Assembly: GCA_041666915.1 (NCBI GenBank)
Contig: JBAYFZ010000001.1
Coordinates: 137,086 to 201,085 of the forward strand
DNA length: 64,000 bases
Source: Minisyncoccota bacterium
GTDB taxonomy: Bacteria > Patescibacteriota > Minisyncoccia > Phycocordibacterales > PALSA-1337
Reading direction: 5' to 3'
The translations under genes and the position numbers were made by a program. Positions 1-64,000 of the stretch are shown piece by piece; positions within the stretch are counted from its first letter, which is position 1, and every line of letters begins with the position of its first letter. The notes under the pieces were generated by a model, which worked only from the letters and a program-made list of their open reading frames with translations, was not told where the DNA came from and did no database searches.

Positions 1-2160
<2,160 letters not shown>

Positions 2161-2244
2161 TATTGGTTCGACAGGCTCACCATAAGATGGTTGACATACT
2201 CATCAATCGGAGTAACCTTCTAGTTAAAAGAAAGGAGGTGCTTT

Positions 2245-2637
2245 ATGGCATCATTCAGTGAATTAGTTGAGCTCTTTGAAAAAGGAGAATTAGGAAAATT
2301 GTTGGCCAGCACCTTCAATGGTGAATGTGGCCCAGTGTATCGTTGCAATGAAGATCCTGAGCTTTTGGTTAAATTTAGTATTGGACAAGAAGCTCCTCAG
2401 GTTGATTTGTTGCGCATGGCTATTGAAAAATATTACATGAGAATGGGTTACTTCTTGGTTTTCAATGCGGTTCACAATCCAAACCAACTTGAATTTTTTG
2501 TATTTTTTCAATCAAAAGGGAGAGGATCGGTTAATGTTACTATTACCATTAATAACCATCCTACTCCGGTCATTGGTCAAGGTTACGCTATTTTGTGTTC
2601 CAGTTTACGAGTTACTAGCAAAATCTTCGAACCCTGA
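2245..2637 (+). CDS. Hypothetical protein, 130 aa.
   Basis: Strong SD (AAAGGAGGTG) 6 nt upstream of the ATG. No motif recognised. Confidence 0.5.
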   Translation: MASFSELVELFEKGELGKLLASTFNGECGPVYRCNEDPELLVKFSIGQEAPQVDLLRMAIEKYYMRMGYFLVFNAVHNPNQLEFFVFFQSKGRGSVNVTITINNHPTPVIGQGYAILCSSLRVTSKIFEP

Positions 2638-2688
2638 TATTGCTCGCAGTAACTCTCATAGTCCCGATGTTAATCCTCGGGACTTTTT

Positions 2689-3162
2689 TTACGCCGTCTT
2701 AACTTTCAATTTGGATTTTCTCTTTTTATCTAACTTAGGTAATTTCAAAATCAAAAGGCCATGCTTTTCTATAGCTTCAGCTTCGTCCACATCAATCTCA
2801 ACGGGTAGAGTGACCGTTCTGGAGAAAGAACCCCAATATAATTCTCTAGTGAAAAAATCATCATCACTGGCGATTTGTTCTTCTTCACGTTTGCCACGGA
2901 TAGTTACAAGGTCACGAGTTATAGAAATATCCAGATCTTCTGGTCTAACGCCAGCAATCATAGACTTGATGACGATCATCTCTGGAGTTTGGTATACATC
3001 AACAGTCAATTCGCCCTCTTGTTCAGTCTCTTTGTCTGTCCATGAAGTATCTTCATCGTCGTCTTTGCGTAGTTTTGCAGATAGGGAAGATTCGCTATCG
3101 TCTTTTTGTAAGCGAACTGATCCGGTGAGCCTTTCAAAGAATGAGGGTTTATCTTTTGACAT
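2689..3162 (-). CDS. Small heat-shock protein, Hsp20/alpha-crystallin family.
   Basis: Alpha-crystallin domain core …RELYWGSFSRTVTLPVEIDVDEAEAIEKHGLLILKLPK… (GxF.R…LP….A…GVL…PK pattern). Confidence 0.85.
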   Translation of the reverse strand: MSKDKPSFFERLTGSVRLQKDDSESSLSAKLRKDDDEDTSWTDKETEQEGELTVDVYQTPEMIVIKSMIAGVRPEDLDISITRDLVTIRGKREEEQIASDDDFFTRELYWGSFSRTVTLPVEIDVDEAEAIEKHGLLILKLPKLDKKRKSKLKVKTA

Positions 3163-3202
3163 GGTTATTATAAAAAAGTTCTAAAGTTACCTGTTGATTA
3201 TA

Positions 3203-4156
3203 TCAAGATAATTTGGGTTTGACTACTTTTATCTCTTCAAACAAGATCATGAGAATAACAACTGCTCCCCAAACCCATGTGAAAGCCTTCAAAGTTTCAG
3301 TGGCAGTACCGTTAATTATAGACAAATTGAAAGCGGCATGCAATGTTATAGCTGCGGATAAGCCGACGATAATAGCGATTGCTTTTGCAACATATCCTTT
3401 GTAAAAAACATAACCCAAACCAAATCCTACTACTGCTGAACTGACTATGTGTACAAGAGTTGCACCCATAAATCTCATATTGCCAGTGATTATACTTTGA
3501 GCGATTTCTCCTCCGGTCAATGGTTGGAGTAAAAAGAAAGTGTTTTCTAAAGCTGCGAACCCTAAGGCTACAACTATGCAATAAACCATGGCGTCTATCG
3601 GTTCGTCATTGTAATCAGCGTTCAGTGCTATTACTGCTACTGCAATGAATTTGAATATTTCTTCAATTCCAGCCCAAAGAGTGTATTGAAGTGATGAATT
3701 GAGATGGAGATTTGCAATATATTGTTCGGCAAAAATTGCGGCAATAACTGCTAATGTGCCACCTAGAAAAGTTGCTGTTAGAAGTCCACGCGGTTCAGGG
3801 TTTGCATCTTCACGAATCCAAAACCAAATCCAAATTAGTGAAGGGAGAAGTCCTGCCAAAAGGGCATAAACGAGAGTTGTAAAAGACATGCGTATATTAT
3901 AAAGGAATTGAAAGGAATGACCAAGGAAAAATGGGTATAAAAAAGGGAGAAGCCACACAGCTTCTCCCCATCTTATTTTCGCGGCACACAATTTCGCGAA
4001 AATAAGATTTGACACCATTATAACACCCCTCTTGACAAATGTCCAGTTATTTGATAGTAATAGGGAAGATTCAAACTTTGAAATAGAACCGCAAAAAGAC
4101 TGTGTTCTTGGAAGAATACGTCTGTTTAGCGGTATTTCAACAAAAAAGAAAGACAA
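3203..4156 (-). CDS. PrsW-family intramembrane protease-like membrane protein. The true start is probably at an internal Met (about 4018) or later.
   Basis: Polytopic membrane protein with EExxK (IEEIFKF), ALENTFF and HxxxN (TLHAAFN) motifs typical of PrsW/YpdC proteases. The first ~46 codons of the ORF look like a non-coding extension. Confidence 0.55.
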   Translation of the reverse strand: MSFFFVEIPLNRRILPRTQSFCGSISKFESSLLLSNNWTFVKRGVIMVSNLIFAKLCAAKIRWGEAVWLLPFLYPFFLGHSFQFLYNIRMSFTTLVYALLAGLLPSLIWIWFWIREDANPEPRGLLTATFLGGTLAVIAAIFAEQYIANLHLNSSLQYTLWAGIEEIFKFIAVAVIALNADYNDEPIDAMVYCIVVALGFAALENTFFLLQPLTGGEIAQSIITGNMRFMGATLVHIVSSAVVGFGLGYVFYKGYVAKAIAIIVGLSAAITLHAAFNLSIINGTATETLKAFTWVWGAVVILMILFEEIKVVKPKLS

Positions 4157-4159
4157 AAA

Positions 4160-5194
4160 ATGAAAAAAGTAATGCTAGCGTTGTCGGTTATTGGTCTGTT
4201 ATCAGTAAATCTGATGGCAGAGACTCAGCCTTCTGTGGGAAATCCTACGGTTGGTGATTCTGTAAGTACGGCGCCTAACGTTAAATCAATTGGTGCGCCT
4301 CCACGTTTCAATAGTTTGGTTAAGACACCCATCTCTTCGTTGGGTGGCACGATTGGGAATGTGACCGTAACCCCAGTTTTGGGACCTACGATGTCATCGG
4401 TATCATGGTCTTCGTTTGCTACCAAGTTGGTGGCGGACGCACGTAACCGGTCGGTGAAATTGTCACCAACGGTAATCACTGACCCGACAGATTATACAGT
4501 TTGTTATGGTAAGGTTAGCTGGTCAAACTTAATCTATTCTACGTCCAGCGCGATGTGGGGTGGCAAGTTAAATCCAGCGTCGCCGTTCCAGAATGAAAAG
4601 GGGCAAATAGTGTCCCAGCTGGTTCAAGCGGAATCAGTCAGTGGAGATAATACGATCTCTATGTCAATGCTCAGTGTAAGCTGTGAGTCGTCTGATGGTG
4701 GCAATATCTTGGGAGACCAAATATTGTTCATTCCGGCAGATTACAGCTCATTAGCTATTGGTATCCGGTCTGACGGTACAGTGATTACAAGTGGTCGTAG
4801 CGATCAAAAAGTCGCTCGAATTATCTTGATTACTTCAATGAAGCTATTCAATGGAGGTGCGAATCAAGCCGGCCTTGATCAAGTAGAGAATTGGGTAGCT
4901 GGTAAGGGTAACTTTACCATCACCTATTCAGCCCAAATCATTGGTGATGCTGGCTCCACTGCGTTTGCTCCAGTGAGCATTCTTGGTTACAGCAACGTTA
5001 GGCCGTTGGTTAGTATCAATCGTCAGTCCGGAGTCATCTCTGTAACTGGTGGCGAAAATCGTTATTATTCCATCATGACTACCACCGATCTTAACGGGTC
5101 GTCGTGGCAGTCGGCTGGCTCAGTCTATGGGAATGGAAACATCCCAATGACCTTTACCGGAAACCGTAAGTTTTTCCGCGCTGTGGCCCAGTAA
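4160..5194 (+). CDS. Secreted hypothetical protein with an N-terminal signal peptide.
   Basis: MKKVMLALSVIGLLSVNLMA signal peptide. Long ORF of 344 aa with no recognisable catalytic motif. Confidence 0.6.
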   Translation: MKKVMLALSVIGLLSVNLMAETQPSVGNPTVGDSVSTAPNVKSIGAPPRFNSLVKTPISSLGGTIGNVTVTPVLGPTMSSVSWSSFATKLVADARNRSVKLSPTVITDPTDYTVCYGKVSWSNLIYSTSSAMWGGKLNPASPFQNEKGQIVSQLVQAESVSGDNTISMSMLSVSCESSDGGNILGDQILFIPADYSSLAIGIRSDGTVITSGRSDQKVARIILITSMKLFNGGANQAGLDQVENWVAGKGNFTITYSAQIIGDAGSTAFAPVSILGYSNVRPLVSINRQSGVISVTGGENRYYSIMTTTDLNGSSWQSAGSVYGNGNIPMTFTGNRKFFRAVAQ

Positions 5195-5218
5195 GGCACA
5201 GAAAATAGTACATTCATG

Positions 5219-5258
5219 CAGAAATCCCCTCAAGACCTCAGGTCCTGGGGGATTTTTT
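5219..5258 (+). terminator. Rho-independent terminator.
   Basis: ATCCCC…loop…GGGGAT stem followed by TTTTTTT. Confidence 0.7.
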
Positions 5259-5326
5259 TACATAAAAACAGCTTGACTAGGTCGGACCTCGTAATCCCCG
5301 ATATTTGACCTCATCAGAGTTCAACC

Positions 5327-5360
5327 CTTGACAAAGTTGGCTATATAGTATAGTATACTG
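5327..5360 (+). promoter_or_regulatory. Sigma70-like promoter candidate (TTGACA-N17-TAGTAT/TATAGT), followed by AGTAT/ATACTG inverted repeats upstream of the 5415 gene.
   Basis: TTGACAAAGTTGGCTATATAGTATAGTATACT read directly. Repeated CAGTAT/ATACTG motifs up to 5400. Confidence 0.4.
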
Positions 5361-5414
5361 ATTAATACTGTAATTTCAGTATGTTTAGTATTAACAGAAA
5401 AAACCTTATATTAT

Positions 5415-6257
5415 ATGAATAAAAACATTATAACCTATGTAACAGTTGCTTCTCTCGCCTTCATTCCGATGGTGACTTTTGCGGCTGACCCTTCTGTTGG
5501 AGGTTCATTCTCAACAGCTGATCCTAGTACAGGATCTTCATCTTCTACTGCTGATCCTTCTACAGGAGGTTCAGCTTCTACTGCTAATCCACCAACAGGT
5601 GGTTCAGGCTCAACAGCTGCTCCAGCTGGTTCTACAGGTGGAGGTTCCACTGGTGGTTCTACAGGCTCATCTGGTTCTTCCGGCTCATCTAGTGGAAGAA
5701 GTTCTTCAGGTGGAGGTCGTTCCTTCAATCCTTATTGCACACTTATTACCAGTTACATGAAACTTGGTGCAAACAATGATTCTGCTCAAGTTACAAAACT
5801 TCAGAATTTTCTCAAGAATACTGAAAAGCTTGACGTTGATGTAAACGGTATCTTTGATACAAAGACCGAAACAGCCGTCAAATCTTTCCAGAATAAATAT
5901 TCTGCTGAAACTATGGGTCCTTGGGGTGTTAAAGAAGGTAATGGTAATGTCTTTATGACAACTGTAAAGAAGATCAATCAGATCGCTTGCAACCAACCTC
6001 TTACACTCAATCCTTCTGAATTAGCTATAATCAATTCTTATAGAATGGGTAATAGATCTGTAAATTCAACTGGTCCTACTATTGAGATAAAGGCAACTCC
6101 TGTCTCAACTGACGGTGAGGATAATCTTAAGAAAGATGATAGCGAAACTATTGAAGTCGGTAGTGTTGATGAAAATAAAAATTCTAATACTGCCAGTGTT
6201 GGAGACGCTTCTATCTTGAAACGTTTCTGGAACTTCGTCCTCTTCTTGTTCCGTTAA
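5415..6257 (+). CDS. Secreted peptidoglycan-binding-domain protein with a Gly/Ser/Thr-rich tandem-repeat linker.
   Basis: Signal peptide, 4 tandem ~14-aa repeats (ADPS[VT]GGS.ST), a poly G/S tract, then a PG_binding_1-like segment (TKLQNFLKNT…DVNGIFDTKTETAVKSFQ). Confidence 0.7.
   Translation: MNKNIITYVTVASLAFIPMVTFAADPSVGGSFSTADPSTGSSSSTADPSTGGSASTANPPTGGSGSTAAPAGSTGGGSTGGSTGSSGSSGSSSGRSSSGGGRSFNPYCTLITSYMKLGANNDSAQVTKLQNFLKNTEKLDVDVNGIFDTKTETAVKSFQNKYSAETMGPWGVKEGNGNVFMTTVKKINQIACNQPLTLNPSELAIINSYRMGNRSVNSTGPTIEIKATPVSTDGEDNLKKDDSETIEVGSVDENKNSNTASVGDASILKRFWNFVLFLFR
5478..5690 (+). repeat. Coding tandem repeat (42-nt unit GCTGAYCCTTCT…, about 4 copies) plus a G/S low-complexity tract inside the 5415..6257 CDS.
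   Basis: Direct nucleotide periodicity visible. The antisense ORFs at 5435..5728 and 5479..5760 are artefacts of this repeat. Confidence 0.8.
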
Positions 6258-6277
6258 TTATCTAAACATACTGTAAA

Positions 6278-6306
6278 CAAAAACTCCCCGCAATGGGGAT
6301 TTTTGT
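6278..6306. terminator. Bidirectional rho-independent terminator between the convergent genes 5415..6257 and tsaD.
   Basis: AAAAACTCCCCGCAATGGGGATTTTTGTT: stem TCCCC/GGGGA flanked by an A-run and a T-run. Confidence 0.7.
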
Positions 6307-7520
6307 TATAAACTTTTCGTACCCTGAGCGCGGAGACTAGCTGTATACTCTTTTTCGTCCAATGACCCCGCCAAAGCAATCATAAGAGCATTGTCTCCAG
6401 AAATATGATTTGAAGGTAGATATAGTGGAATATCAAATTCTTTGGCTGTATTCTCAAATGCTTTACGTAAAGTCTTGTTTGCACTTACACCACCTCCGAC
6501 AATAATAGTCTTTGCTCCGGTGTTTTCTATAGCAGAACGAAGTTTTGTATCCAAAGTTATTTTGACTGATTCTTCAAATTCCTTAGCCAATCCTTTTTTG
6601 AAATTATCATCTAATTTGCCATTTTCTTTTTCATAATTTCTAACAGCGTACATGACGGCAGTTTTCAATCCTGAGAATGAAAAATTCAGATCACCACTGT
6701 GAAGCATTGGTCTAGGTAATTTTACAATTGAGACGATCTTTTCTTCTTCTGCTTCGCCGGCCAACTTGCTTACATGAGGACCGCCAGGATATGGAAGTCC
6801 CAAAAGTCTTGCAACTTTGTCAAAAGCTTCGCCGACTGCATCATCTTTGGTTTGACCAAGAATGTTGTAACCAAGTGAGTTTTTGTCGGTTTTGATCTCT
6901 ACAAGTTCAGTGTGTCCACCACTTATGAGTAAAGCTATCGCAGGGAATGCTAGAGGTTTGAGTTTCTGCCATTCACCATGATGTTTGTCTGATTCTAATA
7001 ATGAACCTACGACATGACCTTCCATGTGGTTTACGGGGACGATCGGTATAGACCAAAGTCTAGAGAGTATTTGCCCAAAAATGATACCAACCCATAATGC
7101 TGGTTCAAGACCGGGTCCTTCGGTAACTGCTATACGGTCTATGTGAGGAATTGTTTTCAAGAATTCAACCTTCGCAAATGTTGTCATCAGATCTGAATTT
7201 CTTGCAGAAAAATCTGATTGGAATTGATTCATTCTCAAAGAGAATTGTTCATCGCTCAATAATTCATTTTTTGAATCGTAAATTGCTGACGTGGATTCAT
7301 CCAGTATTTTTTTGAGTAATGGTAACAAGTTTTTACCATGTTCACGTTTTGCTAGGGAAGGAAAGACCCCGCCAAAAGGACGGTGTAATTCGGCCTGTGA
7401 GTGTACCAATGAAGAAATGACGCGACATTCAAATATGCCGTCATTTGCGCGTGTTTCTATGAGTGCCAAAGCTGTCTCATCGCAACTGGTTTCTATACCT
7501 AGGGTGATCATAATGAACAT
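6306..7520 (-). CDS. tsaD: tRNA N6-adenosine threonylcarbamoyltransferase TsaD (Kae1/Gcp family), with an internal ~60-aa insertion.
   Basis: N-terminal …LGIETSCDETALALI… motif. HxxH metal site (HMEGH), GGVSANKTLR. Confidence 0.9.
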   Translation of the reverse strand: MFIMITLGIETSCDETALALIETRANDGIFECRVISSLVHSQAELHRPFGGVFPSLAKREHGKNLLPLLKKILDESTSAIYDSKNELLSDEQFSLRMNQFQSDFSARNSDLMTTFAKVEFLKTIPHIDRIAVTEGPGLEPALWVGIIFGQILSRLWSIPIVPVNHMEGHVVGSLLESDKHHGEWQKLKPLAFPAIALLISGGHTELVEIKTDKNSLGYNILGQTKDDAVGEAFDKVARLLGLPYPGGPHVSKLAGEAEEEKIVSIVKLPRPMLHSGDLNFSFSGLKTAVMYAVRNYEKENGKLDDNFKKGLAKEFEESVKITLDTKLRSAIENTGAKTIIVGGGVSANKTLRKAFENTAKEFDIPLYLPSNHISGDNALMIALAGSLDEKEYTASLRAQGTKSL

Positions 7521-7528
7521 TACTATAG

Positions 7529-7554
7529 CAGGATTCTTTCTTTACGGGAACGGT
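7529..7554 (+). repeat. 26-bp direct repeat, copy 1 (CAGGATTCTTTCTTTACGGGAACGGT), flanking the DUF5678/aspartic-protease cassette.
   Basis: 24/26 identity with the copy at 8228..8253. Both lie outside coding sequence. Confidence 0.8.
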
Positions 7555-7566
7555 GTGGGAATGGAA

Positions 7567-7965
7567 TTATTTTTTCTCTTTTATCTCAACTTCTCCCTTG
7601 GCGTAGTCAAATTTGATGATGAATTTATCAAAAAATCCTTTTTGTCCAACAATACCATACGAAACAATATTGCCACCTAGATTTGGCATGAATCCGACAT
7701 CTGTTTCAAACGATTTGTTACCAATTTTCAAAGTTACCTCATGATCATAATATAGAGAAATTTTACCACCAACACCAAAAACTTCTTTTGTTTTACTATT
7801 GTCTGTGCGAATACCTATTTTTTCACCAATCTCTGTATCAAAGAAACAATGATCAGAACCAGAATCAATTAACACTTCGTATCTGACACACTTACCAGAG
7901 TGCTCTAACGTTACAGGGACGACTGGTCTCAAAGCGTTTCCGTATTCCTTATACTTAAACTTCAT
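7567..7965 (-). CDS. Retropepsin-like (clan AA) aspartic peptidase domain protein.
   Basis: …YEVLIDSGSDHCFFD… (D-S-G active-site motif in a hydrophobic context). About 130 aa, typical of single-domain bacterial retropepsin-like proteins. Confidence 0.7.
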   Translation of the reverse strand: MKFKYKEYGNALRPVVPVTLEHSGKCVRYEVLIDSGSDHCFFDTEIGEKIGIRTDNSKTKEVFGVGGKISLYYDHEVTLKIGNKSFETDVGFMPNLGGNIVSYGIVGQKGFFDKFIIKFDYAKGEVEIKEKK

Positions 7966-8162
7966 AACGCGCCTCCAGCATAAGCTGATAGGCTAGGTGG
8001 CATTCGTGTAAAGATGGGATGGTCATACCCCTTTTTTTGAGCCATATCACTCGCTTCTTTCAAAGTTTTGCCGTGACCGACGACAGTTATTTCATCGTCA
8101 AGTAAAGCGACCCAAAGTCCCTTGTATTTTTTGTATATTTTAGTCCAGTTGATTGCTGACAT
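7962..8162 (-). CDS. Small protein resembling the DUF5678 family, translationally coupled (ATGA overlap) to the aspartic peptidase gene.
   Basis: …KYKGLWVALLDDEITVVGHGKTLKEASDMAQKKGYDHPIFTRMP… pattern. 4-nt overlap with the downstream CDS. Confidence 0.5.
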   Translation of the reverse strand: MSAINWTKIYKKYKGLWVALLDDEITVVGHGKTLKEASDMAQKKGYDHPIFTRMPPSLSAYAGGAL

Positions 8163-8168
8163 GATTCA

Positions 8169-8196
8169 ATTTTATCAGTCACAAAAACTTCGTCAA
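8169..8196 (-). promoter_or_regulatory. Candidate promoter (TTGACG-N16-TAAAAT on the minus strand) immediately upstream of the 7962..8162 gene start. Possibly gives a leaderless transcript. Overlaps a 10-bp palindrome, TCAATATTGA.
   Basis: Read on the reverse complement of 8165..8200. Confidence 0.35.
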
Positions 8197-8214
8197 TATT
8201 GACTATAAAAATAT

Positions 8215-8253
8215 TTTGTGCGCGATACAGGATTCTTTCCCTACGGGAACGGT
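8215..8253 (+). repeat. Composite repeat. It contains a 21-bp duplicate of the tRNA-Val 3' end plus flank (TTTGTGCGCGATACAGGATTC, identical to 8389..8409), fused to copy 2 of the 26-bp direct repeat (8228..8253).
   Basis: Exact 21/21 match to the 3' terminus of the genuine tRNA-Val gene. The next 26 bp match 7529..7554. Confidence 0.8.
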
Positions 8254-8295
8254 ATAGCCTTCACATTTTCTCAGACTCGACAAGCTCGTCCTCGA

Positions 8296-8349
8296 AAATA
8301 TGTTCAGACTTTTCGAATCCTGCCACAAGTGCCGTAGGGCACTTGTTAT
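8296..8349 (+). other. Inverted partial copy of the tRNA-Val 3' half (T-arm TTCGAATCCTG … acceptor TATCGCGCACAAAT), interrupted by a perfect 22-nt hairpin (ACAAGTGCC-GTAG-GGCACTTGT). Followed by a bidirectional terminator-like hairpin at 8350..8388.
   Basis: Sequence comparison with the reverse complement of 8393..8412. AAAAAAATCGCTCGATGCGATTTTCTT forms a stem flanked by A and T runs. Confidence 0.6.
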
Positions 8350-8392
8350 CGCGCACAAATAAAAAAATCGCTCGATGCGATTTTCTTATTTG

Positions 8393-8465
8393 TGCGCGAT
8401 ACAGGATTCGAACCTGTGACCCTCCCCACGTCAAGGGGATGCTCTACCAACTGAGCTAACCGCGC
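8393..8465 (-). tRNA. tRNA-Val (anticodon GAC).
   Basis: Cloverleaf folded by hand: acceptor GCGCGGT/ATCGCGC, D-arm GCTCAGTTGGTAGAGC, anticodon stem TCCCC/GGGGA with loop TTGACGT, T-arm ACAGGTTCGAATCCTGT. No encoded CCA. Confidence 0.9.
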
Positions 8466-8500
8466 ATTTTTGTTACCGCTCAACTCTACCAAAACTTTGC

Positions 8501-9601
8501 CTAAAAATCCATCGGTCCCGAGTTCACGGTTACGTTGCGACGTGAGGCGGTGGAAGTTTCGTAAATCTTGATTTGTTCAATAGTAAACTTTCCTAATTTT
8601 TTTGTAAGGCGTAATTCTACAATATTACCTTTCATAACTTCTGGAGAAAAATATTGATCAAAAAGGAGGTTGCCTATTGAATAGAAAACAGGGACGTCAC
8701 CCATAAAAGAGTGTTCCAAAGTTACATGAGGGTGACCGCCGATTATTGCACTTGCGCCGACCGATACCAACGATCTGGCTTGCGACCTCATCATAGGAGA
8801 AGAACTGGTTGAATATTCTGTACCCCAGTGTGGCATTACGATGACAAAGTAACCATGGTCGGATAATCTTTTTACATCATCTAGTATCCTATCAAAACCC
8901 GGTTGAAAAGCGTGGTAACCGACGAAAGCAACAGTAATATCATTTTTAGTTATAACTGCTTCTGTGGAGCTTGCATTACGAGAATCGCCAAACCATTGGA
9001 GTCCGGATTTTGATAGCCATTTTTTTGTTTCTTCTAGTCCAGAAAGCCCGAAGTTGTCGGTATGATTGTTGGCTAAGCTGAGTAGAGTTATTCCTGTTTT
9101 TGTTAGTGTCTCAGTGACTTTTGGTTCAAATGTAAAAGTAAGTTCCTTGGAAATTTTTCCATTTGGTAAAAGAGTTTTTGATGGATTGGAAGTGATAGGT
9201 CCTTCTAGATTTGCTACGACAATATCAGCTTGTTTGAAAAGTTGTACAGTAGTAGAAGCAAAGAGGGAATCGTAGCCGTATTGTTGACCAAGCCTACGTA
9301 CACCACGGTCCATCATGATGTCGCCACCGATCATTATTGTAAGGGAAGAAGTTGATGGAGTTTTCGTTGTTATAGGAGTTGACTCTGATTGTTTGGAAGT
9401 ATCTGGGATTTCGGAAGATACGGAAATAGGTTGCTGATTTGATGATGTAATATTTTGTATGGCGACACTGACACTAGCGGGCATATTGCTTGCTTTGAAA
9501 CCTTGCAAGCCCACCCACAAAGAACCCCAACCGAATACAACAACTAGTATTGTGTAGAAGATCTTGGCTTTATCTATTGATTTTGGTTCTTCATTATCCA
9601 T
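8501..9601 (-). CDS. CapA/PgsA-family metallophosphatase-like protein (poly-gamma-glutamate capsule biosynthesis family) with an N-terminal membrane anchor.
   Basis: …IMIGGDIMMDRGV…ANLEGPIT…LSLANNHTDNFG…MPHWGTEY…IIGGHPHV… motifs. Confidence 0.8.
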   Translation of the reverse strand: MDNEEPKSIDKAKIFYTILVVVFGWGSLWVGLQGFKASNMPASVSVAIQNITSSNQQPISVSSEIPDTSKQSESTPITTKTPSTSSLTIMIGGDIMMDRGVRRLGQQYGYDSLFASTTVQLFKQADIVVANLEGPITSNPSKTLLPNGKISKELTFTFEPKVTETLTKTGITLLSLANNHTDNFGLSGLEETKKWLSKSGLQWFGDSRNASSTEAVITKNDITVAFVGYHAFQPGFDRILDDVKRLSDHGYFVIVMPHWGTEYSTSSSPMMRSQARSLVSVGASAIIGGHPHVTLEHSFMGDVPVFYSIGNLLFDQYFSPEVMKGNIVELRLTKKLGKFTIEQIKIYETSTASRRNVTVNSGPMDF

Positions 9602-9647
9602 CAGTTTTCAATATGCGGATAGGTGAATTATAGCATGTGGGGGAGGG

Positions 9648-9692
9648 TTTTTAATATAAAAAAACAGGTCTAGATTTTCATCTAAACCTGTC
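9648..9692 (-). terminator. Rho-independent terminator for the 9706..10254 gene.
   Basis: A stem of about 11 bp (CAGGTCTAGAT…ATCTAAACCTG) followed on the minus strand by TTTTTTT. Confidence 0.55.
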
Positions 9693-9705
9693 TGTGAATA
9701 CAATT

Positions 9706-10254
9706 TCACTTTAGTAGCCACGGAATGACTAGAAGTGAACAACCGATAATATTTACTCCAGAGTATAGTCTATCTTCAAGTGTCCAAGCTTTTGCGGAGA
9801 CAAATGCAAGAGTGTTGGAAAGAAGAAATCCTGAATTAGGAATGATGGGGCTACTTTCTGGTGATTTCCAAGTCATTACCATAAATGGTATGAAGGCAAT
9901 AGACGATGCTGTTATTGATAATATCAATGCCAGTTTCGGTCCATTTGTGAGCCAAAGAATTACGCATAACATCACCATGATGGCGATGAGGCTATCCAAC
10001 CCTGACCACGCACATCTTCCTTTGAAGAGAAGAATGATTGTCGTAATTGAAGCACCCGTGCCGTAGACCATGGGAATCGCTGGATTCGCTTTTTGTTTTA
10101 ACATCGTAAAGCATGTTATCCAAGCTAACATGGACCAGAGTCCAAAAGTTGTTAATGACAAACCTTCGCCAGTCCCTTTTGCTGTTGCAATGATCATGTA
10201 GAGGTATGCAGATACACCCGCTACTATACCTAGTATGTTTAAATTTTTCTTCAC
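9706..10254 (-). CDS. Polytopic membrane protein, hypothetical.
   Basis: 5-6 predicted hydrophobic helices. No recognised motif. Confidence 0.6.
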   Translation of the reverse strand: MKKNLNILGIVAGVSAYLYMIIATAKGTGEGLSLTTFGLWSMLAWITCFTMLKQKANPAIPMVYGTGASITTIILLFKGRCAWSGLDSLIAIMVMLCVILWLTNGPKLALILSITASSIAFIPFMVMTWKSPESSPIIPNSGFLLSNTLAFVSAKAWTLEDRLYSGVNIIGCSLLVIPWLLK

Positions 10255-10422
10255 AAGTCATGTCTTTCGTTGATTGTTTGAACCTACTGCTTTTATTATC
10301 ATAGCACGTAGTTTGTGTAGGTGTCAACTATAGGGGAACCGGTCACGCGTATTTTTCTGCTGAAAAATCGCGCGACCCCGACTCGCTCGCCTTCGCGAGC
10401 TCCGTCTTTCGATTCTGAAAAA

Positions 10423-10447
10423 GAGCAATACCCATTGCTCTTTTTCA
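10423..10447. terminator. Bidirectional terminator hairpin downstream of tRNA-Glu.
   Basis: AAAAAGAGCAATACCCATTGCTCTTTTTC. Confidence 0.6.
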
Positions 10448-10475
10448 CTACAAAATTTTACTTCGTAAATTTTTG

Positions 10476-10547
10476 TAGCCCTACGGGGAATCGAACCCCG
10501 ATTACCGCCTTGAAAAGGCGATGTCCTAACCGTTAGACGATAGGGCC
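10476..10547 (-). tRNA. tRNA-Glu (anticodon UUC).
   Basis: Acceptor GGCCCTA/TAGGGCT(A), anticodon stem TCGCC/GGCGG with loop TTTTCAA, T-arm CGGGGTTCGATTCCCCG. Confidence 0.85.
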
Positions 10548-10603
10548 ATGGACTAGATACTACTATTTTTTCATGATTTTGGCAAAAGTGCTATGATGAT
10601 ACG

Positions 10604-11017
10604 ATGACTACGAGGAATGTGTCTGTTCTCATACTTTATAGTAAAGGTAAAATACTATTACAAAAACGTGCCAAGACTGCCAAGAGATTTCCTTGTCGTT
10701 GGGGACTTTTTGGTGGAGGTATAGAGAAAAAAGAGACACCAAAAGCTACTTTGAAAAGGGAAATTATGGAGGAATTAGGTTTGAAATTGACTACTCCCAA
10801 ATTCTTCAAAGAGTATCCATATATTTTGGATGATGTGGGAGAAAGAGGGGATATCTCAGTTTATTTTCATGAGTATAGCAAAGAGAAACTTTATTTAAGG
10901 GAAGGGGAACAAATGAAATGGGTCAGTCTACCGGAAGCTCTCAATTTAGATCTGCATCCGATCTATAGGGATATAATAGAAGATATTGGGAAGAGAGCTG
11001 GTTCTGTGTTATCGTAA
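10604..11017 (+). CDS. NUDIX hydrolase.
   Basis: Nudix box GGGIEKKETPKATLKREIMEELG (Gx5Ex7REUxEExGU). Confidence 0.85.
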   Translation: MTTRNVSVLILYSKGKILLQKRAKTAKRFPCRWGLFGGGIEKKETPKATLKREIMEELGLKLTTPKFFKEYPYILDDVGERGDISVYFHEYSKEKLYLREGEQMKWVSLPEALNLDLHPIYRDIIEDIGKRAGSVLS

Positions 11018-11029
11018 ATTCGTTACCAT

Positions 11030-11116
11030 GGAGAGGTGGCAGAGTGGTCGAATGCACCACTTTCGAAAAGTGGCAGGCTCGCAAGAGCCTCGGGAGTTCG
11101 AATCTCCCCCTCTCCG
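11030..11116 (+). tRNA. tRNA-Ser (anticodon CGA), type II with a long variable arm.
   Basis: Acceptor GGAGAGG/CCTCTCC, discriminator G, anticodon stem CCACT/AGTGG with loop TTCGAAA, variable arm GGCTCGCAAGAGCC, T-arm GGGAGTTCGAATCTCCC. Confidence 0.9.
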
Positions 11117-11140
11117 CAACGAGCTAACTGATGAGAGATT

Positions 11141-11231
11141 GAATTATTCGGAAATTCCGAATAATTCAAAAAGAGAGCGGTGGGGTGGTAGAAAGGAATA
11201 TTGCAACTACTAAGGAATCCTTAGTAGTTCA
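11141..11231. other. Two perfect hairpins between the two tRNA-Ser genes (GAATTATTCGGA-AATT-CCGAATAATTC and ACTACTAAGG-AAT-CCTTAGTAGT). Likely processing or termination signals.
   Basis: Read directly from the sequence. Confidence 0.5.
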
Positions 11232-11313
11232 AAAGCTTGATTACGTAGAAGATGAGATTGTCATAACTAGTGAAAAATATACCCTCTTTATGCTAAGATG
11301 TTTTGGTAACCAT

Positions 11314-11400
11314 GGAGAGATGGCTGAGTGGTTTAAGGCAGCGGTTTACTAAACCGCCGTTCCCTTACAGGAACCGTGGGTTCGAATCCCACTCTCTCCG
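11314..11400 (+). tRNA. Type II Ser-like tRNA whose anticodon loop reads TTACTAA. The anticodon is ACU, where a Ser-GCU would be expected.
   Basis: Acceptor GGAGAGA/TCTCTCC, discriminator G (Ser identity), anticodon stem GCGGT/ACCGC with 7-nt loop TTACTAA, variable arm TTCCCTTACAGGAA, T-arm GTGGGTTCGAATCCCAC. Confidence 0.8.
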
Positions 11401-11526
11401 CATTTGACTTCTATATTATATATGTTATAATCCACATAGAATAGTTGCCAACTGTTCTAGATTGCATGAAGTATTTTTGTAGGTTACAAGCCTATAAAAA
11501 TGGGCTACAACCCCATGGTCTGAAAA

Positions 11527-12306
11527 ATGGCACGAAAGATAAGTACAATGAAAATGAATAATGAAGAGATCGATCGTCTACTACGTGTCGTATCTGAAAG
11601 TCTCCGTCTAAGTTGGGAGAAGGCAATGATCAATGGTCAGAGCTTATTAACAATAAAGAAAGAAAGGGAGGATGCTTTTGCCTTGATTGAGTCTAACGAC
11701 AAGAAGGTTAAACGTATTCTAAGTTTAATGTTATTGTTCTGTGCCTCGTCTGTTGCGGCTACGGTGTACATTTCAGTATGTAACATCGTTTGTCCGGCGT
11801 GGGTTAATGAGATACAGGGTTTTCCGATTTTGTTTCTTTTTATCGGTGTTTATGGACAATGGTATCTTGATAAAAAGAGCAGTACTGCACGGCGGGATGT
11901 ATCAGAATGTGAAGAAGTCTTCACATGGTTAGGGGAGTCAGTGGATTCCTTAAATTGTCTCGGTGTTGGTAATCCTCATTGGGATATCATTACTGAGCCA
12001 CAAGTCACTGAGAGATTGGTTCGGGCTGCTTATAGGGTCTTGGATGCGCAAGCAAGCTTTGAATCGTGTCGTGTAAAACCTAGCGTAGATCGGTACAGTG
12101 TGATCCGTGCTGGAAATTGGATTGAGCATTGTGAAGGAATGTTTAATCGGATTTGGGATACAGCTACGCACGATTTCGGTCTGATCTTTGATAAAGGAGA
12201 GATCTTCAAGCAAGCTTTAAAAGAACTTGAGAAGGATAAAGTTAAAAAAACTTCGGATTGCCCCGACGTTCCTTACTTACCAGACTGGGCGAAACCGCCG
12301 GTGTAA
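11527..12306 (+). CDS. Hypothetical protein with a Cys-rich central region, immediately downstream of the tRNA cluster.
   Basis: Long ORF of 259 aa. No recognised motif. Confidence 0.5.
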   Translation: MARKISTMKMNNEEIDRLLRVVSESLRLSWEKAMINGQSLLTIKKEREDAFALIESNDKKVKRILSLMLLFCASSVAATVYISVCNIVCPAWVNEIQGFPILFLFIGVYGQWYLDKKSSTARRDVSECEEVFTWLGESVDSLNCLGVGNPHWDIITEPQVTERLVRAAYRVLDAQASFESCRVKPSVDRYSVIRAGNWIEHCEGMFNRIWDTATHDFGLIFDKGEIFKQALKELEKDKVKKTSDCPDVPYLPDWAKPPV

Positions 12307-12317
12307 TGGTAACAAAA

Positions 12318-12358
12318 GACCCTCGCGTACAAAGTGTACGTGAGGGTTTGTTTTTTTA
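12318..12358 (+). terminator. Strong rho-independent terminator.
   Basis: ACCCTCGCGTAC-AAAGT-GTACGTGAGGGT followed by TTGTTTTTTT. Confidence 0.8.
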
Positions 12359-12366
12359 AATCGTGA

Positions 12367-12636
12367 TCAATCATCGAACTTGATAGTTTTAGGATTCTGT
12401 CTTATTAGGTCTCGTAGAGCCCTTAGATAATTGACGGCTTCTTCGCCGGTTTTGAAGACTGGAGGTGTTGCCAATACAGTTACGTCTTTCTTCCAATCTT
12501 TAATAAAACCAACAATTCTTCCACTTTCACCACCGAAGTGAATCTCAAGATCCGCTCCTGAGGCTTCTGGGGACAGTAACGTCCTAAGAACGTCTGGCTT
12601 AAGACCTAGACAATTTACTAGCATTTCATCTTTCAT
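12367..12636 (-). CDS. Hypothetical 89-aa protein, last gene of the flavinylation-module operon.
   Basis: ORF co-directional with and 68 nt downstream of the 12705..14231 gene. No motif recognised. Confidence 0.5.
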   Translation of the reverse strand: MKDEMLVNCLGLKPDVLRTLLSPEASGADLEIHFGGESGRIVGFIKDWKKDVTVLATPPVFKTGEEAVNYLRALRDLIRQNPKTIKFDD

Positions 12637-12704
12637 AATATATAGAGCTGTTTATTAAAAAGGCTAGCACTAGGCTAGTCAAAAATCAAGCCCTTTTTCC
12701 TCAC

Positions 12705-14231
12705 CTAAAACCCTGGAAAATAATCAACCTTAACGTTTTTCTTGGGTACACCTATTTCAAAAAGAACTTTTTCACAGGCAGTCACGAAGGCGTGTGGGCC
12801 GGACACAAAGAAGAGACGTTCCATATAGTCGGGCACTTCATTCAAAATCATTTTTACATCCACGAAACCTTTGTAGCCAGCCCAATCTTCTGGTAAATGT
12901 TCCAGATCCGATAGGGTACAGACAGTTTTTAGATCCATCTGAACATGTGCACGATGAACAAGGTTGGTGTAGGCTATCTCCTCAAATCTTTTACAACAAT
13001 AAACCAAGGTAACATCACGTCTCTCATCTCTATCTATCATATAAGAAATCATACTTCGGAAAGGTGTGATACCGATACCACCAGCCAAGAAGCAAAGCTT
13101 GGTATTTTTGTTTTTTGGTAAAGTGAATTCTCCAGAAAGTTGTCCCGCTAATATAGTCTTACCTTCTTCCAATTCTGCTAAAGCTTTTTTGAAACTACTA
13201 GATTTTTTGGCGTCAAATTTTATGCCGAGAAGAATCTCTTTTTCTGTTGGAGAAGAAGCGATGGTCAAGTAACGTCTATTACCACGACTATCCGTCTTAT
13301 TATGATCCAAAGTCCATTCCATGTACTGTCCGGGTTTGAATGATATACGTCTATCAGGAACGAAAGCGAATTCTCCAGTATCTTTGGCTATTTTGGTGCT
13401 ACCTTTGAAGGTTAGGATATATTTTAATTTTGGACTCATGAGCCAAGAGAAGATATTTCCTACGCATAGAGCCAATTCTGGAGTGGAATAGAGCCAACCA
13501 ATGTGTATAGTAGGAATGAATAAGACACCCGTTATGGCACCATAAATGACACGACCAGACTTTGTTGGAGGAGTGGTCAGAGGTTCAGTGAGCATTACCA
13601 AAGCAAAGAAAATGATGGGGGAATCCACGAATATTTGACGAAGTAGTACAAGAGGACTTGTATGTCCAAAAGTAGATATAGTAATAGAGATAAATGCAAC
13701 TACTACGAAACTTATTACCAGATCAAACCTTCTGATTTTGCGAGTGATGAATAATCCACCAATCAAAATGAATGGTAACATCCAGATTGTACCAATCCAC
13801 CAAGTTGCGGACTCATGAATAGTAAGAGCTGTCAAAGCTACGGCGAAACCTGCTGGATTGAAAATATGTTTTTTACCAAAAGCTAAAATAAATTTACCCG
13901 CTGAACCCCAGATACCAGCCCAGATGAGGAATGGAACTACTGAAAGATAATGTCCAGTAGTTGGAGGACTGATCAGAAAAGCTAGAATAAGTGCCGTTAT
14001 ATAAACTGATTCAGAATTGGCCGGAGTATTGAATATTTGAGTGAAGATTTTATTTGTCACCCAAGAAACTATCAACAATATTGCTGTTGAGTAAAGAAGA
14101 GCTTGCGGAGTGAATGGTAACTTTCCAAATGCACTCAAAAGGGAAGCGATAAGAAGCCAAGCAGTGAGACAGTACAGTACCAATCTGTACATCGTTATTT
14201 TATTTAATAAGTTATCTATGGATTTAAGCAT
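12705..14231 (-). CDS. Membrane flavocytochrome-like oxidoreductase. The N-terminal half is a polytopic His-containing membrane domain (ferric-reductase/NOX-like). The C-terminal half has FAD-binding and NAD(P)-binding FNR-like domains.
   Basis: C-terminal …RRYLTIASSP… (RxYS-type FAD motif) and …LAGGIGITPFRSM… (NAD-binding GGxGxxP), …FFVSGPHAFV…. N-terminal region with about 6 TM helices and conserved His residues. Confidence 0.6.
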   Translation of the reverse strand: MLKSIDNLLNKITMYRLVLYCLTAWLLIASLLSAFGKLPFTPQALLYSTAILLIVSWVTNKIFTQIFNTPANSESVYITALILAFLISPPTTGHYLSVVPFLIWAGIWGSAGKFILAFGKKHIFNPAGFAVALTALTIHESATWWIGTIWMLPFILIGGLFITRKIRRFDLVISFVVVAFISITISTFGHTSPLVLLRQIFVDSPIIFFALVMLTEPLTTPPTKSGRVIYGAITGVLFIPTIHIGWLYSTPELALCVGNIFSWLMSPKLKYILTFKGSTKIAKDTGEFAFVPDRRISFKPGQYMEWTLDHNKTDSRGNRRYLTIASSPTEKEILLGIKFDAKKSSSFKKALAELEEGKTILAGQLSGEFTLPKNKNTKLCFLAGGIGITPFRSMISYMIDRDERRDVTLVYCCKRFEEIAYTNLVHRAHVQMDLKTVCTLSDLEHLPEDWAGYKGFVDVKMILNEVPDYMERLFFVSGPHAFVTACEKVLFEIGVPKKNVKVDYFPGF

Positions 14232-15027
14232 CTTTTCTTACGAGATTGTCCGCTGGTTGGTGGATTGCGAAACTTTCAAAACCACTAGTCATGGTCGCCA
14301 TACCTGCATTATCAATTATATAACCTTCTAGACCTTTCTGCTTCTCTATAAAGTTAATACCTGCTTTACCCATAGCAAAAACGGCTGTAGCAAAGCGATC
14401 GGCTTCGTAAACATTCGGTCCTATGACAGAAAGACTGACGATGTCAGTAATTTCTTTACCCTTGTTTTTTGGATTGTAAATATGTTGACCACGAATATAA
14501 GTACCAGATGTGGCGATTCCTTGATTTTGCAAATAAACAACTTTTATAATTTCACCTTGTTTGAAAGGGTTTTCTATACCGACTTTCCAAAGCTCTCCTT
14601 TTGAATTGTTGCCACCGACTTGTATATCACCGCCAGCTTCCACATAGTAATCTTTGAAACCATTTTCTTCTATAATTTTTAAAGCGTTATATATTGCCCA
14701 ACCTTTCACTATGCCTGATGGGTCGTATATCCCTTTGCGATTTACAATATCAAAATAACCATCAGTTTCTTTTTTTGTTTGTTCTGATAAAAGGAAGATC
14801 TCTCGCATATCTCTACTTGAATTTTCAATTGAAATTTCACCGCGATTTATCTTCATAATCTCACTATCTTTTTTGTAAGTACTAAATTTTTCATCAACAT
14901 AAACGAAATAATCAAAAGCTTTGTTGATAGCAAGAGATTCGTGAGGAAAAACAGTAGAATCGTTAGTCTTTGGTGAGACTACTTCTATTGTGATAGGCAT
15001 ACCCATAATAATACGGGTCTGTTTCAT
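14224..15027 (-). CDS. apbE: FAD:protein FMN transferase (ApbE family).
   Basis: ApbE signatures …DYFVYVDEKFSTYKKDSEI…, GIVKGWA, …GDIQVGG…, …GIATSGTY…. 8-nt overlap with the downstream gene. Confidence 0.85.
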   Translation of the reverse strand: MKQTRIIMGMPITIEVVSPKTNDSTVFPHESLAINKAFDYFVYVDEKFSTYKKDSEIMKINRGEISIENSSRDMREIFLLSEQTKKETDGYFDIVNRKGIYDPSGIVKGWAIYNALKIIEENGFKDYYVEAGGDIQVGGNNSKGELWKVGIENPFKQGEIIKVVYLQNQGIATSGTYIRGQHIYNPKNKGKEITDIVSLSVIGPNVYEADRFATAVFAMGKAGINFIEKQKGLEGYIIDNAGMATMTSGFESFAIHQPADNLVRKDA

Positions 15028-15028
15028 A

Positions 15029-15475
15029 TTAGATCTTGGCTTGAACCAATGCTTGAGTTAGAGATTTGATGAATCCAGTACTAGTCTGTGTTGCTCCAGA
15101 GACCATATCCACGGTTGCACTCTGAACTTTGATGGCTTCACTCTTCAAAATCGGCATAGCGTGGGCACTTTTTTCTTGGGAAGTCTCCTGATCATTGGGA
15201 TATTGTAAGAATTTGATGTCAGTCAATTTGCTATTAGCAATAGTTGCTTGTACCTCTACGTTGCCATAGAAAACATCTACTACTGGTCCAGTATATGTAC
15301 CATTTTTGTATTTAATTGAAGCACTTGCTGAGATTTTTGGTTTTGTAGGGGTCACGTTCAATTCTGATGTTACTGGTGTAGGTGAAGAAGCAACCTCTTT
15401 CACTTTTGAAGTGGTCCAAAATGAATAAAATGCAAAGACGATTATTAGTGATAGTGATAAGTATAGTTTTTTCAT
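15029..15475 (-). CDS. Secreted FMN-binding-domain protein, the likely flavinylation substrate of ApbE.
   Basis: Signal/anchor peptide. C-terminal FMN_bind motif …VDMVSGATQTSTGF… (S/T-G-A-T, where Thr is the flavinylated residue in NqrC/RnfG-like proteins). Confidence 0.75.
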   Translation of the reverse strand: MKKLYLSLSLIIVFAFYSFWTTSKVKEVASSPTPVTSELNVTPTKPKISASASIKYKNGTYTGPVVDVFYGNVEVQATIANSKLTDIKFLQYPNDQETSQEKSAHAMPILKSEAIKVQSATVDMVSGATQTSTGFIKSLTQALVQAKI

Positions 15476-15617
15476 GATGTATTTAATATTTATTTAAGGG
15501 TATGTCCAATAAAGGTGAAGCAAAATTTCTTCATTATTTCTTTAATCTTTCTTAATCAGGATTTTAACCAGCTCTGATATCCTTTGTTATTATAAGTATA
15601 ATTCATTTAATAATTTT

Positions 15618-16142
15618 ATGAAAGCAAAAAAAGATTTTATATGTTGCACGATCAAGAAGGTCAAAAAAACTAAGGTCAAAGTTCCAAAGAAAGGTTTTAC
15701 TTTGATAGAAGTTCTAGTGGTTATAGGTATCATTGCTATCTTAGCGGCGGTTGTTTTGGTAGCAGTCAATCCTTCAAGACAATTCAAGTTGGCTCGTGAT
15801 TCTCAGAGAGTTAGTAATGTAAATGCTTTATTGAATGCTATTCATCAAAATATGGCTGAACATCGTGGAATGTTTGTCTGTGGTGGTGTTACAAGGGTCT
15901 TACCAAGTACTGCTAGGGTAGTCAAAACAGCTTCTTCTTCACCAGAAGATGAAGGTGACATAGCTTCTTGCTTGGTGCCAGACTATTTATCTTCTTTACC
16001 AGTTGATCCTTCAATGACCAACGCTCATTTTTCTGACGCAACAGATTATGATACCGGATATGTTATTTATAAGGATATAAACAATCGCATTACTGCTAGT
16101 TCAACAGGTGAGTTGACCACATCTATATCAGTGACACGTTGA
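15618..16142 (+). CDS. Type IV pilin-like protein with a prepilin N-terminal cleavage/methylation motif.
   Basis: …KKGFTLIEVLVVIGIIAILAAVVLVA… (class III signal G|FTLIE followed by a hydrophobic helix). Confidence 0.75.
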   Translation: MKAKKDFICCTIKKVKKTKVKVPKKGFTLIEVLVVIGIIAILAAVVLVAVNPSRQFKLARDSQRVSNVNALLNAIHQNMAEHRGMFVCGGVTRVLPSTARVVKTASSSPEDEGDIASCLVPDYLSSLPVDPSMTNAHFSDATDYDTGYVIYKDINNRITASSTGELTTSISVTR

Positions 16143-16167
16143 AAAAATTAGACTATTATATAGAGTA

Positions 16168-17106
16168 ATGACAGTTAATCGAAAATTTATAATTCTCTGG
16201 TTATCTTGTTTTATTCTTATAGTTTTTGCTCTATTCGTTAAATTTTCCGATTCTTTGTTTCAAGATAAAACATCAAAAGTTTTAGATACTATTCCAGTGC
16301 AAATAGATGCTGTCCCCGATAGTTCTTTCTATTCTCAGGAACAGATTGATAAACAAAAGAAAGCGGTTGTTCCGGTCAAACCACCAGTTTCTGCTAGAGC
16401 TTATTTGGTCGGAAATGTTGAAACTGGGAAGGTTTACATGGAGAAGAATTCCAAATTAGTGTTACCAGTAGCTTCCATGTCAAAGTTGATTACATCTATA
16501 GAATCTTTGGATACGATGTCCTCAACCACAGAGATCACTATTACCGAAAGTATGCTCGGACTATCTGATTCAGTCAATTTGAAAGCTGAAGAGAAATTCA
16601 CTGTTTCGGAATTACTCCATGTATTATTGCTCAATTCTTCAAATGTTGCTGCAGAAGCTCTAGCATCCTCTACAGATAGAAAGAAATTTTTGGACATCAT
16701 GCCAAGTTATGCTTGGGAAGTTGGAATGCCTGTAACTTATTTCGCTGATCCTTCTGGTATAGATCCGCATAATGTGTCATCAGCTAGCGATTTCTTTGCA
16801 TTAGCAAGATATCTATACAAGTTGCGTCCAGATATTCTCGCTATAACCAAGACAACCGATTATATATTGGCCACGACAACTGACCATGGATATCATAGTC
16901 TATTCAATATTCATCCTTTTGTAAGAGATCCCAACTTTCTTGGTGGCAAAACAGGTCATACAGATGAAGCTAAAGATACGATGCTAACCATTATTAAAAT
17001 TGGAGATCAACCTGTAGCAGTTATCGTACTTTCGTCGGATAATAGAAAAGCGGATACGGCGTATCTCATAGGACAGGTTAAGGCAATGAGAATTTCTAAT
17101 TACTAA
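16168..17106 (+). CDS. Serine-type D-Ala-D-Ala carboxypeptidase (peptidase S11/PBP5-like).
   Basis: SxxK (ASMSKL), SxN (NSSNV) and KTG (GGKTGHT) motifs in the canonical order. N-terminal membrane anchor. Confidence 0.8.
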   Translation: MTVNRKFIILWLSCFILIVFALFVKFSDSLFQDKTSKVLDTIPVQIDAVPDSSFYSQEQIDKQKKAVVPVKPPVSARAYLVGNVETGKVYMEKNSKLVLPVASMSKLITSIESLDTMSSTTEITITESMLGLSDSVNLKAEEKFTVSELLHVLLLNSSNVAAEALASSTDRKKFLDIMPSYAWEVGMPVTYFADPSGIDPHNVSSASDFFALARYLYKLRPDILAITKTTDYILATTTDHGYHSLFNIHPFVRDPNFLGGKTGHTDEAKDTMLTIIKIGDQPVAVIVLSSDNRKADTAYLIGQVKAMRISNY

Positions 17107-17125
17107 TTTTTAATTTCTAAGAAAG
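17088..17125 (+). repeat. Repeat family 2 (GAATTTCTAATTACTAATTTTTAATTTCTAAGAAA), copy 1. It overlaps the stop codon of the S11 gene. An inverted copy lies at 17396..17430, and further copies at 47278..47312 and 25214..25240.
   Basis: Direct comparison of the four loci. Confidence 0.7.
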
Positions 17126-17296
17126 CTCCAATAAACAAACACCAATAAACTAACCAGTTTGTTCCGTCGTCGGCCCAGTAGGCGAATCTACTGATTCGTC
17201 GGACGTTGTGAATGTAATACACATTCACACGATCCTCACTAGCCGGAATAACCAACCGCCCATCGTGGCATTTTGGTTATTGATTATTTTTGTTGT

Positions 17297-17389
17297 GTCA
17301 TTCCCGCGAAGGCGGGAATCCAGGATTATTACGAATCAATAGTCCATATTTTGCGGTAACCATGGATTCCCGCCTTCGCGGGAATGACA
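17297..17389. mobile_element. MITE-like element, copy A. Terminal inverted repeats GTCATTCCCGCGAAGGCGGGAATCC / GGATTCCCGCCTTCGCGGGAATGAC, with internal core CAGGATTATTACGAATCAATA…GGTAACCATGG.
   Basis: About 25-bp perfect TIRs. Four related copies in the window (B 29054..29199, C 32030..32106, D 42893..43014). No coding capacity. Confidence 0.8.
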
Positions 17390-17395
17390 ACGCAA

Positions 17396-17430
17396 GAAAT
17401 TAGTAATTAAAAATTAGAAATTCTCTTCAT
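17396..17430 (-). repeat. Repeat family 2, inverted copy (AAGAAATTAGTAATTAAAAATTAGAAATTC). Together with 17088..17125 it brackets a ~340-bp repeat-rich intergenic segment containing MITE copy A.
   Basis: Reverse-complement match to 17088..17125. Confidence 0.65.
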
Positions 17431-18176
17431 ATCCAACTTCTTATCAAAGCCTCCGTTTCTTCTGGACCTTTTACTGAAATACAATCTACACCAGTTGTCT
17501 TGGCAGGATAATCGTTACCACCATAGAATAGGGCATCACCAACAAATAAAATATCATCAACGGATAGTTTCAGATATTGCTCTAGTTTGCGGATACCGTA
17601 AGCCTTATTCACTCCTTTTCTAGTTATATCTACTGATGTAGCACCACCGACTCTAATATCAAATTCTGGAATCTTTGGCATCAAAAGTGAAGCGATATAT
17701 TCACGCTTCTTTCTGGTTGGATCCCAAGCATATTTCAGTTCTACGGGAGCTTTTTGTCCAAGAGCAGAAAAAGTGATTTGTGAACCACGATCTTCTATGA
17801 GATCGCCGTAGACAACGGCAGGTTTTTCGTAAGCAGAACTATTTAAGATCAAGTTCAAAGCAGTCATAATCTTAGCTTTTTCTTTTTGTTCTAAATTTTC
17901 CGCATATTGTTCTTGCCAATCTCCTTTCCAGACATAAAGTTTTGTACCAGAAGTCGGTAAGAGCAAAAGATTACCGTAATTTTCTGAAGCACTAGGTATT
18001 TTGCTTATAAACTGTGTTTGAAATTGAGGGTAACCACCACCGGAAATTATTGCAACTTTTGTCGTGACTAAAAGTTTGCTTATAAGATCGGCCATAACTG
18101 GTTCAATAGGAGATTTACTTTTTGTTAAAGTACCATCAAGGTCAAATATCACTAGTTTTTTGGAAAAGTCTGACAT
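17427..18176 (-). CDS. HAD-superfamily hydrolase, eukaryotic-type phosphomannomutase (PMM)-like.
   Basis: N-terminal …VIFDLDGTLT… HAD motif I. Overall length and motif spacing (…GGGY…, …FVGDAL…GGNDY…) resemble the PMM/HAD-IIB family. Confidence 0.65.
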   Translation of the reverse strand: MSDFSKKLVIFDLDGTLTKSKSPIEPVMADLISKLLVTTKVAIISGGGYPQFQTQFISKIPSASENYGNLLLLPTSGTKLYVWKGDWQEQYAENLEQKEKAKIMTALNLILNSSAYEKPAVVYGDLIEDRGSQITFSALGQKAPVELKYAWDPTRKKREYIASLLMPKIPEFDIRVGGATSVDITRKGVNKAYGIRKLEQYLKLSVDDILFVGDALFYGGNDYPAKTTGVDCISVKGPEETEALIRSWI

Positions 18177-18179
18177 ATT

Positions 18180-20063
18180 TTAGATTTCAAGCATTCGTAA
18201 GAGAGCGGATACTTTTACTGTGGCAACACCGGTGACCAAATCGGCTGCACCGTAATATATATAAGCATTTGTTCCTCGGACTGTTAGTCCGCAAGGGAAG
18301 ACTACGTTTGCGACTATTCCTTTGTGTTCATATTCAGCTTCAGGCTCAAATAATGGAATAGCTGTTCGGGCTTTGACAATGGTAGGGTCTTCTAAATCCA
18401 GCAAGACTGCACCAACGCGATATGTCGTACTCCAAGATACGCCATGGTATAGGAGAAGCCAACCAGCTTTTGTTTTGATGGGTGGTGTAGAAATACCGAC
18501 TTTGCCACCGTCCCACATGCCACGACGTGGAGAAATAATCTCAATACATTGGGTTATTTTTTCTTTTGTAAAATCTAAAGAAGAGACGAAGTCAGCGCAT
18601 ATACTTTCGTTGACTCTATGAAATATCATGTAACCTCCTTTAACTTTTTCTGGCAAAATAGTGGAATCTTTGTTGGCTATAGAAGGTGGAGAGATAACTT
18701 CTGGATTGGACCATCCCGCCCAACGCTTTTTCAGGAAATCATTAGTAGATATTGAACTGATAGCTACTCTAGGTGTAACGCCGTCATAACCGGTATATGT
18801 CATGTAAAGGCGTTTATCTATCTCTACAATTCTAGGGTCTTCACAACCCAATGTTTCAAATCCGGCTCGTGGGAAATATATGGGTTTATCTGATCTTTCG
18901 TCTATTGAAAAACCATCGGATGAACAAGCATAACCAATTGTAGAAATATTGTTGGCTGAAACAGCTCTATAAAGAATATGAGTCTTATTGTCTAATTCAA
19001 TAGCCGCTGGGTTGAGAGTACCTCTAGCTTCCCAAAGCATTTCTGGTCGTGGAGATAGGATAGGGTTACCTGGAAAACGAGTTATGTTGGAACCACGGTC
19101 TTTGTCGGTAATACTCTTTAGGAGATTGTCCAAAGGGATTTTTGCCATGGCACAATGTGTATCGGCGCCACCGTAGTAGATTTCAAAATGATTGTCACGG
19201 ATAAGTGAACCAGAAGGGAATATGACATGTCCTACTTGCCCAACTTCTTCATAATATGTCTCTGGTGCCATGAAAGGGCCCTTTGTCCTACCGATAATAT
19301 GACGAGGATTGTCTTTGTCTAGAAGGAGGACTTCAATACCAAAGACTTGATCGGATCTTCCGTATCTCTGAATATGTGAATACAAAACCAACCAGCCTTT
19401 GTCTGTCTTTATAGGAGCGGCACCTAGCTCTATATGGTCATCTGGAAGTCTGGAGACGTGGAGTTTATGAGCCTCAAGATTTTCATACCAAGCGTTCCAG
19501 TATTCTGGTGACCACATATCTTCTGGTTTATCAAATTCTGCGTAGCAAATGAAGGAAGGTTTACGATCAGTGTTTACGGTTAGGAGTGCTGCGATTTTGC
19601 CGTTTATCTTTTCTGGGAATAATGCCATGGCTTTGGCATTGAATGGTGTGACCAAATGTTTTTCGGTTATGGTATCCAGATCTTTTGAAAGAGCAACTGC
19701 AACCTTGATAGTTTCAGCTGAAAATGGGTAACCTCCTAAAGCGGTATAGAATATGTAGTATGTATCACCAAGTTTTGTGACGCGAGGATCTTCACAACCG
19801 TAGAAATCAAATTCACGATCTGGTGAGACGAGAATTTTGCGATCTTCAAAATGGTGTCCATCTTTGGAAATACCTCTTCCAATAACAGAAGTTTGTACAT
19901 GAGGTTGGCGGAGCAAGTCTGGTTCAGACATGGCTCTGTAAACCAAGATAGTATTTTTACCCTTTACAATAGGAGAACCGTTGAAAGCGGCGGCAGCTTC
20001 CCATGGGTGTTCCTTTATTGGTGACAAGATAGGATTATGTTCTGACCTTGTTAATGTAAACAT
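18180..20063 (-). CDS. Tandem-domain glycoside hydrolase family 130 protein (two GH130 beta-mannoside phosphorylase-like domains).
   Basis: The GH130/DUF377 signature appears twice (…HNPILSPIKEHPWEAAAAFNGSP…LVYRA… and …GNPILSPRPEMLWEARGTLNPAAI…ILYRA…). Length of 627 aa. Confidence 0.75.
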   Translation of the reverse strand: MFTLTRSEHNPILSPIKEHPWEAAAAFNGSPIVKGKNTILVYRAMSEPDLLRQPHVQTSVIGRGISKDGHHFEDRKILVSPDREFDFYGCEDPRVTKLGDTYYIFYTALGGYPFSAETIKVAVALSKDLDTITEKHLVTPFNAKAMALFPEKINGKIAALLTVNTDRKPSFICYAEFDKPEDMWSPEYWNAWYENLEAHKLHVSRLPDDHIELGAAPIKTDKGWLVLYSHIQRYGRSDQVFGIEVLLLDKDNPRHIIGRTKGPFMAPETYYEEVGQVGHVIFPSGSLIRDNHFEIYYGGADTHCAMAKIPLDNLLKSITDKDRGSNITRFPGNPILSPRPEMLWEARGTLNPAAIELDNKTHILYRAVSANNISTIGYACSSDGFSIDERSDKPIYFPRAGFETLGCEDPRIVEIDKRLYMTYTGYDGVTPRVAISSISTNDFLKKRWAGWSNPEVISPPSIANKDSTILPEKVKGGYMIFHRVNESICADFVSSLDFTKEKITQCIEIISPRRGMWDGGKVGISTPPIKTKAGWLLLYHGVSWSTTYRVGAVLLDLEDPTIVKARTAIPLFEPEAEYEHKGIVANVVFPCGLTVRGTNAYIYYGAADLVTGVATVKVSALLRMLEI

Positions 20064-20089
20064 TTTTTTAAATAATCAATAACCAAGAC

Positions 20090-21202
20090 TTAACTAACTC
20101 TTCCATAACTCACCAACCATTCTAATAATTTCTTCATCGGTGTCTCTGCAATACAAACATGTTTATCGCCACCACCGTAATAAATCATCAAATTTTCTCC
20201 TATAACTACTGCTCCTGATGCGTATACAACTCCTGGTTTGCCGTCATTCTCATAGTGAGCATCTGGTTCAAGGATTGAATGAGGTGAACGATACAGTACT
20301 TTTGTCGGATCATTCAGATCTAAGATCATCGCACCAACTTTATATTTGTTTGGGTCAGCTCGGTCCATGGCGTGATAGAGGAGTAACCAACCAAGCTCGG
20401 TCTTGATAGGTGGAGGACCAGCGCCACGTACCCAGTTGTCCCAAAAACCTTTTCTACCTCCTCGAGGAGCACTACTCTTGATGAATTTTGTATCACCGAG
20501 AGCATCTAGACTGTCTACGTAATCAACTAAAATATTTGGAGTGATACCGTGTAGTATTGCAAACTTACCATGGATTTTTTCAGGGAAAATAAGCCAGTTT
20601 TTATTGACCTGTCTTGGTGGAGAGATAAGACATGGTCTTCTCCAATTCCACTTACCTTTTTTGAGATCTTCCAATAAGATTGAGGTTAGACCTATTCTAA
20701 CTGAACTCCAACCTTCAAAAGCTACATAAGTCATGTATACACGACCGTCTATGGTGACAGCACGAGGATCTTCTGAACCACCCCAACCACCACCAGAAGT
20801 ATAAAAAGCAGGGCAGTATTTTTTTGGTCCAGTGACTTTTTCGGCGTCGGGCATTCCGTATCCAGGAAGAGGTTCAAAAACAGGGTATGAAGATCTGACA
20901 TTGAAATCTTTACCGTTTTCACTTGAGGAGTGACCTACACGTGATATACCATCAGCACCTATGGCTCGATAGAGAAGATGAACGATACCTCGATCATCTT
21001 TTATAGCAGCTGGGTTGAAAGTTCCACCATGTTCCCATTCACGTACGAGTTGAGGGGAAAGGATAGGGTTTGCGTGATGACGGTCTAGTTTGTATTGGGG
21101 TTTTAACTTCTTGTAGCTAATAGTTGCAAAACGTGCGATAGCCAAAGCTAAAGCAACAAAGAGGAGGGCTATTAGGGCTAAAATTAAAGAAGGTTGCATC
21201 AT
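20090..21202 (-). CDS. GH130-family protein (beta-1,4-mannooligosaccharide/mannosylglucose phosphorylase-like) with an N-terminal TM anchor.
   Basis: …HANPILSPQLVREWEHGGTFNPAAIKDDRGIVHLLYRAIG… plus the C-terminal conserved Asp/Glu-rich blades. Confidence 0.75.
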   Translation of the reverse strand: MMQPSLILALIALLFVALALAIARFATISYKKLKPQYKLDRHHANPILSPQLVREWEHGGTFNPAAIKDDRGIVHLLYRAIGADGISRVGHSSSENGKDFNVRSSYPVFEPLPGYGMPDAEKVTGPKKYCPAFYTSGGGWGGSEDPRAVTIDGRVYMTYVAFEGWSSVRIGLTSILLEDLKKGKWNWRRPCLISPPRQVNKNWLIFPEKIHGKFAILHGITPNILVDYVDSLDALGDTKFIKSSAPRGGRKGFWDNWVRGAGPPPIKTELGWLLLYHAMDRADPNKYKVGAMILDLNDPTKVLYRSPHSILEPDAHYENDGKPGVVYASGAVVIGENLMIYYGGGDKHVCIAETPMKKLLEWLVSYGRVS

Positions 21203-21225
21203 ACTTAAATGTACTATTTTACTTA

Positions 21226-21582
21226 TTATTTACGGCCGTACTTATCCTCTAGACGAACAATATCTTTTTCGTCAAATTCTCCAAAAGCTAATTCCAATAA
21301 CACTAAATTTTCTGTTCCACCATGTAAACGGTGTTGTATTTCTCTGGGAACAAAACAATCCATTCCGCCTTTGAGTTCAATTTTTTCTCCGTTTATCTCT
21401 GCACTACCATTTCCAGACACAATCCTCCAATATTCGTCACGGTTGTGATGATACTGCAGACTTAAAGATTCTCCAGGAAAGACGGTGATAATCTTAACCA
21501 TTGATGGTCCATCCCTAGTAATCCATAGTTCTTCTCCCCATGGTCTCTTTTCTTGGAACGGTTTAGGAGGTCCTATTTGCAT
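21226..21582 (-). CDS. Cupin-domain protein, resembling a mannose-6-phosphate isomerase type II C-terminal cupin.
   Basis: …SLSLQYHHNRDEYWRIVSGNGSAEINGEKI… (QxH…E…W cupin motif 1 and the H of motif 2). Confidence 0.6.
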   Translation of the reverse strand: MQIGPPKPFQEKRPWGEELWITRDGPSMVKIITVFPGESLSLQYHHNRDEYWRIVSGNGSAEINGEKIELKGGMDCFVPREIQHRLHGGTENLVLLELAFGEFDEKDIVRLEDKYGRK

Positions 21583-21637
21583 AGATAGGAGAATTATACT
21601 ATAAAATCAACATATTTTATGTAAAAACTGTGTATAA

Positions 21638-22333
21638 CTATGAAGAAAATCTCTTTTTATCAGCTGGGAAAAGTTGTAAAGCAATATGATATATAGCGTA
21701 GGTGATGAAGAAGGCAGAAAGTACGTCTATGGAGTAATGTAAATGACCAAGTAAAACTATTATTCCAAAAAATACGGAAGAGATTATGCAAAATACCCTC
21801 AAACGGAAATTATCCCAAAAAATGAGAGCGCTCAAGAAGGGTAGACCTGTATGACCAGAGAAAAACAAGTCTCCACCAGAACTAAATATGTAAAAATCTA
21901 GGTTTTTGAAAAGATTGAAAGAATCCATGTCTATACGATCTGGAAATGGCCCTATGTGTGTCAGTGACATGAATACAGATCTAACTACTGTAAATAAAGC
22001 TATACTTTTTAGCCAGAAAGGTAGTTTTTTGGGATTTAAAGCACAGTATATACAAAGAATAACCCAGAATATGATAGGTGCGTAGATAAAAAGTTCGTCT
22101 ACGTTTACTACTGGAATGTTTGATAGGATTATGTCGTTTACGAAATTGCTAGCTTTATTTGTTGCAAAAGTCCCAGCAGAAATATTAATCATCAAACTTC
22201 CAAATAGTAATAAGAAAGCTATGATTAATGAAGTGACATACTCCTTATCTCTGAAATGTGTCAGGTATTCTTGAACCAAAGTTCTTTTTTCCATATTGAA
22301 GTTTATTGTAACTCGGATGTCAGAAAATGTCAC
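21638..22333 (-). CDS. PAP2-like (PAP2_C / sphingomyelin-synthase-like) integral membrane protein.
   Basis: …FSGHTGLPF… and …GHLHYSIDVLSAFFI… (SGH and H…D phosphatase motifs) in a 6-TM context. Confidence 0.5.
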   Translation of the reverse strand: MTFSDIRVTINFNMEKRTLVQEYLTHFRDKEYVTSLIIAFLLLFGSLMINISAGTFATNKASNFVNDIILSNIPVVNVDELFIYAPIIFWVILCIYCALNPKKLPFWLKSIALFTVVRSVFMSLTHIGPFPDRIDMDSFNLFKNLDFYIFSSGGDLFFSGHTGLPFLSALIFWDNFRLRVFCIISSVFFGIIVLLGHLHYSIDVLSAFFITYAIYHIALQLFPADKKRFSS

Positions 22334-22376
22334 TACGGAAGCGAGGCTTCTGTAAAAATTTTGCTCTTTTGCTCAT

Positions 22377-23612
22377 TTGTGCAATAATAGCACCACTATG
22401 AATATGGAAAATAAGAAACTTATTTATGTGCTTATTGGCTTGCCAGCAGTTATCCTCGCTTTCTTTATAGGTATCTATATCGGAGAAGGTCGCAATTCTC
22501 TTCCTTCTGGTTCAAATCCTGATATGGCCGAAATAGCTAGTTCAAATGAATTCGCTTCGTTTTGGAAAGTCTGGAAAATTCTTGATGAAAAGTATGTCAC
22601 TGCCGGAAGTACTACCCCTCAGACAAAGATATACGGAGCTATTCAAGGTTTAGCATCCTCTTATGGTGATCCTTATACAGTCTTTTTTCCACCAGTGGAG
22701 TCACAGATGTTTAAAGATGATATAAAGGGTGATTTTGGTGGCGTTGGTATGGAGATTGGATTGAAAGACAAACAACTTTTGGTAGTTTCTCCTATAAAAG
22801 ATAGTCCAGCAGAAAAAGCGGGTGTTAAGGTTGGTGATTTTATACTTTCTATAAACGGGACTTCTACGGTTGGTATGGGTACAGATCAAGCAGTCAAACT
22901 GATTCGTGGTCCAAAGGGTACAGAAGTAAGCATTTCATTTTTACCAACTGGTGCTTCAAAACCAATTACCAGAAAGATTGTTCGCGATACTATCAAAATT
23001 CCTACTATAGATACTAGTACAAAACCGGGTGGAATATCAGTTATCTCGCTCTATAGTTTTACTGCTCAATCTCCAGACTTATTCCGCAATGCGCTCAGGG
23101 AATTTATTGCTTCTGGCAATCACAAACTCATTTTGGATTTGAGACGTAACCCAGGTGGATATCTAGATGCAGCTTGGGATATGGCGTCATATTTTCTTCC
23201 AGCAGGGAAGGTTATAGTAACCGAAGATTTTGGAGGTAACAATCAGCCGAATGTCTTTAGAAGTAAGGGTTACAATGTATTTGGTGGTAAGAATTTCTCA
23301 ATGTTGATACTTGTAGATAATGGCTCGGCTTCTGCCGCTGAGATCTTGGCTGGAGCCCTAAAGGAGCATGGTGTAGCCAAGTTGGTTGGTGTTAAAACCT
23401 TCGGTAAAGGTTCAGTACAAGAATTGGTAAATATTACCTCAGACACATCGCTGAAGGTCACCATTGCCCGTTGGCTCACTCCAAAAGGTCACAACCTATC
23501 ACATGATGGCTTGGAGCCAGATTATAAGGTAGAAATCACTGAAAAGGACGCAGCCGCCAAGAAGGATAGTCAGATGGAGAAAGCTGTGCAATTATTACAA
23601 GCATTACCATAA
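22377..23612 (+). CDS. Carboxyl-terminal processing peptidase (S41, CtpA-like) with a PDZ domain.
   Basis: PDZ (…GVGMEIG…DSPAEKAGVKVGDFILSING…). S41 catalytic region (…LDLRRNPGGYL…, …LVDNGSASAAEILAGALKE…GVKTFGKGSVQ…). Confidence 0.85.
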   Translation: MCNNSTTMNMENKKLIYVLIGLPAVILAFFIGIYIGEGRNSLPSGSNPDMAEIASSNEFASFWKVWKILDEKYVTAGSTTPQTKIYGAIQGLASSYGDPYTVFFPPVESQMFKDDIKGDFGGVGMEIGLKDKQLLVVSPIKDSPAEKAGVKVGDFILSINGTSTVGMGTDQAVKLIRGPKGTEVSISFLPTGASKPITRKIVRDTIKIPTIDTSTKPGGISVISLYSFTAQSPDLFRNALREFIASGNHKLILDLRRNPGGYLDAAWDMASYFLPAGKVIVTEDFGGNNQPNVFRSKGYNVFGGKNFSMLILVDNGSASAAEILAGALKEHGVAKLVGVKTFGKGSVQELVNITSDTSLKVTIARWLTPKGHNLSHDGLEPDYKVEITEKDAAAKKDSQMEKAVQLLQALP

Positions 23613-23622
23613 AGATAAAATT

Positions 23623-24060
23623 ATGAAAATCATTTTACTGAAAGATGTCGCCAAGTTAGGAAGGAGGTTTGATACCAAAGAAGTTAGTAGTGGTCACGCT
23701 TTGAATTTACTCATTCCACAGGGCTTAGCTATCGTAGCTACTCCTGAAGCGGTCAAAAAGAATGATGTAGAGCGGGCAAAGGCAGAAGGAGAGAGAAAAG
23801 TACATGCTGATTTATTGGTTAAAAATATAAAAGATTTGGATGGTGTAACCTTGACTATTGTTGGCAAGGCAAATGAAAAAGGTCACTTATTTGCAGGTAT
23901 TCACAAAGAAGCTATTGTTGCAGAATTACAAAAGCAAACAGAACTTCAGATTGACCCTTCTTTTATTGAATTAGATCAGCCGTTGAAAACTGTTGGTGAA
24001 CATATGATTAAAGTTAATGGGGGAGGCAAGTCCGTTACATTTAAAGTCGTCATCGCTTAG
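23623..24060 (+). CDS. rplI: 50S ribosomal protein L9.
   Basis: MKIILLKDVAKLG…VKVNGG… typical L9 N- and C-domains. Confidence 0.9.
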   Translation: MKIILLKDVAKLGRRFDTKEVSSGHALNLLIPQGLAIVATPEAVKKNDVERAKAEGERKVHADLLVKNIKDLDGVTLTIVGKANEKGHLFAGIHKEAIVAELQKQTELQIDPSFIELDQPLKTVGEHMIKVNGGGKSVTFKVVIA

Positions 24061-24139
24061 TCTTGGATTGTGAATATAAGTTTAGTAACAAAAAATGGAA
24101 GATAGACTTCCATTTTTTGTTTATAAGATTTTTGATGTA

Positions 24140-24412
24140 TTAGATAACGTGGACAATCTTTTTTCTATCGATATCGTTGTTGAAACTAGTCTTGCGCTTT
24201 GAACCAAATTCAACCTTACCTTCTTTGAGAGCGAAGAGAGTATCGTCTTTGCCGATGCCTACATTTCTACCAGGAAGAACTGTAGTACCACGTTGGCGGA
24301 CAATGATCTGTCCTGTGGTGATATGTTGGCCATGGTTAATCTTGACCCCAAGATGTTGTGGATTTGAATCGCGACCGTTTTTGGTTGTACCTGCTGCTTT
24401 CTTATGTGCCAT
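24140..24412 (-). CDS. rpmA: 50S ribosomal protein L27.
   Basis: [24 protein letters not shown]…QRGT… universal L27 signature. Confidence 0.95.
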
Positions 24413-24485
24413 ATTAGTGTTTTATTTGAAATTGTTTAACTCGGTGAGTCTAACATAGAAAAGGCTTGTAATGCAAGGAAAGTAG

Positions 24486-24580
24486 GGAAGATGGGATTTA
24501 AATAATCAATAACCAAACACCAATAACCAAAAAGACCGTATTTACTTGATTATTGGATCTTGATTATTGATTATTCCCCT
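24486..24580. repeat. Repeat family 3. Imperfect inverted repeat AAATAATCAATAACCAAACACCAATAACCAA … TTGATTATTGGATCTTGATTATTGATTATT. A third copy of the left arm lies at 20070..20088, and a related arm at 17130..17152.
   Basis: Read directly from the sequence. Confidence 0.6.
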
Positions 24581-24653
24581 TAAACGGCTCTAAATAAGGG
24601 TATTTTGTATGTAAAATACGGCTCTGTTGAGCCATATTACGGTATTAAAGGTC

Positions 24654-24688
24654 TTGACATTGAGACCTGAAGGTGCTAAACTTGTAGT
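24654..24688 (+). promoter_or_regulatory. Sigma70-like promoter candidate (TTGACA-N17-TAAACT) for the 24739 gene. A GTATTTT-GTATGT-AAAATAC palindrome lies upstream.
   Basis: Read directly from the sequence. Confidence 0.4.
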
Positions 24689-24738
24689 ACAAGAGAGCCT
24701 AGTAGTCATCATTGATTATAAAGCTCCCTTTTTAATTT

Positions 24739-25221
24739 ATGACTGAACTTACAACGGGTGTTTTGTTTCTTATGTCTTCATTGTATGGTTCCGGACAAGC
24801 AGACAATCACGTAGCAAATATTGCTACTGACCACGCTAATTCTGAACAGGAAGCAGTGATGACTACTTCAACAGAAGGACAGATCTTCACAACTACAGAT
24901 CCAAAGGAAATGGAAAAGTATCTTCGCCAAGAATATGCTCTAAGTCCTATCCTAGTTGATATTGCCCGTTGCGAGTCTAACTTCAGACAGTTTGATAAGG
25001 ACGGTAATGTCATTCGTGGAATAGTTGATAAGGCAGATATTGGAGTTATGCAAATTAACGAAAGATATCATGCCGAGACTGCAGTTAAACTTGGAATGGA
25101 TATTCATACCATTCAAGGTAACATTGCTTACGCCAAGCATCTTTATGAGGAACAAGGTTTGAAACCTTGGTCAGCTTCAAAGAAGTGTTGGTCAGTAGGG
25201 AATGCTGTGGCTCTGAAGTAA
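24739..25221 (+). CDS. Lysozyme-like / lytic-transglycosylase-domain protein, secreted.
   Basis: …VDIARCESNFRQFDKDG… (catalytic E-S) and …DIGVMQINERYH… (GLMQ-like), followed by an aromatic-rich C-terminus. Confidence 0.6.
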   Translation: MTELTTGVLFLMSSLYGSGQADNHVANIATDHANSEQEAVMTTSTEGQIFTTTDPKEMEKYLRQEYALSPILVDIARCESNFRQFDKDGNVIRGIVDKADIGVMQINERYHAETAVKLGMDIHTIQGNIAYAKHLYEEQGLKPWSASKKCWSVGNAVALK

Positions 25222-25240
25222 AAATTAGAAATTCTATATA

Positions 25241-25277
25241 CAAAAAATCCCCATCGTTATGGTGGGGATTTTTTGGT
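25241..25277 (+). terminator. Rho-independent terminator.
   Basis: AAAATCCCCATCGTTATGGTGGGGATTTTTTGG. Confidence 0.75.
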
Positions 25278-25303
25278 GGTAAATTATGTGATAAAATACG
25301 AAT

Positions 25304-25678
25304 ATGAAAATAGTATTAGGGTGTAGTATGAAATATCGAGATTTAGTCCGAGATACTATCTCAAAATTAGGAGCTCTTGGTTTAGAACCAATTTTTCCAA
25401 ATATTGATTACAGTACGGATAATAAAGATGATGCTAATACTATTGAGGGAAATAAAAAGCTTGCCACAGAACATTATGACGCTATAAATAATGCAGATGT
25501 AGTTTATTTTATTACACCTAAGGGTTATATGGGGACGAGCTGTAAACTTGAGCTCGGGTATGCCCTAGCAAAAGGGAAGCCTATTTATTTTTCGGAGCCG
25601 ACTAATGATATAAGTTTAGATTGTTATGTAATCAAATTTATTCCAGTTGAAAGTCTTGAACTTTTCTTGAAAATTTAG
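25304..25678 (+). CDS. Nucleoside 2-deoxyribosyltransferase-like (Rossmann-like) protein.
   Basis: …ADVVYFITPKGYMGTSCKLELGYALAKGKPIYF… matches the conserved C-terminal half of the nucleoside 2-deoxyribosyltransferase family. Confidence 0.55.
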   Translation: MKIVLGCSMKYRDLVRDTISKLGALGLEPIFPNIDYSTDNKDDANTIEGNKKLATEHYDAINNADVVYFITPKGYMGTSCKLELGYALAKGKPIYFSEPTNDISLDCYVIKFIPVESLELFLKI

Positions 25679-25734
25679 TTAATAAAAAAACTCTCAAGCT
25701 TAAAAAGTCTGGGAGTTTTTTATTGTATCTGGTT

Positions 25735-25915
25735 AATAGGGTAGACCTTATGAGTTGTTACGAATGTCGGCCCTCTCTGTAAACGAGAGGGCACTCGTTG
25801 TTTCCTAACTCGCGCTAATCGCGCTCCTAAGGAAACAATGTCGCACAATATATGTTTTACGCACTACCTATATAAAATAAAGACGGCTTGAAGCGCTGAA
25901 TAGTCCCCTGCTGGT
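25735..25915. ncRNA. Candidate structured non-coding RNA of unknown class. Strand unassigned.
   Basis: Nested hairpins ACGA..GCCCTCTC-TGTAAAC-GAGAGGGC..TCGT and TTGTTTCCT…GCGC-TAATC-GCGC…AGGAAACAA. No ORF. Located between convergent terminators. Confidence 0.3.
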
Positions 25916-25918
25916 AAT

Positions 25919-25952
25919 AAAAAAAGCGACCGGACGATAGATTGGTCGCTTA
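25919..25952 (-). terminator. Rho-independent terminator for the 26009..26278 gene.
   Basis: AGCGACC-loop-GGTCGCT on the minus strand followed by TTTTTTT. Confidence 0.7.
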
Positions 25953-26008
25953 AATATTTATTGTAATCTTTTCTGTAAAAGTTTTTGAAAATAAATTTCA
26001 CTCACCTG

Positions 26009-26278
26009 TTAACCTTGCTTACTCAAATTGTTCATTATTGGATTCCAGACAAAAGGAATAAAAAATGTGTTCCAGACGTACATTACTGGTCCACTTAGAT
26101 AATGATCCCAGATACCTATGACAAAGGACTTCAGGAAGGCCCAATTGTCCACGAAGGTTGGAGAGCTGACTATAGAGCGGATGTTGAAGCCGAAGTAAGC
26201 CAATAGGATGAGTATAGCTAAGATGAGCAAAATCATTTTTATAAGTCCCCCGTTCGTCTTAATTTTTTTGGAAGTCAT
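26009..26278 (-). CDS. Small membrane protein, hypothetical.
   Basis: N-terminal TM helix (ILLILAILILLAYFGF). 89 aa. Confidence 0.5.
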   Translation of the reverse strand: MTSKKIKTNGGLIKMILLILAILILLAYFGFNIRSIVSSPTFVDNWAFLKSFVIGIWDHYLSGPVMYVWNTFFIPFVWNPIMNNLSKQG

Positions 26279-26336
26279 AATATTGAAATAATTTTAACAT
26301 ATTTTTATCTTACGGAAGCCTCGCTTCCGGAAAATT

Positions 26337-27629
26337 TTATAGATATGAAAGTGGGTTTAGGTAGGCTTTATAATCAGCCGTTGGAATGACAACTCCTCGG
26401 CAGTTTACACTATTATCAAAACGTTTGATTTGGACTCCTTCAGTAGCATAGACACCGAAATGTAAATGTGGTCCAGTGGAGTAACCGGTATTACCACTAT
26501 AACCTAGCATATCTCCGGTACTGACTGTCTGCCCTTTTATTACATTTTGAAGTGAAAGGTGGGCGTATAGAGTGGAAAGTCCGTTGGCATGTTTTATCAT
26601 TACCCATTTACCGTAAGAGTAACAACTTCGGACGATGTCTGTATCCCCTACACCGATTATTGTTCCAGAAAGAGCGGCTTTGACTGGTGTACCTATTGAG
26701 GCACGAAAATCTATTCCTGTATGACCGCGACCATTGTAAACTTGGGGGTTGGCTGTTGCGAAAGGAGTGTTGCCAAAATATTGAGTTACAGTGATTTTAT
26801 CTAATGGCCAAGAAAGAACACCTGAACCCGTATGAGGGATAAGGTTTGGGTGTATCAGGAGGTTGAGTTGCGATTCGTAACTATTTATCTCTTGTTGAAA
26901 GGCTGCTTCTTGTGCTTTTTTTTGAGCTAAAATCTTTTTGTAATTGGCTTCTGATTGGCTGGTTTCCTTCAATAGAGCCGTCTGTTCAGCGGATGTAGAA
27001 AGGACCAGAGCACGCTGGTCACTGAGCTGATTGTTAAGTTTAACTAATTCAGCCTTGGCTTTTTCGCTAGCCTTTTTATTTGTCTCAAGATTGGCTTTGT
27101 CTTGACTGAGCTCTTTGATACGATCATATAGGCCTTGTTGCAAGATATTTAATTGCTCAAATGAATCTATAGTCTGCGAGACGGATCTACTACTCAAGAT
27201 TAGTTCTGGTAAAGACTGGCTCCCCGATTCATTTATAGTAGAAAAAGTTTTGGCTATGATGCGCTGATTGTCACTGATATTACTTTCTTTGCCGGTAATC
27301 TGTGAACCAAGTCTTTGGATTTCATAATTTTTGGAAGCAATCTTATCTTGAGTTAAAGAAATGTTTTTTTCAAGTTTTTTGCGGGTTAATTCTAGGGTCT
27401 TTATCGTTGATACAAGAGAAACCGTTTGTGTTGAAAGAGCATCAATCTGTTTTTGATAGCTCGCAATCTCCTTTTCTAGGTTAGCTATATCAGCATTTCT
27501 CTGGTCAATCTTTGCTTGGATGTCGCTGGCAGTTTGGGCGTGGAGAGAAATGGTAGAGGTAAGAGGTAGGAGGTAAGAGATAAGAAATATAACAATAAGA
27601 AGTAAAGAGGTTTTATGGAATTTAATCAT
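26337..27629 (-). CDS. M23/LytM-family metallopeptidase with an N-terminal signal peptide and a long coiled-coil region (EnvC/NlpD-like architecture).
   Basis: C-terminal HxxxD/HxH LytM motifs (…GRGHTGIDFRASIGTPV…, …YAHLS…, …GPHLHFGVY…). Heptad-rich middle region. Confidence 0.85.
   Translation of the reverse strand: MIKFHKTSLLLIVIFLISYLLPLTSTISLHAQTASDIQAKIDQRNADIANLEKEIASYQKQIDALSTQTVSLVSTIKTLELTRKKLEKNISLTQDKIASKNYEIQRLGSQITGKESNISDNQRIIAKTFSTINESGSQSLPELILSSRSVSQTIDSFEQLNILQQGLYDRIKELSQDKANLETNKKASEKAKAELVKLNNQLSDQRALVLSTSAEQTALLKETSQSEANYKKILAQKKAQEAAFQQEINSYESQLNLLIHPNLIPHTGSGVLSWPLDKITVTQYFGNTPFATANPQVYNGRGHTGIDFRASIGTPVKAALSGTIIGVGDTDIVRSCYSYGKWVMIKHANGLSTLYAHLSLQNVIKGQTVSTGDMLGYSGNTGYSTGPHLHFGVYATEGVQIKRFDNSVNCRGVVIPTADYKAYLNPLSYL
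27552..27586 (+). repeat. GTAAGAG-rich repeat family, copy R1 (GGTAGAGGTAAGAGGTAGGAGGTAAGAGATAAGAA). It overlaps the signal-peptide coding region of the M23 peptidase gene.
   Basis: Near-identical to copy R3 at 44531..44573. Confidence 0.8.
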
Positions 27630-27650
27630 ATTTTTTACTGATGGGTGAAT

Positions 27651-27686
27651 CTTAACTCTTACCTCTTATCTCTTACCTCTCTGCCC
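27651..27686 (-). repeat. GTAAGAG-rich repeat, copy R2 (inverted orientation), in the gltX-M23 intergenic region.
   Basis: CTTAACTCTTACCTCTTATCTCTTACCTCTCTGCCC is the reverse complement of the family consensus. Confidence 0.8.
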
Positions 27687-27687
27687 C

Positions 27688-29037
27688 CTAACCCAACTTC
27701 ATTATCGCCCCATCAATCCTCTTCAAAGTCTCCTCTTTACCCAGAATAAATGCCGAGGTAAAAGGATCTGGTGACTTTTCTTGTCCTGTCAAAGCTACAC
27801 GTAATGGCCAAAGAACATCACCTTTGCCTTTTTCTTCCGCATATCCCCAAAGGGCATTTTTGATGTTTTCAACCGTGAAGTTATTAGGTTTGACCTCGTC
27901 AATTAATTCTCGAACCTTGGTCAAATGTTTACCCGCCTCTTCCCTGCTAGGATTCTTTTTCCAAAGAAGCATGTCAGTTTTGTAATCAGAAATTTCTTTT
28001 ATGAAATTTAATTCACCTCCAAGTTCAAAAAGTTTACTGATCTCGCCAAGAACGGAGATTTTCTCACGCAAGATTGGTTGCAACTTTCCGGCTAGATCCG
28101 ACTTAGCCGAAAGCCATTCTGGTATGAAAGGTTTGGCTATTTCATTGAATTCTTTATCGGATAATTTTGTAATGTATTCTTTGTTGAACCAGTTGAGCTT
28201 TTCTATATCAAATATAGCTCCAGCCTTCTGGACTCTTTCTAGAGAAAATTGTTTGAGGATCTCTTCACGACTGAAAATCTCTTTGTCATCATTTGGATGC
28301 CAACCGAGCATGGCTAGATAATTGACTACTGCTTCTGGTAGATATCCTCTGGAACGATATTCGGTAATAGGTAAAGCACCTTTGCGTTTGGAAAGTTTGG
28401 TTCTGTCTGGTGAAAGTAGTAGTGGAATATGAGCGTACTCAGGGATTGGTAAACCCAAAGCTTCAAAAAGAAGAATATGCCTAGGTGTATTGGAAATATG
28501 ATCTTCACCTCTGACAATATGAGTTATGCCAGATTCTGCATCATCTATGACGACCACGAGATGAAAGACTGGCTCGGTCATACTTCTTGCAATGATAAAA
28601 TCGCCAAGCTCGGTAGTATCAAATTCTATTGGACCACGTATCATATCCACAAATTTAACTTTCTTATTTGGATTTCGGAATCGGATAACTTCACTGCGCA
28701 TTTTGGAGGCTTCTTCGGCAGAAAGACCTTCTCTTGGGGTTTCTTTGGAAATATAAGCTTTACCGGAGTCTATGAGTTTTTGAATGTATTTTTGATATAC
28801 GGCTGTCCTATCAGATTGTCTGCAAAAATCGTCGTATTCCAATCCTAGCCACTTTAAACTATCAATAATATTATCCTCATATTCTTTCTTTGAACGTTCC
28901 TTGTCGGTGTCTTCTATGCGTAGGATGAATTTGCCGTCATTTTGGCGGGCGTAAATGTAAGAGAAAAGAGCAGTTCTATAATTGCCGGCATGTAAATATC
29001 CGGTTGGTGATGGGGCGAAACGGGTGATGATTTTCAT
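27688..29037 (-). CDS. gltX: Glutamyl-tRNA synthetase.
   Basis: Class I HIGH (…FAPSPTGYLHAGNYRTAL…) and KMSKS (KLSKRKG) motifs. Overall GluRS architecture. Confidence 0.9.
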   Translation of the reverse strand: MKIITRFAPSPTGYLHAGNYRTALFSYIYARQNDGKFILRIEDTDKERSKKEYEDNIIDSLKWLGLEYDDFCRQSDRTAVYQKYIQKLIDSGKAYISKETPREGLSAEEASKMRSEVIRFRNPNKKVKFVDMIRGPIEFDTTELGDFIIARSMTEPVFHLVVVIDDAESGITHIVRGEDHISNTPRHILLFEALGLPIPEYAHIPLLLSPDRTKLSKRKGALPITEYRSRGYLPEAVVNYLAMLGWHPNDDKEIFSREEILKQFSLERVQKAGAIFDIEKLNWFNKEYITKLSDKEFNEIAKPFIPEWLSAKSDLAGKLQPILREKISVLGEISKLFELGGELNFIKEISDYKTDMLLWKKNPSREEAGKHLTKVRELIDEVKPNNFTVENIKNALWGYAEEKGKGDVLWPLRVALTGQEKSPDPFTSAFILGKEETLKRIDGAIMKLG

Positions 29038-29053
29038 AGGTTGATTTTAACAT

Positions 29054-29199
29054 GTCATTGTCATTCCCGCGAAGGCTTTTTTGTTGTCATTCCCGCGAAG
29101 GCGGGAATCTAGGATTATTACGAGATAATAGTTTATTATAATTATTTGGAAATAGATTTTGTGGTAATATCCTGGATTCCCGCCTTCGCGGGAATGACA
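29054..29199. mobile_element. MITE-like element, copy B. It has an extra partial left-TIR duplicate (29054..29076) and a longer internal core.
   Basis: TIRs GTCATTCCCGCGAAGGCGGGAATCT … GGATTCCCGCCTTCGCGGGAATGACA. Confidence 0.8.
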
Positions 29200-29204
29200 G
29201 CACA

Positions 29205-29238
29205 AACAAAAACCACTGACTTTCGCCAGTGGTTTTTA
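29205..29238. terminator. Bidirectional rho-independent terminator.
   Basis: AAAAACCACTGACTTTCGCCAGTGGTTTTT. Confidence 0.7.
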
Positions 29239-29274
29239 CTAGTCTCTAATAACTAACCCCTAATCCCTATCTAA

Positions 29275-29781
29275 TTATCCCTTAAGTCCTGCATCTGCTG
29301 AAGATGTAGCTTTGAATACTCTCATGATAACATTACCCTTTGCATCTTTGAGAGGTAGATCTTTTGTAGCGTCAAAAGCTTTGGCACCACTATCTGTATA
29401 GATAACAGCGTAGTAAGTATTACCGTCAACCATTGATTGGGTCAAAGTAATCTTGCCTGGATTGATACCAGCAGCGAAACGAGCTGAACCAATGACTTTG
29501 CCTGGAGTACCTGCATTATCGGCTTGGATCACAACCCAGCTAGGAGATGAAACCTGAACTGTTGAGATGTAGACGATGTTACCAGGAAACTGATCTGACA
29601 TGATGATGCGATTTATTGCACCGATCTGGTCATCTGTAGTGATAGGGGTCTCATCTGTTGTTACAGGAGCTTCTGCACCTCCTTTACCACTGAAAACTTT
29701 GATACCTATGATAATAAGTAAAACAATGACAATTACGGTTACAACCCACTGCCATGTCTTGATTCCACTTTGAGGTTCCAT
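29275..29781 (-). CDS. Membrane-anchored secreted hypothetical protein.
   Basis: N-terminal TM (WQWVVTVIVIVLLIIIGI) followed by a beta-rich domain. No motif recognised. Confidence 0.55.
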   Translation of the reverse strand: MEPQSGIKTWQWVVTVIVIVLLIIIGIKVFSGKGGAEAPVTTDETPITTDDQIGAINRIIMSDQFPGNIVYISTVQVSSPSWVVIQADNAGTPGKVIGSARFAAGINPGKITLTQSMVDGNTYYAVIYTDSGAKAFDATKDLPLKDAKGNVIMRVFKATSSADAGLKG

Positions 29782-29846
29782 ATTATTTGTTTAAGAATTA
29801 AAAACTTATAATTACGACTTTATTATTACCCTATAAGCCTAGCATA

Positions 29847-30977
29847 CTATTTCTCGTGTTCCAAGGCTATATCTAGTATAGCGTCAGCTATCACGTTGGC
29901 ACTGTCCAATCTGGCGAAGTTACGGGCTTTTTCACGCATTGCACGATTTATCTCAGGTGAAGTGATTATACGGTTTATCTCTTCTATGAGTATATGAGAA
30001 CTCAGATTGTTTTCTTCAATAATAGAGGCTGCACCAGTTTTTCCATAAGAAAAAGCGTTGGTGGTCTGGTCATGAGATATAGAATGAGGCAGAGGGATGA
30101 TGATAGAAGGTACTCCCCATGCTGCGATTTCAAATATAGTTGACCCAGCTCTAGAGATAACGACGTCGGCCACACCAGATGACATGCGCATAGCCAAATC
30201 ATTCAAATAATCAAAAGGATGATAACGGTATGCGTACTTATTACCTCTCAAAACTTCAGTTGAGGTTAATTTTGTTTCTTCTAGATTGGCACTACCAGTC
30301 TGATGAATAATCTGATAGTTGTTTAGGAGTTCTGGCAGAGCGTCTAACACTACTTCGTTGATACTTTGTGAACCTTGTGAACCTCCAAGAATCAGAATCA
30401 TAGGAGTTCCCTCTTCAAGATCCAAGAATTCTCTAGCACCATTTTTCAGGGGTTGGATAATCTCTTTTCTGATCGGATTGCCTGTAAGAGCGACCCTATC
30501 TTTATGAATAAAGTATTGTTCAGCGTCAGGGAAAGATAGAGCTATACGTTTGGCAAATTTTCCAGACCAAGCATTGACCCTACCCGGCCTACTGTCTGAT
30601 TCGTGAATAACTATAGGAATATTTAATATTTTTCCCGCCAAGAGTGCTGGAAAAGCCCCATAACCGCCTTTGCTAAATATTACATCTGGATATATTGAGT
30701 AAATTTTGAAAAATGCCCATAGACAGCCGTAAGCAGTCTTAAAAAGGTCGGTTATATTTAATATAGAAAAATAACGACGTAGTTTCCCTGCTGGTACGGA
30801 AATAAATTCTATGCCATTCTCAAAAAGAGTCCTAGCGTTGTAAGGATTTGGGGCCATGTAATAGAATTCTGGTTGCAGTATCTTTCCTGATCGTACTTGT
30901 TCCTGAAGAGCTTCGGCAACGGCAATGATTGGATAAAAATGTCCGCCAGTGCCACCTCCTGTAAATAAGATTTTCAT
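29847..30977 (-). CDS. murG: UDP-N-acetylglucosamine--N-acetylmuramyl-(pentapeptide) pyrophosphoryl-undecaprenol N-acetylglucosamine transferase.
   Basis: MKILFTGGGTGGHFYP… N-terminal glycine-rich motif. GT28 architecture, C-terminal …GGSQGS…. Confidence 0.9.
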   Translation of the reverse strand: MKILFTGGGTGGHFYPIIAVAEALQEQVRSGKILQPEFYYMAPNPYNARTLFENGIEFISVPAGKLRRYFSILNITDLFKTAYGCLWAFFKIYSIYPDVIFSKGGYGAFPALLAGKILNIPIVIHESDSRPGRVNAWSGKFAKRIALSFPDAEQYFIHKDRVALTGNPIRKEIIQPLKNGAREFLDLEEGTPMILILGGSQGSQSINEVVLDALPELLNNYQIIHQTGSANLEETKLTSTEVLRGNKYAYRYHPFDYLNDLAMRMSSGVADVVISRAGSTIFEIAAWGVPSIIIPLPHSISHDQTTNAFSYGKTGAASIIEENNLSSHILIEEINRIITSPEINRAMREKARNFARLDSANVIADAILDIALEHEK

Positions 30978-31016
30978 GGGATTATTCTAGCATATTCAAG
31001 GTCTACCCTCGAGGTA

Positions 31017-31991
31017 CTATTTTTTCAGTATTACCTTGTGTATCGCTTTATAAATATCTTTTTCTCCTAAACCGTAAAGTTCAAGAAGTTCTTCTGATTG
31101 ACCTGATTGACCAAAAACATCTTTGACGCCAACGAATTCTATAGGAGTTGGAAAATGTGTTGAAAGACATTCCGCAACAGCTGAACCCATACCTCCGTGA
31201 ATCTGATGTTCCTCTACGGTAACTATTGCCCCAGTCTTGTGTGCCAGTTTGATGATTGCTTGTTCGTCTAACGGCTTGATAGTAGAAAGATTCATGACAG
31301 TTACGTCTATACCTTCATTGGTTAGTTTCTTTGCCGTCATGAGGGCTTTGTATAGGATCGGGCCAGTGGCAATGATGCCGACGGAAGCGAGGCTTCCGGA
31401 TTTTGAACCATTCTTTTCGTAAACAATCTGTGCTTTACCAATCTTGAAAATAGCTTCTTCATTTGTAATGACAGGACTTTTTTCGCGTACCAATCTCACA
31501 TATGTTGGATCATTAGTTTTGGCAATTTCAATGATAGTTTTCTTAGCTTCAATAGCATCGCAAGGGCTCACAACAACCATTCTTGGAAGCGATCTCATGA
31601 GAGCTATGTCTTCTAGAGCTTGATGACTTCCACCATCTGGACCGACATTCAAACCAGCGTGAGTGCCGATGATCTTCACTGGAAGATTGTTGTAACAGAT
31701 AGTTGTGCGGATCTGTTCCCAATTTCTACCGGGACTAAAAACTGCATATGATGCCATGAATGGGATCTTGCCCATGCTAGCCATGCCGGAAGCTACAGTT
31801 GCTAGATTTTGTTCGGCTACACCAACTTCTATGTATCTTTCAGGAAACTTTTGTTTGAAAGGTAACATGCCGGTTGATTCGGCTAGATCTGCACAGAGAC
31901 CTACTACTTGGGCATTTGCTTCACCAGCTATAACTAGGCCTTCACCGAAGCCTGCGCGCATAGAAGCTAGTTTTTTATTGTCATTTTGCAT
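31017..31991 (-). CDS. Transketolase C-terminal section (pyrimidine-binding and C-terminal domains). The ORF-track N-terminal extension (to 32207) runs through MITE copy C and is probably not translated.
   Basis: Starts MQNDNKKLASMRAGFGEGL…. Homology to the transketolase central and C-terminal domains (…GPDGGSHQALEDIA…). Confidence 0.8.
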   Translation of the reverse strand: MQNDNKKLASMRAGFGEGLVIAGEANAQVVGLCADLAESTGMLPFKQKFPERYIEVGVAEQNLATVASGMASMGKIPFMASYAVFSPGRNWEQIRTTICYNNLPVKIIGTHAGLNVGPDGGSHQALEDIALMRSLPRMVVVSPCDAIEAKKTIIEIAKTNDPTYVRLVREKSPVITNEEAIFKIGKAQIVYEKNGSKSGSLASVGIIATGPILYKALMTAKKLTNEGIDVTVMNLSTIKPLDEQAIIKLAHKTGAIVTVEEHQIHGGMGSAVAECLSTHFPTPIEFVGVKDVFGQSGQSEELLELYGLGEKDIYKAIHKVILKK

Positions 31992-32029
31992 AATGTTTTG
32001 TTTGTCATTTACCGTCCCCTCCGAGGATA

Positions 32030-32106
32030 AACTTCGGCGGGAATCCAGGATATTACCAATATATTCACGGGTTAGACACTGGATTCCCGCCTTCGCGGGA
32101 ATGACA
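32030..32106. mobile_element. MITE-like element, copy C. The left TIR is degenerate and the right TIR is intact. It lies between the two transketolase half-genes and supplies the last codons and stop of the N-terminal half (…HSREGGNPVSNP*).
   Basis: CGGCGGGAATCCAGGAT … GGATTCCCGCCTTCGCGGGAATGACA. Confidence 0.7.
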
Positions 32107-32928
32107 CAGTGCAATCTCAATTTCCTCTTTTGTTGTCGGTACTTTTCCATGCCATTCATACTTCCCTTCAAATTCAGGAATTCCTTTTGATGGAATAGTC
32201 TTTGCAATGATAACGGTCGGTTTACCAGAATTCATCTTGGCTGTTTCTATAGCTCTATCAATCTGCAAAAAATCATGCCCATCTATCTCTATAACTTGCC
32301 AACCAAAACTTCGCCATTTTTCTGCTAGAGGATTGAGTGGCATGATTTCATCGGTAGTTCCGCTTATTTGAATGTTATTACGATCTACTATAGCAATGAC
32401 ACTATGGAGTTTTTCTTTGCTTGCGAGCATGATGGCTTCCCAAGAATTACCTTCATCAAGTTCCCCATCGCTCATGAGGCAATAGAATTTTTTTCCAGAA
32501 GTTTTGCCATTGTCTATCCTATCAGCCAAAGCCATGCCTATAGTTTGACCAAGCCCTGAACCGAGTGGGCCAGAAGATGTTTCTAATATTGGTAGCCATT
32601 CTCTATGAGGATGCCCTTGGAGTTTTGAACCGAGTTTACGTAGAGTTTTTAATTCAGAAATTGGAAAATATTTTGCATGCGCGAGAGTTGCATATAAGAC
32701 AGGACAGATGTGACCGTTTGATAATACGACTCGGTCTCGGTATTGCCAATCGGGCTTTTTTGGATCGTGCTTGAGAGCGTAAAAATATAAATAAGTGAAA
32801 ATGTCAGCCATATCTAGCGAGCCAGCGGTATGACCAGACTTGGCTTCAATAAGCATTTCTATGACTGAACGGCGGATTTCCTTGGCTTTCTTTTCAAACA
32901 GAGAAATTTTTGCTTCTGTGAGGGACAT
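32065..32928 (-). CDS. Transketolase N-terminal section (thiamine-diphosphate-binding domain). Its C-terminal tail is encoded by the MITE.
   Basis: …GHTAGSLDMADIF…, …GHPH…, …SDGELDEGNSWEA… TPP-binding motifs. Confidence 0.85.
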   Translation of the reverse strand: MSLTEAKISLFEKKAKEIRRSVIEMLIEAKSGHTAGSLDMADIFTYLYFYALKHDPKKPDWQYRDRVVLSNGHICPVLYATLAHAKYFPISELKTLRKLGSKLQGHPHREWLPILETSSGPLGSGLGQTIGMALADRIDNGKTSGKKFYCLMSDGELDEGNSWEAIMLASKEKLHSVIAIVDRNNIQISGTTDEIMPLNPLAEKWRSFGWQVIEIDGHDFLQIDRAIETAKMNSGKPTVIIAKTIPSKGIPEFEGKYEWHGKVPTTKEEIEIALCHSREGGNPVSNP

Positions 32929-32936
32929 TGGTAGTA

Positions 32937-33617
32937 TTATACCAGAATTTTCTTAAATTTCTGTATCGCCTCAAAAACATTATCCGAATTAAATATAGCC
33001 GATCCTACAACAAGCCTATTTGCCCCAGCTTCTATGAGCATTGGAGCACTTTCCATGGAGACACCTCCGTCAACTGATATTGGAAGCTCTAGATATTTTT
33101 CTCTAATAGTTTTGACCTTTGTCACAACCTCTGGATCAAACTTTTGTCCTTGGAATCCTATCTGATCTATTCCCATACATTGAACAAATTGGATCTGATC
33201 CTTGAAAGTTTCAATAAGATCTATAGGAGTTTCAACATTGAAAGCCAAACCTATCTCGGCTCTATCTTGAAGTTTTGTTATCGCTTCTGCCAAATTCCCC
33301 TTCATTTCAACGTGGAGGATTATGCGAGAAGCGCCAGCGATGACCCATTCATCTACTATTTCTTCAGCTTTATTTGCCATGAGGTCTATTTCAAAATTGA
33401 GTTCTTTCCAACCTGGTAAACCTTCTGCTTCAGTCAAAAGTTTTTTGAAAGTCTCATCGTCTTTCCTGTATGGCCAAGTGGCATTTGGTACAAATTGACC
33501 GTCACAGACATCTATCTGTACAGTTTTGACTAATCCTTGTATGAGCGAGATTTTATCTTCAAGTTCTGCGAAATCACGAGGTAATATTGCAGGGATGATT
33601 TCTAGTTTTTTATTCAT
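32937..33617 (-). CDS. rpe: Ribulose-phosphate 3-epimerase.
   Basis: …IDVCDGQFVPN…, …HVE…, …VDGG… TIM-barrel Rpe motifs. Confidence 0.85.
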   Translation of the reverse strand: MNKKLEIIPAILPRDFAELEDKISLIQGLVKTVQIDVCDGQFVPNATWPYRKDDETFKKLLTEAEGLPGWKELNFEIDLMANKAEEIVDEWVIAGASRIILHVEMKGNLAEAITKLQDRAEIGLAFNVETPIDLIETFKDQIQFVQCMGIDQIGFQGQKFDPEVVTKVKTIREKYLELPISVDGGVSMESAPMLIEAGANRLVVGSAIFNSDNVFEAIQKFKKILV

Positions 33618-33873
33618 ATAATTGGGAATGGGTGCCTATTACAAGTAATCGGTAATGATTTTCGTTAGATTTTTTATATATTATTCGAATATCACCAGTT
33701 ATATTTATACTTCTGCATCCAGCATATTCACCGTGCAATTGGTGATTATTGAGGATGGGATCGGATTCATTTAGTGTGAATATTTTTAGGCGCTCATGTA
33801 CCTTGGATTTTATCTTTTCTGATAAAACCCCAAATTGTTTTTTGAATTTTGGTGAAAAATCTAAATCAATCAT
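33610..33873 (-). CDS. Type II toxin, RelE/ParE superfamily (YafQ-like mRNA interferase).
   Basis: …HQLHGEYAGCRSINITGDIRIIY…LLVIGTHSQLY matches the conserved C-terminal core of YafQ/RelE. Overlaps the rpe start by 8 nt. Confidence 0.75.
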   Translation of the reverse strand: MIDLDFSPKFKKQFGVLSEKIKSKVHERLKIFTLNESDPILNNHQLHGEYAGCRSINITGDIRIIYKKSNENHYRLLVIGTHSQLYE

Positions 33874-33896
33874 TCGTAAAGCTTACCAAGCATAAA

Positions 33897-34175
33897 TTAA
33901 GAACGCAATTCTTCCATGAGTTCTTCAACAGAATGTGCTGTTTTAAAGTTACCTTCCGCATATTCTTTTTCTGCTTCAGCAATTGCAGCTTTCAAATAAG
34001 CAGTGGGCTTATAAGAAACAGAAAAATTAACCTCCTTGTTACGCACGAACTGTTTCAAAAAACTGTTTATGAGTGTCCCAAGAGAAATACCAATCTCCTT
34101 GGCGGTCTCTTGTGCGGCCAACTTGAGGTCTTTATCGGTCTTAACCGTTATGAGTGTTTTGGTGTTTGTAGTCAT
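33897..34175 (-). CDS. Type II antitoxin, DinJ/RelB family.
   Basis: Ribbon-helix-helix-like N-terminus (…ITVKTDKDLKLAAQETAKEIGISLGTLINSFL…) immediately upstream of the toxin. Confidence 0.65.
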   Translation of the reverse strand: MTTNTKTLITVKTDKDLKLAAQETAKEIGISLGTLINSFLKQFVRNKEVNFSVSYKPTAYLKAAIAEAEKEYAEGNFKTAHSVEELMEELRS

Positions 34176-34256
34176 ATACTGAAGTATATACTTTGGTATA
34201 GTATCTCGTCAAGTGGTTATTTTGAGCCGTCCTAGAGGTATTGACCTTTTGAAAAA

Positions 34257-34733
34257 TTATTCTATAGCATCAATCTGATCATTTCTTCGCTTGTATTTTT
34301 CTTCTTCACTAAAGGGTGTGTTTAGCCACAATTCAACAGCATTTTTGGTTTGTTCTTCGGTTACGAATCTTGCGCCAACAGAAAGGACGTTGGCATCGTT
34401 ATGTTCGCGAGAAAGTTTGATGACATCAAAGCTAGGTCTTGATGTGTCACCATACCAGACGACTGCTCGCACTCCTGGGAATCTGTTGGCGACCATAGCC
34501 TCTCCTTGTCCTGAACCACCAAAGATGATGGCTTTTGTATTACCTTTCAAGTCCTCTGCTACTTTCATCGCAGCGGCTGTCATGTAAATAGGAAAATCAT
34601 CCTCAGGAATGAGTTCGTGTGCCCCTACATCCAATATTGAATACCCCTTACTTTCTAGGAATGATTTGACCGACTCTTTGAGCGCAAAACCAGCGTGATC
34701 TGATGCGAGGATTATTTGGGGGGTGGTGGGCAT
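34257..34733 (-). CDS. rpiB: Ribose-5-phosphate isomerase B.
   Basis: …ILASDHAGFALK…, …GGSGQGEAMVANR… RpiB/LacAB signatures. Confidence 0.9.
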   Translation of the reverse strand: MPTTPQIILASDHAGFALKESVKSFLESKGYSILDVGAHELIPEDDFPIYMTAAAMKVAEDLKGNTKAIIFGGSGQGEAMVANRFPGVRAVVWYGDTSRPSFDVIKLSREHNDANVLSVGARFVTEEQTKNAVELWLNTPFSEEEKYKRRNDQIDAIE

Positions 34734-34758
34734 GGAGGTTAGTTAATTAATAGTAATC

Positions 34759-35442
34759 TTAATTCAAATTAACTAGATCCCTTGTTACTCTAGGGATCTG
34801 ATTCGTAAAAAAAGCTTTTACTTCCTTCCAACTGGCTTTGAAATTGGTCTCTGGATCTGGATCATTTTCAGCATCTTCAAAATAGACAAGACTTTTCAAA
34901 ATATGACTGACATTTTGTTTTACGGTGTATTGTTGATCAACTCGCCTTATACTCTCCTCAATGGGTAAAATATTCTGACTTAACCAATACATATCAATAA
35001 AATCTCGTTTTCGTCCTCGTTGACTTATAGCGACAACCTTCATGACAGAGATATCTTTGGGAGTTATAACGTTTACAAAACCAATCTTGAGCATATCATC
35101 TGCATTCTTAAAAAATGGATAGTAAATCAGACTCATCTTTGCGCCCAAAAATTCTCCATAAATAGTCCCGGGACTCATTGAGGTTGTTTCCCATTGACCT
35201 AAAGTGCTCAATTGTTCAGCAATCTTCCCTTCATCAAACTTTTGGTTTGTAAAAAAGTCCAAGTCAACTGATTTTCTATGACCAACTTGAAGAGTGAGTG
35301 CTGTTCCACCAGCAAGATACCAACCATTTTCTGCAAATAATGGGATTTCCACGCATCGTAAGAAAGCCCCCTTTGTCTTTTCGGACAACATCTCAAGGTG
35401 TAGACTTTCAATCGATGTCTTTACTGTAGGACTAGTGACCAT
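34759..35442 (-). CDS. Nucleotidyltransferase, AbiEii/AbiGii toxin family (DUF1814).
   Basis: …WYLAGGTALTLQVGHRKSVDLDFF… (GG…R.S.DLD nucleotidyltransferase motif of AbiEii). Confidence 0.75.
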   Translation of the reverse strand: MVTSPTVKTSIESLHLEMLSEKTKGAFLRCVEIPLFAENGWYLAGGTALTLQVGHRKSVDLDFFTNQKFDEGKIAEQLSTLGQWETTSMSPGTIYGEFLGAKMSLIYYPFFKNADDMLKIGFVNVITPKDISVMKVVAISQRGRKRDFIDMYWLSQNILPIEESIRRVDQQYTVKQNVSHILKSLVYFEDAENDPDPETNFKASWKEVKAFFTNQIPRVTRDLVNLN

Positions 35443-35645
35443 AAGTTTTTTGATTTAGATGACAACTGTACACGAGGTAATTCCATAACTTTTTTGATAG
35501 CATCTTTGGAGTATTGTTTAAAAAGCCAACGAACTTCGTCTAATCTTCCATATTCCAATACTCTCTCAATGACATAACGAGCATTTTTATCTAGATCTAT
35601 TTTTGCGGGATTGGTATCCCAAAAGAGTGATTCTCTGAATTTCAT
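35421..35645 (-). CDS. Small protein upstream of and overlapping AbiEii. Putative cognate antitoxin or regulator (hypothetical).
   Basis: 74 aa, 22-nt overlap with the AbiEii start. Helix-rich (…YVIERVLEYGRLDEVRWLF…). Confidence 0.45.
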   Translation of the reverse strand: MKFRESLFWDTNPAKIDLDKNARYVIERVLEYGRLDEVRWLFKQYSKDAIKKVMELPRVQLSSKSKNLWSLVLQ

Positions 35646-35678
35646 ATCTATATTATAGCATATTTTGGGATAAATTTC

Positions 35679-36218
35679 TCATTCAATTTCTTCGTAATTA
35701 TATGATTGATCCACTCCCTTCATGAAAACTTCGCGGTCATCGATTTTATCGGTCAAAGCGGTACGCAAAAGCTCGCGAATCTCTAGGTCATTCACCGGAC
35801 TGCGTTGCATTGCGTTCAAATAGTTGACCTTGTCGATCTTGACCCAATCAACACATTGTTTGAGATTTTTTTTAAACATCAAATCAAGCCAGATCCTCAT
35901 ACTCCGCCCGTTTCCTTCCATAAATGGATGAGCTATATTCATTTCCACATATTTTGCGACGATGTTCTCAAAAGTAATTTCCGACATTTTATCAATCTTT
36001 TTTAAACTTTCTTCCAGATATAAAGAAGAAGCAAATCGAAAGCCCCCTTTGCTTATATCTTTTATGCGAATCTGACCAGCAAAATCGTAAAGCTCCACAA
36101 ATAAATATTGGTGGATTTTTTGTAAACCTCTGGTTGTGCCGACCTCAAAACTTTCAATTTCCTGACTACCGAAAAGTTTTTTGGCTCGTTCTTTGCTGAT
36201 TTGGTCAACATTTGACAT
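35679..36218 (-). CDS. fic: Fic/Doc-family protein (AMPylating enzyme family).
   Basis: Canonical Fic motif [12 protein letters not shown]. Confidence 0.85.
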
Positions 36219-36278
36219 AGTATTATTATACCATTTTTACAGATGTTTTTCCATAATAATTAAGAATTTTTACAGTTT

Positions 36279-37310
36279 TTACACCAACCTCCCTGCTTTT
36301 ACCACATGTTCCACTAATGTATACGTATACCCCATCTCATTGTCATACCAAGCCATTACCTTCACAAGGTTACCATCAACAACGCGAGTGAGTGCTAGAT
36401 CGGCAATAGAAGCATGGCGGTTACCGATAATATCATGAGAAACCAAAGGCTCTTCGGTTGTGGTGAAGATACCATTCCAACGAGGTGTTGAACCGGCTTT
36501 CTTCAAAATATCATTGACCTCTTCGGCGGTAGTATTCTTTTTGGAAATGAAAGTGACATCAACGATAGAACCACAAACTACTGGAACACGAATGGAAATA
36601 CCATCAAACTTGCCTGCGAGTTGAGGAAGGGCTTTTGTAACAGCGATAGCGGCGCCGGTGGAAGAAGGAACGATATTCTGGGCAGCGGCACGACCTTCAC
36701 GGAGATCTTTTTTGTTTGGACCATCAACTAGTCCTTGTGAAGCGGTGTATCCGTGAACGGTATTCAAAATAGCTTTTTCAATTCCAAGAGATTCATCTAG
36801 GATTGCCATGAGAGGACTAGCAGCATTCGTTGTACAGGAAGCGTTTGAAGTGATCTGACAAGTTTCTAATTTATCCTCATTCATAGCCATGAGAATGGTT
36901 GCGCCTTTAACTGTTGAATCTTCTTTGTCTTTGATAGGTGCAGAGACAACTACCCTCTTGGCACCAGCAATGATATGAGCGTTGGCTTTTTCACTTGAAG
37001 TAAATAATCCGGTGGATTCAACTACAACATCAATGTCCATAGCTTTCCAAGGATATTTGGCAGGATCTTTTTCACTTATATAAAGAATTTCCGCACCATC
37101 AATAACGATGGAATTATTTTTTTCATTTACAGAAACATCAAAAGGACTAACGCCGTAAGCTGTGTCGTATTTTAGTAAATAAGCGAAACTTTTTATGTCA
37201 CCAAGGTCATTGATAGCTACAACTTCTATGTCACTACGATCTTTGACAACTTTGACGAAGGCTCTACCGATGCGACCGAAACCATTTATTGCAACACGGA
37301 TTTTTTTCAT
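36279..37310 (-). CDS. gap: Glyceraldehyde-3-phosphate dehydrogenase. The ORF-track extension to 37595 is a spurious 5' extension.
   Basis: MKKIRVAINGFGRIGR… NAD-binding N-terminus. …ASCTTN… catalytic Cys motif. …WYDNEMGYT…. Confidence 0.95.
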   Translation of the reverse strand: MKKIRVAINGFGRIGRAFVKVVKDRSDIEVVAINDLGDIKSFAYLLKYDTAYGVSPFDVSVNEKNNSIVIDGAEILYISEKDPAKYPWKAMDIDVVVESTGLFTSSEKANAHIIAGAKRVVVSAPIKDKEDSTVKGATILMAMNEDKLETCQITSNASCTTNAASPLMAILDESLGIEKAILNTVHGYTASQGLVDGPNKKDLREGRAAAQNIVPSSTGAAIAVTKALPQLAGKFDGISIRVPVVCGSIVDVTFISKKNTTAEEVNDILKKAGSTPRWNGIFTTTEEPLVSHDIIGNRHASIADLALTRVVDGNLVKVMAWYDNEMGYTYTLVEHVVKAGRLV

Positions 37311-37478
37311 ATTATGAATATTGTTAGTTAATTGGAATAATTGTATCACGGTCTTGTTGAAATATGCACCCATGTTTTGTGTCTTGTACACAGCCCTGCT
37401 TTGTATAAATTTACCAAAAATTATAGACTTGATACGGAATAATACGAGCACAAAACGTGTTCGAGTCCTTATAATGTT

Positions 37479-37937
37479 ATGAACAATAATAACAGAGACC
37501 GTGGTTTCGCTAGTGAGGCGATGGTTAAACGGGCGTTGACTATTCTTAAGAGAAAGAAAAAGCCTGATATTGCAGAAATTACAGAAATAATTCATGCAAC
37601 TCCGAATTCAAATCTTGATAGGAAAGGGATCGATTTCGTTGTTAAGCTTGAGAATGGATATGATGTTCCGTTACAGGTCAAGAGCTCAAAGAGAGCTCAA
37701 AAGAAATTTGATAAGCGATGTCGGCGGACTGGTGTTTGGATTCCAGTTATTGTAGTTAACATCGGTGTAACTATTGGAAATGTTATTCGTCAGATCATAC
37801 GTAGTATCAAGACAGTTCTTAATACGGCAAGACATGCCATGGACGAACGAATCCATCGGGAAAAAGAGAAAGCGTCAAGGAAGCAGAAGAAAAAAGATTG
37901 GTGTGTCAGACATTTTGCACCGAGTATGTGCCACTAA
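37479..37937 (+). CDS. Hypothetical protein with a possible PD-(D/E)xK nuclease-like core and a Lys/Arg-rich C-terminus.
   Basis: …RKGIDFVVKLENGYDVPLQVKSS… (D…D-x-V…Q-V-K pattern). Opposite strand to both neighbouring housekeeping genes. Confidence 0.4.
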   Translation: MNNNNRDRGFASEAMVKRALTILKRKKKPDIAEITEIIHATPNSNLDRKGIDFVVKLENGYDVPLQVKSSKRAQKKFDKRCRRTGVWIPVIVVNIGVTIGNVIRQIIRSIKTVLNTARHAMDERIHREKEKASRKQKKKDWCVRHFAPSMCH

Positions 37938-37954
37938 GGTAAGGTAGAGGTTAT

Positions 37955-39022
37955 TTATTTCACAAGTGCGGCCAAATTTGGTCGCACTTTTTTACACATT
38001 TTTTTAATTAAACTAGGACCTTCATATATGATCCCTGTAATAAGTTGAATGAGATCAGCGCCAGCATCAAATTTTCCTTGTGCTAACTCTGATGACATTA
38101 CTCCACCGACTCCGATAATAGTAAAGCGAGAACCGTAAATCTGTTTGGTTTTCCTTATGAGTTCAGTAGAAAGACTGGCACAAGGTTTGCCAGAAAGACC
38201 GCCATGGTAATCTTTTGGAGCCTCGTCACGATAATCTAGTGAATTGTAATCCTTGTTCAAATTACCAATGATCACGCCCTGTAAACCATGTTTATCAATA
38301 ACTTTAAGTAGAGACTCAAACTGTTCCCAAGGAATATTGATGGGCATTTTTATATAGACAGGCTTTTTGCATGGAATAGTATCAAGCTTGGTCAAAAGCC
38401 TTTCCAATAATTCTGGAGTAGTGAAAGCTTCCCCACCAAAAGCGTTTGGGCATGAGATGTTGATGGTGTAATAGTCGCCGACATTTTCTTCATTTAGTCT
38501 TTTGAATGAATACAAATAATCATTCATTCCAGATTCTATATCGGCTGTTTCGGAACAGTTGGTTTTGGCGATGGAGATGCCAGTGACAAAAGGCAGAGCA
38601 CTTCTTATTAGTTGTACTTTTTTTAACCTCTTGATCACCGCATCAACTCCGTCATTTCTCAAACCTTTATTAACAATGATACTTTGAGATTTTGGTAACC
38701 TAGTCAAACGAGGTTTTGGATTACCTTCGCAAGGTTTGGCTGTGACCGAACCGACTTCTTCCCCACCGAGTCCTATTTCTGGAAGAATTTTGCCCAAATG
38801 TCCGTTGTAGTCAAAACCAGCAGATAAAAGAAAAGGTGTTCGGTATTTTATACCATCAACAGTTTTAGAAATATCAGGACCATTGTAACCATAGATGAGG
38901 TTGGTAAGTTTGCGGGTCAAACTGTAGTTACCTAGAAATTCACCAACATAAGTCATGAAATCATGAACATCTTCGGGGTCAAATTTGAAGAATATAGGTT
39001 TTAGGATTGATTTATATAACAT
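37955..39022 (-). CDS. pyrD: Dihydroorotate dehydrogenase (class 2-like).
   Basis: …LSAGFDYNGH…, …VNKGLRNDG…, …IIGVGGV… DHODH motifs. Confidence 0.9.
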   Translation of the reverse strand: MLYKSILKPIFFKFDPEDVHDFMTYVGEFLGNYSLTRKLTNLIYGYNGPDISKTVDGIKYRTPFLLSAGFDYNGHLGKILPEIGLGGEEVGSVTAKPCEGNPKPRLTRLPKSQSIIVNKGLRNDGVDAVIKRLKKVQLIRSALPFVTGISIAKTNCSETADIESGMNDYLYSFKRLNEENVGDYYTINISCPNAFGGEAFTTPELLERLLTKLDTIPCKKPVYIKMPINIPWEQFESLLKVIDKHGLQGVIIGNLNKDYNSLDYRDEAPKDYHGGLSGKPCASLSTELIRKTKQIYGSRFTIIGVGGVMSSELAQGKFDAGADLIQLITGIIYEGPSLIKKMCKKVRPNLAALVK

Positions 39023-39093
39023 GGAGATATATTACCATATTCCGACTATGTCGGACCTAGACGAAAAATAGGTTATAATGTAACCAAGTTTTT

Positions 39094-39690
39094 ATGCAAG
39101 AATGGCTCATACAACTTGTCACAGTTCACCCTTACGTTGTTTATGCAATTATAATTGTGACTGCTTGCGCCGAAGGGCCAATCCTGTCACTTATCGGTGG
39201 AGTCTTGATTAAGCTCGGTTATTTCTCTTTTATCCCACTTTATGTGGCTTTGATGGTCGGAGACTTACTTGGTGATGCTCTCTGGTATAATATCGGCCGT
39301 TATTATGGTCATCGTTTCATCAAACGTTTTGGAAAATATTTTGATATTACGGAAGAGTCAGTTATCAAAGTCACTGATATTTTTCATAAATACAAACATC
39401 ACATCCTTTTTATTTCTAAAATAACAAATGGTTTGGGTTTTGCTCTTGTTACTCTCATGACAGCTGGTATGGTTAAGATTCCATTTTGGAGATACATGGC
39501 TATCAATGCTACTGGTCAATTTGTCTGGACAGGATTCTTGATTGGTGTAGGATATTTCTTTGGTAATCTATATGTAACGGTTGAATCTGTTTTGGGAAAA
39601 ATGTTCGTTGTTGCTATGTTTATCTTGGTATTCATTGGATTCCTAAGATACAAGAGGTATTTATCCAAAAAAGCCAAAGCTTTTATATAA
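39094..39690 (+). CDS. DedA/SNARE-associated (VTT-domain) membrane protein.
   Basis: Motif spacing of …GDLLGDALWYNIGRYYG… and …ISKITNGLGFAL… typical of the DedA family. Confidence 0.75.
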   Translation: MQEWLIQLVTVHPYVVYAIIIVTACAEGPILSLIGGVLIKLGYFSFIPLYVALMVGDLLGDALWYNIGRYYGHRFIKRFGKYFDITEESVIKVTDIFHKYKHHILFISKITNGLGFALVTLMTAGMVKIPFWRYMAINATGQFVWTGFLIGVGYFFGNLYVTVESVLGKMFVVAMFILVFIGFLRYKRYLSKKAKAFI

Positions 39691-39703
39691 TCCTGCTTTC
39701 TAT

Positions 39704-40426
39704 ATGCTTTCTATAATAATCCCAACCTATAACGAGGAGAAGTACATCGGCGAAAGCTTAGAGCAATTCAAGCAAAAGCTTACTTTACCTCACGAAATCA
39801 TCGTATCTGATGACAAAAGTACTGACAAAACAGTTGAGATTGCCAAATCTTTTCAGGATGTGACCGTCCTAGTTCCAGAAAAAAAGCATCAAGCTATCGG
39901 AGCAAATAGAAACGAAGGAGCTCGTACAGCTAAAGGTGATTTTTTCGTTTTCATGGATGGAGATAGTAGAATAGAAAATCCTGATAAATTCTTTAGTACG
40001 ATTTTAGAATATTTTGAGGCTAATAAAAATGTAGTGGCTGTGACTACTTATTTGCAAGTTTTGAAAGAATGTGAGACTTTTACCGATCGTTTTATTTATA
40101 TTATTTTCAATTGGACACATGTTTTAAAAAATAATATCTTTCATACTGGCGAAGCTTCTGGCAAATTCCAGATGATTCGTAAGGAAGCTTTTTTGAAAGT
40201 TAACGGTTACCGCGAGGACCTCGTTTCTCGTGAAGATGCAAACATGTTCCAAAGATTGAGTGAAATAGGTAGAACCATCTGTTTATCCAATCTCAGGGTC
40301 TTCCATTATGGCCGTAGAGCGCATAGAATAGGGTGGCCCAAGCTTTTGTATATTTGGATGACCGAAACCTTGTATGTGGCTATAAATGACAGGTCAATAG
40401 CGAAGGAATGGAAAGATGTTAGATAA
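39704..40426 (+). CDS. Family 2 glycosyltransferase.
   Basis: MLSIIIPTYNEE…, …SDDKSTDKT…, DxD (MDGDSR). Confidence 0.8.
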   Translation: MLSIIIPTYNEEKYIGESLEQFKQKLTLPHEIIVSDDKSTDKTVEIAKSFQDVTVLVPEKKHQAIGANRNEGARTAKGDFFVFMDGDSRIENPDKFFSTILEYFEANKNVVAVTTYLQVLKECETFTDRFIYIIFNWTHVLKNNIFHTGEASGKFQMIRKEAFLKVNGYREDLVSREDANMFQRLSEIGRTICLSNLRVFHYGRRAHRIGWPKLLYIWMTETLYVAINDRSIAKEWKDVR

Positions 40427-40456
40427 AAATCCGACTACGGCGACCGAGGCAAAAAC

Positions 40457-41176
40457 ATGAAAATATCAATAGTAATACCAGCTTATAATGAAGAGAAAAA
40501 TATTGCAACGACAATAGAGGCTCTTTTGGCTCAAGATTATAAAGATTATGAGATAATTGTTGTTAATAATGCTAGTACTGATAAAACTTACGAAGTTGCC
40601 AGTAAGTTCCCTGTTAAAGTGGTAACTGAGAATAGGAAGGGACTTCTTTGGGCTCGTGAACGAGGGAGGATTGAAGCCGTCGGAGATATTATTGCTAACA
40701 CTGATGCGGATTGTTTGCCAGATAAAACTTGGTTATCAAATGGTTCTTCATATTTTATAGATGAGAAGATTGCCGCAGTTTCTGGACCATATGATTATTA
40801 TGATGCAGATTGGTTTTTCAGAAAGTCCTCATTGTTTTTTCAAAGTGCTATATATCCTATTGCTAATATGTTTTTCCAATTACCTTTCATTCATCGTGGA
40901 GCAACTATCATAGGTGGTAACAATTTCATACGGGCAAGTGCACTAGAAAAAGCCGGCGGTTATGATACTTCTATTACTTTTTATGGTGAAGATACCGATA
41001 CCGCCAAGCGTGTCTCTGCTCATGGTAAGGTCAAGTTCAGTCCAAGTGTTGTCATGAAGACCTCGGCTCGCCGTTTCAAGGCTGAAGGTAAGTTCAATCT
41101 GATGATGAAATATTGGTATCATTTTTTCAAGCATATTTTGTTTGTTAAGCCGGCAAAGAGGGTGGTGAAAAAGTAA
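40457..41176 (+). CDS. Family 2 glycosyltransferase.
   Basis: MKISIVIPAYNEE…, …NNASTDKT…, DxD (TDADC). Confidence 0.8.
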   Translation: MKISIVIPAYNEEKNIATTIEALLAQDYKDYEIIVVNNASTDKTYEVASKFPVKVVTENRKGLLWARERGRIEAVGDIIANTDADCLPDKTWLSNGSSYFIDEKIAAVSGPYDYYDADWFFRKSSLFFQSAIYPIANMFFQLPFIHRGATIIGGNNFIRASALEKAGGYDTSITFYGEDTDTAKRVSAHGKVKFSPSVVMKTSARRFKAEGKFNLMMKYWYHFFKHILFVKPAKRVVKK

Positions 41177-41295
41177 GTGAGTCTTTTGATTTTGGTTGAG
41201 CGAATTAAAGACTATTAAGATTAGAGGGGGGGTCGCTTTTACTTTTAAAGAAAAGAACGTCCGCACATATTACTCTTTGAAAATTCTCTCTTTCT

Positions 41296-41342
41296 CATAA
41301 AATAAATGTGACGGATTTTCCGTCACATTTATTTTATGAGAA
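41296..41342. other. Perfect 47-nt palindrome (CTCATAAAATAAATGTGACGGA-TTTT-CCGTCACATTTATTTTATGAG).
   Basis: 21-bp stem read directly. Lies between convergent genes, upstream of the terminator at 41390..41420. Confidence 0.7.
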
Positions 41343-41389
41343 AAAAGACTCCCTATCCCCTTCCTTTGAATTTCTTGCATATGAAAAAA

Positions 41390-41420
41390 CGTCGAAAAGT
41401 TCGACGTTTTTTCATTTTTC
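41390..41420. terminator. Bidirectional rho-independent terminator.
   Basis: AAAAAACGTCGAAAAGTTCGACGTTTTTTC. Confidence 0.75.
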
Positions 41421-41528
41421 AGTCTTTTCTGTTAGTCTCTACTTTCCTAGATCCTTATTTGAATTGGAATCTTTCACCTCTTAATTAATTCCATTAAATC
41501 CACCAACCTTTGAATAGGTTTTCAACTA

Positions 41529-42464
41529 TTAATCGGATTTCTTATTTGAATCCTTACCAGAATCACTTTTTGGAGTAGAAGTTGCGTTGTTACCCATATT
41601 TATATTTAACTTCTCCCTTTCCTTATCACCCTTTGTTAGAAGCTTAATAATAGTATTTGCTTCGTTCTTGGCAGAAGTGAGATCTCCATGAGCAACCTTT
41701 ATCTTTGCACGAGCAGACTGTAGAGCCTTCGTAGTAGAAGCCATCATACCTTTGTCTCCTTGATCAGGGATAAGGTTTGCAACATCCGTAATGGCTCCCT
41801 GAGCTTGTATTTGAGCATCAGCAACCTTGGAATTGAACCTTACAAGAGCTTCCCTAGCCGAAGCAATATTTGCCGATGTTATTTGACTTGAAGTTGCCTG
41901 ACTATTCAGACGAGCTTCCAATTTTGAGCTGACTATAGACATCATGCTTACCATTGTGGTTATTCTATCTGCTGACGCAATGATATTCATCTTTGGCATA
42001 AACAAAGCGTAAACGCGATATTTACTAGTTATAGAATCACGAGCTTCTTTTAGTGTCGTCGTTGAATTTGTAGTATCTATCGTGTTTTTAAGTTTGTTGA
42101 GCTCAGCTACAAGTTCGTTGACGTTTGAGGCGATAAAAGATTCATCATTATCGGATAGATTTTTGAATTCCTTAATCCTCTCTTGAAGTTTCTTTAAATC
42201 TTCTATCCTCTTTTCAAGTTCCTTATCAGCCGCTGTTTTGATTCTCTCAATCTTTTTTTCTGCCAATTCCCCCTTTTTTTCTTCAATTTCTTTTTTGTTA
42301 TCTGTTGAGGAAGCTGATCTGGTCTCAATCTCATTCTCAACCTCTTGATCATCTGAAGAAATTTTATTTACACGTCTTTCTTCAGCTGAAACTGAAGATA
42401 TTGTGATAAATAAAGCAAAAACCATAGAACATACTATAAGTGGAATTGTTGTTTTGTTTTTCAT
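41529..42464 (-). CDS. Secreted coiled-coil protein, hypothetical.
   Basis: Signal peptide. Highly charged heptad-rich sequence. No catalytic motif. Confidence 0.55.
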   Translation of the reverse strand: MKNKTTIPLIVCSMVFALFITISSVSAEERRVNKISSDDQEVENEIETRSASSTDNKKEIEEKKGELAEKKIERIKTAADKELEKRIEDLKKLQERIKEFKNLSDNDESFIASNVNELVAELNKLKNTIDTTNSTTTLKEARDSITSKYRVYALFMPKMNIIASADRITTMVSMMSIVSSKLEARLNSQATSSQITSANIASAREALVRFNSKVADAQIQAQGAITDVANLIPDQGDKGMMASTTKALQSARAKIKVAHGDLTSAKNEANTIIKLLTKGDKEREKLNINMGNNATSTPKSDSGKDSNKKSD

Positions 42465-42490
42465 ATTTGTATATTGGTTATGGTTAATAA

Positions 42491-42781
42491 TTATTTTATT
42501 GTCATACCCTGATCAACATTGGCTGCGTCAGCGTTCAAAGCTTCTACTTGTTTACTAAAAGCGTCAAGATCATTTTGTATAGCCGTAGTAGATGTGTCTG
42601 TCTCCGCACTAAGTCCTGTACCTGCTGTGTTAGGTTCTTTTGGTGGTGGAGTTACGACGGTTTCAGTTACTATTGGTGTTGGTTCTACTTTTACTTGCGA
42701 ATTGTTGTACCAAATCCAACCTATTACGATAATAACTAGTATAATCACTAGAGCAATACCCGTTTTTGCTGTTGTTGTCAT
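42491..42781 (-). CDS. Small membrane-anchored protein, hypothetical.
   Basis: N-terminal TM (IALVIILVIIVIGWIWY) followed by a Pro/Thr-rich linker. Confidence 0.5.
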   Translation of the reverse strand: MTTTAKTGIALVIILVIIVIGWIWYNNSQVKVEPTPIVTETVVTPPPKEPNTAGTGLSAETDTSTTAIQNDLDAFSKQVEALNADAANVDQGMTIK

Positions 42782-42892
42782 ATGATTTTTAATTTAAATA
42801 TTAATTGGTAATTCGTGTCACGGAGTTTGACGGTAGTCGTAAAAAACGGCAGTCAAACTCACCTTCATGTATCTTACCACAGTTTTGTTATT

Positions 42893-43014
42893 GTCATTCC
42901 CGCGAAGGCGGGAATCCAGAATTATTACGAATCAATAATCTATATTTTGTGGTAACCATGGATTCCCGGTCCATTCGACACGATTTTGCTAAATCGCCTT
43001 TGCGGGAATGACAC
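42893..43014. mobile_element. MITE-like element, copy D. The right TIR is interrupted by a ~29-nt insertion.
   Basis: GTCATTCCCGCGAAGGCGGGAATCCAGAATTATTACGAATCAATA…GGATTCCCGG[…]TTTGCGGGAATGACA. Confidence 0.8.
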
Positions 43015-43150
43015 AACACTGAGAATGACAAGCAAATAACTTTTCCACTGTTTGTCCACCTTTTTTATTTGGAGATATAAAAATTGCACGTGCTACAATT
43101 AAACAACTCAATTATATTTTTCACATAATTTTGTTTAAGAATTTTATTTC

Positions 43151-44530
43151 ATGGACACTGCTTCCCCTTATTTCAAAACTAGAGACCTCAAAATTCCGCC
43201 TCACAGTTTGGAAGCGGAAAAAGCTCTTCTTGGGTCCATCATGATCCGTGGTGAGGCAATGCATGACATTGTTGATATTGTTGGCGAACAATCTTTCTAT
43301 TCAAATATTCACAGAATGGTTTGGTCAGCTTTGTTGGAACTTCATACCAAAGGTTCTCCTATTGATGTTCTCACTTTGTCGGCCCGCCTCAAAGAAAAAG
43401 AGCAATTGGAACAGACTGGTGGCATGGCTTTCCTCACTGAACTCATCAACACGGTTCCTTCTTCTACTAACGCCAATCATTACGCTGAAATAGTTGAGAA
43501 AAAGCACAGCATGCGCGAACTTCTACGTGCAGCTGAGCAAATATCTGGTCTTGGTTATGATGAAGAATCAGAATTACATGAACTTTTGGAAAAAGCGGAA
43601 AAAGCCTTATATCATGTAACCAATAAGACAGGCTCACACAAATTTGTTGCTCTAAAAGACACTTTACATGAAGCATGGGAACGTTTGGATCATTTACACA
43701 AGACTACGGGTGAGCTTCGAGGTGTACCTTCTGGTTTTGCAGAGATTGATGCCAAACTTTCTGGTTTCCAAAAGTCTGACCTCATCATTCTCGCTGCCCG
43801 TCCTTCTATGGGAAAAACTTCCCTTGCTTTGGATATTGCACGTAAAGCTGCCGTCAATCACAAAGTTCCAGTCGCTATCTTTTCTCTAGAAATGAGCTCG
43901 CAACAATTGGTGGATCGTATGCTTTCTGCAGAATCACAAGTTGATAGTTGGAAGATACGCACCGGTCACAATCTTTCGGTTGAACAAGATTTCAAAGCTA
44001 TCGGTGAAGCTATCAGCCGTCTCTCCGATGCTCCTATTTATATTGACGATGCTCCGGGCAATAATATTTTGAAAATGCGCGCCGTCGCTCGTCGTCTCAA
44101 AAATGAAAAGGGTCTCGGACTTATCGTTGTGGACTACCTCCAGCTCATGTTGCCAACTACAACAAAGAACAACGACAACCTTGTTCAACAAGTCACCGAG
44201 ATTTCCCGCTCTTTGAAAAACCTCGCTCGTGAACTAGAAGTTCCTGTCCTAGCTTTGTCACAGCTTTCTCGTGCCGTGGAACAACGTGGTGGTAAACCTC
44301 GCCTTTCAGACCTTCGCGATTCAGGTTCTATTGAACAGGATGCTGACGTAGTCATGTTCATCCATCGTGAAGCCGACCAAGACCTCGGTGGTAAGAAGGA
44401 AGAAGCTGAGATTCTCATTGAAAAGCATAGAAACGGTCCTACTGGTATTGCCAAACTATTCTTTGATAGTAAGAAAACTACTTTCATGTCTATTGATAAA
44501 GCGGACTTTGGTGGTTTTGAGGAGAAGTAA
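43151..44530 (+). CDS. dnaB: Replicative DNA helicase.
   Basis: …PHSLEAEKALLGSIM… N-terminal motif. Walker A (ARPSMGKTS). Walker B (…VVDYLQLM…). RecA-like C-terminus. Confidence 0.95.
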   Translation: MDTASPYFKTRDLKIPPHSLEAEKALLGSIMIRGEAMHDIVDIVGEQSFYSNIHRMVWSALLELHTKGSPIDVLTLSARLKEKEQLEQTGGMAFLTELINTVPSSTNANHYAEIVEKKHSMRELLRAAEQISGLGYDEESELHELLEKAEKALYHVTNKTGSHKFVALKDTLHEAWERLDHLHKTTGELRGVPSGFAEIDAKLSGFQKSDLIILAARPSMGKTSLALDIARKAAVNHKVPVAIFSLEMSSQQLVDRMLSAESQVDSWKIRTGHNLSVEQDFKAIGEAISRLSDAPIYIDDAPGNNILKMRAVARRLKNEKGLGLIVVDYLQLMLPTTTKNNDNLVQQVTEISRSLKNLARELEVPVLALSQLSRAVEQRGGKPRLSDLRDSGSIEQDADVVMFIHREADQDLGGKKEEAEILIEKHRNGPTGIAKLFFDSKKTTFMSIDKADFGGFEEK

Positions 44531-44573
44531 GGGAGAGGTAAGAGGTAGGAGTTAAGAGATAAGAAGGTAAGAA
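44531..44573 (+). repeat. GTAAGAG-rich repeat, copy R3. It fills the whole dnaB-to-next-gene intergenic spacer.
   Basis: GGGAGAGGTAAGAGGTAGGAGTTAAGAGATAAGAAGGTAAGAA. Confidence 0.8.
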
Positions 44574-44575
44574 AA

Positions 44576-44980
44576 ATGCAGACAACAATTAAGATTCAAA
44601 AATTTACTGATTTAGTTGTTTGGCAAGAGGGTCATAAACTTGTTCTTATGATCTATAAGACAACTAGAAAGTTTCCTAAATCTGAGATATTTGGGCTTGT
44701 TAGTCAGATGCAAAGATCTGCCGTTTCAGTTACATCCAATATTGCTGAAGGGTTTGGTAGGCGTGCTTATAAAGAGAGGTCTCATTTTTATTATATTGCC
44801 CAAGGCTCACTTACTGAACTAAAAAATCAACTTTTAATTGCTAGGGATATAGGTTATATTTCAGATGTAGATTATTTAAATATTGAGGAACAAGCCAATC
44901 AAACGCACAGGATTCTTCAAGGGTTTATTTCGAAAACCAATCAATTTGCTGGATCTTATCTCTTAACTCCTACCTCTTAA
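44576..44980 (+). CDS. Four-helix-bundle protein (TIGR02436 / '23S rRNA intervening-sequence protein' family). Its last ~8 codons (…SYLLTPTS*) are encoded by repeat copy R4.
   Basis: …VVWQEGHKLVLMIYKTTRKFPKSEIFGLVSQMQRSAVSVTSNIAEGFGRR…HFYYIAQGSLTEL… matches the family consensus. Confidence 0.8.
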   Translation: MQTTIKIQKFTDLVVWQEGHKLVLMIYKTTRKFPKSEIFGLVSQMQRSAVSVTSNIAEGFGRRAYKERSHFYYIAQGSLTELKNQLLIARDIGYISDVDYLNIEEQANQTHRILQGFISKTNQFAGSYLLTPTS

Positions 44981-44989
44981 CTCTACTCC
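44955..44989 (-). repeat. GTAAGAG-rich repeat, copy R4. Inverted relative to R3, so the four-helix-bundle gene is bracketed by an inverted pair.
   Basis: CTTATCTCTTAACTCCTACCTCTTAACTCTACTCC. Confidence 0.8.
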
Positions 44990-44990
44990 T

Positions 44991-45635
44991 ATGGATTCCC
45001 TTCACCGCCTAGAAGAAATATTTGCCAAATTCCCCGGTATTGGTCCTCGCCAAGCCAAGCGTTTTGTTTATTATATTTTAAATAAGTCACCATCTTCTAT
45101 AAGAGAATTTACCCAGCTCATTGAAGAGGTCAAAAAGTCTACTTTGGAATGCTCAATGTGCCACCGCTTTTTTACTCTTACCTCTAATCTCCTACCTCTT
45201 AACTCCAAATCTTCTCTCTGCCAAATTTGCTCCGACACTTCCCGTGACCAATCCAGCTTGATGATAGTCGCTCGTGATTCAGATCTAGAGACTGTAGAAA
45301 AGAGTCACGCTTATAACGGTTTGTACTTTGTCCTTGGTGGGACAATACCTATTCTAGACAAAGAACCAGATAAGCGTATTCGTTTGGAAATGCTTTTGAA
45401 AAGAGTTTCGGCGGTTTCGGCTCCCACTAGGTCGGACCTCGCGGAAATTATCCTTTCTTTAAATACGACTCCTGATGGTGAGAATACTGCTCAAATAGTT
45501 AAAGAGGCCATACAAAAGGTTGTTGGTGCCAAACCTATCAAAATCTCGGTACTTGGTCGCGGTTTGTCTACTGGTGCCGAGTTGGAATATGTTGACGGTG
45601 AGACTATTAAGAGTGCCCTCAAAAATAGGAGTTAA
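44991..45635 (+). CDS. recR: Recombination protein RecR, carrying an in-frame 11-codon insertion inside the C4 zinc finger.
   Basis: HhH (…FPGIGPRQAKRFVYYIL…). Zinc finger CSMC-x19-CQIC instead of the usual about C-x2-C-x8-10-C-x2-C. Toprim and C-terminal domains present. Confidence 0.9.
   Translation: MDSLHRLEEIFAKFPGIGPRQAKRFVYYILNKSPSSIREFTQLIEEVKKSTLECSMCHRFFTLTSNLLPLNSKSSLCQICSDTSRDQSSLMIVARDSDLETVEKSHAYNGLYFVLGGTIPILDKEPDKRIRLEMLLKRVSAVSAPTRSDLAEIILSLNTTPDGENTAQIVKEAIQKVVGAKPIKISVLGRGLSTGAELEYVDGETIKSALKNRS
45174..45206 (-). repeat. GTAAGAG-rich repeat, copy R5. Exactly 33 nt, embedded in-frame in recR (encodes …TLTSNLLPLNS…).
   Basis: ACTCTTACCTCTAATCTCCTACCTCTTAACTCC. Confidence 0.8.
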
Positions 45636-45640
45636 AAAAC

Positions 45641-45667
45641 GCACTATTTCTGGTGCGTTTTTCTTAT
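45641..45667. terminator. Bidirectional terminator after recR.
   Basis: AAAAAACGCACTATTTCTGGTGCGTTTTTC. Confidence 0.7.
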
Positions 45668-45696
45668 CCCTTAACTCCTATCTCTTACCTCTACCC
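45663..45696 (-). repeat. GTAAGAG-rich repeat, copy R6.
   Basis: CTTATCCCTTAACTCCTATCTCTTACCTCTACCC. Confidence 0.75.
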
Positions 45697-46013
45697 TACT
45701 TCAACGCATCAATCTTGACCTGAACAAAAGGCTGTCTGTGACCATTTTTCTTGAAATAACGGCTCTTTTGTTTGTAGTGAACAACCACAACCTTAGGTTC
45801 ACGACCGATCTTTACGACAGTTGCTTTGACTGAAGCCTTTTCAATGAAAGGTGTGCCAATAGTAGTATTTTTGCCATCATCAACTAGGAGGACTTTGTCG
45901 AAGACGATCTTGTCGCCTTCTTTCTGAGTGTCAGAAAGCTTCTCAATGCTAATAACATCGCCCTTTGAGACGCTGTATTGCTTGCCACCTGTTTGAATTA
46001 CTGCAAATTCCAT
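45696..46013 (-). CDS. rplU: 50S ribosomal protein L21. The ORF-track start at 46055 is a spurious extension.
   Basis: MEFAVIQTGGKQYSV…KVLLV… L21 signature. 105 aa. Confidence 0.9.
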   Translation of the reverse strand: MEFAVIQTGGKQYSVSKGDVISIEKLSDTQKEGDKIVFDKVLLVDDGKNTTIGTPFIEKASVKATVVKIGREPKVVVVHYKQKSRYFKKNGHRQPFVQVKIDALK

Positions 46014-46060
46014 AGTGGAACATAGTATACAGGTTTTATTGGAACATGCAAGCAAAAAAT

Positions 46061-46136
46061 GGAGGTAAGAGGTAAGAGCTAAGAATAGTCACAAATGCGT
46101 TTTTTCTTAACTCTTACCTCCTAACTCTTAACTCTC
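46061..46136. repeat. GTAAGAG-rich repeats, copies R7 (+, 46061..46085) and R8 (-, 46106..46136). Together they form a near-perfect hairpin, GGAGGTAAGAG…CTCTTACCTCC.
   Basis: Read directly from the sequence. Located between rplU and rmuC. Confidence 0.8.
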
Positions 46137-47258
46137 TTCTGCGCTCTCCGGCTTCTCTATCATCGCTACCTCTATACCTGGAGCCACTTCTGTAATGCGT
46201 AGGATGTCTTTGTCTACCTTTTTGAGTTCCTTACCAGCAGTATTGTAATGATTGACCACCGTAGAAAGCGAAACTCCCAATTTACCATGATATTCTTCAT
46301 ATTTCTTTAAGTGTGTACCGAGATCCGAGACCCTCTTGATGATATCTTTTGCAGTTTCTTCTATTTGTAGTGCCTTCAAGCCTTGTAGAACTGTTTGTAA
46401 ATACGCCAAGAATGAAGTTGGAGAAACGATAATAACTTTGTACTTATTGGCTGCTCTCTGAATCAAGTTATCGGTCTCTTCGGTTACGGCCCCGATTTTG
46501 TTGACCAAAAGATCATAGTAAATAGCTTCGTGAGGTATAAACATGAAGGCAAAATCCATCGTCCCTTCGGTTGGTCGGACATATTTGGCAGTCTCTTGGA
46601 TACGGATTTTCAAATCACCAACAAAAGCCTTTTCTAGTTTATCTCTCTCGGCTGGATTTTTTTCCTCAGCCAATTTATTGTAATTTTCCAAAGAAAATTT
46701 GGAGTCTATCGGTATAACTTTATCTTTAACGAAAACAGCCGCATCTACGATCTCTCCATTCTTGAAAGCATATTGCATCTGATATTGTCCTGGCGCCAAA
46801 ACATTTTTGAGTAATGTTTCTAAATAATATTCACCGAGGATTCCACGATGCTTGGGATTTTTCAAAATATCTTGCAGATTTTGTAATTGATCAGCGAAAG
46901 AGACGACCTGTCTGTTGGTCTCATCGAGCTTGGTCAAGCCTTGGGTAACTTCTTTGATCAATTTTGAAGATTCAGAAAGTTGAGCACGCATTGATTCCTG
47001 CATGTTTCTGGATGATTCATGGATCTTGGTATCTACGGCTTTGGTAAGTCCATCAACCTTATTATCTACGGTCCTAGAAAGGTCACCGACACGTCGGTCT
47101 ACGATACGTCCGAGTTCATTTACTTGTTCCAAGATGAGATTCAATCCTTGCCCGTCTTCCTTTACCGGTTCTTCGTTCTTACGTCTCATAATGGCAAAAA
47201 TCATGACAATGTTGGCTACGACGGCAATGACGACTAAAATGATGAGGGTGGTTTGCAT
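46128..47258 (-). CDS. rmuC: DNA recombination protein RmuC.
   Basis: N-terminal TM, long coiled-coil, and the conserved C-terminal RmuC core (…FAFMFIPHEAIYYDLL…, …VIIVSPTSFLAYLQTV…). Confidence 0.85.
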   Translation of the reverse strand: MQTTLIILVVIAVVANIVMIFAIMRRKNEEPVKEDGQGLNLILEQVNELGRIVDRRVGDLSRTVDNKVDGLTKAVDTKIHESSRNMQESMRAQLSESSKLIKEVTQGLTKLDETNRQVVSFADQLQNLQDILKNPKHRGILGEYYLETLLKNVLAPGQYQMQYAFKNGEIVDAAVFVKDKVIPIDSKFSLENYNKLAEEKNPAERDKLEKAFVGDLKIRIQETAKYVRPTEGTMDFAFMFIPHEAIYYDLLVNKIGAVTEETDNLIQRAANKYKVIIVSPTSFLAYLQTVLQGLKALQIEETAKDIIKRVSDLGTHLKKYEEYHGKLGVSLSTVVNHYNTAGKELKKVDKDILRITEVAPGIEVAMIEKPESAEES

Positions 47259-47355
47259 GGGGGTATTATAACAGAAAATTTCTAATTTTTAATTACTAAT
47301 TTCTAAGAAAATCCAATGATGTATTTTATTCTGGATATGATAATATTTCCACAAT

Positions 47356-48098
47356 ATGTTTAAGCCCACAACAGACAGGATAAAAGAGCTCGCGGCCGCT
47401 TACCCGGAAAAGATTCAAGGCCTTGAAAAGATCTTCGATAAGAAGACGAATATTTATATTGACTATGGCAATGTCCGTCCTTGGGCCAAAAAGCTCGGCT
47501 GGCATGTTGATCTCCGTCGTCTGATGCAATTAAATCCTTTGACACTATAAACGAAGTAAAGTTCTATCATGGCACCCTAAAGATAAATCCATATTCAAAA
47601 ATGCTGATCGAGGATGCAAAGCATTTCGATTACATTGTGAGGACCAAACCAGTCAAAATACTGAAACTATCTATTGATGCTTCCAGTATTCCCGCGAATT
47701 CACCTGAATTGCTAAAAAATTTTATTCGCAAGCCTTTTCTGGCAAAACTCAAGGTTGAAACTATAGAAACACTGAACAATGAACTTCGATTACTGAATCA
47801 GCAAGGCATTCTAGAGATCGAGGATCTGAAGTCTAATTTTGATGTGGAAATTGGACGCGACCTGCTTCGCGATTTTGAAAATAATAATGTCGAGACTTTT
47901 ATATTATGGAGTGGAGATAGTGATTTTGAAGACCCGATCAGTCAGCTACTTACAGATAAAAAGCATGTGATGTTATTTGCGACTTCTGGTAAAGTAGCCA
48001 GTGAACTTAGTGATCTTTGCGCCAAAGGCCTTAAGATTTATGATGTAAAGAAGATCAAGGAATTCATCTGCTACAAAAAAGAGATGAAGCTTTTATAA
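47356..48098 (+). pseudogene. NYN-domain (LabA-like/PIN-like) protein gene split by a frameshift. The N-terminal motif is in frame 1 (47356..47550). The remainder is in another frame that is open from about 47511 and extends to 48098.
   Basis: N-terminal …IYIDYGNVRPWAKKLGWHVDL… (D…N motif) and C-terminal …ILWSGDSDFEDPISQLL…KHVMLF… (SGDsDF motif) lie in different frames, with a 40-nt window where both frames are open. Confidence 0.6.
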
Positions 48099-48351
48099 TG
48101 CAAAGGGGACCTCTTGCGAGGCCCCCAAGCTCTGGAAAATTGACTGTTAAGGTCATCTAGATACTAGCAGATTTGAGGAAATTGTAAAGACCCCTTGTGC
48201 ATAACATCATATACAAAGGAAAACGCCACACAGGTTGGCGTTTTCTAATGATTAGATACAGTATAGACGATTGAAGTTAGAAATCAATATCTAGGTGTTG
48301 ATAACATATATACAGAAAAGACCCATATTTTATGGGCCTTTTTGTTACGGA

Positions 48352-49509
48352 TCATAGAGATTTTATTACTTTTTCCTGAGAAATAATATCAGTATAGATT
48401 GTATCCACTTCACTAGGTTTTATGGAGAAATTACTACTATTAATTTTAGCGATGTCATTTTTGATGCTTTCAAGTTCTCTTGATAGCGCATCACCAGTAA
48501 GGACATATCGAGAAATTCCGATCCAATATGGTATAAAGGCGTTGATAGTAGACGCATCGTGAGTTGATGTTGATACTTTGCTAAATGATGTTCTTATAGC
48601 ATTAAGTTGATGTGTAAAAATATTTTTTATATCATCTGATACTTTCGTTCCTTCACTCAACAATACGGAATCGTTATGTGAAGTGATTTTGAATACACGA
48701 GGAATGAATGAATACGTTGAGCTGTTATGCGATTGTCCGTACTTCCACCCGTATCTTCCATCATAAAATGTAAGGAATAATTCACTATTATTAACCCAAA
48801 AATCTTTGGCTTGTAATCCTCCTCCATACCAGTCTGTATCAATTGTTCCAATATCAAATAATTTATCCTCTTGAATAAATAAAATATGGGAATCGCCCGT
48901 ATACTGGTTTCCTTTGGGGGCATAGTCCTGAATGATCAAAAGTATATCGTCACCATATTCTATACTTGAGAGGTGACCGCAACGAAAATCTTCCTTACTC
49001 AAAGAGAATAATGACCTGGTTGAATTAGTAATCGATATTCTACAGATGTCCGTGTCATTACCAACATTGTAGTCACCCGTATCTATTAATTCTAGAGAAA
49101 AATCTTTTATTTTATAAGCTCTATCTGTTTTGATATGCACCAAAAATTTATCTTGATCATCACCAACCTCTTTAGTCTGAACATCGTCTTTGGTACGAAT
49201 AATTCGACTTTCGCCAGTACCAAATTCGGCACACCCACCAATTTCTCCTGGCTGTAATTTGTAACGACTGTCGTACACATCAAAAAATGATCCACAAAAT
49301 CTTACATTTTGATTATTCTTAGATAATATTTTCATAGCTGAATCGTGAATATCTTTCAAAGATTCCAGTTCATATCCAAAATCAAAAAACTTTTCCGGCC
49401 ATAATAGTTTACTATCTTCCTTTTGGTATATCTTTACTATATAGATGCTGGCAAAAATCAGGCCTACTAGAATGACGATGGCTGCTGTTTTAAAAAGAAT
49501 ATTTCTCAT
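48352..49509 (-). CDS. Membrane-anchored hypothetical protein, 385 aa. Last gene of the minus-strand accessory island.
   Basis: N-terminal TM. No motif recognised. AT-rich codon usage. Confidence 0.55.
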   Translation of the reverse strand: MRNILFKTAAIVILVGLIFASIYIVKIYQKEDSKLLWPEKFFDFGYELESLKDIHDSAMKILSKNNQNVRFCGSFFDVYDSRYKLQPGEIGGCAEFGTGESRIIRTKDDVQTKEVGDDQDKFLVHIKTDRAYKIKDFSLELIDTGDYNVGNDTDICRISITNSTRSLFSLSKEDFRCGHLSSIEYGDDILLIIQDYAPKGNQYTGDSHILFIQEDKLFDIGTIDTDWYGGGLQAKDFWVNNSELFLTFYDGRYGWKYGQSHNSSTYSFIPRVFKITSHNDSVLLSEGTKVSDDIKNIFTHQLNAIRTSFSKVSTSTHDASTINAFIPYWIGISRYVLTGDALSRELESIKNDIAKINSSNFSIKPSEVDTIYTDIISQEKVIKSL

Positions 49510-49820
49510 ATAAATAAAGCGACCGCCTGAATAATGAAACCGACGATGACAAGATATATTCCCCTTTTACCGTTTGTCCTTTCATCACGCCTTCTCCGTA
49601 TGAAATCGCCTCGATACCGATTTATTTTCTCTACATCCGTGAGTGCACCAGACAAAGTTTTCCTAGAAGTCGCTGATGTAAAATGAGTAGTTGATGGCTC
49701 TATCGGAATTTCCGATATGTCCTCTATTTCCTTATCGGAAATAAAAAGATATTTTACGAGAATAATTGAACCCAGAACATTCAATACAAGACCTAACAGA
49801 TTAATAAGATCTTTCTCCAT
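49506..49820 (-). CDS. Small two-TM membrane protein, hypothetical.
   Basis: Hydrophobic N- and C-termini. 4-nt overlap with the downstream gene. Confidence 0.5.
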   Translation of the reverse strand: MEKDLINLLGLVLNVLGSIILVKYLFISDKEIEDISEIPIEPSTTHFTSATSRKTLSGALTDVEKINRYRGDFIRRRRDERTNGKRGIYLVIVGFIIQAVALFI

Positions 49821-49824
49821 TAAA

Positions 49825-50505
49825 CTACTTTTTTATGAGAACAAACCTATCGTGTTCATCCATCCAAGGAAGACTGCCGAGAGTGATATCCTTATTTAGA
49901 GCAGTCCAGCAAGGTATATGTTGAGTGTAAATATCTCCTTTTCTACTTTTTCCATATATTACTGAGCCGAAAAACGCGTATGTGACAAAGCCATCCTTAA
50001 CAGCAGTTTTATCACCACTCTGTATACGATTAAATATTCCACCTACTTTCTCCTTAAACCAATTCGATTCAGATTCTTGAAGATATTTTAGGTATTCAAT
50101 TCCGGGGATATAATGGGTGGTCCCGTAGTTTTCAACAACGAATTTTGCAACGTCAGCAACCGTAACCGCATTTTTTGCTATTCCAGATTTCTCACCGCTA
50201 CCTGAAAAATATTTTGGCAGTCTCTCAATAACAACCCTATCTGGTGATATATCTTCCCAATGCAAGGTTATAGTGTCAGGATTGATAGTAAAATTACCGA
50301 ATTTAGATGCCTTATCGGGTTTTGCATTCCATTCGTTTATATTCGCCAAAGTATCCCATGACTGTTCTTCTGGGCGAACCAAAAAAGGTTTAACTTCGGC
50401 CTTCTGCATTGACTGGTCATCAATGTGTAACTTTTTTACGAGATACTCAACAACAAAAGGGTGAAGTTCTCTTTCTATTTTTTCCAAATTGATTTTTTCA
50501 GTCAT
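49825..50505 (-). CDS. Hypothetical protein, probable start MTEKINLEK… (the ORF track extends to 50694).
   Basis: Long ORF. No motif recognised. Confidence 0.5.
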   Translation of the reverse strand: MTEKINLEKIERELHPFVVEYLVKKLHIDDQSMQKAEVKPFLVRPEEQSWDTLANINEWNAKPDKASKFGNFTINPDTITLHWEDISPDRVVIERLPKYFSGSGEKSGIAKNAVTVADVAKFVVENYGTTHYIPGIEYLKYLQESESNWFKEKVGGIFNRIQSGDKTAVKDGFVTYAFFGSVIYGKSRKGDIYTQHIPCWTALNKDITLGSLPWMDEHDRFVLIKK

Positions 50506-51017
50506 AAATTTATTTTTTTGACATACGCTAATTTTAGGTAACTTGATGCTTTTTGACCTAAGAAATGCCAGAAAATCCAAAAGATTATTGCTCCACCGAT
50601 CAAAGACCCTACTCCGCTTCCGATATTGCCCGAATATCCAATTTCTGTAAGTCCATCCAATATAGGCTGCAGTGCAATAAAAACAAATGCACAAATAAGA
50701 GCTTTGTCTTTTAGTTTTATAAAGAAATATATTGTGACTATGCCTAGCAATGCAAGAATAAAGCTCGAAACCATTTCGAGAGTAATTACAGAGAAAAGAA
50801 CCTTTCGAATTTCATCTGATGTCATCACAGAATACATATTTTTAAGACCCCAAAAATTATCGATCTTTATATATGAAGCGATAACAATTACTACAAAAAG
50901 AAACATGCCGGATATACCATAACTTTCTTTGAAGCGTTTGAAAATATTCTTTTTATTAGACTCTTCCATATTTTTATTTAATAAAATAGTTGATATCCTT
51001 GTTGTATAGCTGAGCAA
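50502..51017 (-). CDS. Polytopic membrane protein, hypothetical. The start may be at the internal Met17.
   Basis: 3-4 TM helices, Gly-rich C-terminal helix (GSGVGSLIGGAIIFWIFW). Confidence 0.5.
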   Translation of the reverse strand: MLSYTTRISTILLNKNMEESNKKNIFKRFKESYGISGMFLFVVIVIASYIKIDNFWGLKNMYSVMTSDEIRKVLFSVITLEMVSSFILALLGIVTIYFFIKLKDKALICAFVFIALQPILDGLTEIGYSGNIGSGVGSLIGGAIIFWIFWHFLGQKASSYLKLAYVKKINL

Positions 51018-51225
51018 ACTTTTTGACCTCCATAATATCCAAACGATATTCTCCTGACTCGACGCGAGAGATGTAAGACTGCGGGCGCCTCATCTTCTTT
51101 GCTACATCTATCTGTCGTAGCCCTGCGTCCAATCGAGCCTTTTTCATCCGCTCAATAAAGATCGCGTACTCCTTTGTCCGTATTGTCTTATCCATATATA
51201 CTATAGCGTATATACAGAAAGTCAA
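50974..51225 (-). CDS. XRE-family helix-turn-helix transcriptional regulator.
   Basis: …RLDAGLRQIDVAKKMRRPQSYISRVESGEYRLDIMEV… (HTH_3). Confidence 0.75.
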   Translation of the reverse strand: MTFCIYAIVYMDKTIRTKEYAIFIERMKKARLDAGLRQIDVAKKMRRPQSYISRVESGEYRLDIMEVKKFAQLYNKDINYFIK

Positions 51226-51269
51226 TATCTAAAGTTTAGATATGGTGGATAACGAAAATAATCTTAGAA

Positions 51270-51680
51270 CTAACTCCCCCAGAACCAGGATATGATTTTC
51301 ATCCAGAAGGAATCAGGCTTTGATGCATGATCGTAATGTAGACTTCGAGCTTCCCTATCACTAATCCTAACTGCCTCAATATCACTCTTTGTCCATTTAG
51401 TCGCCCACATTATCTCGTTCGATCGTACCCAATAATGCGACTGACATGCAAAATTCCAGTTACCAATCGATGGATACAGTGTTGCTTTTCCTTTCTGGAT
51501 ATTAAGACTCCATCCACTGGGCTTCAGAGGTGTCACAACCTTATTTCCACACCCACAACAACATAAGTGACTGCACGTTTGGTATTTATTTGAAATATAA
51601 AGAATGCCTTCCTTCAAGTCAGTTGGGATAAATTCAACAAAATTTGGTTGGATAATTTTAGTCGGTTTCATCTGTGTCAT
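51270..51680 (-). CDS. Cys-rich small protein (C-x-H-x-CCCGCG … CQSH), candidate zinc-binding component of the Ubl/E1 operon.
   Basis: …QTCSHLCCCGCGNKVV…NFACQSHYW…. 23-nt overlap with the upstream E1-like gene (translational coupling). Confidence 0.5.
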   Translation of the reverse strand: MTQMKPTKIIQPNFVEFIPTDLKEGILYISNKYQTCSHLCCCGCGNKVVTPLKPSGWSLNIQKGKATLYPSIGNWNFACQSHYWVRSNEIMWATKWTKSDIEAVRISDREARSLHYDHASKPDSFWMKIISWFWGS

Positions 51681-52848
51681 TTAACAACATATTTCCTCCT
51701 ATCGTGTATGTACTAAAGTTTTCTTTCTTCGTGTCAAAATAGAAGCCACGCATTTTTTTCCATTTAATAACTGCTTGAATTGCATTAAGGGCATTGAGAT
51801 CCGCTACTTGGATATTTTTATCGTACTCATTTGCTCCTTGGTCAGTTGGTACAAACGAGATATGTGACCGCGCATTTTCACGATTACTGGATGTGCTGGA
51901 TGTTGTCCTTAATATTCCACCCAGTTTTTCGTCTTTGGCATAAATACCAATTCCCGTGTCAATGAACGAAATATCCTTCTGTTCCAAGTACTCGACTATG
52001 GTTTTCTTTGCGGGACCTGCATCCATACAAAGAAATACATGCGACATGCCATCTAACTGATCGATATTCGTAGTATCAATCGGCACTGGGTGAGCGATGA
52101 TTCCTTTATGCATACGAGAATAAATCTCTTTAAGATAGTCTACTTTAAACATTTGCCTATGGAGATCGTCTATCGAAGCTGCCCCAGGCGCTCGAAAAGC
52201 GTTGTGTGATGAGAATTTATCACCATCGAATAAATGAATTTCTTTGACTGGTGTTTTAGCGATAAAATCAAGAACATATGAACCGGTACCACCCAGCCCT
52301 ACTATCGCCAGCTTTTCTACTGCGAGTTTTTGAGTAATCATATTTATATCTACCCGAGCAGACGCAGTATCAATATATTGAAAAGGTGAATTGTCGTCTT
52401 CGGGCACCACCACCTGATACGTCTTCGAAGTCGCTGATTGATCAATGACTGAGGCGTGACCCTCTATTATTGCCGCATATGTTTTTATCTTTTCATAGTA
52501 GTTTTCATAGTGGCCGCGAGGAGGCTTACTAGAAAAAGAGTGCCGCGTAGTTATACTCTCGCTTATTCGAACAAGGTCACTGTTATGTTTAATACCCGCA
52601 ATAAGCTGGCCATCACTCGAGCACGGATGATCCCCAACAAATTTGATTGTATGATCGCCTGGACGATTGGTAATGTCCCCATTCAAGTCTAAACTGGTCA
52701 CCAAAATACCGTCACGACAAACCTGACGCTTGTCGTTTACATATGGAATATCCCTGACGATAAGATGTCCAGCATGGATATCTACATTAAAACCTGCGTC
52801 ACGGAGTTTCCGAAGATCGTCATTAAGATCGATTAGTCTGTGTGACAT
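51658..52848 (-). CDS. ThiF/MoeB/E1-like ubiquitin-activating-enzyme-family protein with an ~180-aa N-terminal domain of unknown function (contains an HPC motif; possibly E2-like).
   Basis: Rossmann nucleotide-binding …LAIVGLGGTGSYVLDFIA…IHLFDGDKFSSHNAFRAPGA… typical of E1-like adenylyltransferases. N-terminal …IKFVGDHPCSSDGQLIAG…. Confidence 0.75.
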   Translation of the reverse strand: MSHRLIDLNDDLRKLRDAGFNVDIHAGHLIVRDIPYVNDKRQVCRDGILVTSLDLNGDITNRPGDHTIKFVGDHPCSSDGQLIAGIKHNSDLVRISESITTRHSFSSKPPRGHYENYYEKIKTYAAIIEGHASVIDQSATSKTYQVVVPEDDNSPFQYIDTASARVDINMITQKLAVEKLAIVGLGGTGSYVLDFIAKTPVKEIHLFDGDKFSSHNAFRAPGAASIDDLHRQMFKVDYLKEIYSRMHKGIIAHPVPIDTTNIDQLDGMSHVFLCMDAGPAKKTIVEYLEQKDISFIDTGIGIYAKDEKLGGILRTTSSTSSNRENARSHISFVPTDQGANEYDKNIQVADLNALNAIQAVIKWKKMRGFYFDTKKENFSTYTIGGNMLLNDTDETD

Positions 52849-53074
52849 CGAATACGGTACCGTGCTTTTTAACGGTCACTGATCCGCCCGCGGCAAGCGT
52901 ACCCTGATGTGGTTTACTGTGTGCCTTCTCGAAGGTGATTGAGAAGATTGTGTCTGGAGTTGTCGGATGTCCAGGAAAAGCAATCTCAACGACTTGTTCA
53001 AAAGTCACGACATCAGTTGACAACACATGTTCTGTGCCGTTCACTATGATGGTATAATCTTTTTCATGAGCCAT
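52823..53074 (-). CDS. Small beta-grasp protein resembling the Multiubiquitin (Mub) / ThiS-MoaD-like ubiquitin-like family. First gene of the operon. No C-terminal Gly-Gly.
   Basis: …YTIIVNGTEHVLSTDVVTFEQVVEIAF…GGSVTVKKHGTVFDV… matches the pattern of bacterial ubiquitin-like proteins found with E1/E2/JAB genes. 26-nt overlap with the E1-like gene. Confidence 0.5.
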   Translation of the reverse strand: MAHEKDYTIIVNGTEHVLSTDVVTFEQVVEIAFPGHPTTPDTIFSITFEKAHSKPHQGTLAAGGSVTVKKHGTVFDVTQTNRS

Positions 53075-53345
53075 AGTTTTGTATTTATCTAGCTTTGTTA
53101 TTATTAATGTTTAAGCCAGATATTACCTGAATATTACACCTATTTATGGCCACTCGTCTACTTATGTTGTATCGCTAAAAAAGTTATCCACAGTTGTGCG
53201 ACAATGTGACTTGCAAGTTTCTATTATACGAAATCAAACAGTTTTAGTTAATAGTTATTAAGTATCTTTGAACGCGTTCGATTGTGATTAAAACTTTGCT
53301 TCGCCGGTTGGCGAATTGCACTTTTCATTGTAAACTGTCTTTATC

Positions 53346-53807
53346 ATGACCCTACACCAAAACATCAAAGAGCAAATAAAAGAAGCTATGCGCGCCAAGG
53401 ACACTGTTCGTCTAGACACTCTCCGAGGTTTGAATGCATTATTTTTGAATGAAATGCTGGCCCAAAAGATCACTACAGAATTTTTGCCAGATGAAAAAGT
53501 TTTAGCTCTCATCAAGAGGAGTGTAAAACAACGTCAAGATTCAATCCGACAATTCGAAATCGGTAAACGTGCAGATTTGGCTGATAAAGAAAAGGCTGAA
53601 CTTGTGATCTTGGAATCATTCTTGCCAGCTGGTGCTACTAAAGAAGAAATAATGGTTGTTGCCAGTAAAGTCATTGAAAACCTCAAGAAACAAGGTTCTT
53701 TTGATGCAAAAGCTATCGGAAAGATCACTGGTCAAGTTATGAAGGAATTGGGTGGCAGAGCAGATGGTAATGATGTTAAGATTGTACTAGAGGGTTTGGT
53801 AAAATAA
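53346..53807 (+). CDS. GatB/YqeY-domain protein.
   Basis: …LKEQIKEAMRAKDTVRLDTLRGL…KELGGRADGNDV… typical of the YqeY family. Confidence 0.8.
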   Translation: MTLHQNIKEQIKEAMRAKDTVRLDTLRGLNALFLNEMLAQKITTEFLPDEKVLALIKRSVKQRQDSIRQFEIGKRADLADKEKAELVILESFLPAGATKEEIMVVASKVIENLKKQGSFDAKAIGKITGQVMKELGGRADGNDVKIVLEGLVK

Positions 53808-54158
53808 GTACTACTATTGACTTTGTCACCGATTTAGCGTATACTGTTATAGTAGTTTTGTACACAACAACTAACCGAAACGGAATCGTTATGAATCATG
53901 CAATAACGCGTACCCAAAGGGATTTTTTGATGGATCTTTTTAATAACATCAGGAAATCGGTCGGAGTAGCTCGTACTGCTCATCCTATGTTGAGTAAATC
54001 GCACCCAACGCCAAGGAAGAAGGAGCAACCTAAGTGGCGTGGATTGCCACCAAGTGATCAAGAATAAAGTGATCGAGCAAGTTTCAATCAGAAATACCCC
54101 ACTTTTGTACGGGGTATTTTTTTTGTATGTTTTCGGCTAGGTCGGACACGGTCGAATA

Positions 54159-55778
54159 CTATGCCTTTGCGAAAGGTTCTAATTCAACAATAAATGTTGC
54201 ACCCTTCCCTTCTCCAGGAGATTCGGCACGGATGGTACCGTGATGAGCTTCTATCATTTGTTTTGCCACATAAAGTCCCAAGCCAGTACCACGGATGTTT
54301 GTCTTACTTGCATTCTCGGCTCTAGAAAACTTCTGGAACAATCTAGGTAATGTTTCTGGTGCGATGCCCACGCCAGTATCTTTGACCGCGAAGATGAATA
54401 GGTGGCGAGACTTGTCATAAGAAAGTTTGGCGTCAATAGAACCGGAAGGTGTGTATTTGAGTGAGTTATCAATAATGTTGGCAACAACCTGTTTGAGTTT
54501 GTCCCTATCTGCTGTAGTCCTGTAATCTATGCCATGATTTTCGGCTGTGAACGTGAGTTTGACGCCAGTCTTATCAATGTTTGGTTTGAGTTCAGCCACC
54601 ACGTCTTCTATCATCGTCTTTAGATCTATCGTTTCAAATGCGTACTTCATTGCCCCGAGCTCAATACGGCTGAGGTTCAAATAGTCATTAACAATGTTCA
54701 CCAATGTATTCGTGGAATCAAATATTCTCGTAACACCGTTTCTAACCTCTGTAGAAATCTCACCCATATCGCCCTCCAGTATGAGAGATGAATAACCCTT
54801 CATTGCCGTAAGTGGTCCCCGCAACTGATGTGTTGCAAAGGAAACGAATTCGGATTTCTGACGGTCCAATTCCGTCAGACGCGTGTTGGCTTTTTCAAGG
54901 TCGGTTGCGAGAAGTTCGATTTTTTCGCGGTGTTTGACTTCTTGTCGGACGCTTCTTATAAGTAACGAACCGACTATAATAGTAAGAATTAATAGACCTA
55001 TGTTTAATAGACGATCTTGATCTGTCTCTGCAAGTAGTACTCGTACTAAGATAAATATCCACAGACATGCAGTAAACATTTCTGTGGTAATGACCTTGGC
55101 GTTTAGTAGATTATGTTTATAAACTGCGTATAAAAGTACCCAAGCAACAATAAATGCCATGAGAGGACCAATCCAAATATGGGTATAATCATAAGGTGGA
55201 GAGATAAGGTCAAAGTACATGGCTATAAGATAAGGAAGTATTGTACCCAGAAAGATAAATTTTAATTGAATTTTTACCGTATGATCATTACTTTTATTAA
55301 ATGATTTAAATAAATTTGAATAAGCAACAACGAGAGATGCAATAAAATATATAACATATATAGTATAACCAAAAGTATTAACGGTGGCTGATTTAATGCC
55401 ACTTTCTAAAAAGTAAACCGATTGCAATATAAAGTGGGGACTGATCAGTATTCCAAGTGTAATTAACGAAAAAGGTAAATATATGTAGAAACGTTGGGCA
55501 ATCGTTAGGGTGATTTTTTTAGGGAATGTGTATGAGAAATTTAAGAAGAAAAATGGAATTGCTGCTGCTGTAATGTAGTAAAAACGTGTGTAATAAAGAG
55601 CGTATTCTAGGTTATCGGTTAGTCTGAACATCAAAAGCCCAAAAGCCCAGAGACTGATTGATAGTATAAATAAAGAAAAGACTTTATTTGAGGCATTATC
55701 TTCACCCCTAATAATGAACAAGCTTAGACCTGCGGTAATTAGAGAAACAAGTGTAAGAGATATACTAATTATGTCCAT
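54159..55778 (-). CDS. Sensor histidine kinase with a large polytopic N-terminal membrane domain.
   Basis: H-box (…HQLRGPLTAMKGYSSLI…). N, G1, G2 boxes (…IIDNSLKYTP…DTGVGI…GTGLGLYVAKQ…). Confidence 0.85.
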   Translation of the reverse strand: MDIISISLTLVSLITAGLSLFIIRGEDNASNKVFSLFILSISLWAFGLLMFRLTDNLEYALYYTRFYYITAAAIPFFFLNFSYTFPKKITLTIAQRFYIYLPFSLITLGILISPHFILQSVYFLESGIKSATVNTFGYTIYVIYFIASLVVAYSNLFKSFNKSNDHTVKIQLKFIFLGTILPYLIAMYFDLISPPYDYTHIWIGPLMAFIVAWVLLYAVYKHNLLNAKVITTEMFTACLWIFILVRVLLAETDQDRLLNIGLLILTIIVGSLLIRSVRQEVKHREKIELLATDLEKANTRLTELDRQKSEFVSFATHQLRGPLTAMKGYSSLILEGDMGEISTEVRNGVTRIFDSTNTLVNIVNDYLNLSRIELGAMKYAFETIDLKTMIEDVVAELKPNIDKTGVKLTFTAENHGIDYRTTADRDKLKQVVANIIDNSLKYTPSGSIDAKLSYDKSRHLFIFAVKDTGVGIAPETLPRLFQKFSRAENASKTNIRGTGLGLYVAKQMIEAHHGTIRAESPGEGKGATFIVELEPFAKA

Positions 55779-55780
55779 AT

Positions 55781-56683
55781 TTACTTATTTTTTGCTACTG
55801 ATACTACGTGAATTTCTAAAGGCTCGTAATATAACTGGATTTCTCTTTCGTTAAAGCCAGCCTCTAAAAGAAGTCCTCCTAATTCTTCTGCAGAACGATA
55901 AATCATTTTCCAACCAATCACATCGGTTAGAAATTTCTCTTCCTGATTATGACTAATATTTGCTGTTATAAATATTCCTGAACCATTTAGAACATTTTTT
56001 ATATTCCTAAATACAGAAACAGCCTTTTCATCAATAAAATAATCTAGTAATCCAACCATTTCGACAATATCGAACTTGTTATCTTGTACAGATCTAAGAA
56101 ATGTTTCCGCTGTGCCATTAATCCACGTAAGATTGCAATTACTGTTACTTGTTAGATTATGTTCCTCAGAGAGTCTCTTGCTGTATTCTAGAGCCTCAGG
56201 ATTTTTATCAAGAAAAATTATTGAGATTTTTTTATCCATACTATTGGTTTCTACTATAGATTCTATAACGGCCCTTGCAGAGCCAGAAGCAATACTTAAA
56301 ATTGAAATTGGTGTATCTTTTTGTTTAAGGGTCATTAGTGTATTTCTTAGTTCTCTTTTAACAAGCTGCAGTCTATTACGCACAGCTTTTGAATTATTAG
56401 TACCGAACCAAAGTTTATGCATAACTTTTTGTGGCCAACTTTTTGAATGCTTCTTGTGTCCTTTTTTGTATAACAATTCAAGAGCCTTGTGGGTGGTTGC
56501 ATTATCTACAACCTCATCAACAGATTTGTGACTCTTTCTAATTAACGTATTTGACTTTGGTGGCAATATGTTTAAAACTGGGATACATATGCTATTGAAA
56601 AATCTACGCAAATAACCATTTGTCTCGTACGTCAAATCATTATCATGATCAACGATAATATTCATATGAGTATATGATATCAT
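55781..56683 (-). CDS. Class I SAM-dependent methyltransferase.
   Basis: Motif I …ILSIASGSARAV…. Motif II/III region (…IIFLDKN…, …FDIVEMVGLLDYF…). Confidence 0.7.
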   Translation of the reverse strand: MISYTHMNIIVDHDNDLTYETNGYLRRFFNSICIPVLNILPPKSNTLIRKSHKSVDEVVDNATTHKALELLYKKGHKKHSKSWPQKVMHKLWFGTNNSKAVRNRLQLVKRELRNTLMTLKQKDTPISILSIASGSARAVIESIVETNSMDKKISIIFLDKNPEALEYSKRLSEEHNLTSNSNCNLTWINGTAETFLRSVQDNKFDIVEMVGLLDYFIDEKAVSVFRNIKNVLNGSGIFITANISHNQEEKFLTDVIGWKMIYRSAEELGGLLLEAGFNEREIQLYYEPLEIHVVSVAKNK

Positions 56684-56695
56684 AGTGCTAATTAT

Positions 56696-58369
56696 ATGGA
56701 AATTAATATTTATACAACACTTGTTTGGTTTTCAGCAATTTTGATTGGAAGTCTTGATTTGGTTATCTTTCTAGGAAGTAGCAACCCGTCTTCTCGTGCT
56801 TTTACTCATAGTATCTTTTGGGTAACAATATGGATTACGTGTGTAGGTCTTTTTGTTGCAACGTCTAAAGACTACCAAAGTGCAATATTTTTTTCTAGAA
56901 TGACATATTTTCTAGGAAGTACCATTGCGGCTTCATTTTTATACTTCTTCCTAAGTTATCCTGAAGATAGAAAAATTAGTAACTGGATAAAATGGTCGAT
57001 TTTAACTGTTCAGATTATTTTTGCATATCTATTTTTGTTTACAGACACCATAGTATCTAAGTTATTTCCAATTAGTGGTAATAATTTTTTGGGGTGGGGA
57101 TTTGGTCCTTTATCACCTCTATTTGAGATTTTCTTTTTTGGATTTTTTGGAACTGGTATTGTGATTTTATATTACAAATTTAAGAAATGTACAGATTTAA
57201 ATACAAAAGCAAATCTAAAATACATGCTTTGGGTTATTGTTGTCGGTGCAACGCCACCAAGTTTGATGTGTATTATTTTACCAAGATTCGGATACTACGA
57301 TCTTAATTGGCTAGGGCCTGTAACAGAATTGATTTGGATACCAATATTTTCGTATTCCATCATCAAATACCGCCAGATGAACGTAAAGGCCGTAACGGCT
57401 GAAATTTTGGCTATTGCGATGACGGTTATTCTTTTCATTAACATCTTTCTCAATATAACTTCTGACTTATGGCTCAGCGTCATCACTTTTATCGCGTTTA
57501 TCACCCTCGCCTTCTACCTCATCAAAAGTATTCTCCTTGAAACACGTCAGGCTGAATTGCTCAAAGACCTCAACGAAAACCTTGAGGCCAAAGTCGCCGA
57601 ACAAACCCAAGAAATCCGCAAATCTTACGACATGGAAAAGCATGCTCGAAGGGAGTTGGAAAAGCTCAATGAGACAAAGGATCAGTTTATTATGATCACC
57701 CAACATCATTTGCGGGCACCAGTGACGGGTATCAAGTGCCAATTGGAGTCAATACTATCGGGTGAACATGGTGATATTGATTCGAAGTTGCGCGGTTCCA
57801 TCGCAGATGCAAATGCTGGAGCGGTACGATTGACCAAAATAGTGAACGACTTTCTCGCCATAACAGCCATCAAGCCGGGTGGAAATATTTTGAATCTGGC
57901 ATCGGCTAGTTTGAAACCTATGATTGTGGACATTCTCGCGGAACTGTATATAGATATTGAACAAAAGAAATTGATTGTGAATTATCCAGAAGATGAAAAG
58001 AGTTGGCCAATACTCATGGTTGATGCATCCAAGATGCGTGATGCCCTGCTCATCATCATAGAGAATGCAGTACGTTACAACATTCTCGGTGGGCGAATAG
58101 AGATGAAGACGAGTATTTCTGGTGACTCTTTTGAACTTTCTGTGACCGATACTGGCGTGGGTATCAATCCTCTAGACAGAGAAAAGATTTTCGGTAACCT
58201 CTTCCATCGCAGTGAAGTGGCTCGCAAAGCCAATCCTATGGGCATGGGCGTTGGATTATCGGTTGCGAGAGCTATTGTCCGAGCTCATCATGGTGAACTT
58301 GAACTGGTATCAGAGGGTGAAGGGAGAGGAACGAAGGTGGTGGTGAGGGTGAGGGGTGGAGGGTTTTAA
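56696..58369 (+). CDS. Sensor histidine kinase with a large polytopic N-terminal membrane domain.
   Basis: H-box (…HHLRAPVTGIKCQLE…). HATPase_c (…IIENAVRYN…DTGVGI…GMGVGLSVARAIVRAHHG…). Confidence 0.85.
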   Translation: MEINIYTTLVWFSAILIGSLDLVIFLGSSNPSSRAFTHSIFWVTIWITCVGLFVATSKDYQSAIFFSRMTYFLGSTIAASFLYFFLSYPEDRKISNWIKWSILTVQIIFAYLFLFTDTIVSKLFPISGNNFLGWGFGPLSPLFEIFFFGFFGTGIVILYYKFKKCTDLNTKANLKYMLWVIVVGATPPSLMCIILPRFGYYDLNWLGPVTELIWIPIFSYSIIKYRQMNVKAVTAEILAIAMTVILFINIFLNITSDLWLSVITFIAFITLAFYLIKSILLETRQAELLKDLNENLEAKVAEQTQEIRKSYDMEKHARRELEKLNETKDQFIMITQHHLRAPVTGIKCQLESILSGEHGDIDSKLRGSIADANAGAVRLTKIVNDFLAITAIKPGGNILNLASASLKPMIVDILAELYIDIEQKKLIVNYPEDEKSWPILMVDASKMRDALLIIIENAVRYNILGGRIEMKTSISGDSFELSVTDTGVGINPLDREKIFGNLFHRSEVARKANPMGMGVGLSVARAIVRAHHGELELVSEGEGRGTKVVVRVRGGGF

Positions 58370-58401
58370 AAAGATTGGGTAGATGCCTTTGTAGTTCGTG
58401 T

Positions 58402-58734
58402 TTAATCGAGTTTTTTTCTCAATTCGTCCAGAACTCTACCGTACTTTACTCTCCATTCAGGAACTTTTTTCTTAATTTCTTCGAGCTTTGCAACGTATTC
58501 GGTGGACAGATTGATACCGTACGAATCACATAGAGAAAGTAAACTGAAAAGAACGTCCGCGCATTCTTTTCCAAGTTCAACTTTCTTTGCTTGACCATAC
58601 ATCTCAATTTCAGTCACTTCCTTGGCCACCTCCCCAACTTCTTCGAAGAGACCTAGAGTATTTCCCAAGCGTGGATGTTCGATACCACTCAACAACTCGC
58701 TCTGTTCTTGTTGTATTTCAGATAATGTTTTCAT
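58402..58734 (-). CDS. MazG-like nucleotide pyrophosphohydrolase domain protein.
   Basis: …LFEEVGEVAKEV…E…ELGKECADVLFSLLSL… (EExxE … E…AD pattern of all-alpha NTP-PPases). Confidence 0.65.
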   Translation of the reverse strand: MKTLSEIQQEQSELLSGIEHPRLGNTLGLFEEVGEVAKEVTEIEMYGQAKKVELGKECADVLFSLLSLCDSYGINLSTEYVAKLEEIKKKVPEWRVKYGRVLDELRKKLD

Positions 58735-58831
58735 AATTTTCTTTTATTCTACCACACGCTTGTGTTTCCAGTTATAAAAACAGCCCTATTCCGATAGGAC
58801 TGTGTGGCACGACGGTTGTATATTTCCACTT

Positions 58832-58990
58832 TCATTTGAAAAGATACAATCCGCACAATACCAGAGAAGCAAAAACAAGTAGTATCACGGTAATCTGTTT
58901 TCCTGAATAGGTCGCAGACGGAACGATGATACCCATCTTGCGAGCTCCTTGTCTTTTGTACTCGTCAATCTCATTGGGGTGTGTAAACAT
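58832..58990 (-). CDS. Candidate small membrane protein (52 aa, MFTHPNEIDEYKRQGARKMGIIVPSATYSGKQITVILLVFASLVLCGLYLFK). Not in the ORF track because it is under 60 aa.
   Basis: Strong SD (AAAGGAGGTG) 7 nt upstream of the ATG. C-terminal TM helix. Confidence 0.4.
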   Translation of the reverse strand: MFTHPNEIDEYKRQGARKMGIIVPSATYSGKQITVILLVFASLVLCGLYLFK

Positions 58991-59154
58991 AATAACACCT
59001 CCTTTCCTAATAAATATACAATAGTAATTCTCCTAACGCAAGAGAAAATGGTAATATTTCATTATTTCCTCCTCAACAACAATATTCCTCCACCCTCTAC
59101 TTTTTACTTGGCTTCTTGTCGGAATTGAAATCTACTTATTAAGTAAAAACCGAT

Positions 59155-59364
59155 TTATCTTGAAGAGATATTACTTATACCCGCTAATTTACCTATGCTT
59201 TTTATGATTTTATCCAAGCTTGCAAGTAATGATTCCTCGGTTGAATCAATAGTCAAATCAGGATTTAGTGGTACTTCGTATGGCATATCCTTTCCAATTT
59301 TTCCACCTTTTAGGTTAAGGTGTATAACAGAAAAAACAAAATCGAACGCATAAAAATTCCGCAC
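59155..59364 (-). CDS. Hypothetical small protein downstream of tyrS.
   Basis: 69-aa ORF. No motif. Low confidence that it is expressed. Confidence 0.3.
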   Translation of the reverse strand: MRNFYAFDFVFSVIHLNLKGGKIGKDMPYEVPLNPDLTIDSTEESLLASLDKIIKSIGKLAGISNISSR

Positions 59365-59414
59365 GAAGGTACTCTGGCAGATCTACTTTCTCGTTAACGC
59401 GTGTTACTAACCTG

Positions 59415-60599
59415 TTAAATAACCTTAACGAAAAACCTTTTTCCTTTCTGGACGATATCGTCTTTTTTAAGCACCTTCTTTGGATCGTCCATGACGGCTT
59501 CATTAATCTTGACTCCCTTATGCTCAATGAGACGTCGAGCCTCAGATTTACTTGGAGAAAGTCCGGACTCGACCATAACAGTGATGACATCGTAACTACT
59601 AGGCTTTATTTCGGGCACGACATCGGGGATCTCTTTTTTACTAAACGTATTTACGAAAAATTCTTGGGCCTGCTTGGCCATATTCTCTGAATTGTACATC
59701 CTTACTAATTCATAAGCCAGTCTCATTTTTATATCACGTGGATTTGATTTAGCTTTCAATGCATCAGAATAAGTATTGATGACTTCCGTAGGGACTCGAG
59801 TAGCGAAAGTAAAGTACCTGATGATAAATTCATCTTTCAGAGACATGATTTTTCCAAACATATCATTTGGCGTATCTAACAGATTAACCGTATTACCCCA
59901 ACTCGAACTCATCTTTCTTCCATCAAGACCCTCTAACAATGGATTAGTTATCACATCTTGTGGTTCTTGACCGTATTCACGTTGTAGATCACGACCAGCA
60001 AGTAGATTAAATCTTTGATCTGTACCACCTATCTCAACATCTGCTTTAACCTTAACCGAATCATATCCTTGCATAAGAGGATAAAGTAATTCTCGTAATG
60101 AAACCCTTTTACCGTCATCCAATCTTCTGCGAATATTCTCACGCATGATAAAAGAATTCAACGAAAAGACTCCTGCCTGTCTTCCGATCTCCTGATAAGT
60201 AAGCTTATCAAGCCACTCACTATTGTGATATATCTCTGCCTTTTCCACATCAATTATTTTTGCCGCTTGTTCTATATAGGTTTGGAGATTATTTTGGACT
60301 ATTTCCTTAGACAGCATTGGTCGTTCGCTTTCCTTGTCGGAAGTATCTCCGATAATACCAGTAGAATCACCTATAATGAATACCACTGTATGTCCAAGCT
60401 CCTGAAAATCTTTGAGCTTGAGAAGTGGGATGGATCGCCCAATATGAATATTAGGGCTTGTAGGATCAATACCTAATTTTACACGTAATTTCTTACCGCT
60501 TAGGAGTTTTTTCTCCAAAATATCTTTATCGATCACTTCTTCAACCCCGCGTGTAAGTATATCGGATATTTTTTCCTTATTACTTTCGATATTTATCAT
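59415..60599 (-). CDS. tyrS: Tyrosyl-tRNA synthetase with a C-terminal S4-like domain.
   Basis: Class I HIGH-region (…DPTSPNIHIGRSI…). KMSKS (KMSSSWGN). Tyr-binding …GGTDQ… motif. Confidence 0.9.
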   Translation of the reverse strand: MINIESNKEKISDILTRGVEEVIDKDILEKKLLSGKKLRVKLGIDPTSPNIHIGRSIPLLKLKDFQELGHTVVFIIGDSTGIIGDTSDKESERPMLSKEIVQNNLQTYIEQAAKIIDVEKAEIYHNSEWLDKLTYQEIGRQAGVFSLNSFIMRENIRRRLDDGKRVSLRELLYPLMQGYDSVKVKADVEIGGTDQRFNLLAGRDLQREYGQEPQDVITNPLLEGLDGRKMSSSWGNTVNLLDTPNDMFGKIMSLKDEFIIRYFTFATRVPTEVINTYSDALKAKSNPRDIKMRLAYELVRMYNSENMAKQAQEFFVNTFSKKEIPDVVPEIKPSSYDVITVMVESGLSPSKSEARRLIEHKGVKINEAVMDDPKKVLKKDDIVQKGKRFFVKVI

Positions 60600-60638
60600 A
60601 TTAATATATTACCATTTATTTAATAAAATGGAACAGTG

Positions 60639-61946
60639 TCACTTTGTATTGAAGTACTGATCCAAGAGATCCTTCAATACATTTGGTAAGATACGAATCC
60701 TGTTTATCGAATCCATAAATGATATCCTAACCATTGTCCTACCTAATTTCTTGTCCTTAAAGAAATTTTCTAGTGGTGTCATGAGAACTGTATAATATTG
60801 GTTACCGTATTTTGATTTGCCAGATTTTGCACAGAAATTTATAAAATCAATAGCATTAAAATTTGGATCTATATTTTTAAAATCTAAGACAAGATACAAA
60901 GCCGCATCAGGTTTGGATATAATTATGCTAGGAATTTTCTTCTTAAGGTCACAGGAGACAAAGCTAATGATAGATTGGTAGTACTCCCTCTGTTTATCAA
61001 ACCAACATTTGATATCTTTCTTATTTTCTTTAGCTAAAGCTGAAAATATGTATTGACCAATTACATTTGGGCACACATTCGCTGTACTTTCTGCAACAGA
61101 CTTCTCGTAAAAAGTTTCGTTGTCAGTTACGATCGCGCCAATCCTCAAACCACAAGCATTCCAAACCTTAGAAGCTGACTCCAATGAAATTCGTCTTCCT
61201 TGAATGCCTGGGATGGTTTCATCGGACAATCTCCAAATGCTTGGGGCTTTTGATTTCGAGTAATGCAATTCACGATAGGTTTCATCACTCACTAGCCACA
61301 TGTTATATCTAACACAAAGCCTCGCTAAAGCTTCTAGTTGATTTTGAGTAATGAGTTGTCCTGTAGGATTATCGTATGGAATAATTATCATCGCGTTCGG
61401 TTTTTTCTTTAATATGAATTGCTCGATCTTTTTTATAGACGGAAATTCGAATATCCCATCTGACTGGATTATACGAACCATGGATATAGTTCTACGATTT
61501 AACCTTCTCGCCATGTATTCAAATGAAGTGTATGCAGGATCAAATAATAAAATCGGTCCAATATTTTTTTCTGTGTTTCCAGAAATACCCAATAAGCAAA
61601 ATTCTATTGCTTGACTTGCGCCATCTGTAATCTGAATATAGAGATTATCTATCGGTAAGTCGCTCGCATTGAATATCTTTAAAAAAGCTTTTTGTGTCTC
61701 AACGTAGCCTGCCGATGAAGAATACTTGACTATTCCTTTATTGAATGGACTCTGAGGACCAGCTAATCTTCTCATCCTCTTAATTAGCGCTGGATACATC
61801 GCACGATTGATGTTTCCGAGCGCCATATCTATTGGCACCACAATATCTTTACGTTCTTTTAATTTCTCGTAGACAGATCTAATCACGGAAACTTTTCTAG
61901 TCTGATAATAGTTTGATAAATTAGGTTTTTTAATCATAAAAAACAT
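60639..61946 (-). CDS. PLP-dependent aminotransferase, fold type I (class I/II).
   Basis: …IIPYDNPTGQ… and …SASKVWNACGLRIGAIV… (Lys in SxSK context). Confidence 0.7.
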   Translation of the reverse strand: MFFMIKKPNLSNYYQTRKVSVIRSVYEKLKERKDIVVPIDMALGNINRAMYPALIKRMRRLAGPQSPFNKGIVKYSSSAGYVETQKAFLKIFNASDLPIDNLYIQITDGASQAIEFCLLGISGNTEKNIGPILLFDPAYTSFEYMARRLNRRTISMVRIIQSDGIFEFPSIKKIEQFILKKKPNAMIIIPYDNPTGQLITQNQLEALARLCVRYNMWLVSDETYRELHYSKSKAPSIWRLSDETIPGIQGRRISLESASKVWNACGLRIGAIVTDNETFYEKSVAESTANVCPNVIGQYIFSALAKENKKDIKCWFDKQREYYQSIISFVSCDLKKKIPSIIISKPDAALYLVLDFKNIDPNFNAIDFINFCAKSGKSKYGNQYYTVLMTPLENFFKDKKLGRTMVRISFMDSINRIRILPNVLKDLLDQYFNTK

Positions 61947-63607
61947 TATCTTGGCTGATGCTCATGAATACTAATTGTGTCAGATTCATTACTGTGTAAG
62001 TATGACTGCTCAAATTCTGTTTTCATCTTTAGAAGACCGTCCAATATCCTATCGCATAGGCTTTCATCCAAAAATAATGACATTGGAAATAATCTTAAGG
62101 CGGATAGATCAGATCCTATAGTTCGTTTTCGATAATTGGACAAGAAACCAATCAATGGATAATTCTGTTTTTCCTTAGATAATTTATAAAAGGCATACTT
62201 ATAAAATTTTTCGCAGTAACAATTGTAATCATCTCTTATTGATTGATCATGAGACAATAATTCGTAGAAGTCACTACCTTGACCCTTATAATGAGGCTTA
62301 ACCATTATACATGGACCAGCTGAAAAATCGTTGATAATCTGAAAATCATTTGAATATTTTACTGATATTTGTCTTTTCAAATATTCAGACACTTCCATAA
62401 TATATGCCAAGTATTCTCTAAATCCATTAATTCCTAACTGATTAAGTGTTACCCATGCCGACAATATTCCTGTACCAGATCTAGAATTTTCGATTGAATA
62501 TGTATAGACTTGATTATCGCCATATGATTGATTAAATTTATCTTGATTACCAAGACTCTTCTTTGTAATAAAAAAACTTGAAGAATAAGGACAAAAACCC
62601 ATTTTATGCAGGTCCACACCAAAAGAATCGACTAGATTGACATTCATTATTTTTTTATTTACCAACATTAGCTTATTAAGAGCTGATGCACTAATCAAAA
62701 GCTCGTTTTTTTCAAAATCGTAATTCTTATAGAACAACCATGCCCACCCGATAACACTATCAAGGTGAATATGTGGCACATATTGTAAATTATGTTTAAG
62801 ACATATTTTTTTGACGATTTCGATAACCATAGGAATGTTATCAACATTAAGATCCAAAGTGCCTCCACCAGCCAAAATAATACAAGCGATTTTCTTACCA
62901 TCAACGATACATTTACCTAACACATGTTCAAAATCATCCAGACGCATGTTCTCATTCTCATCACAAGATACCCTAATACATGACTTTCTACCGAGACCAA
63001 GTAAATCGCAAACACTTTCAATGGTGTAATGGCAAGCCTTCGATGTTATAACAACATAATCATCTTTAGCGCCGTCATCTTTTGTGTGTTTGTCTATATT
63101 TTCCAATCCCTGTTTTATCGCGTATATCATAGTCGCCTTGCCACCAAAACAAGAAATGCCATCTGCGGTTTTATAATCAAACCCAGCTAAATCACAAAGA
63201 TACTTGACTACATACCTTTCAAATAAAACCATATTCCCAGAATTAATATCCCATAAAATATTCGGATTATAAAGGTTCGTCACCGTTGATACAGCTATAG
63301 CATCCAATGATGTTGGAGGTGTAATATTAAAAAGAGTATTGGGATGATGAAATTTGATTACACCTTCAAAAGCTTTAGAAACAAGGCTGTAAATCATGTC
63401 GTCATCTAAACCGTTGAATGGTATCGATTCTTTTTCTAATTTTTCTCCGTATCTAAACATGGGATCAATCTTCATCCTAGGAGAAGCGACGTCATTTGAA
63501 GAATTCAAAATTATCTCATGCAACTTCTTTTGTTTTTCTGATATCAAATCAAAATTCTTCTCATCAGGCTCAAGAAAGTGTAAAGAAATGTTAGACAGTT
63601 TTATCAT
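61946..63607 (-). CDS. PLP-dependent decarboxylase (group II, aromatic-amino-acid/glutamate decarboxylase-like).
   Basis: …SFGVDLHKMGFCPYSSSFF… (D-x-HK PLP-lysine motif). …ITSKACHYTIE…. Confidence 0.75.
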   Translation of the reverse strand: MIKLSNISLHFLEPDEKNFDLISEKQKKLHEIILNSSNDVASPRMKIDPMFRYGEKLEKESIPFNGLDDDMIYSLVSKAFEGVIKFHHPNTLFNITPPTSLDAIAVSTVTNLYNPNILWDINSGNMVLFERYVVKYLCDLAGFDYKTADGISCFGGKATMIYAIKQGLENIDKHTKDDGAKDDYVVITSKACHYTIESVCDLLGLGRKSCIRVSCDENENMRLDDFEHVLGKCIVDGKKIACIILAGGGTLDLNVDNIPMVIEIVKKICLKHNLQYVPHIHLDSVIGWAWLFYKNYDFEKNELLISASALNKLMLVNKKIMNVNLVDSFGVDLHKMGFCPYSSSFFITKKSLGNQDKFNQSYGDNQVYTYSIENSRSGTGILSAWVTLNQLGINGFREYLAYIMEVSEYLKRQISVKYSNDFQIINDFSAGPCIMVKPHYKGQGSDFYELLSHDQSIRDDYNCYCEKFYKYAFYKLSKEKQNYPLIGFLSNYRKRTIGSDLSALRLFPMSLFLDESLCDRILDGLLKMKTEFEQSYLHSNESDTISIHEHQPR

Positions 63608-63948
63608 GATGATTTTGAATAGGCTAATAATTTTTTATAGATGATTCCCATAAGTTTAATCTTATTCTTACAATCAAGATCGTGTGGATCAATCGCCACC
63701 AATCTGATCACTTCTTTACCAAGGCTTGGTTTAAGTACCAATAGATCATCCTGGTAATGTTTAGATGAATTCATAGATAACTTACCGTTTAGTAAATAAT
63801 GACATTTTGCTACCTCAGCCATGAATAAATTCACTTGATTCATCTCTTCAAATACACTTCTCCACCTACCGCGGATAGCCCACCATTCTGCTTCTTGTTT
63901 TAATCGATTTATGTAGTTATTTATAAACTCGCTCTGACGAGTATTCAT
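63604..63948 (-). CDS. Hypothetical protein upstream of and overlapping the decarboxylase.
   Basis: 114-aa ORF, 4-nt overlap. No motif. Confidence 0.45.
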   Translation of the reverse strand: MNTRQSEFINNYINRLKQEAEWWAIRGRWRSVFEEMNQVNLFMAEVAKCHYLLNGKLSMNSSKHYQDDLLVLKPSLGKEVIRLVAIDPHDLDCKNKIKLMGIIYKKLLAYSKSS

Positions 63949-64000
63949 AAAATTAAAACATCTCTCTCGCTGAGAAACAAAAAAATCATCTTTATCAAAA

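Follow-up and report, generated by a model that had tools for sequence, protein, structure and literature searches.

What do the repeats around a small gene cassette beside a tRNA-Val(GAC) gene record? In the window, the 64,000-nt stretch of Patescibacteria (CPR) DNA analysed here, two overlapping genes lie between short direct repeats, and the 3' end of the neighbouring tRNA gene recurs in direct and inverted copies. An earlier note took the duplicated tRNA ends for the footprint of a decayed or miniature integrative cassette, or of a repeatedly used att site. In our judgement, the locus is, slightly more probably than not, a tRNA-proximal insertion hot spot, at which a member of a family of structured elements, here called R1, lies beside a separate mobile cassette.

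Repeats at the tRNA-Val locus

The layout of the locus, together with a second, related element in the window, is as follows.

6306..7520, minus strand: tsaD, conserved flank (Pfam TsaD; tblastn to contigs L012, L018 and L019)
7529..7554, minus strand: solitary R1-type 3'-terminal fragment (only 6.8 bits against the full covariance model)
7567..7965, minus strand: retropepsin-like aspartic protease, 132 aa, with a DSG active-site motif (Asp_protease_2 PF13650, 30.7 bits versus a cutoff of 24.3)
7962..8162, minus strand: DUF5678 protein, 66 aa (Pfam PF18929, 33.9 bits versus a cutoff of 23.2, E 2.7e-8)
8169..8203, minus strand: promoter-like site of the cassette, -35 TTGACG, -10 TAAAAT (overlapped by a 12-bp palindrome)
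8215..8359, minus strand: R1, complete T-arm-mimic element with helices P0 to P4 (covariance model, fold)
8364..8384, unstranded: terminator-like hairpin with A and T runs on either side (terminator scan)
8389..8409, minus strand: X proximal, GAAUCCUGUAUCGCGCACAAA (exact 21-nt repeat)
8392..8465, minus strand: tRNA-Val(GAC), intact (ARAGORN; Rfam tRNA model, 68.3 bits)
8501..9601, minus strand: PGA_cap (CapA-like) gene, conserved flank beyond tRNA-Val as seen from the cassette (syntenic in L012 and L006)
10328..10474, minus strand: type-2 element, related, 3' of tRNA-Glu (sequence; fold z -7.6)

The direct repeats, the inverted copy and the hairpin described in the earlier note are all present and are unexpected by chance. 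The 26-nt direct repeat (7529-7554 versus 8228-8253) is identical at 24/26 positions, with 699 bp from start to start, and 0.00 matches are expected from dinucleotide shuffles; the chance expectation is likewise 0.00 for the exact 21-nt repeat (8215-8235 versus 8389-8409). The copy at 8389-8409 is the tRNA-Val(GAC) 3' end plus 3 trailer bases, and comprises the 3' half of the T loop, the 3' strands of the T stem and the acceptor stem, the discriminator and 4 further bases. The inverted tRNA copy lies in two pieces, 8312-8322 (11 nt, I14) and 8347-8359 (13 nt, I7), both 100% complementary and separated by a perfect hairpin (8325-8346; 9 bp, 4-nt loop). The terminator-like hairpin is the centre of a palindrome with 25-nt arms (8347-8371 and 8377-8401; I1, 96% complementary) that reaches into the tRNA-Val acceptor strand.

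Integrase-mediated site-specific integration would make the cassette, R1 or both decayed cis-mobilisable elements, served by a tyrosine integrase elsewhere in the genome, with the tRNA 3'-end repeats as attL and attR. The segment from the T loop to the tRNA 3' end is a classical sublocation for tRNA-integrating elements, and it is this segment that the repeat spans. Site B (8215-8253) has hybrid character, with the tRNA site matched on the left and site A on the right; the tRNA is reconstituted, with a terminator after it. However, the 21-nt repeat encloses R1 and the terminator, not the cassette. As the earlier note had it, no integrase is found among the 44 ORFs of the window (64 kb), and neither is a transposase, a reverse transcriptase or an HUH enzyme; the 83 ORFs near 18 element-bearing loci include no recombinase family and no recurrent enzyme. 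The 64-kb window and the surroundings of related loci yielded no source of a reverse transcriptase or endonuclease, and no TnpB, IscB or IS110 recombinase gene adjoins any R1 copy. We consider an integrase-based origin distinctly unlikely, also in view of the structure and distribution of R1 described below.

R1, a structured element beside the tRNA gene

R1 is a conserved structured RNA (or single-stranded DNA) element. The covariance-model match in the window extends over 8214-8369 (136.4 bits, E 4e-38), and the minimum free energy is -67.8 kcal/mol (z -8.3). The element is built from the following parts.

8347..8359, minus strand: P0 5' strand, acceptor part of X', UUUGUGCGCGAUA (I7, 13 nt, 100%; pairs with 8215-8227 in the fold)
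8325..8346, minus strand: P1, variable hairpin of 9 bp with a 4-nt loop (sequence, fold)
8312..8322, minus strand: P2 5' strand CAGGAUUC, then GAA; T-arm part of X' (I14; helix 3 of the covariation analysis)
8256..8311, minus strand: P3 domain, comprising a long stem, a conserved tandem G.A/A.G internal loop and an inner hairpin
8237..8249, minus strand: P4, invariant hairpin UUCCC-GUA-GGGAA, UACCG before and A after (invariant columns)
8215..8235, minus strand: X distal, second exact copy of the tRNA-Val 3' segment (repeat analysis)

The outer helices P0 and P2 consist of a copy (X) and a complement (X') of a segment of the neighbouring tRNA that begins midway through the T loop and ends shortly beyond the tRNA 3' end. 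X distal supplies the 3' strands of P2 (8228-8235) and P0 (8215-8227), and at the P0/P1/P2 junction of the fold the acceptor-like helix is continuous with the T-stem-like helix. P4 directly adjoins the T-loop core GAAUCC; in diverged copies its stem takes other forms, such as UCCAU-GUA-AUGGG and UUUUC-AUG-GGAAA. The tRNA fragments, the 22-nt hairpin and the right-hand 26-bp repeat, previously read as independent scars, are thus parts of one covarying R1. Nor is the 26-bp repeat a cassette-specific recombination site: it is the R1 3' terminus plus a solitary decayed copy, which reads ACCG-UUCCC-GUA-AAGAA-A followed by the core GAAUCCUG and has its P4 stem broken on the sense strand by two substitutions.

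Covariation was assessed in 19 R1 copies, in an alignment fitted to the model: 95.1% of the cells are paired and both sides have changed in 28/36 pairs, values reached in 0/500 shuffles, with slid controls at 30-48%. All modelled pairs of P1 covary (8/8), and both sides have changed in 11/12 pairs of P3. RNAalifold, run on a MAFFT alignment made independently of the model, returned 36 pairs, 24 of them compensatory. In the wobble test for strand and molecule, G.U and A.C occur at similar counts among paired cells (18 versus 14). Such internal covariation is foreign to the arm regions of an attP.

Alternatively, R1 is a resident functional tRNA-like non-coding RNA, co-transcribed with the tRNA gene or read through from it. 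It could be a mimic processed by RNase P or 3' end enzymes, or an insulator or processing signal for downstream genes; the cassette repeats would then stem from homologous or illegitimate recombination between 3' motifs, and similarity between copies from gene conversion. We regard this as possible, if on the doubtful side. It accommodates the strong covariation, the strand-specific tandem G.A loop and GUA triloop, the continuity of the acceptor-like and T-stem-like helices, and the constant agreement of P2 with the T stem of the neighbouring tRNA. On the other hand, about half of the copies have a decayed P0, so that R1 need not mimic a tRNA in full; R1 lacks its own promoter, and at many loci a terminator-like hairpin stands between it and the tRNA; G.U is not enriched over A.C; and R1 is called as a tRNA or tmRNA neither by ARAGORN nor by the Rfam tRNA clan models. 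Known tRNA-like structures (the tmRNA domain, mascRNA, viral 3' ends) similarly combine acceptor-like and T-stem-like helices derived from genuine tRNA sequence. R1 has these two helices only; it differs in lacking an anticodon or D arm, in the ~85-nt two-hairpin insertion at the position of the T loop and in the decay of the acceptor helix in many copies.

No Rfam 15 family corresponds to R1: only the tRNA was matched in this region of the window at E<=10, and five R1-bearing loci matched no element family at E<=0.1. Several identities were considered and rejected on sequence features, again with no Rfam match: a hammerhead or other small ribozyme, a K-turn, a retron ncRNA (an RT is missing downstream), IS200/IS605 ends (P1 does not resemble P4), an integron attC site, an IS91 or oriT nic site (the T-loop hexamer alone is shared) and the 5' end of a group II intron (GUGCG is specific to tRNA-Val here). 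Our literature search found no description of the element.

The R1 family and its loci

The R1 family is multicopy; its members, of ~145-155 nt, directly adjoin tRNA genes on the 3' side in Paceibacteria-like CPR bacteria. Searched for elsewhere, the 26-bp repeat of the earlier note occurs in 23 metagenome contigs; in every case the 23-nt R1 motif present in them follows a tRNA at a distance of 90-150 nt and shares its strand, and the tRNAs concerned include Val, Ile, Lys, Arg, Gly, Tyr and Pro. The motif had 0 matches in viral contigs, and BLAST against phages and plasmids matched the tRNA part or nothing. One conserved motif beside so many tRNAs is difficult to reconcile with integrase-mediated insertion, as an attP normally fits one tRNA. 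Nor does every tRNA gene bear the element, which tells against a resident RNA: ARAGORN calls four tRNAs in the window, of which one has R1 and a second the type-2 element. The latter, with the 5' part AGAAUCGAA and the 3' end ...GUGACC followed by GGUUCCCC, aligns with L015 6596-6722.

When proximal and distal X are compared, they agree from one constant left boundary in the T loop over differing lengths (24, 21, 18, 18, 12, 12, 11, 11, 10 ... 6 nt). Contigs L012 and L010, both from one metagenome, have identical elements, one after tRNA-Val and one after tRNA-Ile. The P3 domain of the tRNA-Arg(GCG) copy in L017 is 96.8% identical to that of the tRNA-Lys copy in the related contig L014, but only 42.9% identical to that of the L014 copy whose tRNA-Arg(GCG) locus is orthologous, a mosaic that gene conversion between resident RNAs would also fit. 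The window P3 is closest to that of a tRNA-Leu(TAA) copy in L032 (84.7%), compared with 44-45% for the tRNA-Val copies in L018 and L019.

Further copies are truncated at the 5' side and anchored at the 3' end. Besides the fragment at 7529-7554, these are the last ~38 nt of R1 directly after tRNA-Pro in L016 and a 24-nt piece between 14- and 17-nt copies of X in L026. Tandem arrays occur in L008, L022, L024 and L026, and L012 holds a 26-nt unit in 3.9 repeats. In L026, an HD-domain gene lies between perfect 40-nt repeats made of the P4 motif, the core and X; the start of this contig, which could be taken for a tmRNA 3' end, has an Rfam match to a group I intron just upstream. Solitary 3' ends, arrays and motif-flanked cargo would be unexpected of a housekeeping RNA.

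Arrays of partial tRNA ends also resemble tRNA-seeded islands, such as the tycheposons of Prochlorococcus, in which newer units push older ones outward and degenerate remnants and cargo-only pieces are left (bioRxiv 10.1101/2020.12.28.424599), a likeness in favour of an integrase. As in tycheposons and integrase-less cis-mobilisable elements, insertions pile up 3' of the tRNA and tRNA 3' copies flank the units; the present loci differ in that no integrase was found near them, the units measure 18-155 nt and a single covarying module stands beside many tRNAs. Moreover, units between repeats can be as short as 18-24 nt, as in the L012 array and the L026 piece, and a double-stranded circle of such a length seems too small an integration substrate.

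The tRNA-end/terminator/X' stretch forms a perfect 24-26-bp palindrome with a locus-specific spacer. Such hairpin-centred palindromes, like the L012 26-nt array, could be products of replication slippage or of template switching at T-arm and terminator hairpins, in which case the repeats would be local accidents, with no element or function behind them. This reading is hardly credible: chance does not account for the repeats, the ~145-nt architecture, compensatory changes included, is found again beside many tRNAs and in many contigs, and the family-wide covariation largely refutes it. The agreement of X' with each neighbouring tRNA, combined with the palindrome, is explained neither by simple cut-and-paste nor by copy-in.

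Relatives whose TsaD is ~60% identical keep tRNA-Val, R1 and tsaD. R1 is present at the tRNA-Val/tsaD locus in 4/4 syntenic relatives, the tsaD start lies 6-45 nt past it, and the differences in R1 between relatives are compensated. The earlier note had itself named such conservation as evidence against the tRNA fragments being att scars, and we do not read them as such. Presence in 4/4 relatives is equally expected of a resident functional RNA, and it counts against mobility of R1. No clean pair of filled and empty R1 sites was found in closely related genomes. The same genome is found in three samples (ERZ27249449, SRR6484324 and JGI 3300037810), 100% identical by exact-protein look-up, and no population variation is therefore visible. 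A TsaD scan of genome contigs returned only a gammaproteobacterial match, 37% identical and useless for synteny.

The cassette and a possible route of insertion

In L018 and L019 the cassette is absent and R1 adjoins tsaD, and in L012 a different ORF of 251 aa occupies its position. Because relatives have no gene or a different gene there, the cassette is an insertion. The proposal of an integrative cassette thus holds as far as insertion is concerned, and the cassette-free site would suit an integrase as well, but the 21-nt tRNA repeat that was to mark its ends flanks R1 instead.

The two ORFs overlap by 4 nt and are preceded by the promoter-like site TTGACG-16-TAAAAT with an extended TG (8196->8169, minus strand), in agreement with the pair of translationally coupled genes with its own promoter described earlier. 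A 12-bp palindrome, GTCAATATTGAC (8192-8203), sits over the -35 and is kept, with the upstream region, beside cassette homologues in L028, L030, L032, L035 and L037. DUF5678 has 495 homologues, mainly in Patescibacteria. A sequence search of the PDB gave nothing meaningful for it, its AlphaFold model (pLDDT 78.5) has no Foldseek match better than E=2, and we found no paper on its function; for the protease, sequence comparison gave no close relative of solved structure. In PADLOC, the protease matches PDC-M08B (E 3.9e-10) and the DUF5678 protein matches no model.

Elsewhere, the DUF5678 and retropepsin-like pair directly follows four different tRNAs; protease homologues 66-80% identical, each with a DUF5678 partner, are found after tRNA-Leu(TAG), tRNA-Leu(TAA) and tRNA-Gly(CCC). 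Two extra ORFs separate tRNA-Gly from the cassette in L037 and none in L035, and distant homologues (52-56% identity) have no adjoining tRNA on the same strand. The varied tRNA neighbours, together with the cassette-free relatives, indicate that the tRNA flank is repeatedly used, and this part of the earlier interpretation is borne out. Neither a tRNA repeat nor a P4 motif lies downstream of the homologues in L028, L030 and L035; these and the distant homologues show that the 26-bp repeat is not a general feature of the cassette.

The cassette is best read, from its sequence, as an independently mobile accessory module, toxin-antitoxin-like or defence-like. Like toxin-antitoxin and PDC-M08 modules, it has a small upstream gene overlapping a small enzyme gene, its own promoter with a palindromic operator (putative here), a variable context and a place in accessory regions. 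It differs from PDC-M08 in the DUF5678 partner, which has no PADLOC match and a structure model without a solved fold.

In the hot-spot reading that we favour, R1 would be a non-autonomous mobile element targeting the tRNA T loop. The reading draws on the structure and covariation of R1, the distribution of the family, the empty sites of relatives, the varying tRNA contexts of the cassette and the mosaic, truncated and arrayed R1 copies; from these we infer R1 mobility, the mechanism of insertion and the order of events. R1 would insert at GGTTC|GAATCC in tRNA genes or fragments, whole or as 5'-truncated pieces from which the P4 end is never lost, by an enzyme supplied in trans; insertion would duplicate the tRNA 3' end, so that the tRNA stays intact. 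The cassette would tend to land right after tRNA genes. Here it would have come to lie with the complete R1 on one side and, on the other, what is left of the 3' terminus of an older, decayed copy, hence the 26-bp direct repeat. The exact 21-nt tRNA repeat would be the target duplication made when the complete R1 inserted. If the 699-bp unit were lost, ...GGGAAAGAATCCTG would be joined to CTATAGTAATG, and a circular or tandem junction would join the end of the protease gene (...CCCACACCG..GAATCCTG) to TATCGCGCACAAAATATT.

Several known systems offer partial parallels. SINE-like retroelements, which insert by target-primed reverse transcription, would share with R1 the exact common 3' end, variable 5' truncation, target duplications with one fixed and one variable boundary, tRNA-related sequence and an enzyme acting in trans; the pattern of shared 3' end, 5' truncation and variable duplication is seen in R1, although deletion and decay could mimic it. 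In contrast to these elements, R1 is bacterial, no reverse transcriptase was identified and there is no 3' tail; X' is unpredicted. TnpB/IscB omega RNAs and IS110 bridge RNAs resemble R1 in having a ~130-nt conserved scaffold followed by a variable ~20-nt segment identical to the target (X in R1), but X pairs with X' inside R1, and the Rfam models of those families are unmatched. Integron attC cassettes are alike in that cargo is bounded by a short site, conserved in structure over sequence, and forms arrays, and attC sites are a known precedent for folded single-strand recombination sites. Here, however, no IntI was found, R''/L''/L'/R' boxes are missing and the repeat ACCGTTCCCGTAGGGAAAGAATCCTG lacks a GTTRRRY core; the window cassette has its own promoter, and only the P4 hairpin and T-loop core are repeated at its end. 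We think it rather unlikely that R1 and the type-2 element form a new class of folded, T-loop-anchored recombination or insertion modules that capture cassettes in CPR by means of a trans-acting enzyme. Such a platform might be integron-like or retroelement-like, with X and X' as target-matching segments.

CPR genomes are small, and few recognisable mobile elements were found here; we know of no good account of how these bacteria gain accessory genes. R1 is widespread, lacks an integrase, occurs in arrays and lies where the gene content of relatives varies, which would make it a searchable marker of gene-gain sites. For annotators, partial-tRNA repeats in CPR genomes need not be att sites. R1 itself would be new to the catalogue either way, as a non-autonomous mobile element of a novel kind or as an RNA that mimics tRNA.

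The tRNA-Val locus and its relatives

All genes of the tRNA-Val locus lie on the minus strand. Those for the DUF5678 protein and the retropepsin-like protease, hereafter the cassette (7567-8162), overlap by 4 nt, and upstream of the DUF5678 gene there is a promoter-like site, TTGACG-16-TAAAAT.

6306-7520, minus strand, tsaD
7567-7965, minus strand, Asp_protease_2 (protease) gene
7962-8162, minus strand, DUF5678 protein gene
8215-8359, minus strand, R1, a structured element of ~145 nt
8392-8465, minus strand, tRNA-Val(GAC)
8501-9601, minus strand, PGA_cap gene

The repeats described in the earlier note are all present: a 26-nt direct repeat (7529-7554 and 8228-8253; 24/26 identical, spacing 699 bp), an exact 21-nt repeat (8215-8235 and 8389-8409), and an inverted tRNA copy in two pieces (8312-8322 and 8347-8359) separated by a perfect 22-nt hairpin (8325-8346). 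Dinucleotide shuffles give an expected count of 0.00 for both direct repeats. The 21-mer spans the tRNA-Val sequence from the 3' half of the T loop to four bases beyond the discriminator.

Four metagenome contigs are syntenic with the locus by tblastn (L006, L012, L018 and L019, L006 being the L012 sequence from another sample). TsaD identity to the window is 59-62% in L012, L018 and L019 and 63%, over a partial match, in L006; that of PGA_cap is 49% in L012 and L006. In all four, tRNA-Val(GAC) is followed by R1, so that the tRNA fragments taken in the earlier note for integration scars are kept in the same arrangement among relatives, which by the note's own reasoning argues against scars. 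The cassette is absent from this locus in L018 (R1 1890-2038, tsaD from 2045) and L019 (R1 73-234, tsaD from 280), and L012 carries, in order, R1, 3.9 tandem copies of a 26-nt unit, an ORF unlike the cassette genes (251 aa, N terminus hydrophobic), and tsaD. Since the relatives have either no gene or another gene here, the R1-tsaD interval is variable and the cassette was inserted there. The three samples containing the window's genome are identical, and no clean filled-versus-empty pair was found for R1 itself.

A structured element 3' of tRNA genes

A public metagenome contig scan with the middle of the 26-mer, GGATTCTTTCNNTACGGGAACGG, retrieved 23 contigs, confirming that the repeat occurs elsewhere. 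Wherever contig sequence suffices, a tRNA gene on the same strand is found 90-150 nt upstream of the motif; the tRNAs are Val-GAC, Val-CAC, Val-TAC, Ile, Lys, Arg-GCG, Arg-TCG, Tyr and Pro. The order of features, read on the tRNA strand, is identical at every R1 locus (X and X', copy and complement of the neighbouring tRNA's T-loop-to-3'-end segment; P0-P4, helices):

1, tRNA with terminal X (GAAUCC, T-stem 3' strand, acceptor 3' strand, discriminator)
2, spacer, frequently a hairpin with A and U runs at its sides
3, first half of X' (acceptor-strand complement)
4, P1, a variable hairpin
5, second half of X' (T-stem/T-loop complement, xxAGGAUUC), then GAARA
6, P3, a long stem containing an inner hairpin and a conserved internal loop of tandem G.A/A.G
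7, UGUACCG
8, P4, the invariant hairpin UUCCC-GUA-GGGAA
9, one A
10, X again (second copy)

The tRNA-end duplicate, the inverted copy, the 22-nt hairpin and the right 26-nt repeat, treated as separate features in the earlier note, are thus one element, as they correspond to the 3' strands of P0 and P2, the 5' strands of P0 and P2, P1, and P4 plus the P2 3' strand, respectively.

RNAalifold analysis of a MAFFT alignment of 16 copies yielded a consensus of 36 pairs, 24 of them with compensatory double changes. The covariance model built from it detects copies in all contigs and one full copy in the window (8214-8369, minus strand, 136 bits). In a model-based alignment of 19 copies, which is fitted to the model and hence favours the structure, but with which the independent MAFFT result agrees, paired cells amount to 95.1% and both-side changes occur in 28/36 pairs. 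None of 500 shuffles matched the observed pairing/covariation, and when the 3' partners were slid, pairing fell to 30-48%. P4 covaries in diverged copies with the GUA loop constant (UCCAU-GUA-AUGGG), and one copy has UUUUC-AUG-GGAAA. The window R1 folds into the same architecture, including a 12-bp P0 (-67.8 kcal/mol, z = -8.3). Two features, the tandem G.A loop and the GUA loop, exist only on the tRNA strand; helix counts of G.U and A.C are similar (18 versus 14), so the structure may act either as RNA or as single-stranded DNA. Rfam 15 contains no family for R1, in the window or at five further loci, and a literature search found no description of it; the R1 elements form a conserved structured family that is apparently undescribed. 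Perfect 24-26-bp palindromes mirroring the tRNA acceptor 3' strand, a locus-specific spacer and a terminator hairpin were also seen at unrelated loci (window 8347-8401 and tRNA 3' flanks of L014, L008 and L017).

Copies, fragments and the cassette

The distal X has a constant T-loop start and matches the T stem of the neighbouring tRNA, with exact identity over 24, 21, 18, 18, 12, 12, 11, 11, 10, 9, 9, 8, 8, 8, 7 and 6 nt; its left boundary is fixed and its right one variable or decayed. Identical elements follow tRNA-Val (L012) and tRNA-Ile (L010) in the same metagenome. R1 similarity does not track locus orthology: the window P3 domain shares 84.7% identity with the tRNA-Leu(TAA) copy of L032 but only 44-45% with those at tRNA-Val in L018 and L019. 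The tRNA-Arg(GCG) copy of L017 is a mosaic, with a P1 resembling the Arg-locus type and a P3 sharing 96.8% identity with the tRNA-Lys copy in the related contig L014, versus 42.9% with the orthologous tRNA-Arg(GCG) copy there.

Numerous copies are 3'-terminal fragments, truncated at the 5' end, that retain the exact junction P4-A/GAAUCC:

window 7529-7554, fragment in which two substitutions break the sense-strand stem
L016, last ~38 nt, directly 3' of tRNA-Pro
L026, 24-nt piece between 14- and 17-nt X copies
L026, 5'-truncated copy starting in mid-P1
L012, 26-nt tandem units

Tandem arrays occur in L008, L022, L024 and L026, the last with seven copies of GAATCCTACCGCC after one RNA-gene 3' end. 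In L026, a perfect 40-nt repeat (P4 motif, core and X) lies on both sides of an HD-domain gene, paralleling the window's cassette. Collectively, the copies suggest that R1 is a multicopy, recombining and probably mobile family, and not one gene passed on vertically. The main competing explanation, under which R1 would be a resident tRNA-like RNA with copies kept similar by gene conversion, accounts for the covariation and for the presence of R1 at orthologous loci, but leaves unexplained the missing promoter, the terminator ahead of R1 in many loci, the acceptor helix decayed in half of the copies, and the truncated solitary ends, arrays and flanked cargo; we consider it possible, though rather unlikely. 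Pure slippage or chance is excluded by the family-wide conservation and carries almost no weight.

Homologues of the protease (218) and of the DUF5678 protein (495) belong, where organisms are named, to Patescibacteria, and the two genes remain paired. NCBI lists the window's own protein under a Candidatus Paceibacterota bacterium. Where identity is 66-80% (closer homologues), the two genes directly follow a same-strand tRNA in differing contexts:

L028, after tRNA-Leu(TAG)
L030 and L032, rbfA / tRNA-Cys / tRNA-Leu(TAA)
L035, divIC / tRNA-Gly(CCC)
L037, tRNA-Gly context as in L035, two additional ORFs separating tRNA and cassette

Distant homologues (52-56%) have no same-strand tRNA alongside. 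The cassette starts 6-10 nt past the tRNA in L028 and L035, which have no R1 in between; L032 has an R1 copy there (110 bits). The homologue loci have no P4 motif or tRNA repeat 3' of the cassette, so the 26-nt repeat is not part of the cassette as such, contrary to the earlier suggestion of a cassette-associated site. The upstream region is conserved across the five loci, including a 12-bp palindrome, GTCAATATTGAC (window 8192-8203), which overlaps the -35 hexamer and probably serves as an autoregulatory operator. In PADLOC, the protease hits component B of PDC-M08, a candidate defence system (E 3.9e-10); the DUF5678 protein hit none of the PADLOC models, and among solved structures it had no match by sequence or, as a structure model (pLDDT 78), by fold. 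The cassette is a mobile accessory module, and from its architecture only we infer that it is toxin-antitoxin-like or defence-like. Other accessory/defence-type genes of the window encode an AbiEii toxin (34759-35442), a Fic protein (35679-36218) and a DUF6791+ThiF protein (51658-52848), all on the minus strand.

Proposed insertion at tRNA flanks

A second family of T-arm-mimic elements ('type 2') ends in ...GUGACC/GARUCC, the same kind of junction as in R1. Its window member (~10328-10474, minus strand, fold z -7.6) lies directly 3' of tRNA-Glu(UUC), mirrors the tRNA-Glu T loop in its 5' part (AGAAUCGAA), ends in ...ACGCGUGACC/GGUUCCCCUAUAG and aligns with L015 6596-6722, after tRNA-Leu CAA. 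The motif GATCTGTACCCCATAAARTGGACAC recurs at boundaries (L030 3686-3740; L037 1781-1830 and 2640-2730), adjoining partial tRNA 3' ends in variable tRNA-cassette regions, which suggests additional small element types at tRNA flanks. In L026 (99-431), a group I intron match (Rfam RF00028, 52.1 bits) is immediately followed by the T-arm/acceptor-like 3' end (...GGTTCGAATCCTACCGCCGGAGCA) seeding the seven-copy array; ARAGORN found no tRNA or tmRNA at this intron-bearing RNA gene. ARAGORN also assigned the anticodon ACT, with A at position 34, to a tRNA-Ser at window 11314-11401 (plus strand); GCU is expected for AGY codons.

We propose that R1-type elements are non-autonomous insertions targeting the conserved T-loop sequence GGTTC/GAATCC in tRNA genes and leftover tRNA fragments. 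Insertion would duplicate the segment from the target to just past the tRNA end, keeping the tRNA intact. Insertion of the complete R1 would have left the exact 21-nt repeat in the window as its duplication; by then, the cassette would have been in place downstream of the tRNA, as suggested by the cassettes starting just past the tRNA in L028 and L035. The solitary decayed P4 fragment by tsaD would be a remnant of an older element, like those abutting tsaD in L018 and L019. Copies that have the 3' end in common but differ in 5' truncation and in the length of the duplication fit target-primed reverse transcription, although such a pattern could also arise by deletion and decay.

The integrase model of the earlier note accounts for the T-loop-to-3'-end repeat and the hybrid make-up of the right repeat region (8215-8253), and the locus resembles published tRNA-seeded islands, which carry scattered partial tRNAs (bioRxiv 10.1101/2020.12.28.424599). 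However, the model lacks an integrase and fails to explain the tiny units or R1's internal structure, and we regard it as improbable; units of 18-24 nt seem too small for integrase-mediated integration as circles. In agreement with the note, the 44 scanned window ORFs encode no integrase, and they also lack a reverse transcriptase, transposase or HUH enzyme; no such enzyme was seen repeatedly in 83 ORFs around 18 loci. X' matches the neighbouring tRNA at each locus, and tRNA end, spacer, hairpin, spacer' and X' form a perfect 24-26-bp palindrome with locus-specific spacers; these features are not produced by any simple model and call for strong selection or for copying from a template, by fold-back or template switching. 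Four points thus leave the insertion mechanism of R1-type elements a proposal: the missing enzyme, the lack of a filled-versus-empty pair, the palindrome and X', and the similar G.U and A.C counts.

Of the earlier interpretation, a repeatedly used tRNA-flank insertion site and a mobile cassette stand, whereas the supposed scars are a structured element family. The locus is a new variant of tRNA-targeted insertion relative to known systems, and if R1 proves to be itself a recombination or retrotransposition module, it would represent a new kind of element.

Follow-up and report, generated by a model that had tools for sequence, protein, structure and literature searches.

The minus-strand locus at the left part of the analysed DNA carries a cassette of strictly three genes, which encode, in this order, a small FMN_bind protein, an ApbE-type flavin transferase, and a fusion of an RnfD/NqrB-like membrane domain with an FNR-type FAD/NAD(P)H domain. 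The locus is a member of the already catalogued "NQR/RNF-like" flavinylation class; the system is not new. With a probability of roughly 70 per cent, the cassette works as half of an Rnf/Nqr complex through which electrons pass in one direction only, from NAD(P)H to the outside of the cell. The analysed DNA (referred to as the window) is a 64,000-nucleotide stretch from a Minisyncoccota bacterium. All four minus-strand open reading frames of the original prediction exist where it places them, and the locus has the following features:

15029..15475, minus strand: FMN_bind protein of 148 aa (NqrC/RnfG-like), predicted small flavinylated subunit, PF04205
14224..15027, minus strand: ApbE-type FAD:protein FMN transferase, 267 aa, PF02424
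12705..14231, minus strand: fusion protein, 508 aa, membrane domain plus FNR module, PF03116 + PF00175
13422..14231, minus strand: residues 1-270 of the fusion protein, the membrane domain, PF03116, RnfD/NqrB fold
12705..13421, minus strand: residues 271-508 and stop codon of the fusion protein, the FNR-type FAD/NAD(P)H domain, PF00175
12367..12636, minus strand: 89-aa ORF beside the cassette, no family match
12664..12678, minus strand: weak terminator-like hairpin (5-bp stem and T-run) that follows the fusion gene and precedes the 89-aa ORF
12317..12349, strand-neutral: strong hairpin (15-bp stem and T-runs) at the point where the 89-aa and 259-aa ORFs converge
15618-16142, divergent to the cassette: pilin gene (N_methyl HMM match)

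According to the portions of Méheust et al. 2021 (eLife, PMC8238504) and Huang et al. 2024 (mSystems, PMC11334425) that deal with the NQR/RNF-like class, it is known mainly from CPR bacteria and Actinobacteria, and also from Chloroflexi, and transfers electrons unidirectionally from NAD(P)H to the outside in the published model. In the definition given there (PMC8238504), a single protein combines an N-terminal NqrB/RnfD domain (PF03116) with a C-terminal NqrF-type NAD-binding domain (PF00175), and its gene is located no more than five genes from those of ApbE and/or FMN_bind proteins, at least one of which has a signal peptide or a lipidation site. The corresponding portions of Huang et al. 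(PMC11334425), where a representative from Ktedonobacter racemifer was modelled, describe a membrane subunit without the flavinylated Thr of NqrB/RnfD and a two-subunit complex, in which the flavin of FMN_bind docks at the non-covalent flavin site of the membrane domain.

The locus fits this operational definition. The fusion protein carries PF03116 and PF00175 with agreeing folds (Foldseek), the FMN_bind and ApbE genes lie directly upstream of it on the same strand, and the FMN_bind protein has an MKK sequence followed by a hydrophobic segment at its N-terminus. Judged by alignment, the membrane domain also appears to lack the flavinylated Thr. The taxonomic home and the lack of NqrD/E or RnfA/E are shared as well, and there is no essential difference from the class; the family-wide leaderless ApbE (see below) is an addition of the present analysis. 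The candidate role in transmembrane electron export suggested by the original prediction is the same as that proposed in the literature for the class, on no member of which were experiments found in the literature.

The FMN_bind subunit and the site of flavinylation

The FMN_bind protein matches PF04205 (Pfam HMM search, E 6e-9) and has weak NCBIfam matches to NqrC, PplA and RnfG. It starts with MKK and a 19-residue hydrophobic segment (residues 4-22), classified as a signal-anchor by hydropathy and charge, which served as a proxy for signal-peptide prediction. The anchor is followed by an S/T/P-rich linker and by the FMN_bind domain at residues 70-143. The acceptor Thr129 (codon 15089-15091) is located within VDMVSGAT, and the motif D123-M-V-S-G-A-T129 fits the acceptor consensus Dxx[ST]GA[TS]. 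In the alignment with the covalently flavinylated FMN domain 8p2a_A (E 4.5e-12) the SGAT falls on the SGAT of 8p2a (DAVSGAT). The N-in anchor, consisting of MKK and about 19 hydrophobic residues, and the Dxx[ST]GA[TS] motif were kept in 70 of 71 FMN_bind orthologues; the motif lies 17-21 residues from the C-terminus, and the S/T/P/N-rich linker varies in length. No Tat signal was consistent among the FMN_bind partners across the loci. A second FMN_bind candidate in the window (42491-42781) was rejected as a compositional match to a TM and T/P-rich protein.

ApbE matches PF02424 (Pfam HMM search, E 2e-40) and aligns with the ApbE structures of E. coli, Salmonella and V. cholerae with E values of 8e-19 to 1e-12. 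In the sequence alignment with E. coli ApbE (4xgw), GIATSGTY falls on GISTSGSY, the His of GQHIYNP on SHVIDP and EADRFAT on EADAWDT, and the conserved FAD- and Mg-site residues of the family are present (HMM and alignment). The enzyme is compact: approximately 50 residues of E. coli ApbE (105-163) have no counterpart in it, and its MGMP core begins at residue 8, after 7 residues, as in 51 of 72 ApbE orthologues, where exactly 7 residues precede MG[MT]. Taken together, the predicted FMN_bind protein with its N-terminal anchor and S-G-A-T acceptor, the predicted flavin transferase, and with them the ApbE-associated flavinylation module were confirmed.

The place where this flavinylation occurs is a different matter. 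No signal peptide, lipobox or TM segment was found in ApbE, neither in the window protein nor in about 70 orthologues. The maximum 19-aa hydropathy is 0.82, therefore there is no TM segment, and only 10 codons, all non-hydrophobic, separate the ATG from the in-frame stop ahead of it. The N-terminal lipoprotein or secretory signal, which is typical, not universal, for ApbE, is thus absent, and the enzyme, leaderless throughout its family, is predicted to be cytoplasmic. That frameshifting or readthrough yields ApbE as a fusion with FMN_bind was ruled out, since spacing and frame vary among the loci (1-nt overlap, or gaps of 1, 3, 4, 10 or 11 nt). Of the term "extracytosolic flavinylation", originally applied to this locus, the second word holds, whereas the first is questionable, ApbE having neither an export signal nor room for one.

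Judged from the protein sequences, a leaderless ApbE and an exported-looking substrate appear to constitute a mismatch that no current model explains. This counts against the main reading, in which the domain to be flavinylated is exported, a picture that a cytoplasmic ApbE does not easily fit. We consider it possible, without favouring it, that the cassette ApbE acts in the cytoplasm, where the anchored subunit may receive FMN on its C-terminal motif prior to export, or the flavinylated domain may face inward. In a variant of the latter kind the FMN_bind domain would stay cytoplasmic, would be flavinylated there by the leaderless ApbE, and would shuttle electrons between the FNR domain and the cytoplasmic face of the RnfD-like domain. 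The latter alone would then move electrons outward or serve an acceptor inside the membrane. Besides the missing export signals of ApbE, this is consistent with the existence of cytoplasmic ApbEs acting on cytoplasmic substrates, such as that of Klebsiella pneumoniae with fumarate reductase (PMC12052999). The Klebsiella enzyme also lacks a signal peptide, but its substrate is a soluble cytoplasmic protein, whereas the presumed substrate here has an export/anchor signal. The N-in/C-out signal-anchor and variable linker of the FMN_bind partner, its homology to the periplasmic NqrC and RnfG, the invariant aromatic and His residues in the outer loops of the membrane domain, and the AlphaFold-multimer model in the pertinent portion of Huang et al. 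(PMC11334425), which puts FMN_bind on the outer face, all argue against an inward-facing domain and make it unlikely.

The flavin-based extracellular electron transfer system of Listeria (Ndh2, EetA/B, FmnB, which is an ApbE, and PplA) resembles the cassette in its ApbE-flavinylated, membrane-tethered FMN_bind outer carrier, a likeness also reflected in the weak PplA match (see above). Listeria has a quinone pool, a secreted lipoprotein ApbE (FmnB) and dedicated flavin export; in contrast, the cassette has a leaderless ApbE, no quinone step and, as its sequence suggests, a membrane protein that would oxidise NAD(P)H directly.

The fusion protein

The membrane domain matches PF03116 (NQR2_RnfD_RnfE) at residues 153-264 with 30.8 bits (E 2.5e-7; the cut-off is 27.7 bits). 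It also matched RnfD (8ahx_D) in hmmsearch (E 9e-4), and hhalign placed residues 157-261 on 230-334 of E. coli RsxD with 92% probability; homology to RnfD at the sequence level covers residues ~154-264 only, the remainder rests on the predicted fold. The domain was modelled and searched separately, since FNR-domain matches swamped the full-length Foldseek search. The top 15 PDB matches of the AF2 model (pLDDT 85.7, pTM 0.84) were all RnfD or NqrB (TMq 0.58-0.70), matches at prob 1.00 were confined to these two, an Amt/urea-channel-like fold was among the weaker matches, and NOX, MsrQ or cytochrome b did not occur among the Foldseek PDB matches of this model. The membrane domain is RnfD/NqrB-like and presumably flavin-based, and not a NOX/MsrQ-like haem domain. 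Positive-inside analysis predicted about 10 helices, with the N-terminus and the FNR domain inside and five K/R-free loops outside. The predicted outer loops contain the invariant W144, W145 and H243; the acidic residues E74, D170, E216 and E252 of the domain are also invariant.

The flavinylated Thr of NqrB/RnfD is absent from this domain: RsxD is securely aligned only from residue 230 onward, past T187, and the ~65-residue outer loop of RnfD/RsxD, which carries the flavinylated Thr187 (DGISQAT), is shrunk to 13 residues (139-151). The loop motif xSA[ST]WW was rejected as a cryptic flavinylation site, as it has neither the D (-6) nor the S/T (-3) of DGISQAT and does not fit the ApbE motif. 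A low-scoring HMMER alignment of this region to RnfD 84-100 was judged spurious.

RnfD of the Rnf complex (RnfABCDGE; 7zc6, 8ahx, 9eri) is the best structural and sequence match of the membrane domain, and the partner subunit is RnfG-like in architecture; however, RnfA, RnfB, RnfC and RnfE are missing from the cassette, and an FNR module, not RnfC, provides the site for NAD(P)H. The likeness to the Na+-NQR of Vibrio cholerae (NqrA-F; 7xk3, 8a1t) extends to the NqrB fold of the membrane domain (TMq ~0.6), to the small subunit, which is similar to NqrC with its covalent FMN on Thr, and to the FNR domain, which is nearest to the FAD/NAD domain of NqrF, the C-terminal stacking Phe included. In contrast to Na+-NQR, the cassette has no NqrA, NqrD or NqrE and no 2Fe-2S domain on the NqrF-like part, this module follows the NqrB-like domain in a single polypeptide, and there is no covalent FMN site on the NqrB-like domain. 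Without the RnfA/E (NqrD/E) pair and RnfB/C or NqrA/F, the cassette is not a canonical six-subunit Rnf or Na+-NQR.

NqrB and RnfD are parts of ion-translocating complexes and have the Amt/urea-channel-like fold in common, and the four acidic residues are invariant. The RnfD/NqrB-like domain could therefore have kept a Na+/H+ path, in which case NAD(P)H oxidation would pump ions, or the gradient would drive reverse electron flow, and redox dumping would not be the main role. In Nqr and Rnf, coupling depends centrally on NqrD/E and RnfA/E and on the Fe-S centre that they hold within the membrane. These subunits are absent from the window and from the related loci, and RnfB/C and NqrA/F families do not recur in the 80 loci either. 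To our knowledge, CPR bacteria have no quinone; therefore there would be no semicircular path as in Na+-NQR and probably no Na+ pumping. An energy-coupled device seems rather improbable.

In the C-terminal half of the fusion protein, NAD_binding_1 (PF00175) matches residues 381-487 (E 3.5e-14, 53.8 bits), and NCBIfam matches to flavohaemoprotein, NAD(P)H-flavin reductase and NqrF cover residues 283-505. The closest PDB sequence matches are NqrF FAD/NAD domains (1e-17), and Foldseek with the full-length fusion gave TMt values of 0.85 to 4eh1 and 0.73 to NqrF. The domain has the FNR motifs RRY-L-TIASSP (319-328), SSSF (344-347), GGIGITP (384-390) and SGP (477-479), and a C-terminal DYFPGF with the NqrF-like stacking Phe505; the FAD/NAD motifs are invariant across 18 homologues. 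The predicted FNR-like FAD/NAD(P) module is thus present and looks functional. Neither of the two outcomes that the original prediction named as refuting it has occurred, since the FMN_bind protein also has its N-terminal anchor and its Thr acceptor.

The membrane part fared differently. It had been described as a His-rich domain of the NOX/MsrQ/ferric-reductase type, in which bis-His haems in the membrane helices would carry the FNR electrons outward. The overall architecture (polytopic N-domain and C-terminal FNR module) is alike, the outline of the path, from cytoplasmic NAD(P)H through FAD across the membrane, is the same, and MsrQ-like proteins, too, occur in flavinylation clusters. S. 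pneumoniae NOX was found at ranks 12 and 14 of the full-length Foldseek search, by its FNR domain only and with an rmsd of 15-17 Å. However, PF01794 (Ferric_reduct), PF08022 (FAD_binding_8) and PF08030 (NAD_binding_6) all gave no match in the 508-aa protein (Pfam, E<=0.01), the last being found only in the precomputed list of one distant homologue (P0105), and the nearest relative of the C-domain is NqrF, with NAD_binding_1 instead of NAD_binding_6. The domain is not His-rich (5 His in 272 residues), and just two His, H122 and H243, are invariant and predicted to lie on opposite membrane faces, which speaks against haem-binding pairs. Instead of a bis-His haem 6-TM domain, the model has an RnfD fold, presumably flavin-based, with RnfD/NqrB as its only matches at prob 1.00. 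The haem-based reading is effectively refuted.

Conservation and gene neighbourhood

In 64 of 80 related loci the genes stand in the order FMN_bind, ApbE, fusion and overlap or nearly abut; these loci belong to Patescibacteria, Chloroflexota, Thermoleophilia, Acidobacteriota and Verrucomicrobiota. In the window the ApbE and fusion genes overlap by 8 nt, and the FMN_bind and ApbE genes are 1 nt apart. The cassette is carried by at least 588 species genomes and, at 50% identity, by at least 1484 clusters. The first report of the NQR/RNF-like family listed 127 clusters; the family is thus much larger, and the earlier undercount is due, in part, to weak detection of PF03116. In agreement with the predicted CPR-like setting, the nearest relatives are overwhelmingly Patescibacteria/CPR, and on present evidence the cassette is the common flavinylation system of CPR bacteria. 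The dN/dS of the fusion gene relative to a sister strain is 0.096, indicating purifying selection. The reading as a decayed Rnf/Nqr operon remnant, or as genes that came together by chance and do not work as a unit, to which the presence of only two of the six Rnf/Nqr subunit types could point, is effectively refuted by this conservation in several phyla, together with the tight gene packing and the low dN/dS, and its probability is negligible.

Clustering of all neighbours in the 80 loci revealed no conserved acceptor or terminal reductase gene near the cassette. Weak, non-universal neighbours were MacB/YknXYZ-like ABC (18/80), ECF sigma (11/80) and Cu-ATPase (6/80) genes. VIT1, NRAMP, CDF, cupredoxin and DUF1775 were seen at single loci. 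Neighbour genes in the window and in the related locus L083 include pilin, DD-carboxypeptidase and NUDIX genes, among others.

Two suggestions on the extent of the module did not hold. The 89-aa ORF, assigned to the operon by the original prediction, lies outside the conserved cassette: phmmer detected relatives in none of the 80 related loci, where the genes downstream of the fusion are unrelated singletons, and a role as fourth component was ruled out. It has no match in Pfam, NCBIfam, PHROG or PADLOC, and its sole homologue among 5.8 billion clusters is in the sister strain (93% identity, same synteny). With a dN/dS of 0.22, based on 16 substitutions between the two strains, it is probably a real, lineage-restricted gene. 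The hairpin that precedes it (12664..12678) is retained in the intergenic region of the sister strain, and the one at 12317..12349 is likely the transcription end for both directions. The divergent pilin gene is present as predicted, but its pairing with the cassette is incidental; with pilin genes in 4 of 80 related loci, a meaningful linkage was ruled out.

Proposed electron path and its meaning

As one half of an Rnf/Nqr complex, the cassette would work as follows. The FAD of the cytoplasmic FNR domain, which is NqrF-like and lacks the 2Fe-2S domain, would oxidise NAD(P)H, and the electrons would cross the membrane via putative flavin site(s) in the RnfD/NqrB-like domain to the covalent FMN that ApbE would have attached to Thr129 of the anchored FMN_bind subunit. 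This subunit may dock, in the manner proposed by Huang et al. 2024, on the K/R-free outer face with W144, W145 and H243, its flavin replacing the covalent FMN lost from the RnfD-like domain. The tethered flavin would then reduce an extracytoplasmic acceptor for which the cassette has no gene. For a CPR cell that lives by fermentation, such outward flow would amount to regeneration of NAD(P)+ and/or reduction of an external metal or oxidant.

The class has already been described bioinformatically, and the locus adds only a clean example. The analysis brings three refinements: the family had been greatly undercounted, strictly three genes belong to the cassette, and its ApbE is leaderless. The last of these makes the site of flavinylation a concrete experimental question. 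If the cassette ApbE did act in the cytoplasm, the picture of extracytosolic flavinylation would fail for the NQR/RNF-like class, FAD export would not be needed, and organisms without an electron-transport chain would have in this cassette a self-sufficient outlet for electrons from NAD(P)H to the outside. CPR bacteria (Patescibacteria) have almost no membrane redox machinery and live as fermentative episymbionts; a widespread, strongly conserved candidate cassette for NAD(P)H oxidation and outward electron transfer bears on their redox balance, metal acquisition and oxidant defence.

Gene layout and conservation of the cassette

The four minus-strand ORFs had exactly the coordinates given in the original prediction. 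They and the surrounding features are as follows.

15618-16142, plus strand: prepilin-type gene, divergent to the cassette
15029-15475, minus strand: FMN_bind protein, 148 aa
14224-15027, minus strand: ApbE, 267 aa; starts 1 base after the stop of the preceding gene
12705-14231, minus strand: fusion protein, 508 aa
Between the fusion gene and the 89-aa ORF: small hairpin with a T-run
12367-12636, minus strand: 89-aa ORF, after a 68-nt spacer
12317-12349: strong hairpin following the 89-aa ORF
10604-11017: NUDIX gene, flanked by tRNA genes
8393-8465 (minus), 10476-10547 (minus), 11030-11116 (plus) and 11314-11400 (plus): cluster of four tRNA genes

The fusion gene, from its ATG, and the 3' end of the ApbE gene share 8 nt (ATGCTTAA). 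HMM searches bore out the proposed flavinylation module, with PF04205 in the FMN_bind protein (E 6e-9) and PF02424 in ApbE (E 2e-40).

Synteny was analysed in 80 fetched related loci. FMN_bind genes were present in 71 and ApbE genes in 72 of these, and in 64/80 the genes run FMN_bind, ApbE, fusion along a single strand and abut or overlap; four of the 16 loci lacking this exact order are cut by contig ends. The cassette also occurs in Ktedonobacteraceae, Herpetosiphonaceae, Aggregatilineales, Thermoleophilia, Acidobacteriota, Anaerolineales and Udaeobacter, and the dN/dS of the fusion gene (0.096) indicates strong purifying selection.

Two genes had wrongly been drawn into the module. The pilin gene does lie divergently beside the cassette, as described, but it accompanies related cassettes in 4/80 loci only and is not part of the module. 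The 89-aa ORF is absent from all 80 loci, and in most of them the gene 3' of the fusion is an unrelated singleton. This ORF gave no family match in HMM searches and has a single homologue, in a sister strain, with 93% identity and shared synteny. Its dN/dS of 0.22, resting on 16 substitutions only, suggests a real but lineage-specific gene. Together with its upstream spacer (window 12350-12650) the ORF is about 94% identical in DNA sequence to the sister strain (L081), whereas the fusion gene is 75-93% identical (dS 0.16 for the ORF, 0.78 for the fusion), a pattern resembling mosaicism or recombination, or an extra constraint at the nucleotide level. The convergent ORF at 11527-12306 (plus strand, 259 aa), which is hydrophobic in its central part, is kept in the sister strain and had no family match in Pfam, NCBIfam, PHROGs or PADLOC. 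The tRNAs at 11030-11116 and 11314-11400 are of the long-arm type (87 nt).

The fusion protein and its predicted flavinylated partner

The predicted NAD(P)H module of the 508-aa protein was confirmed: the C-terminal half is a complete FNR-type two-domain module. PF00175 (NAD_binding_1) matched residues 381-487 (E 3.5e-14, HMM search), and residues 283-505 were spanned by NCBIfam flavohaemoprotein, flavin-reductase and NqrF models. A profile search of the PDB was led by the FAD/NAD domain of NqrF (1e-17), with the C-terminal DFFPG aligned on the NqrF DDFGG that carries the stacking Phe. In structural superposition the AF2 model of the full-length protein (pLDDT 83) fits FAD/NAD modules (TMt as high as 0.85), and the motifs RRY-x-TIASSP, SSSF, GGIGITP and SGP are invariant across 18 homologues.

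The membrane half had been assigned to a NOX/MsrQ-like, ferric-reductase-type family. This assignment was wrong; the N-terminal half is an RnfD/NqrB domain. HMM searches of the fusion gave no match to Ferric_reduct, FAD_binding_8 or NAD_binding_6, and PF03116 (NQR2_RnfD_RnfE) matched residues 153-264 with 30.8 bits (E 2.5e-7; cut-off 27.7). The family profile matched Azotobacter vinelandii RnfD (E 9e-4, residues 154-246 on 221-313), and hhalign placed residues 157-261 on 230-334 of Escherichia coli RsxD with 92% probability. When residues 1-272 were modelled separately (AF2, pLDDT 85.7, pTM 0.84), the 15 best PDB matches were all RnfD/NqrB chains (prob 1.00, TMq 0.58-0.70, 281-344 aligned columns), followed by weak Amt/urea-channel matches only; NOX, MsrQ and cytochrome b folds were not among the structure matches.

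Topology was predicted from loop charge averaged over the 18 homologues. Segments rich in K/R (the N-terminus, 116-125, 165-169, 223-227 and 266-272, the last running into the FNR domain) and K/R-free loops (35-41, 88-98, 139-151, 188-192 and 238-250) predict an inside N-terminus, about 10 helices and a cytoplasmic FNR domain. Invariant W144, W145 and H243 fall on the predicted outer face. The domain, described as His-rich, has 5 His in 272 residues, and the two invariant ones, H122 inside and H243 outside, cannot form the haem-ligand pair that had been envisaged. In RsxD the flavinylated Thr187 (DGISQAT) lies in an outer loop of about 65 residues that joins the FNPA helix to the one after it. 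The matching loop has 13 residues here (HESATWWIGTIWM), and two residues of the ApbE motif, the Asp at -6 and the Ser/Thr at -3, are missing from its conserved xSA[ST]WW, in line with the description of an NqrB/RnfD-like subunit without a conserved flavinylation site (Huang et al. 2024, PMC11334425).

Public gene calls (database record P0001 and locus L083) begin the fusion at Met14, giving 495 aa. The 13-residue extension MLKxIDNxLNKIT (window 14192-14231, minus strand) is kept in most homologues and modelled as a confident helix, and the resulting 8-nt overlap with ApbE (counted as a gap of -7) recurs in many loci; the start that gives 508 aa is thus probably the right one.

As predicted, the small subunit carries a putative export segment and a Thr acceptor. 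MKK and 19 hydrophobic residues are followed by an S/T/P-rich linker and the FMN_bind domain, in which Thr129 of V-D-M-V-S-G-A-T lies 19 residues before the C-terminus. The covalently flavinylated FMN domain 8p2a_A was matched with E 4.5e-12, SGAT aligned on SGAT; family matches to NqrC, PplA and RnfG were weak. The acceptor position is Ser in 17/71 partner proteins (SGAS 14, TGAS 3; L001-L080). Locus L070 (Aggregatilineales) encodes a tandem two-domain subunit with two motifs (4266-5213), and L056 and L078 have two FMN_bind genes each. Elsewhere in the window a 96-aa protein (42491-42781, minus strand) that combines a TM helix with a T/P-rich linker matched the FMN_bind protein weakly in phmmer (E 6e-4); the match is compositional only, and the protein, which adjoins a 311-aa secreted coiled-coil-like protein, has no FMN_bind domain.

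Membership in the NQR/RNF-like class and the putative electron path

Comparison with catalogued flavinylation systems, as originally proposed, led to the NQR/RNF-like class, defined by flavinylation-associated clusters encoding a PF03116::PF00175 fusion (Méheust et al. 2021, PMC8238504, Supplementary file 2). The locus has every defining feature that could be checked, and thus belongs to this known, bioinformatically defined class as an added member; a literature search found no experimental study of the system. The original observation was largely right, its interpretation partly so.

The class was first counted as 127 clusters (PMC8238504). Among precomputed Pfam annotations many homologues show PF00175 alone because PF03116 scores close to its threshold, so this count is likely a large underestimate: at least 588 loci were confirmed in GTDB species genomes, and a search with the membrane domain alone yielded 1,484 clusters (50% identity), most of them 490-515 aa long and 356 of them with E<=1e-30. 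Relatives of the whole fusion number more than 7,700 at 90% clustering, with Patescibacteria MAGs in the lead.

One-way transfer from NAD(P)H to extracytosolic FMN was proposed for these systems (PMC8238504), and for Ktedonobacter racemifer, whose two-subunit complex was modelled, the flavin attached covalently to the small subunit was suggested to sample the membrane subunit's non-covalent flavin site (PMC11334425). With the cofactor content, direction and docking that we infer here, electrons would pass from NAD(P)H to the FAD of the FNR domain on the inner side, from there to the flavin site or sites of the RnfD-like domain, then to FMN-Thr129 of the tethered subunit at the outer face, and finally to an acceptor. 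Neighbouring genes are a weak and heterogeneous guide to this acceptor: MacB/YknXYZ-like ABC genes were found in 18/80 loci, ECF sigma factors in 11/80, Cu P-type ATPases in 6/80 and HMA-DsbD-like proteins in 4/80, with single instances of VIT1, NRAMP, CDF, cupredoxin and DUF1775/YcnI. At most, the neighbourhoods lean to metals or envelope stress. VIT1 iron transporters were reported in six NQR/RNF-like clusters (Méheust et al. 2021, PMC8238504).

A minority of loci (L004, L046, L080, L028, L060, L077, L022 and L086) have metal-related genes adjoining the cassette, namely the Cu P-type ATPase together with the HMA-DsbD-like protein, VIT1, NRAMP, CDF, the cupredoxin and DUF1775/YcnI. An ECF sigma factor and a YknX/MacB-type ABC efflux set lie near it in others (L003, L017, L024, L026, L029, L047, L065, L071 and L086).

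An ApbE lacking an export signal

The cassette ApbE matched the E. coli, Salmonella and Vibrio cholerae ApbE structures (8e-19 to 1e-12), with the FAD-site GIATSGTY, the His of GQHIYNP and the Mg-site EADRFAT aligned; for some 50 residues of E. coli ApbE (105-163) there is no counterpart. The MGMP core begins after only 7 residues, a stop is reached upstream in frame after 10 non-hydrophobic codons, and the most hydrophobic 19-mer scores 0.82. M-K-x-T-R-x-x-MG[MT] is likewise the protein start in 51/72 orthologues. Relatives in the database number more than 7,800; of the best 120, diderm lineages included, almost all are 241-260 aa long. The subfamily is compact (about 248 aa) and unusually conserved (60-74% identity across phyla). 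JGI records label many relatives 'thiamine biosynthesis lipoprotein' despite the lack of a lipobox.

The ApbE thus has no export signal, whereas the partner FMN_bind proteins of related loci always have an N-in signal-anchor, a combination that fits poorly with flavinylation outside the cell. ApbEs are typically secreted as lipoproteins, and for the cytoplasmic ones only cytoplasmic substrates are known (PMC12052999); the text of the two NQR/RNF-like papers (PMC8238504, PMC11334425) does not discuss a leaderless ApbE. The C-terminal motif may be flavinylated prior to translocation, the FMN_bind domain may face inward, or ApbE may be exported by an unconventional route. Joining of FMN_bind and ApbE by frameshift or readthrough is excluded because the spacing of the two genes differs between loci. 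Of the findings at this locus, only the leaderless ApbE deserves an experiment.

Follow-up and report, generated by a model that had tools for sequence, protein, structure and literature searches.

Inverted NTS/SRM hairpin doublets in a Paceibacterota genome and their probable Ssn-type nuclease partner

We have characterized four palindromic elements, named copies A to D, in a 64-kb stretch of DNA (the window) from a Paceibacterota metagenome-assembled genome (MAG). The elements are non-coding, lie in intergenic spacers, and contain six intact arms of 25-28 nt. A search with the 25-nt arm GTCATTCCCGCGAAGGCGGGAATCC at no more than three mismatches returned six matches in the window, five of them exact, where 0.00 were expected from 100 shuffles. 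The dispersed four-copy family described by the initial annotation was thereby upheld, and its shared core was borne out by alignment for copies A, B, and D. The coordinates of the copies also held, except that copy C starts at 32003 and not at 32030. The elements, their parts, and the neighboring genes are as follows.

17296-17389: copy A, whole element
17296-17323, plus strand: left arm of copy A, an intact NTS/SRM hairpin (TGTCATTCCCGCGAAGGCGGGAATCCAG); exact arm match, match to the SRM pattern and to NTS with Y at base 1, 8-bp hairpin
17324-17361, unstranded: spacer of copy A, short-core subfamily (GATTATTACGAATCAATAGTCCATATTTTGCGGTAAC); aligns with copy D and with copies at loci L130, L132, L135, and L140
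17362-17389, minus strand: right arm of copy A, intact; arm match and SRM pattern
16255-17106, plus strand: Peptidase_S11 gene, convergent neighbor of copy A
17427-18176, minus strand: HAD hydrolase gene, convergent neighbor of copy A
29054-29199: copy B, whole element
29054-29084, plus strand: extra partial arm of copy B, GTCATT followed by GTCATTCCCGCGAAGGC and then a T-run
29085-29112, plus strand: left arm of copy B, intact, with a CTAG tail variant; arm match and SRM pattern
29113-29171, unstranded: spacer of copy B, long-core subfamily; aligns with copies at L129, L131 (two copies), L133, L136, and L140_3358
29172-29199, minus strand: right arm of copy B, intact; arm match and SRM pattern
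31017-31991, minus strand: transketolase C-terminal subunit gene, 324 aa, starting 11 nt beyond copy C; gene call in L145
32003-32106: copy C, whole element
32003-32048, plus strand: variant arm of copy C, TGTCATT followed by the 28-nt replacement TACCGTCCCCTCCGAGGATAAACTTCGG and by CGGGAATCCAG
32049-32078, unstranded: spacer of copy C, including the stop codon of the transketolase N-half
32079-32106, minus strand: intact arm of copy C; arm match and SRM pattern; the transketolase N-half reads through it in frame (…IALCHSREGGNPVSNP, then stop)
32065-32928, minus strand: transketolase N-terminal subunit gene, 287 aa, MFA6554054.1; copy C contributes the final 42 nt (32065-32106)
42491-42781, minus strand: gene for a 96-aa hypothetical protein, divergent neighbor of copy D
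42892-43013: copy D, whole element
42892-42919, plus strand: left arm of copy D, intact; arm match and SRM pattern
42920-42956, unstranded: spacer of copy D, assigned by alignment to the short-core subfamily
42957-43013, minus strand: right arm of copy D, with a 28-nt insertion (GTCCATTCGACACGATTTTGCTAAATCG) in the 3' half-stem and one substitution
43151-44530, plus strand: DnaB gene, divergent neighbor of copy D

The arm has the anatomy (T)GTC-ATTCCCGC-GAAG-GCGGGAAT-CCAG, and a single arm by itself forms a hairpin with an 8-bp stem and a 4-nt GAAG loop (-8.9 kcal/mol, z = -4.1). The conserved flanks of this hairpin, 5' YGTC and 3' CCAG, are non-palindromic and give each arm an orientation. 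When the whole elements were folded as single strands and compared with shuffles, z was -10.2 for copy A, -10.4 for B, -4.2 for C, and -8.0 for D, and the hairpin energy of the intact doublets was -35 to -42 kcal/mol. Small ORFs containing CHSREGGNP, VIPAKAGIQ, SFPRRRES, or DSRLRGND cross every copy, and those of the CHSREGGNP type had rightly been recognized as artefacts of reading through the arms.

The SRM pattern, HGTCWYN(0-2)YYVSBRHN(0-5)WNVSBRGN(0-2)RNCYNB, matched the window exactly six times, at the six intact arms, where 0.04 matches were expected from 50 shuffles. The strict Neisseria NTS consensus CGTCATTCCCGCGMAVGCGGGAATCYRG matched none of the window arms, and the same consensus with Y at base 1, which is T here, matched five of the six intact arms; the sixth ends in CCAT. 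On sequence criteria, the window arms are classified as NTS-like members of the SRM and not as strict NTS. The 28-nt motif is the same in Neisseria and in the window save for base 1, and 30 of 31 arms of the window lineage bear a TGTC tag, whereas strict NTS has CGTC. The arms also have the characters of the CGTC-1 REP family (Di Nocera et al., BMC Genomics 2013, PMC3733652), namely the TGTC variant of the tag, an 8-bp stem starting with AT, a 4-nt loop, a CCA tail, and a layout mainly in inverted dimers. In that family too, the CGTC tag is sometimes TGTC, inverted dimers with 20-100-bp spacers predominate, copies are occasionally intragenic, and no transposase is associated. On the other hand, the main account of that survey, which covers five phyla, names no Patescibacteria, and the survey left the partner enzyme unspecified, whereas here a GIY-YIG gene is flanked by the arms. 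The CGTC-1 repeats were equated with Neisseria dRS3 and Rickettsia conorii RPE-6 (PMC3733652), and three published names, SRM/NTS, CGTC-1 REP, and the core of Neisseria dRS3 (with RPE-6), are to be read as names for one motif or its core, as judged from the sequences.

The link to Ssn was reached by finding GIY-YIG ORFs between arms and then consulting the literature on GIY-YIG proteins and dRS3. Ssn is a single-domain GIY-YIG nuclease of about 94 aa; its Neisseria and Wolbachia homologues were shown to bind the folded single-stranded SRM/NTS in one orientation only and to cut the DNA a few nucleotides upstream of it (Chenal et al., Nat Commun 2025, PMC11893778). Cleavage depends most on the three bases that precede the palindrome (PMC11893778). 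In Neisseria, the cutting limits recombination of incoming single-stranded DNA. In our alignments, conservation ends at about -4 upstream of GTC, at the edge of the arm, which agrees with the reported cut a few nucleotides upstream. With a TGTC rather than a CGTC tag, cleavage by the local Ssn is a candidate activity only. Moreover, of the eight arm positions in the window, three hold variant or partial arms to which Ssn may not bind.

Considering how stable the hairpins of the intact doublets are, the elements might instead be structures selected by the host independently of any nuclease, such as terminators, stabilizers of mRNA 3' ends, or binding sites for host proteins. Copy A would suit this role: its two neighboring genes converge on it, as would be expected around a bidirectional terminator. 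However, copy D lies between divergent genes, copy C lies within an operon, and copy B starts 17 nt ahead of gltX (start codon at 29037, minus strand). A promoter and terminator scan of copy B gave nothing above background and called no T-tract terminator, and Rfam at gathering thresholds found only four tRNAs in the window, with no match at the elements. The identity of the motif across phyla and the nuclease gene enclosed by it point instead to protein recognition of DNA, and RNA is not a substrate of SsnA (PMC11893778). We consider host-selected structure improbable as an explanation of the four loci.

Outside the window, the exact 24-mer was found in at least 120 genomes of many phyla, mostly in doublets with the tags outward and with lineage-specific spacers. 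Among 209 arms from the 120 genomes listed, only the Y-GTC…CCAG motif was conserved and the spacer was not, and neighboring arms were paired tag-outward in 65 of 92 cases. The further copies that the initial annotation had proposed to look for also exist, as 12 arm-plus-core matches on other contigs. Doublet cores on a 17.7-kb contig that carries an ssn gene and on contigs of a further metagenome are 88-97% identical to the window cores; for the spacer of copy A, identity to copies on other contigs is 88-96%, and for that of copy B it is up to 94%.

Both core subfamilies, short and long, are found again at separate loci with unrelated flanks, and so are the arm variants, which had been described as variable decay of copies B, C, and D. 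The additional left arm of copy B is indeed present; it is only partial (29054-29076 plus the T-run), and the same arrangement occurs in L133, L140, and L131. The supposedly truncated left end of copy C is in fact a variant arm without the 5' half-stem of the NTS hairpin, and the same type is found at L132 (10575-10690). We rejected a reading of this C-type arm as a ribosome-binding site with a start codon: in the window its ATG is not in frame, and the L132 element lies between convergent genes. The insertion in the right arm of copy D was confirmed, with a length of 28 nt (42969-42996) and not 29, and it is repeated in at least four L140 copies (951-1065, 3358, 5594, and 16099). Since each variant was found at other loci, the variants appear as inherited subfamilies rather than as products of independent decay. 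Here the arms occur mostly as doublets with subfamily-specific spacers and inherited arm variants, an organization outside the analysis of Chenal et al.

The ssn gene is absent from the 64-kb window (tblastn of Ssn proteins; best E = 0.36). Elsewhere, a family of GIY-YIG proteins of about 95 aa is encoded between arms in 5 of the 120 genome loci listed and in 7 of the 120 viral loci listed. One member, P0121 (93 aa), lies between arms at L140 9948-10330 and forms an NTS-ssn-NTS module on the 17.7-kb contig k141_1301268; arms likewise enclose P0122 and P0123, the proteins most closely related to it. P0121 resembles Ssn in its size, its single domain, and its conserved Y, Y, and E. Its residues Y8, Y19, R29, H33, E66, and N85 are invariant, and we infer a 2-residue shift that pairs Y8, Y19, and E66 with Y6, Y17, and E64 of SsnA from N. 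meningitidis. Five sister proteins of P0121 match Pfam PF01541 or align to proteins that match it, and P0121 itself has a precomputed PF01541 assignment. An NCBIfam search with P0121 gave only a sub-threshold match to a group I intron endonuclease, and a PDB search gave only distant UPF0213 GIY-YIG structures. A Paceibacterota GIY-YIG gene at L077 belongs to a different subfamily with no flanking arms and was set aside.

The contig of P0121 and that of the window share both their ENA sample (ERZ27249449) and their JGI sample (3300037810), and they have a second repeat family in common (100% identity over 36 nt). NCBI labels both the window transketolase (MFA6554054) and P0121 (MFA6554732) as Candidatus Paceibacterota, with accessions only 678 apart. 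Based on this co-occurrence, the accession proximity, and the shared repeats, the ssn contig is probably from the same MAG as the window. Tetranucleotide similarity was discarded as a tie between the two, because another Paceibacterota contig, L127, scored equally high.

The architecture of two inverted REP hairpins with a spacer, an oriented 5' tag, and intergenic spread with no target-site duplication (TSD) is also that of REPINs, which are mobilized by a RAYT of the IS200/IS605 type, as in the GTAG-tagged REPs of Pseudomonas and E. coli. The likeness extends to inverted REP doublets as the replicating units, to a partner gene that is present once and bordered by these REPs, and to recognition of a single-stranded hairpin (Bertels & Rainey 2011; Nunvar 2010; Ton-Hoang 2012). 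However, the partner here is a hydrolytic GIY-YIG nuclease instead of an HUH/Y1 transposase, and the tag is (C/T)GTC instead of GTAG. The NTS motif and the nuclease differ very little between phyla, and both also occur on viral contigs, whereas REPINs and RAYTs are, in the accounts cited, mostly vertically inherited. No RAYT or other IS200 gene was flanked by CGTC repeats according to Di Nocera et al. (PMC3733652), and the GIY-YIG family alone was enclosed by arms among the 120 listed loci. Mobilization by a RAYT is accordingly a very doubtful explanation.

The least credible reading, which builds on the MITE-like label of the initial annotation, is a classical MITE in the sense of an internally deleted insertion sequence with 25-bp terminal inverted repeats, moved by cut-and-paste through a DDE-type transposase: the elements are 90-150 bp long and non-coding, several have perfect 25-bp inverted ends, and a protein gene does lie between the same ends elsewhere, but the ends are 8-bp-stem hairpins that fold on themselves and are conserved to the base across many phyla around unrelated interiors, and the enclosed gene is a nuclease. 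The cognate transposase that this reading called for was not found at the loci searched, where only the Ssn-type gene of about 94 aa lay between arms, and all-against-all ORF clustering of the 120 listed loci gave no other gene family between arms and no transposase family. A comparison of 10 lineage and 40 cross-phylum doublets found no direct repeat of at least 5 nt at offsets 0-6, only scattered 2-4-nt matches. In addition, the core of copies A, B, and D is unlike the interior of the ssn-bearing element, and the doublets are therefore not simple deletion derivatives of it.

Copy C lies between the two halves of a split transketolase, as had been noted, and supplies the N-half with its last 13 codons (CHSREGGNPVSNP) and its stop codon (32065-32067, minus strand). 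The best 120 transketolase homologues were all N-halves (120/120, 278-310 aa), and the junction between the halves is empty in the relatives L127, where the genes overlap at ATGCTTAA, and L126. It is occupied in the window and also in L124/L125, with a different spacer there, and a similar C-terminal tail is present on the N-half of a 73%-identical relative. Because the best homologues are all N-halves and the junction of relatives is empty, the split is ancestral and long predates the element. Copy C would have taken the place of the N-half's native 3' end, disrupting the stop/start overlap that ancestrally joined the two halves. In giving in-frame codons to a housekeeping protein, copy C resembles the Rickettsia palindromic elements, which are internal to their proteins, whereas the residues here form the extreme C-terminus with their own stop codon.

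Taken together, we consider it likely that the four loci are inverted NTS/SRM doublets in a Paceibacterota host with a probable ssn gene, copied as units probably via an Ssn-nicked single strand. This is a new host for the known Ssn/NTS system and not a new kind of element, and the NTS-ssn-NTS layout on a contig probably of the same MAG is the layout of that system; its Patescibacteria host belongs to a group that the main text of Chenal et al. (PMC11893778) does not name. Given the inverted, tag-outward placement of the arms, both strands of a doublet would have one cleavable site each, at the 5' side, and Ssn could act on whichever strand becomes exposed in the course of DNA uptake, replication, or repair. 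Whole doublets, with their own spacers and arm variants, would be copied to new intergenic sites, probably by a single-strand intermediate that an Ssn nick starts and host repair or replication completes, and the copying would leave no target duplication. For the host, the doublets would be mostly neutral passengers. By analogy with Neisseria, Ssn cutting at the doublets could limit recombination of incoming single-stranded DNA.

We infer Ssn-driven mobility of the doublets from these comparisons. Against it, Ssn is a hydrolytic nuclease without known strand-transfer activity, and the main text of Chenal et al. demonstrates no transposition of NTS or SRM (PMC11893778). In addition, a comparison of near-identical strains gave no presence/absence polymorphism for copies A, B, and D: the assemblies were 100% identical or broken at the repeat, and one apparent 19-nt indel consisted of N. 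The doublets could instead be copied by recombination or gene conversion. A bolder extension of Ssn-driven copying, which we put forward only tentatively and consider rather unlikely, is that the Patescibacteria doublets form an active REPIN-like population in which Ssn initiates a TSD-free single-strand "nick and copy" transposition, with the motif and nuclease exchanged as a pair between phyla, partly on phage DNA, and with the arm variants as its lineages.

In summary, the identification explains four odd palindromes and the spurious ORFs of the types named above, which contaminate protein databases, and it shows that the "tail" of the transketolase N-half is repeat-derived. It also brings Patescibacteria, with their reduced genomes, into the host range of the Ssn/NTS system. 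As these bacteria are believed to rely on DNA uptake, cleavage of incoming single strands by a nuclease at genomic repeats could be important for them. The comparative evidence that doublets are inherited and copied as TSD-free units bears on how CGTC-type REPs spread without a transposase. If the copying does depend on Ssn, this nuclease would be the long-missing mobilizing enzyme of the CGTC REP superfamily.

We confirmed the four palindromic elements where the initial annotation had placed them: with up to three mismatches allowed, the window holds six copies of the 25-nt arm GTCATTCCCGCGAAGGCGGGAATCC (five exact), and none was expected from 100 dinucleotide-preserving shuffles of the window. 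On the one hand, the inverted arms that had been described as 25-bp terminal inverted repeats are present. On the other hand, each single arm folds as its own hairpin, with the stem ATTCCCGC/GCGGGAAT and the loop GAAG, a point that had been missed. Accordingly, each element is an inverted pair of hairpin repeats with a spacer (a doublet) rather than one long stretch bounded by simple terminal inverted repeats. When folded as single strands, all four copies are much more stable than shuffled controls.

Doublets of the window, with single-strand folding energy, z-score against shuffled controls and gene context
17296-17389, copy A: -38.2 kcal/mol, z = -10.2; convergent genes on both sides
29054-29199, copy B: -42 kcal/mol, z = -10.4; upstream of gltX, whose start is 17 nt away; also downstream of a DUF7282 gene
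32003-32106, copy C: -18.6 kcal/mol, z = -4.2; separates the two transketolase subunit genes
42892-43013, copy D: -35.1 kcal/mol, z = -8.0; divergent pair of a 96-aa ORF and dnaB

As had been proposed, translation through the arms produces ORF artefacts, and spurious small ORFs with CHSREGGNP, VIPAKAGIQ, SFPRRRES or DSRLRGND cross every copy. The convergent genes around copy A are 320 nt apart, and positions 17126-17296 of this spacer hold several unrelated short palindromes, e.g., GTGAATGTAATACACATTCAC and CAGTAGGCGAATCTACTG. In Logan assemblies of SRR6484324, same-strain short-read contigs (L122, L144, L146) break off inside copies A, D and B or at their edges, indicating that doublets break assemblies and that copy numbers are underestimated in fragmented MAGs. 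Four tRNA genes, unrelated to the doublets, lie in a 3-kb part of the window (8393-11400):

8393-8465, minus strand, tRNA gene
10476-10547, minus strand, tRNA gene
11030-11116, plus strand, tRNA gene
11314-11400, plus strand, tRNA gene

CGTC-tagged REPs were described by Di Nocera et al. 2013 (PMC3733652). Their CGTC-1 family has an 8-bp stem starting with AT, a 4-nt loop, a CCA tail and the tag CGTC, often TGTC instead; its repeats are mainly inverted dimers, were equated with Neisseria dRS3 and Rickettsia RPE-6, and were explicitly stated to have no associated transposase. A second paper, Chenal et al. 2025 (PMC11893778), concerns the Neisseria transformation sequence (NTS), a 28-nt motif defined as CGTCATTCCCGCGMAVGCGGGAATCYRG. 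SsnA, a 94-aa single-domain GIY-YIG protein, was shown to bind this motif only as single-stranded DNA and in one orientation only, and to cut upstream of it, a few nucleotides away. The ssnA genes typically have the motif on both sides, the Ssn family is widespread, a degenerate version of the motif is termed the Ssn-related motif (SRM), and in N. meningitidis the system reduces transformation by repeat-carrying DNA. These authors point out the IS-like architecture and hypothesize a domesticated mobile element; the text of their paper contains no transposition experiment. Our literature search found no later publications on the Ssn/NTS system.

The six intact arms, and nothing else in the window, fit the SRM pattern (six matches, 0.04 expected); the NTS consensus fits five of these six once T is allowed at base 1. 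Judged by sequence, the window arms are the published Ssn-bound motif. In a position table of 209 arms, conservation was limited to Y-GTC-ATTCCCGC-GAAG-GCGGGAAT-CCAG, with C (53%) or T (42%) preceding GTC, and the spacer and outer flanks showed none except for a G-poor stretch upstream. The tags, (C/T)GTC at the 5' end, face outward in 65 of 92 neighbouring arm pairs (arms within 400 nt of each other), and spacers are mostly 14-90 nt. Among species-representative genomes, the exact 24-mer of the arm is present in at least 120 stretches, whose hosts among the matches listed include Bacteroidota, all Proteobacteria classes, Desulfobacterota, Myxococcota, Planctomycetota, Nitrospirota, Chloroflexota, Gemmatimonadota, Acidobacteriota, Spirochaetota, Clostridia, Rickettsiales and several Patescibacteria lineages. 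It is also present on at least 120 IMG/VR viral contigs (L147-L266).

Scanning a metagenome collection with the arm plus 12 nt of the window core turned up 12 more matches, spread over six contigs from a single metagenome, bearing out the predicted copies outside the window. The doublets on those contigs are 88-97% identical to A, B and D, spacers included, and their flanking genes do not match those of the window. We listed every arm with its context and aligned 15 copies. Two subfamilies stand out: seven copies, A and D among them, have a short core, and seven others, B among them, have a long core. Copies B, C and D had been regarded as variably decayed; instead, each defect is seen again at other loci whose flanks are unrelated. 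Four further copies on contig L140 share the 28-nt insertion of the right arm of D, the partial arm of B followed by a T-run recurs in L133, L140 and L131, and the odd left arm of C (GTCATT + TACCGTCCYCTCCGAGGATARACTTCGG + CGGGAATCC) recurs in L132. Accordingly, these are inherited variants copied to new sites, and they are the best evidence here for doublets propagating as units. Since the left arm of C is such a variant and not a truncated repeat, copy C begins at 32003 rather than at 32030.

Upstream of GTC, the arms of this lineage carry T at -1 (30 of 31), G or T at -2 (30 of 31) and at -3 (28 of 31), and T or C at -4 (27 of 31), fading beyond. If the reported Ssn cut sets the element edge, this edge would lie at about -4. 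No target-site duplications of at least 5 nt were found at offsets 0-6 in 10 lineage doublets and 40 doublets of other phyla. Three loci next to arms or partial arms (L131 ~1598-1640, L133 ~728-790, L140 ~16215-16260) share the flank GGGAATGAC-AYGCARTGCTATAAT-N7-9-CATG, which holds an outward-facing extended -10-like TGCTATAAT box.

When the stop-to-stop ORFs from all 120 listed genome loci were clustered, the only family between two arms was a protein of ~95 aa, found at five loci of different taxa and assigned by Pfam to the GIY-YIG catalytic domain (E 3e-10 to 4e-17); the cognate transposase that had been anticipated between matching ends was not among these ORFs. Considering also that no target duplication occurs in 50 doublets, a classical MITE with IS-type ends, as initially proposed, fits worse than Ssn-linked hairpin doublets. 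A REPIN driven by a RAYT likewise fits worse, as does a pure terminator or RNA element.

The 64-kb window has no Ssn homologue. One of the contigs with window-like doublets has a 93-aa Ssn-type gene (protein P0121) between arms of a GAAA-loop variant (L134 1048-1430 = L140 9948-10330), and the two closest relatives of P0121 are likewise enclosed by arms. In an alignment with Ssn-type proteins of other phyla, Y8, Y19, R29, H33, E66 and N85 are invariant. The window lies in ENA contig ERZ27249449:k141_1421082 (450,810 bp), and a Logan assembly as well as JGI sample 3300037810 contain identical sequence. P0121 comes from the same ENA and JGI samples; it is labelled Paceibacterota at NCBI (MFA6554732.1), 678 numbers from the N-terminal transketolase half (TK-N) of the window ("MAG: Candidatus Paceibacterota bacterium", MFA6554054.1), and its contig shares with the window a second repeat family at 100% identity over 36 nt. 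Accordingly, the two contigs probably belong to the same MAG, which is not certain.

The homologues of P0121 from named Deltaproteobacteria and Defluviitoga (Thermotogota) MAGs (P0167, P0179) show 71-75% identity over ~93 aa. On this comparison, the cross-phylum identity is far above expectation for vertical descent and parallels the base-perfect DNA motif. A complete arm-ssn-arm module is present on 7 of the 120 listed viral contigs (L161, L175, L186, L192, L203, L220, L236). With the arms on viral contigs, it points to phage or prophage DNA as a vehicle between phyla. In two related Paceibacterota contigs (L140 7879-10330, L137 385-1212), the module adjoins the 3' end of an RNase J/beta-CASP gene; its other neighbour differs (SLT_2 vs ribosomal protein L20), as does the relative orientation. 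Another Paceibacterota genome has a different small GIY-YIG gene (MYYVYILRSLKDRNFYIGSSENL..., L077 4236-4490) without flanking NTS arms; two other GC-rich hairpins (CGTCTGGCATACGCCAGACG, CCCAGCGAATGCTGGGCG) precede it, and these may be another nuclease/hairpin pair.

The second repeat family is AT-rich (core AATTTCTAATTTTTAATT, long form GAATTTCTAATTACTAATTTTTAATTTCTAAGAAA), with five matches in the window vs 0.09 expected and up to 100% identity between the window and the ssn-bearing contig. Inverted copies enclose the intergenic region with copy A, and in L133 copies directly abut an NTS doublet.

17090-17124, plus strand, second-family repeat
17405-17422, minus strand, second-family repeat
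25216-25233, minus strand, second-family repeat
47277-47294, plus strand, second-family repeat
Elsewhere: L131 1618-1735; L134 5370-5484; flanks of L133

Copy C lies between the transketolase halves and, as previously noted, provides the C-terminal tail and stop of the N-terminal half: homologues stop shortly past ...EEIExA(R/L)..., and the window TK-N runs on with CHSREGGNPVSNP*, encoded by copy C. The best 120 TK-N homologues are all N-halves of 278-310 aa, and the source-named ones are labelled Patescibacteria lineages. Therefore, comparison with relatives indicates that the split is ancestral, predates the element and is unconnected with it. The junction consists of overlapping genes (ATGCTTAA) in L127 (TK-N 76% identical to that of the window), a 48-nt spacer without arms in L126 (79%), and, in L124/L125 (73%), a complete doublet of 187 nt whose spacer is different and which is read in the same frame to give the tail ...GCHSREGGNPV. 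This reflects either two separate insertions or one old insertion lost in closer relatives. With the insertion, the window locus has lost the native last codons and the stop/start overlap, and presumably any translational coupling of the subunits.

Published before are the motif and its GIY-YIG partner, as well as the wide distribution and the dimer organisation of the motif. This study adds Paceibacterota as a host, spacer subfamilies that are conserved and have inherited arm variants, a sizeable doublet sample free of target duplications, a transketolase tail of repeat origin in two lineages, and the motif on IMG/VR viral contigs, with the whole NTS-ssn-NTS module in 7 of the 120 listed. Of greater interest is whether repeat copying is actually driven by Ssn. 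Doublet variants are found at multiple sites without target duplications. We consider that each doublet strand would carry one cleavable Ssn site, at its 5' side, and that the repeats would spread when Ssn nicks transiently single-stranded DNA and host functions complete the copying. The doublets would be largely neutral, the transketolase tail being an example of a local effect, and may allow Ssn to fragment incoming homologous single strands, as in Neisseria.
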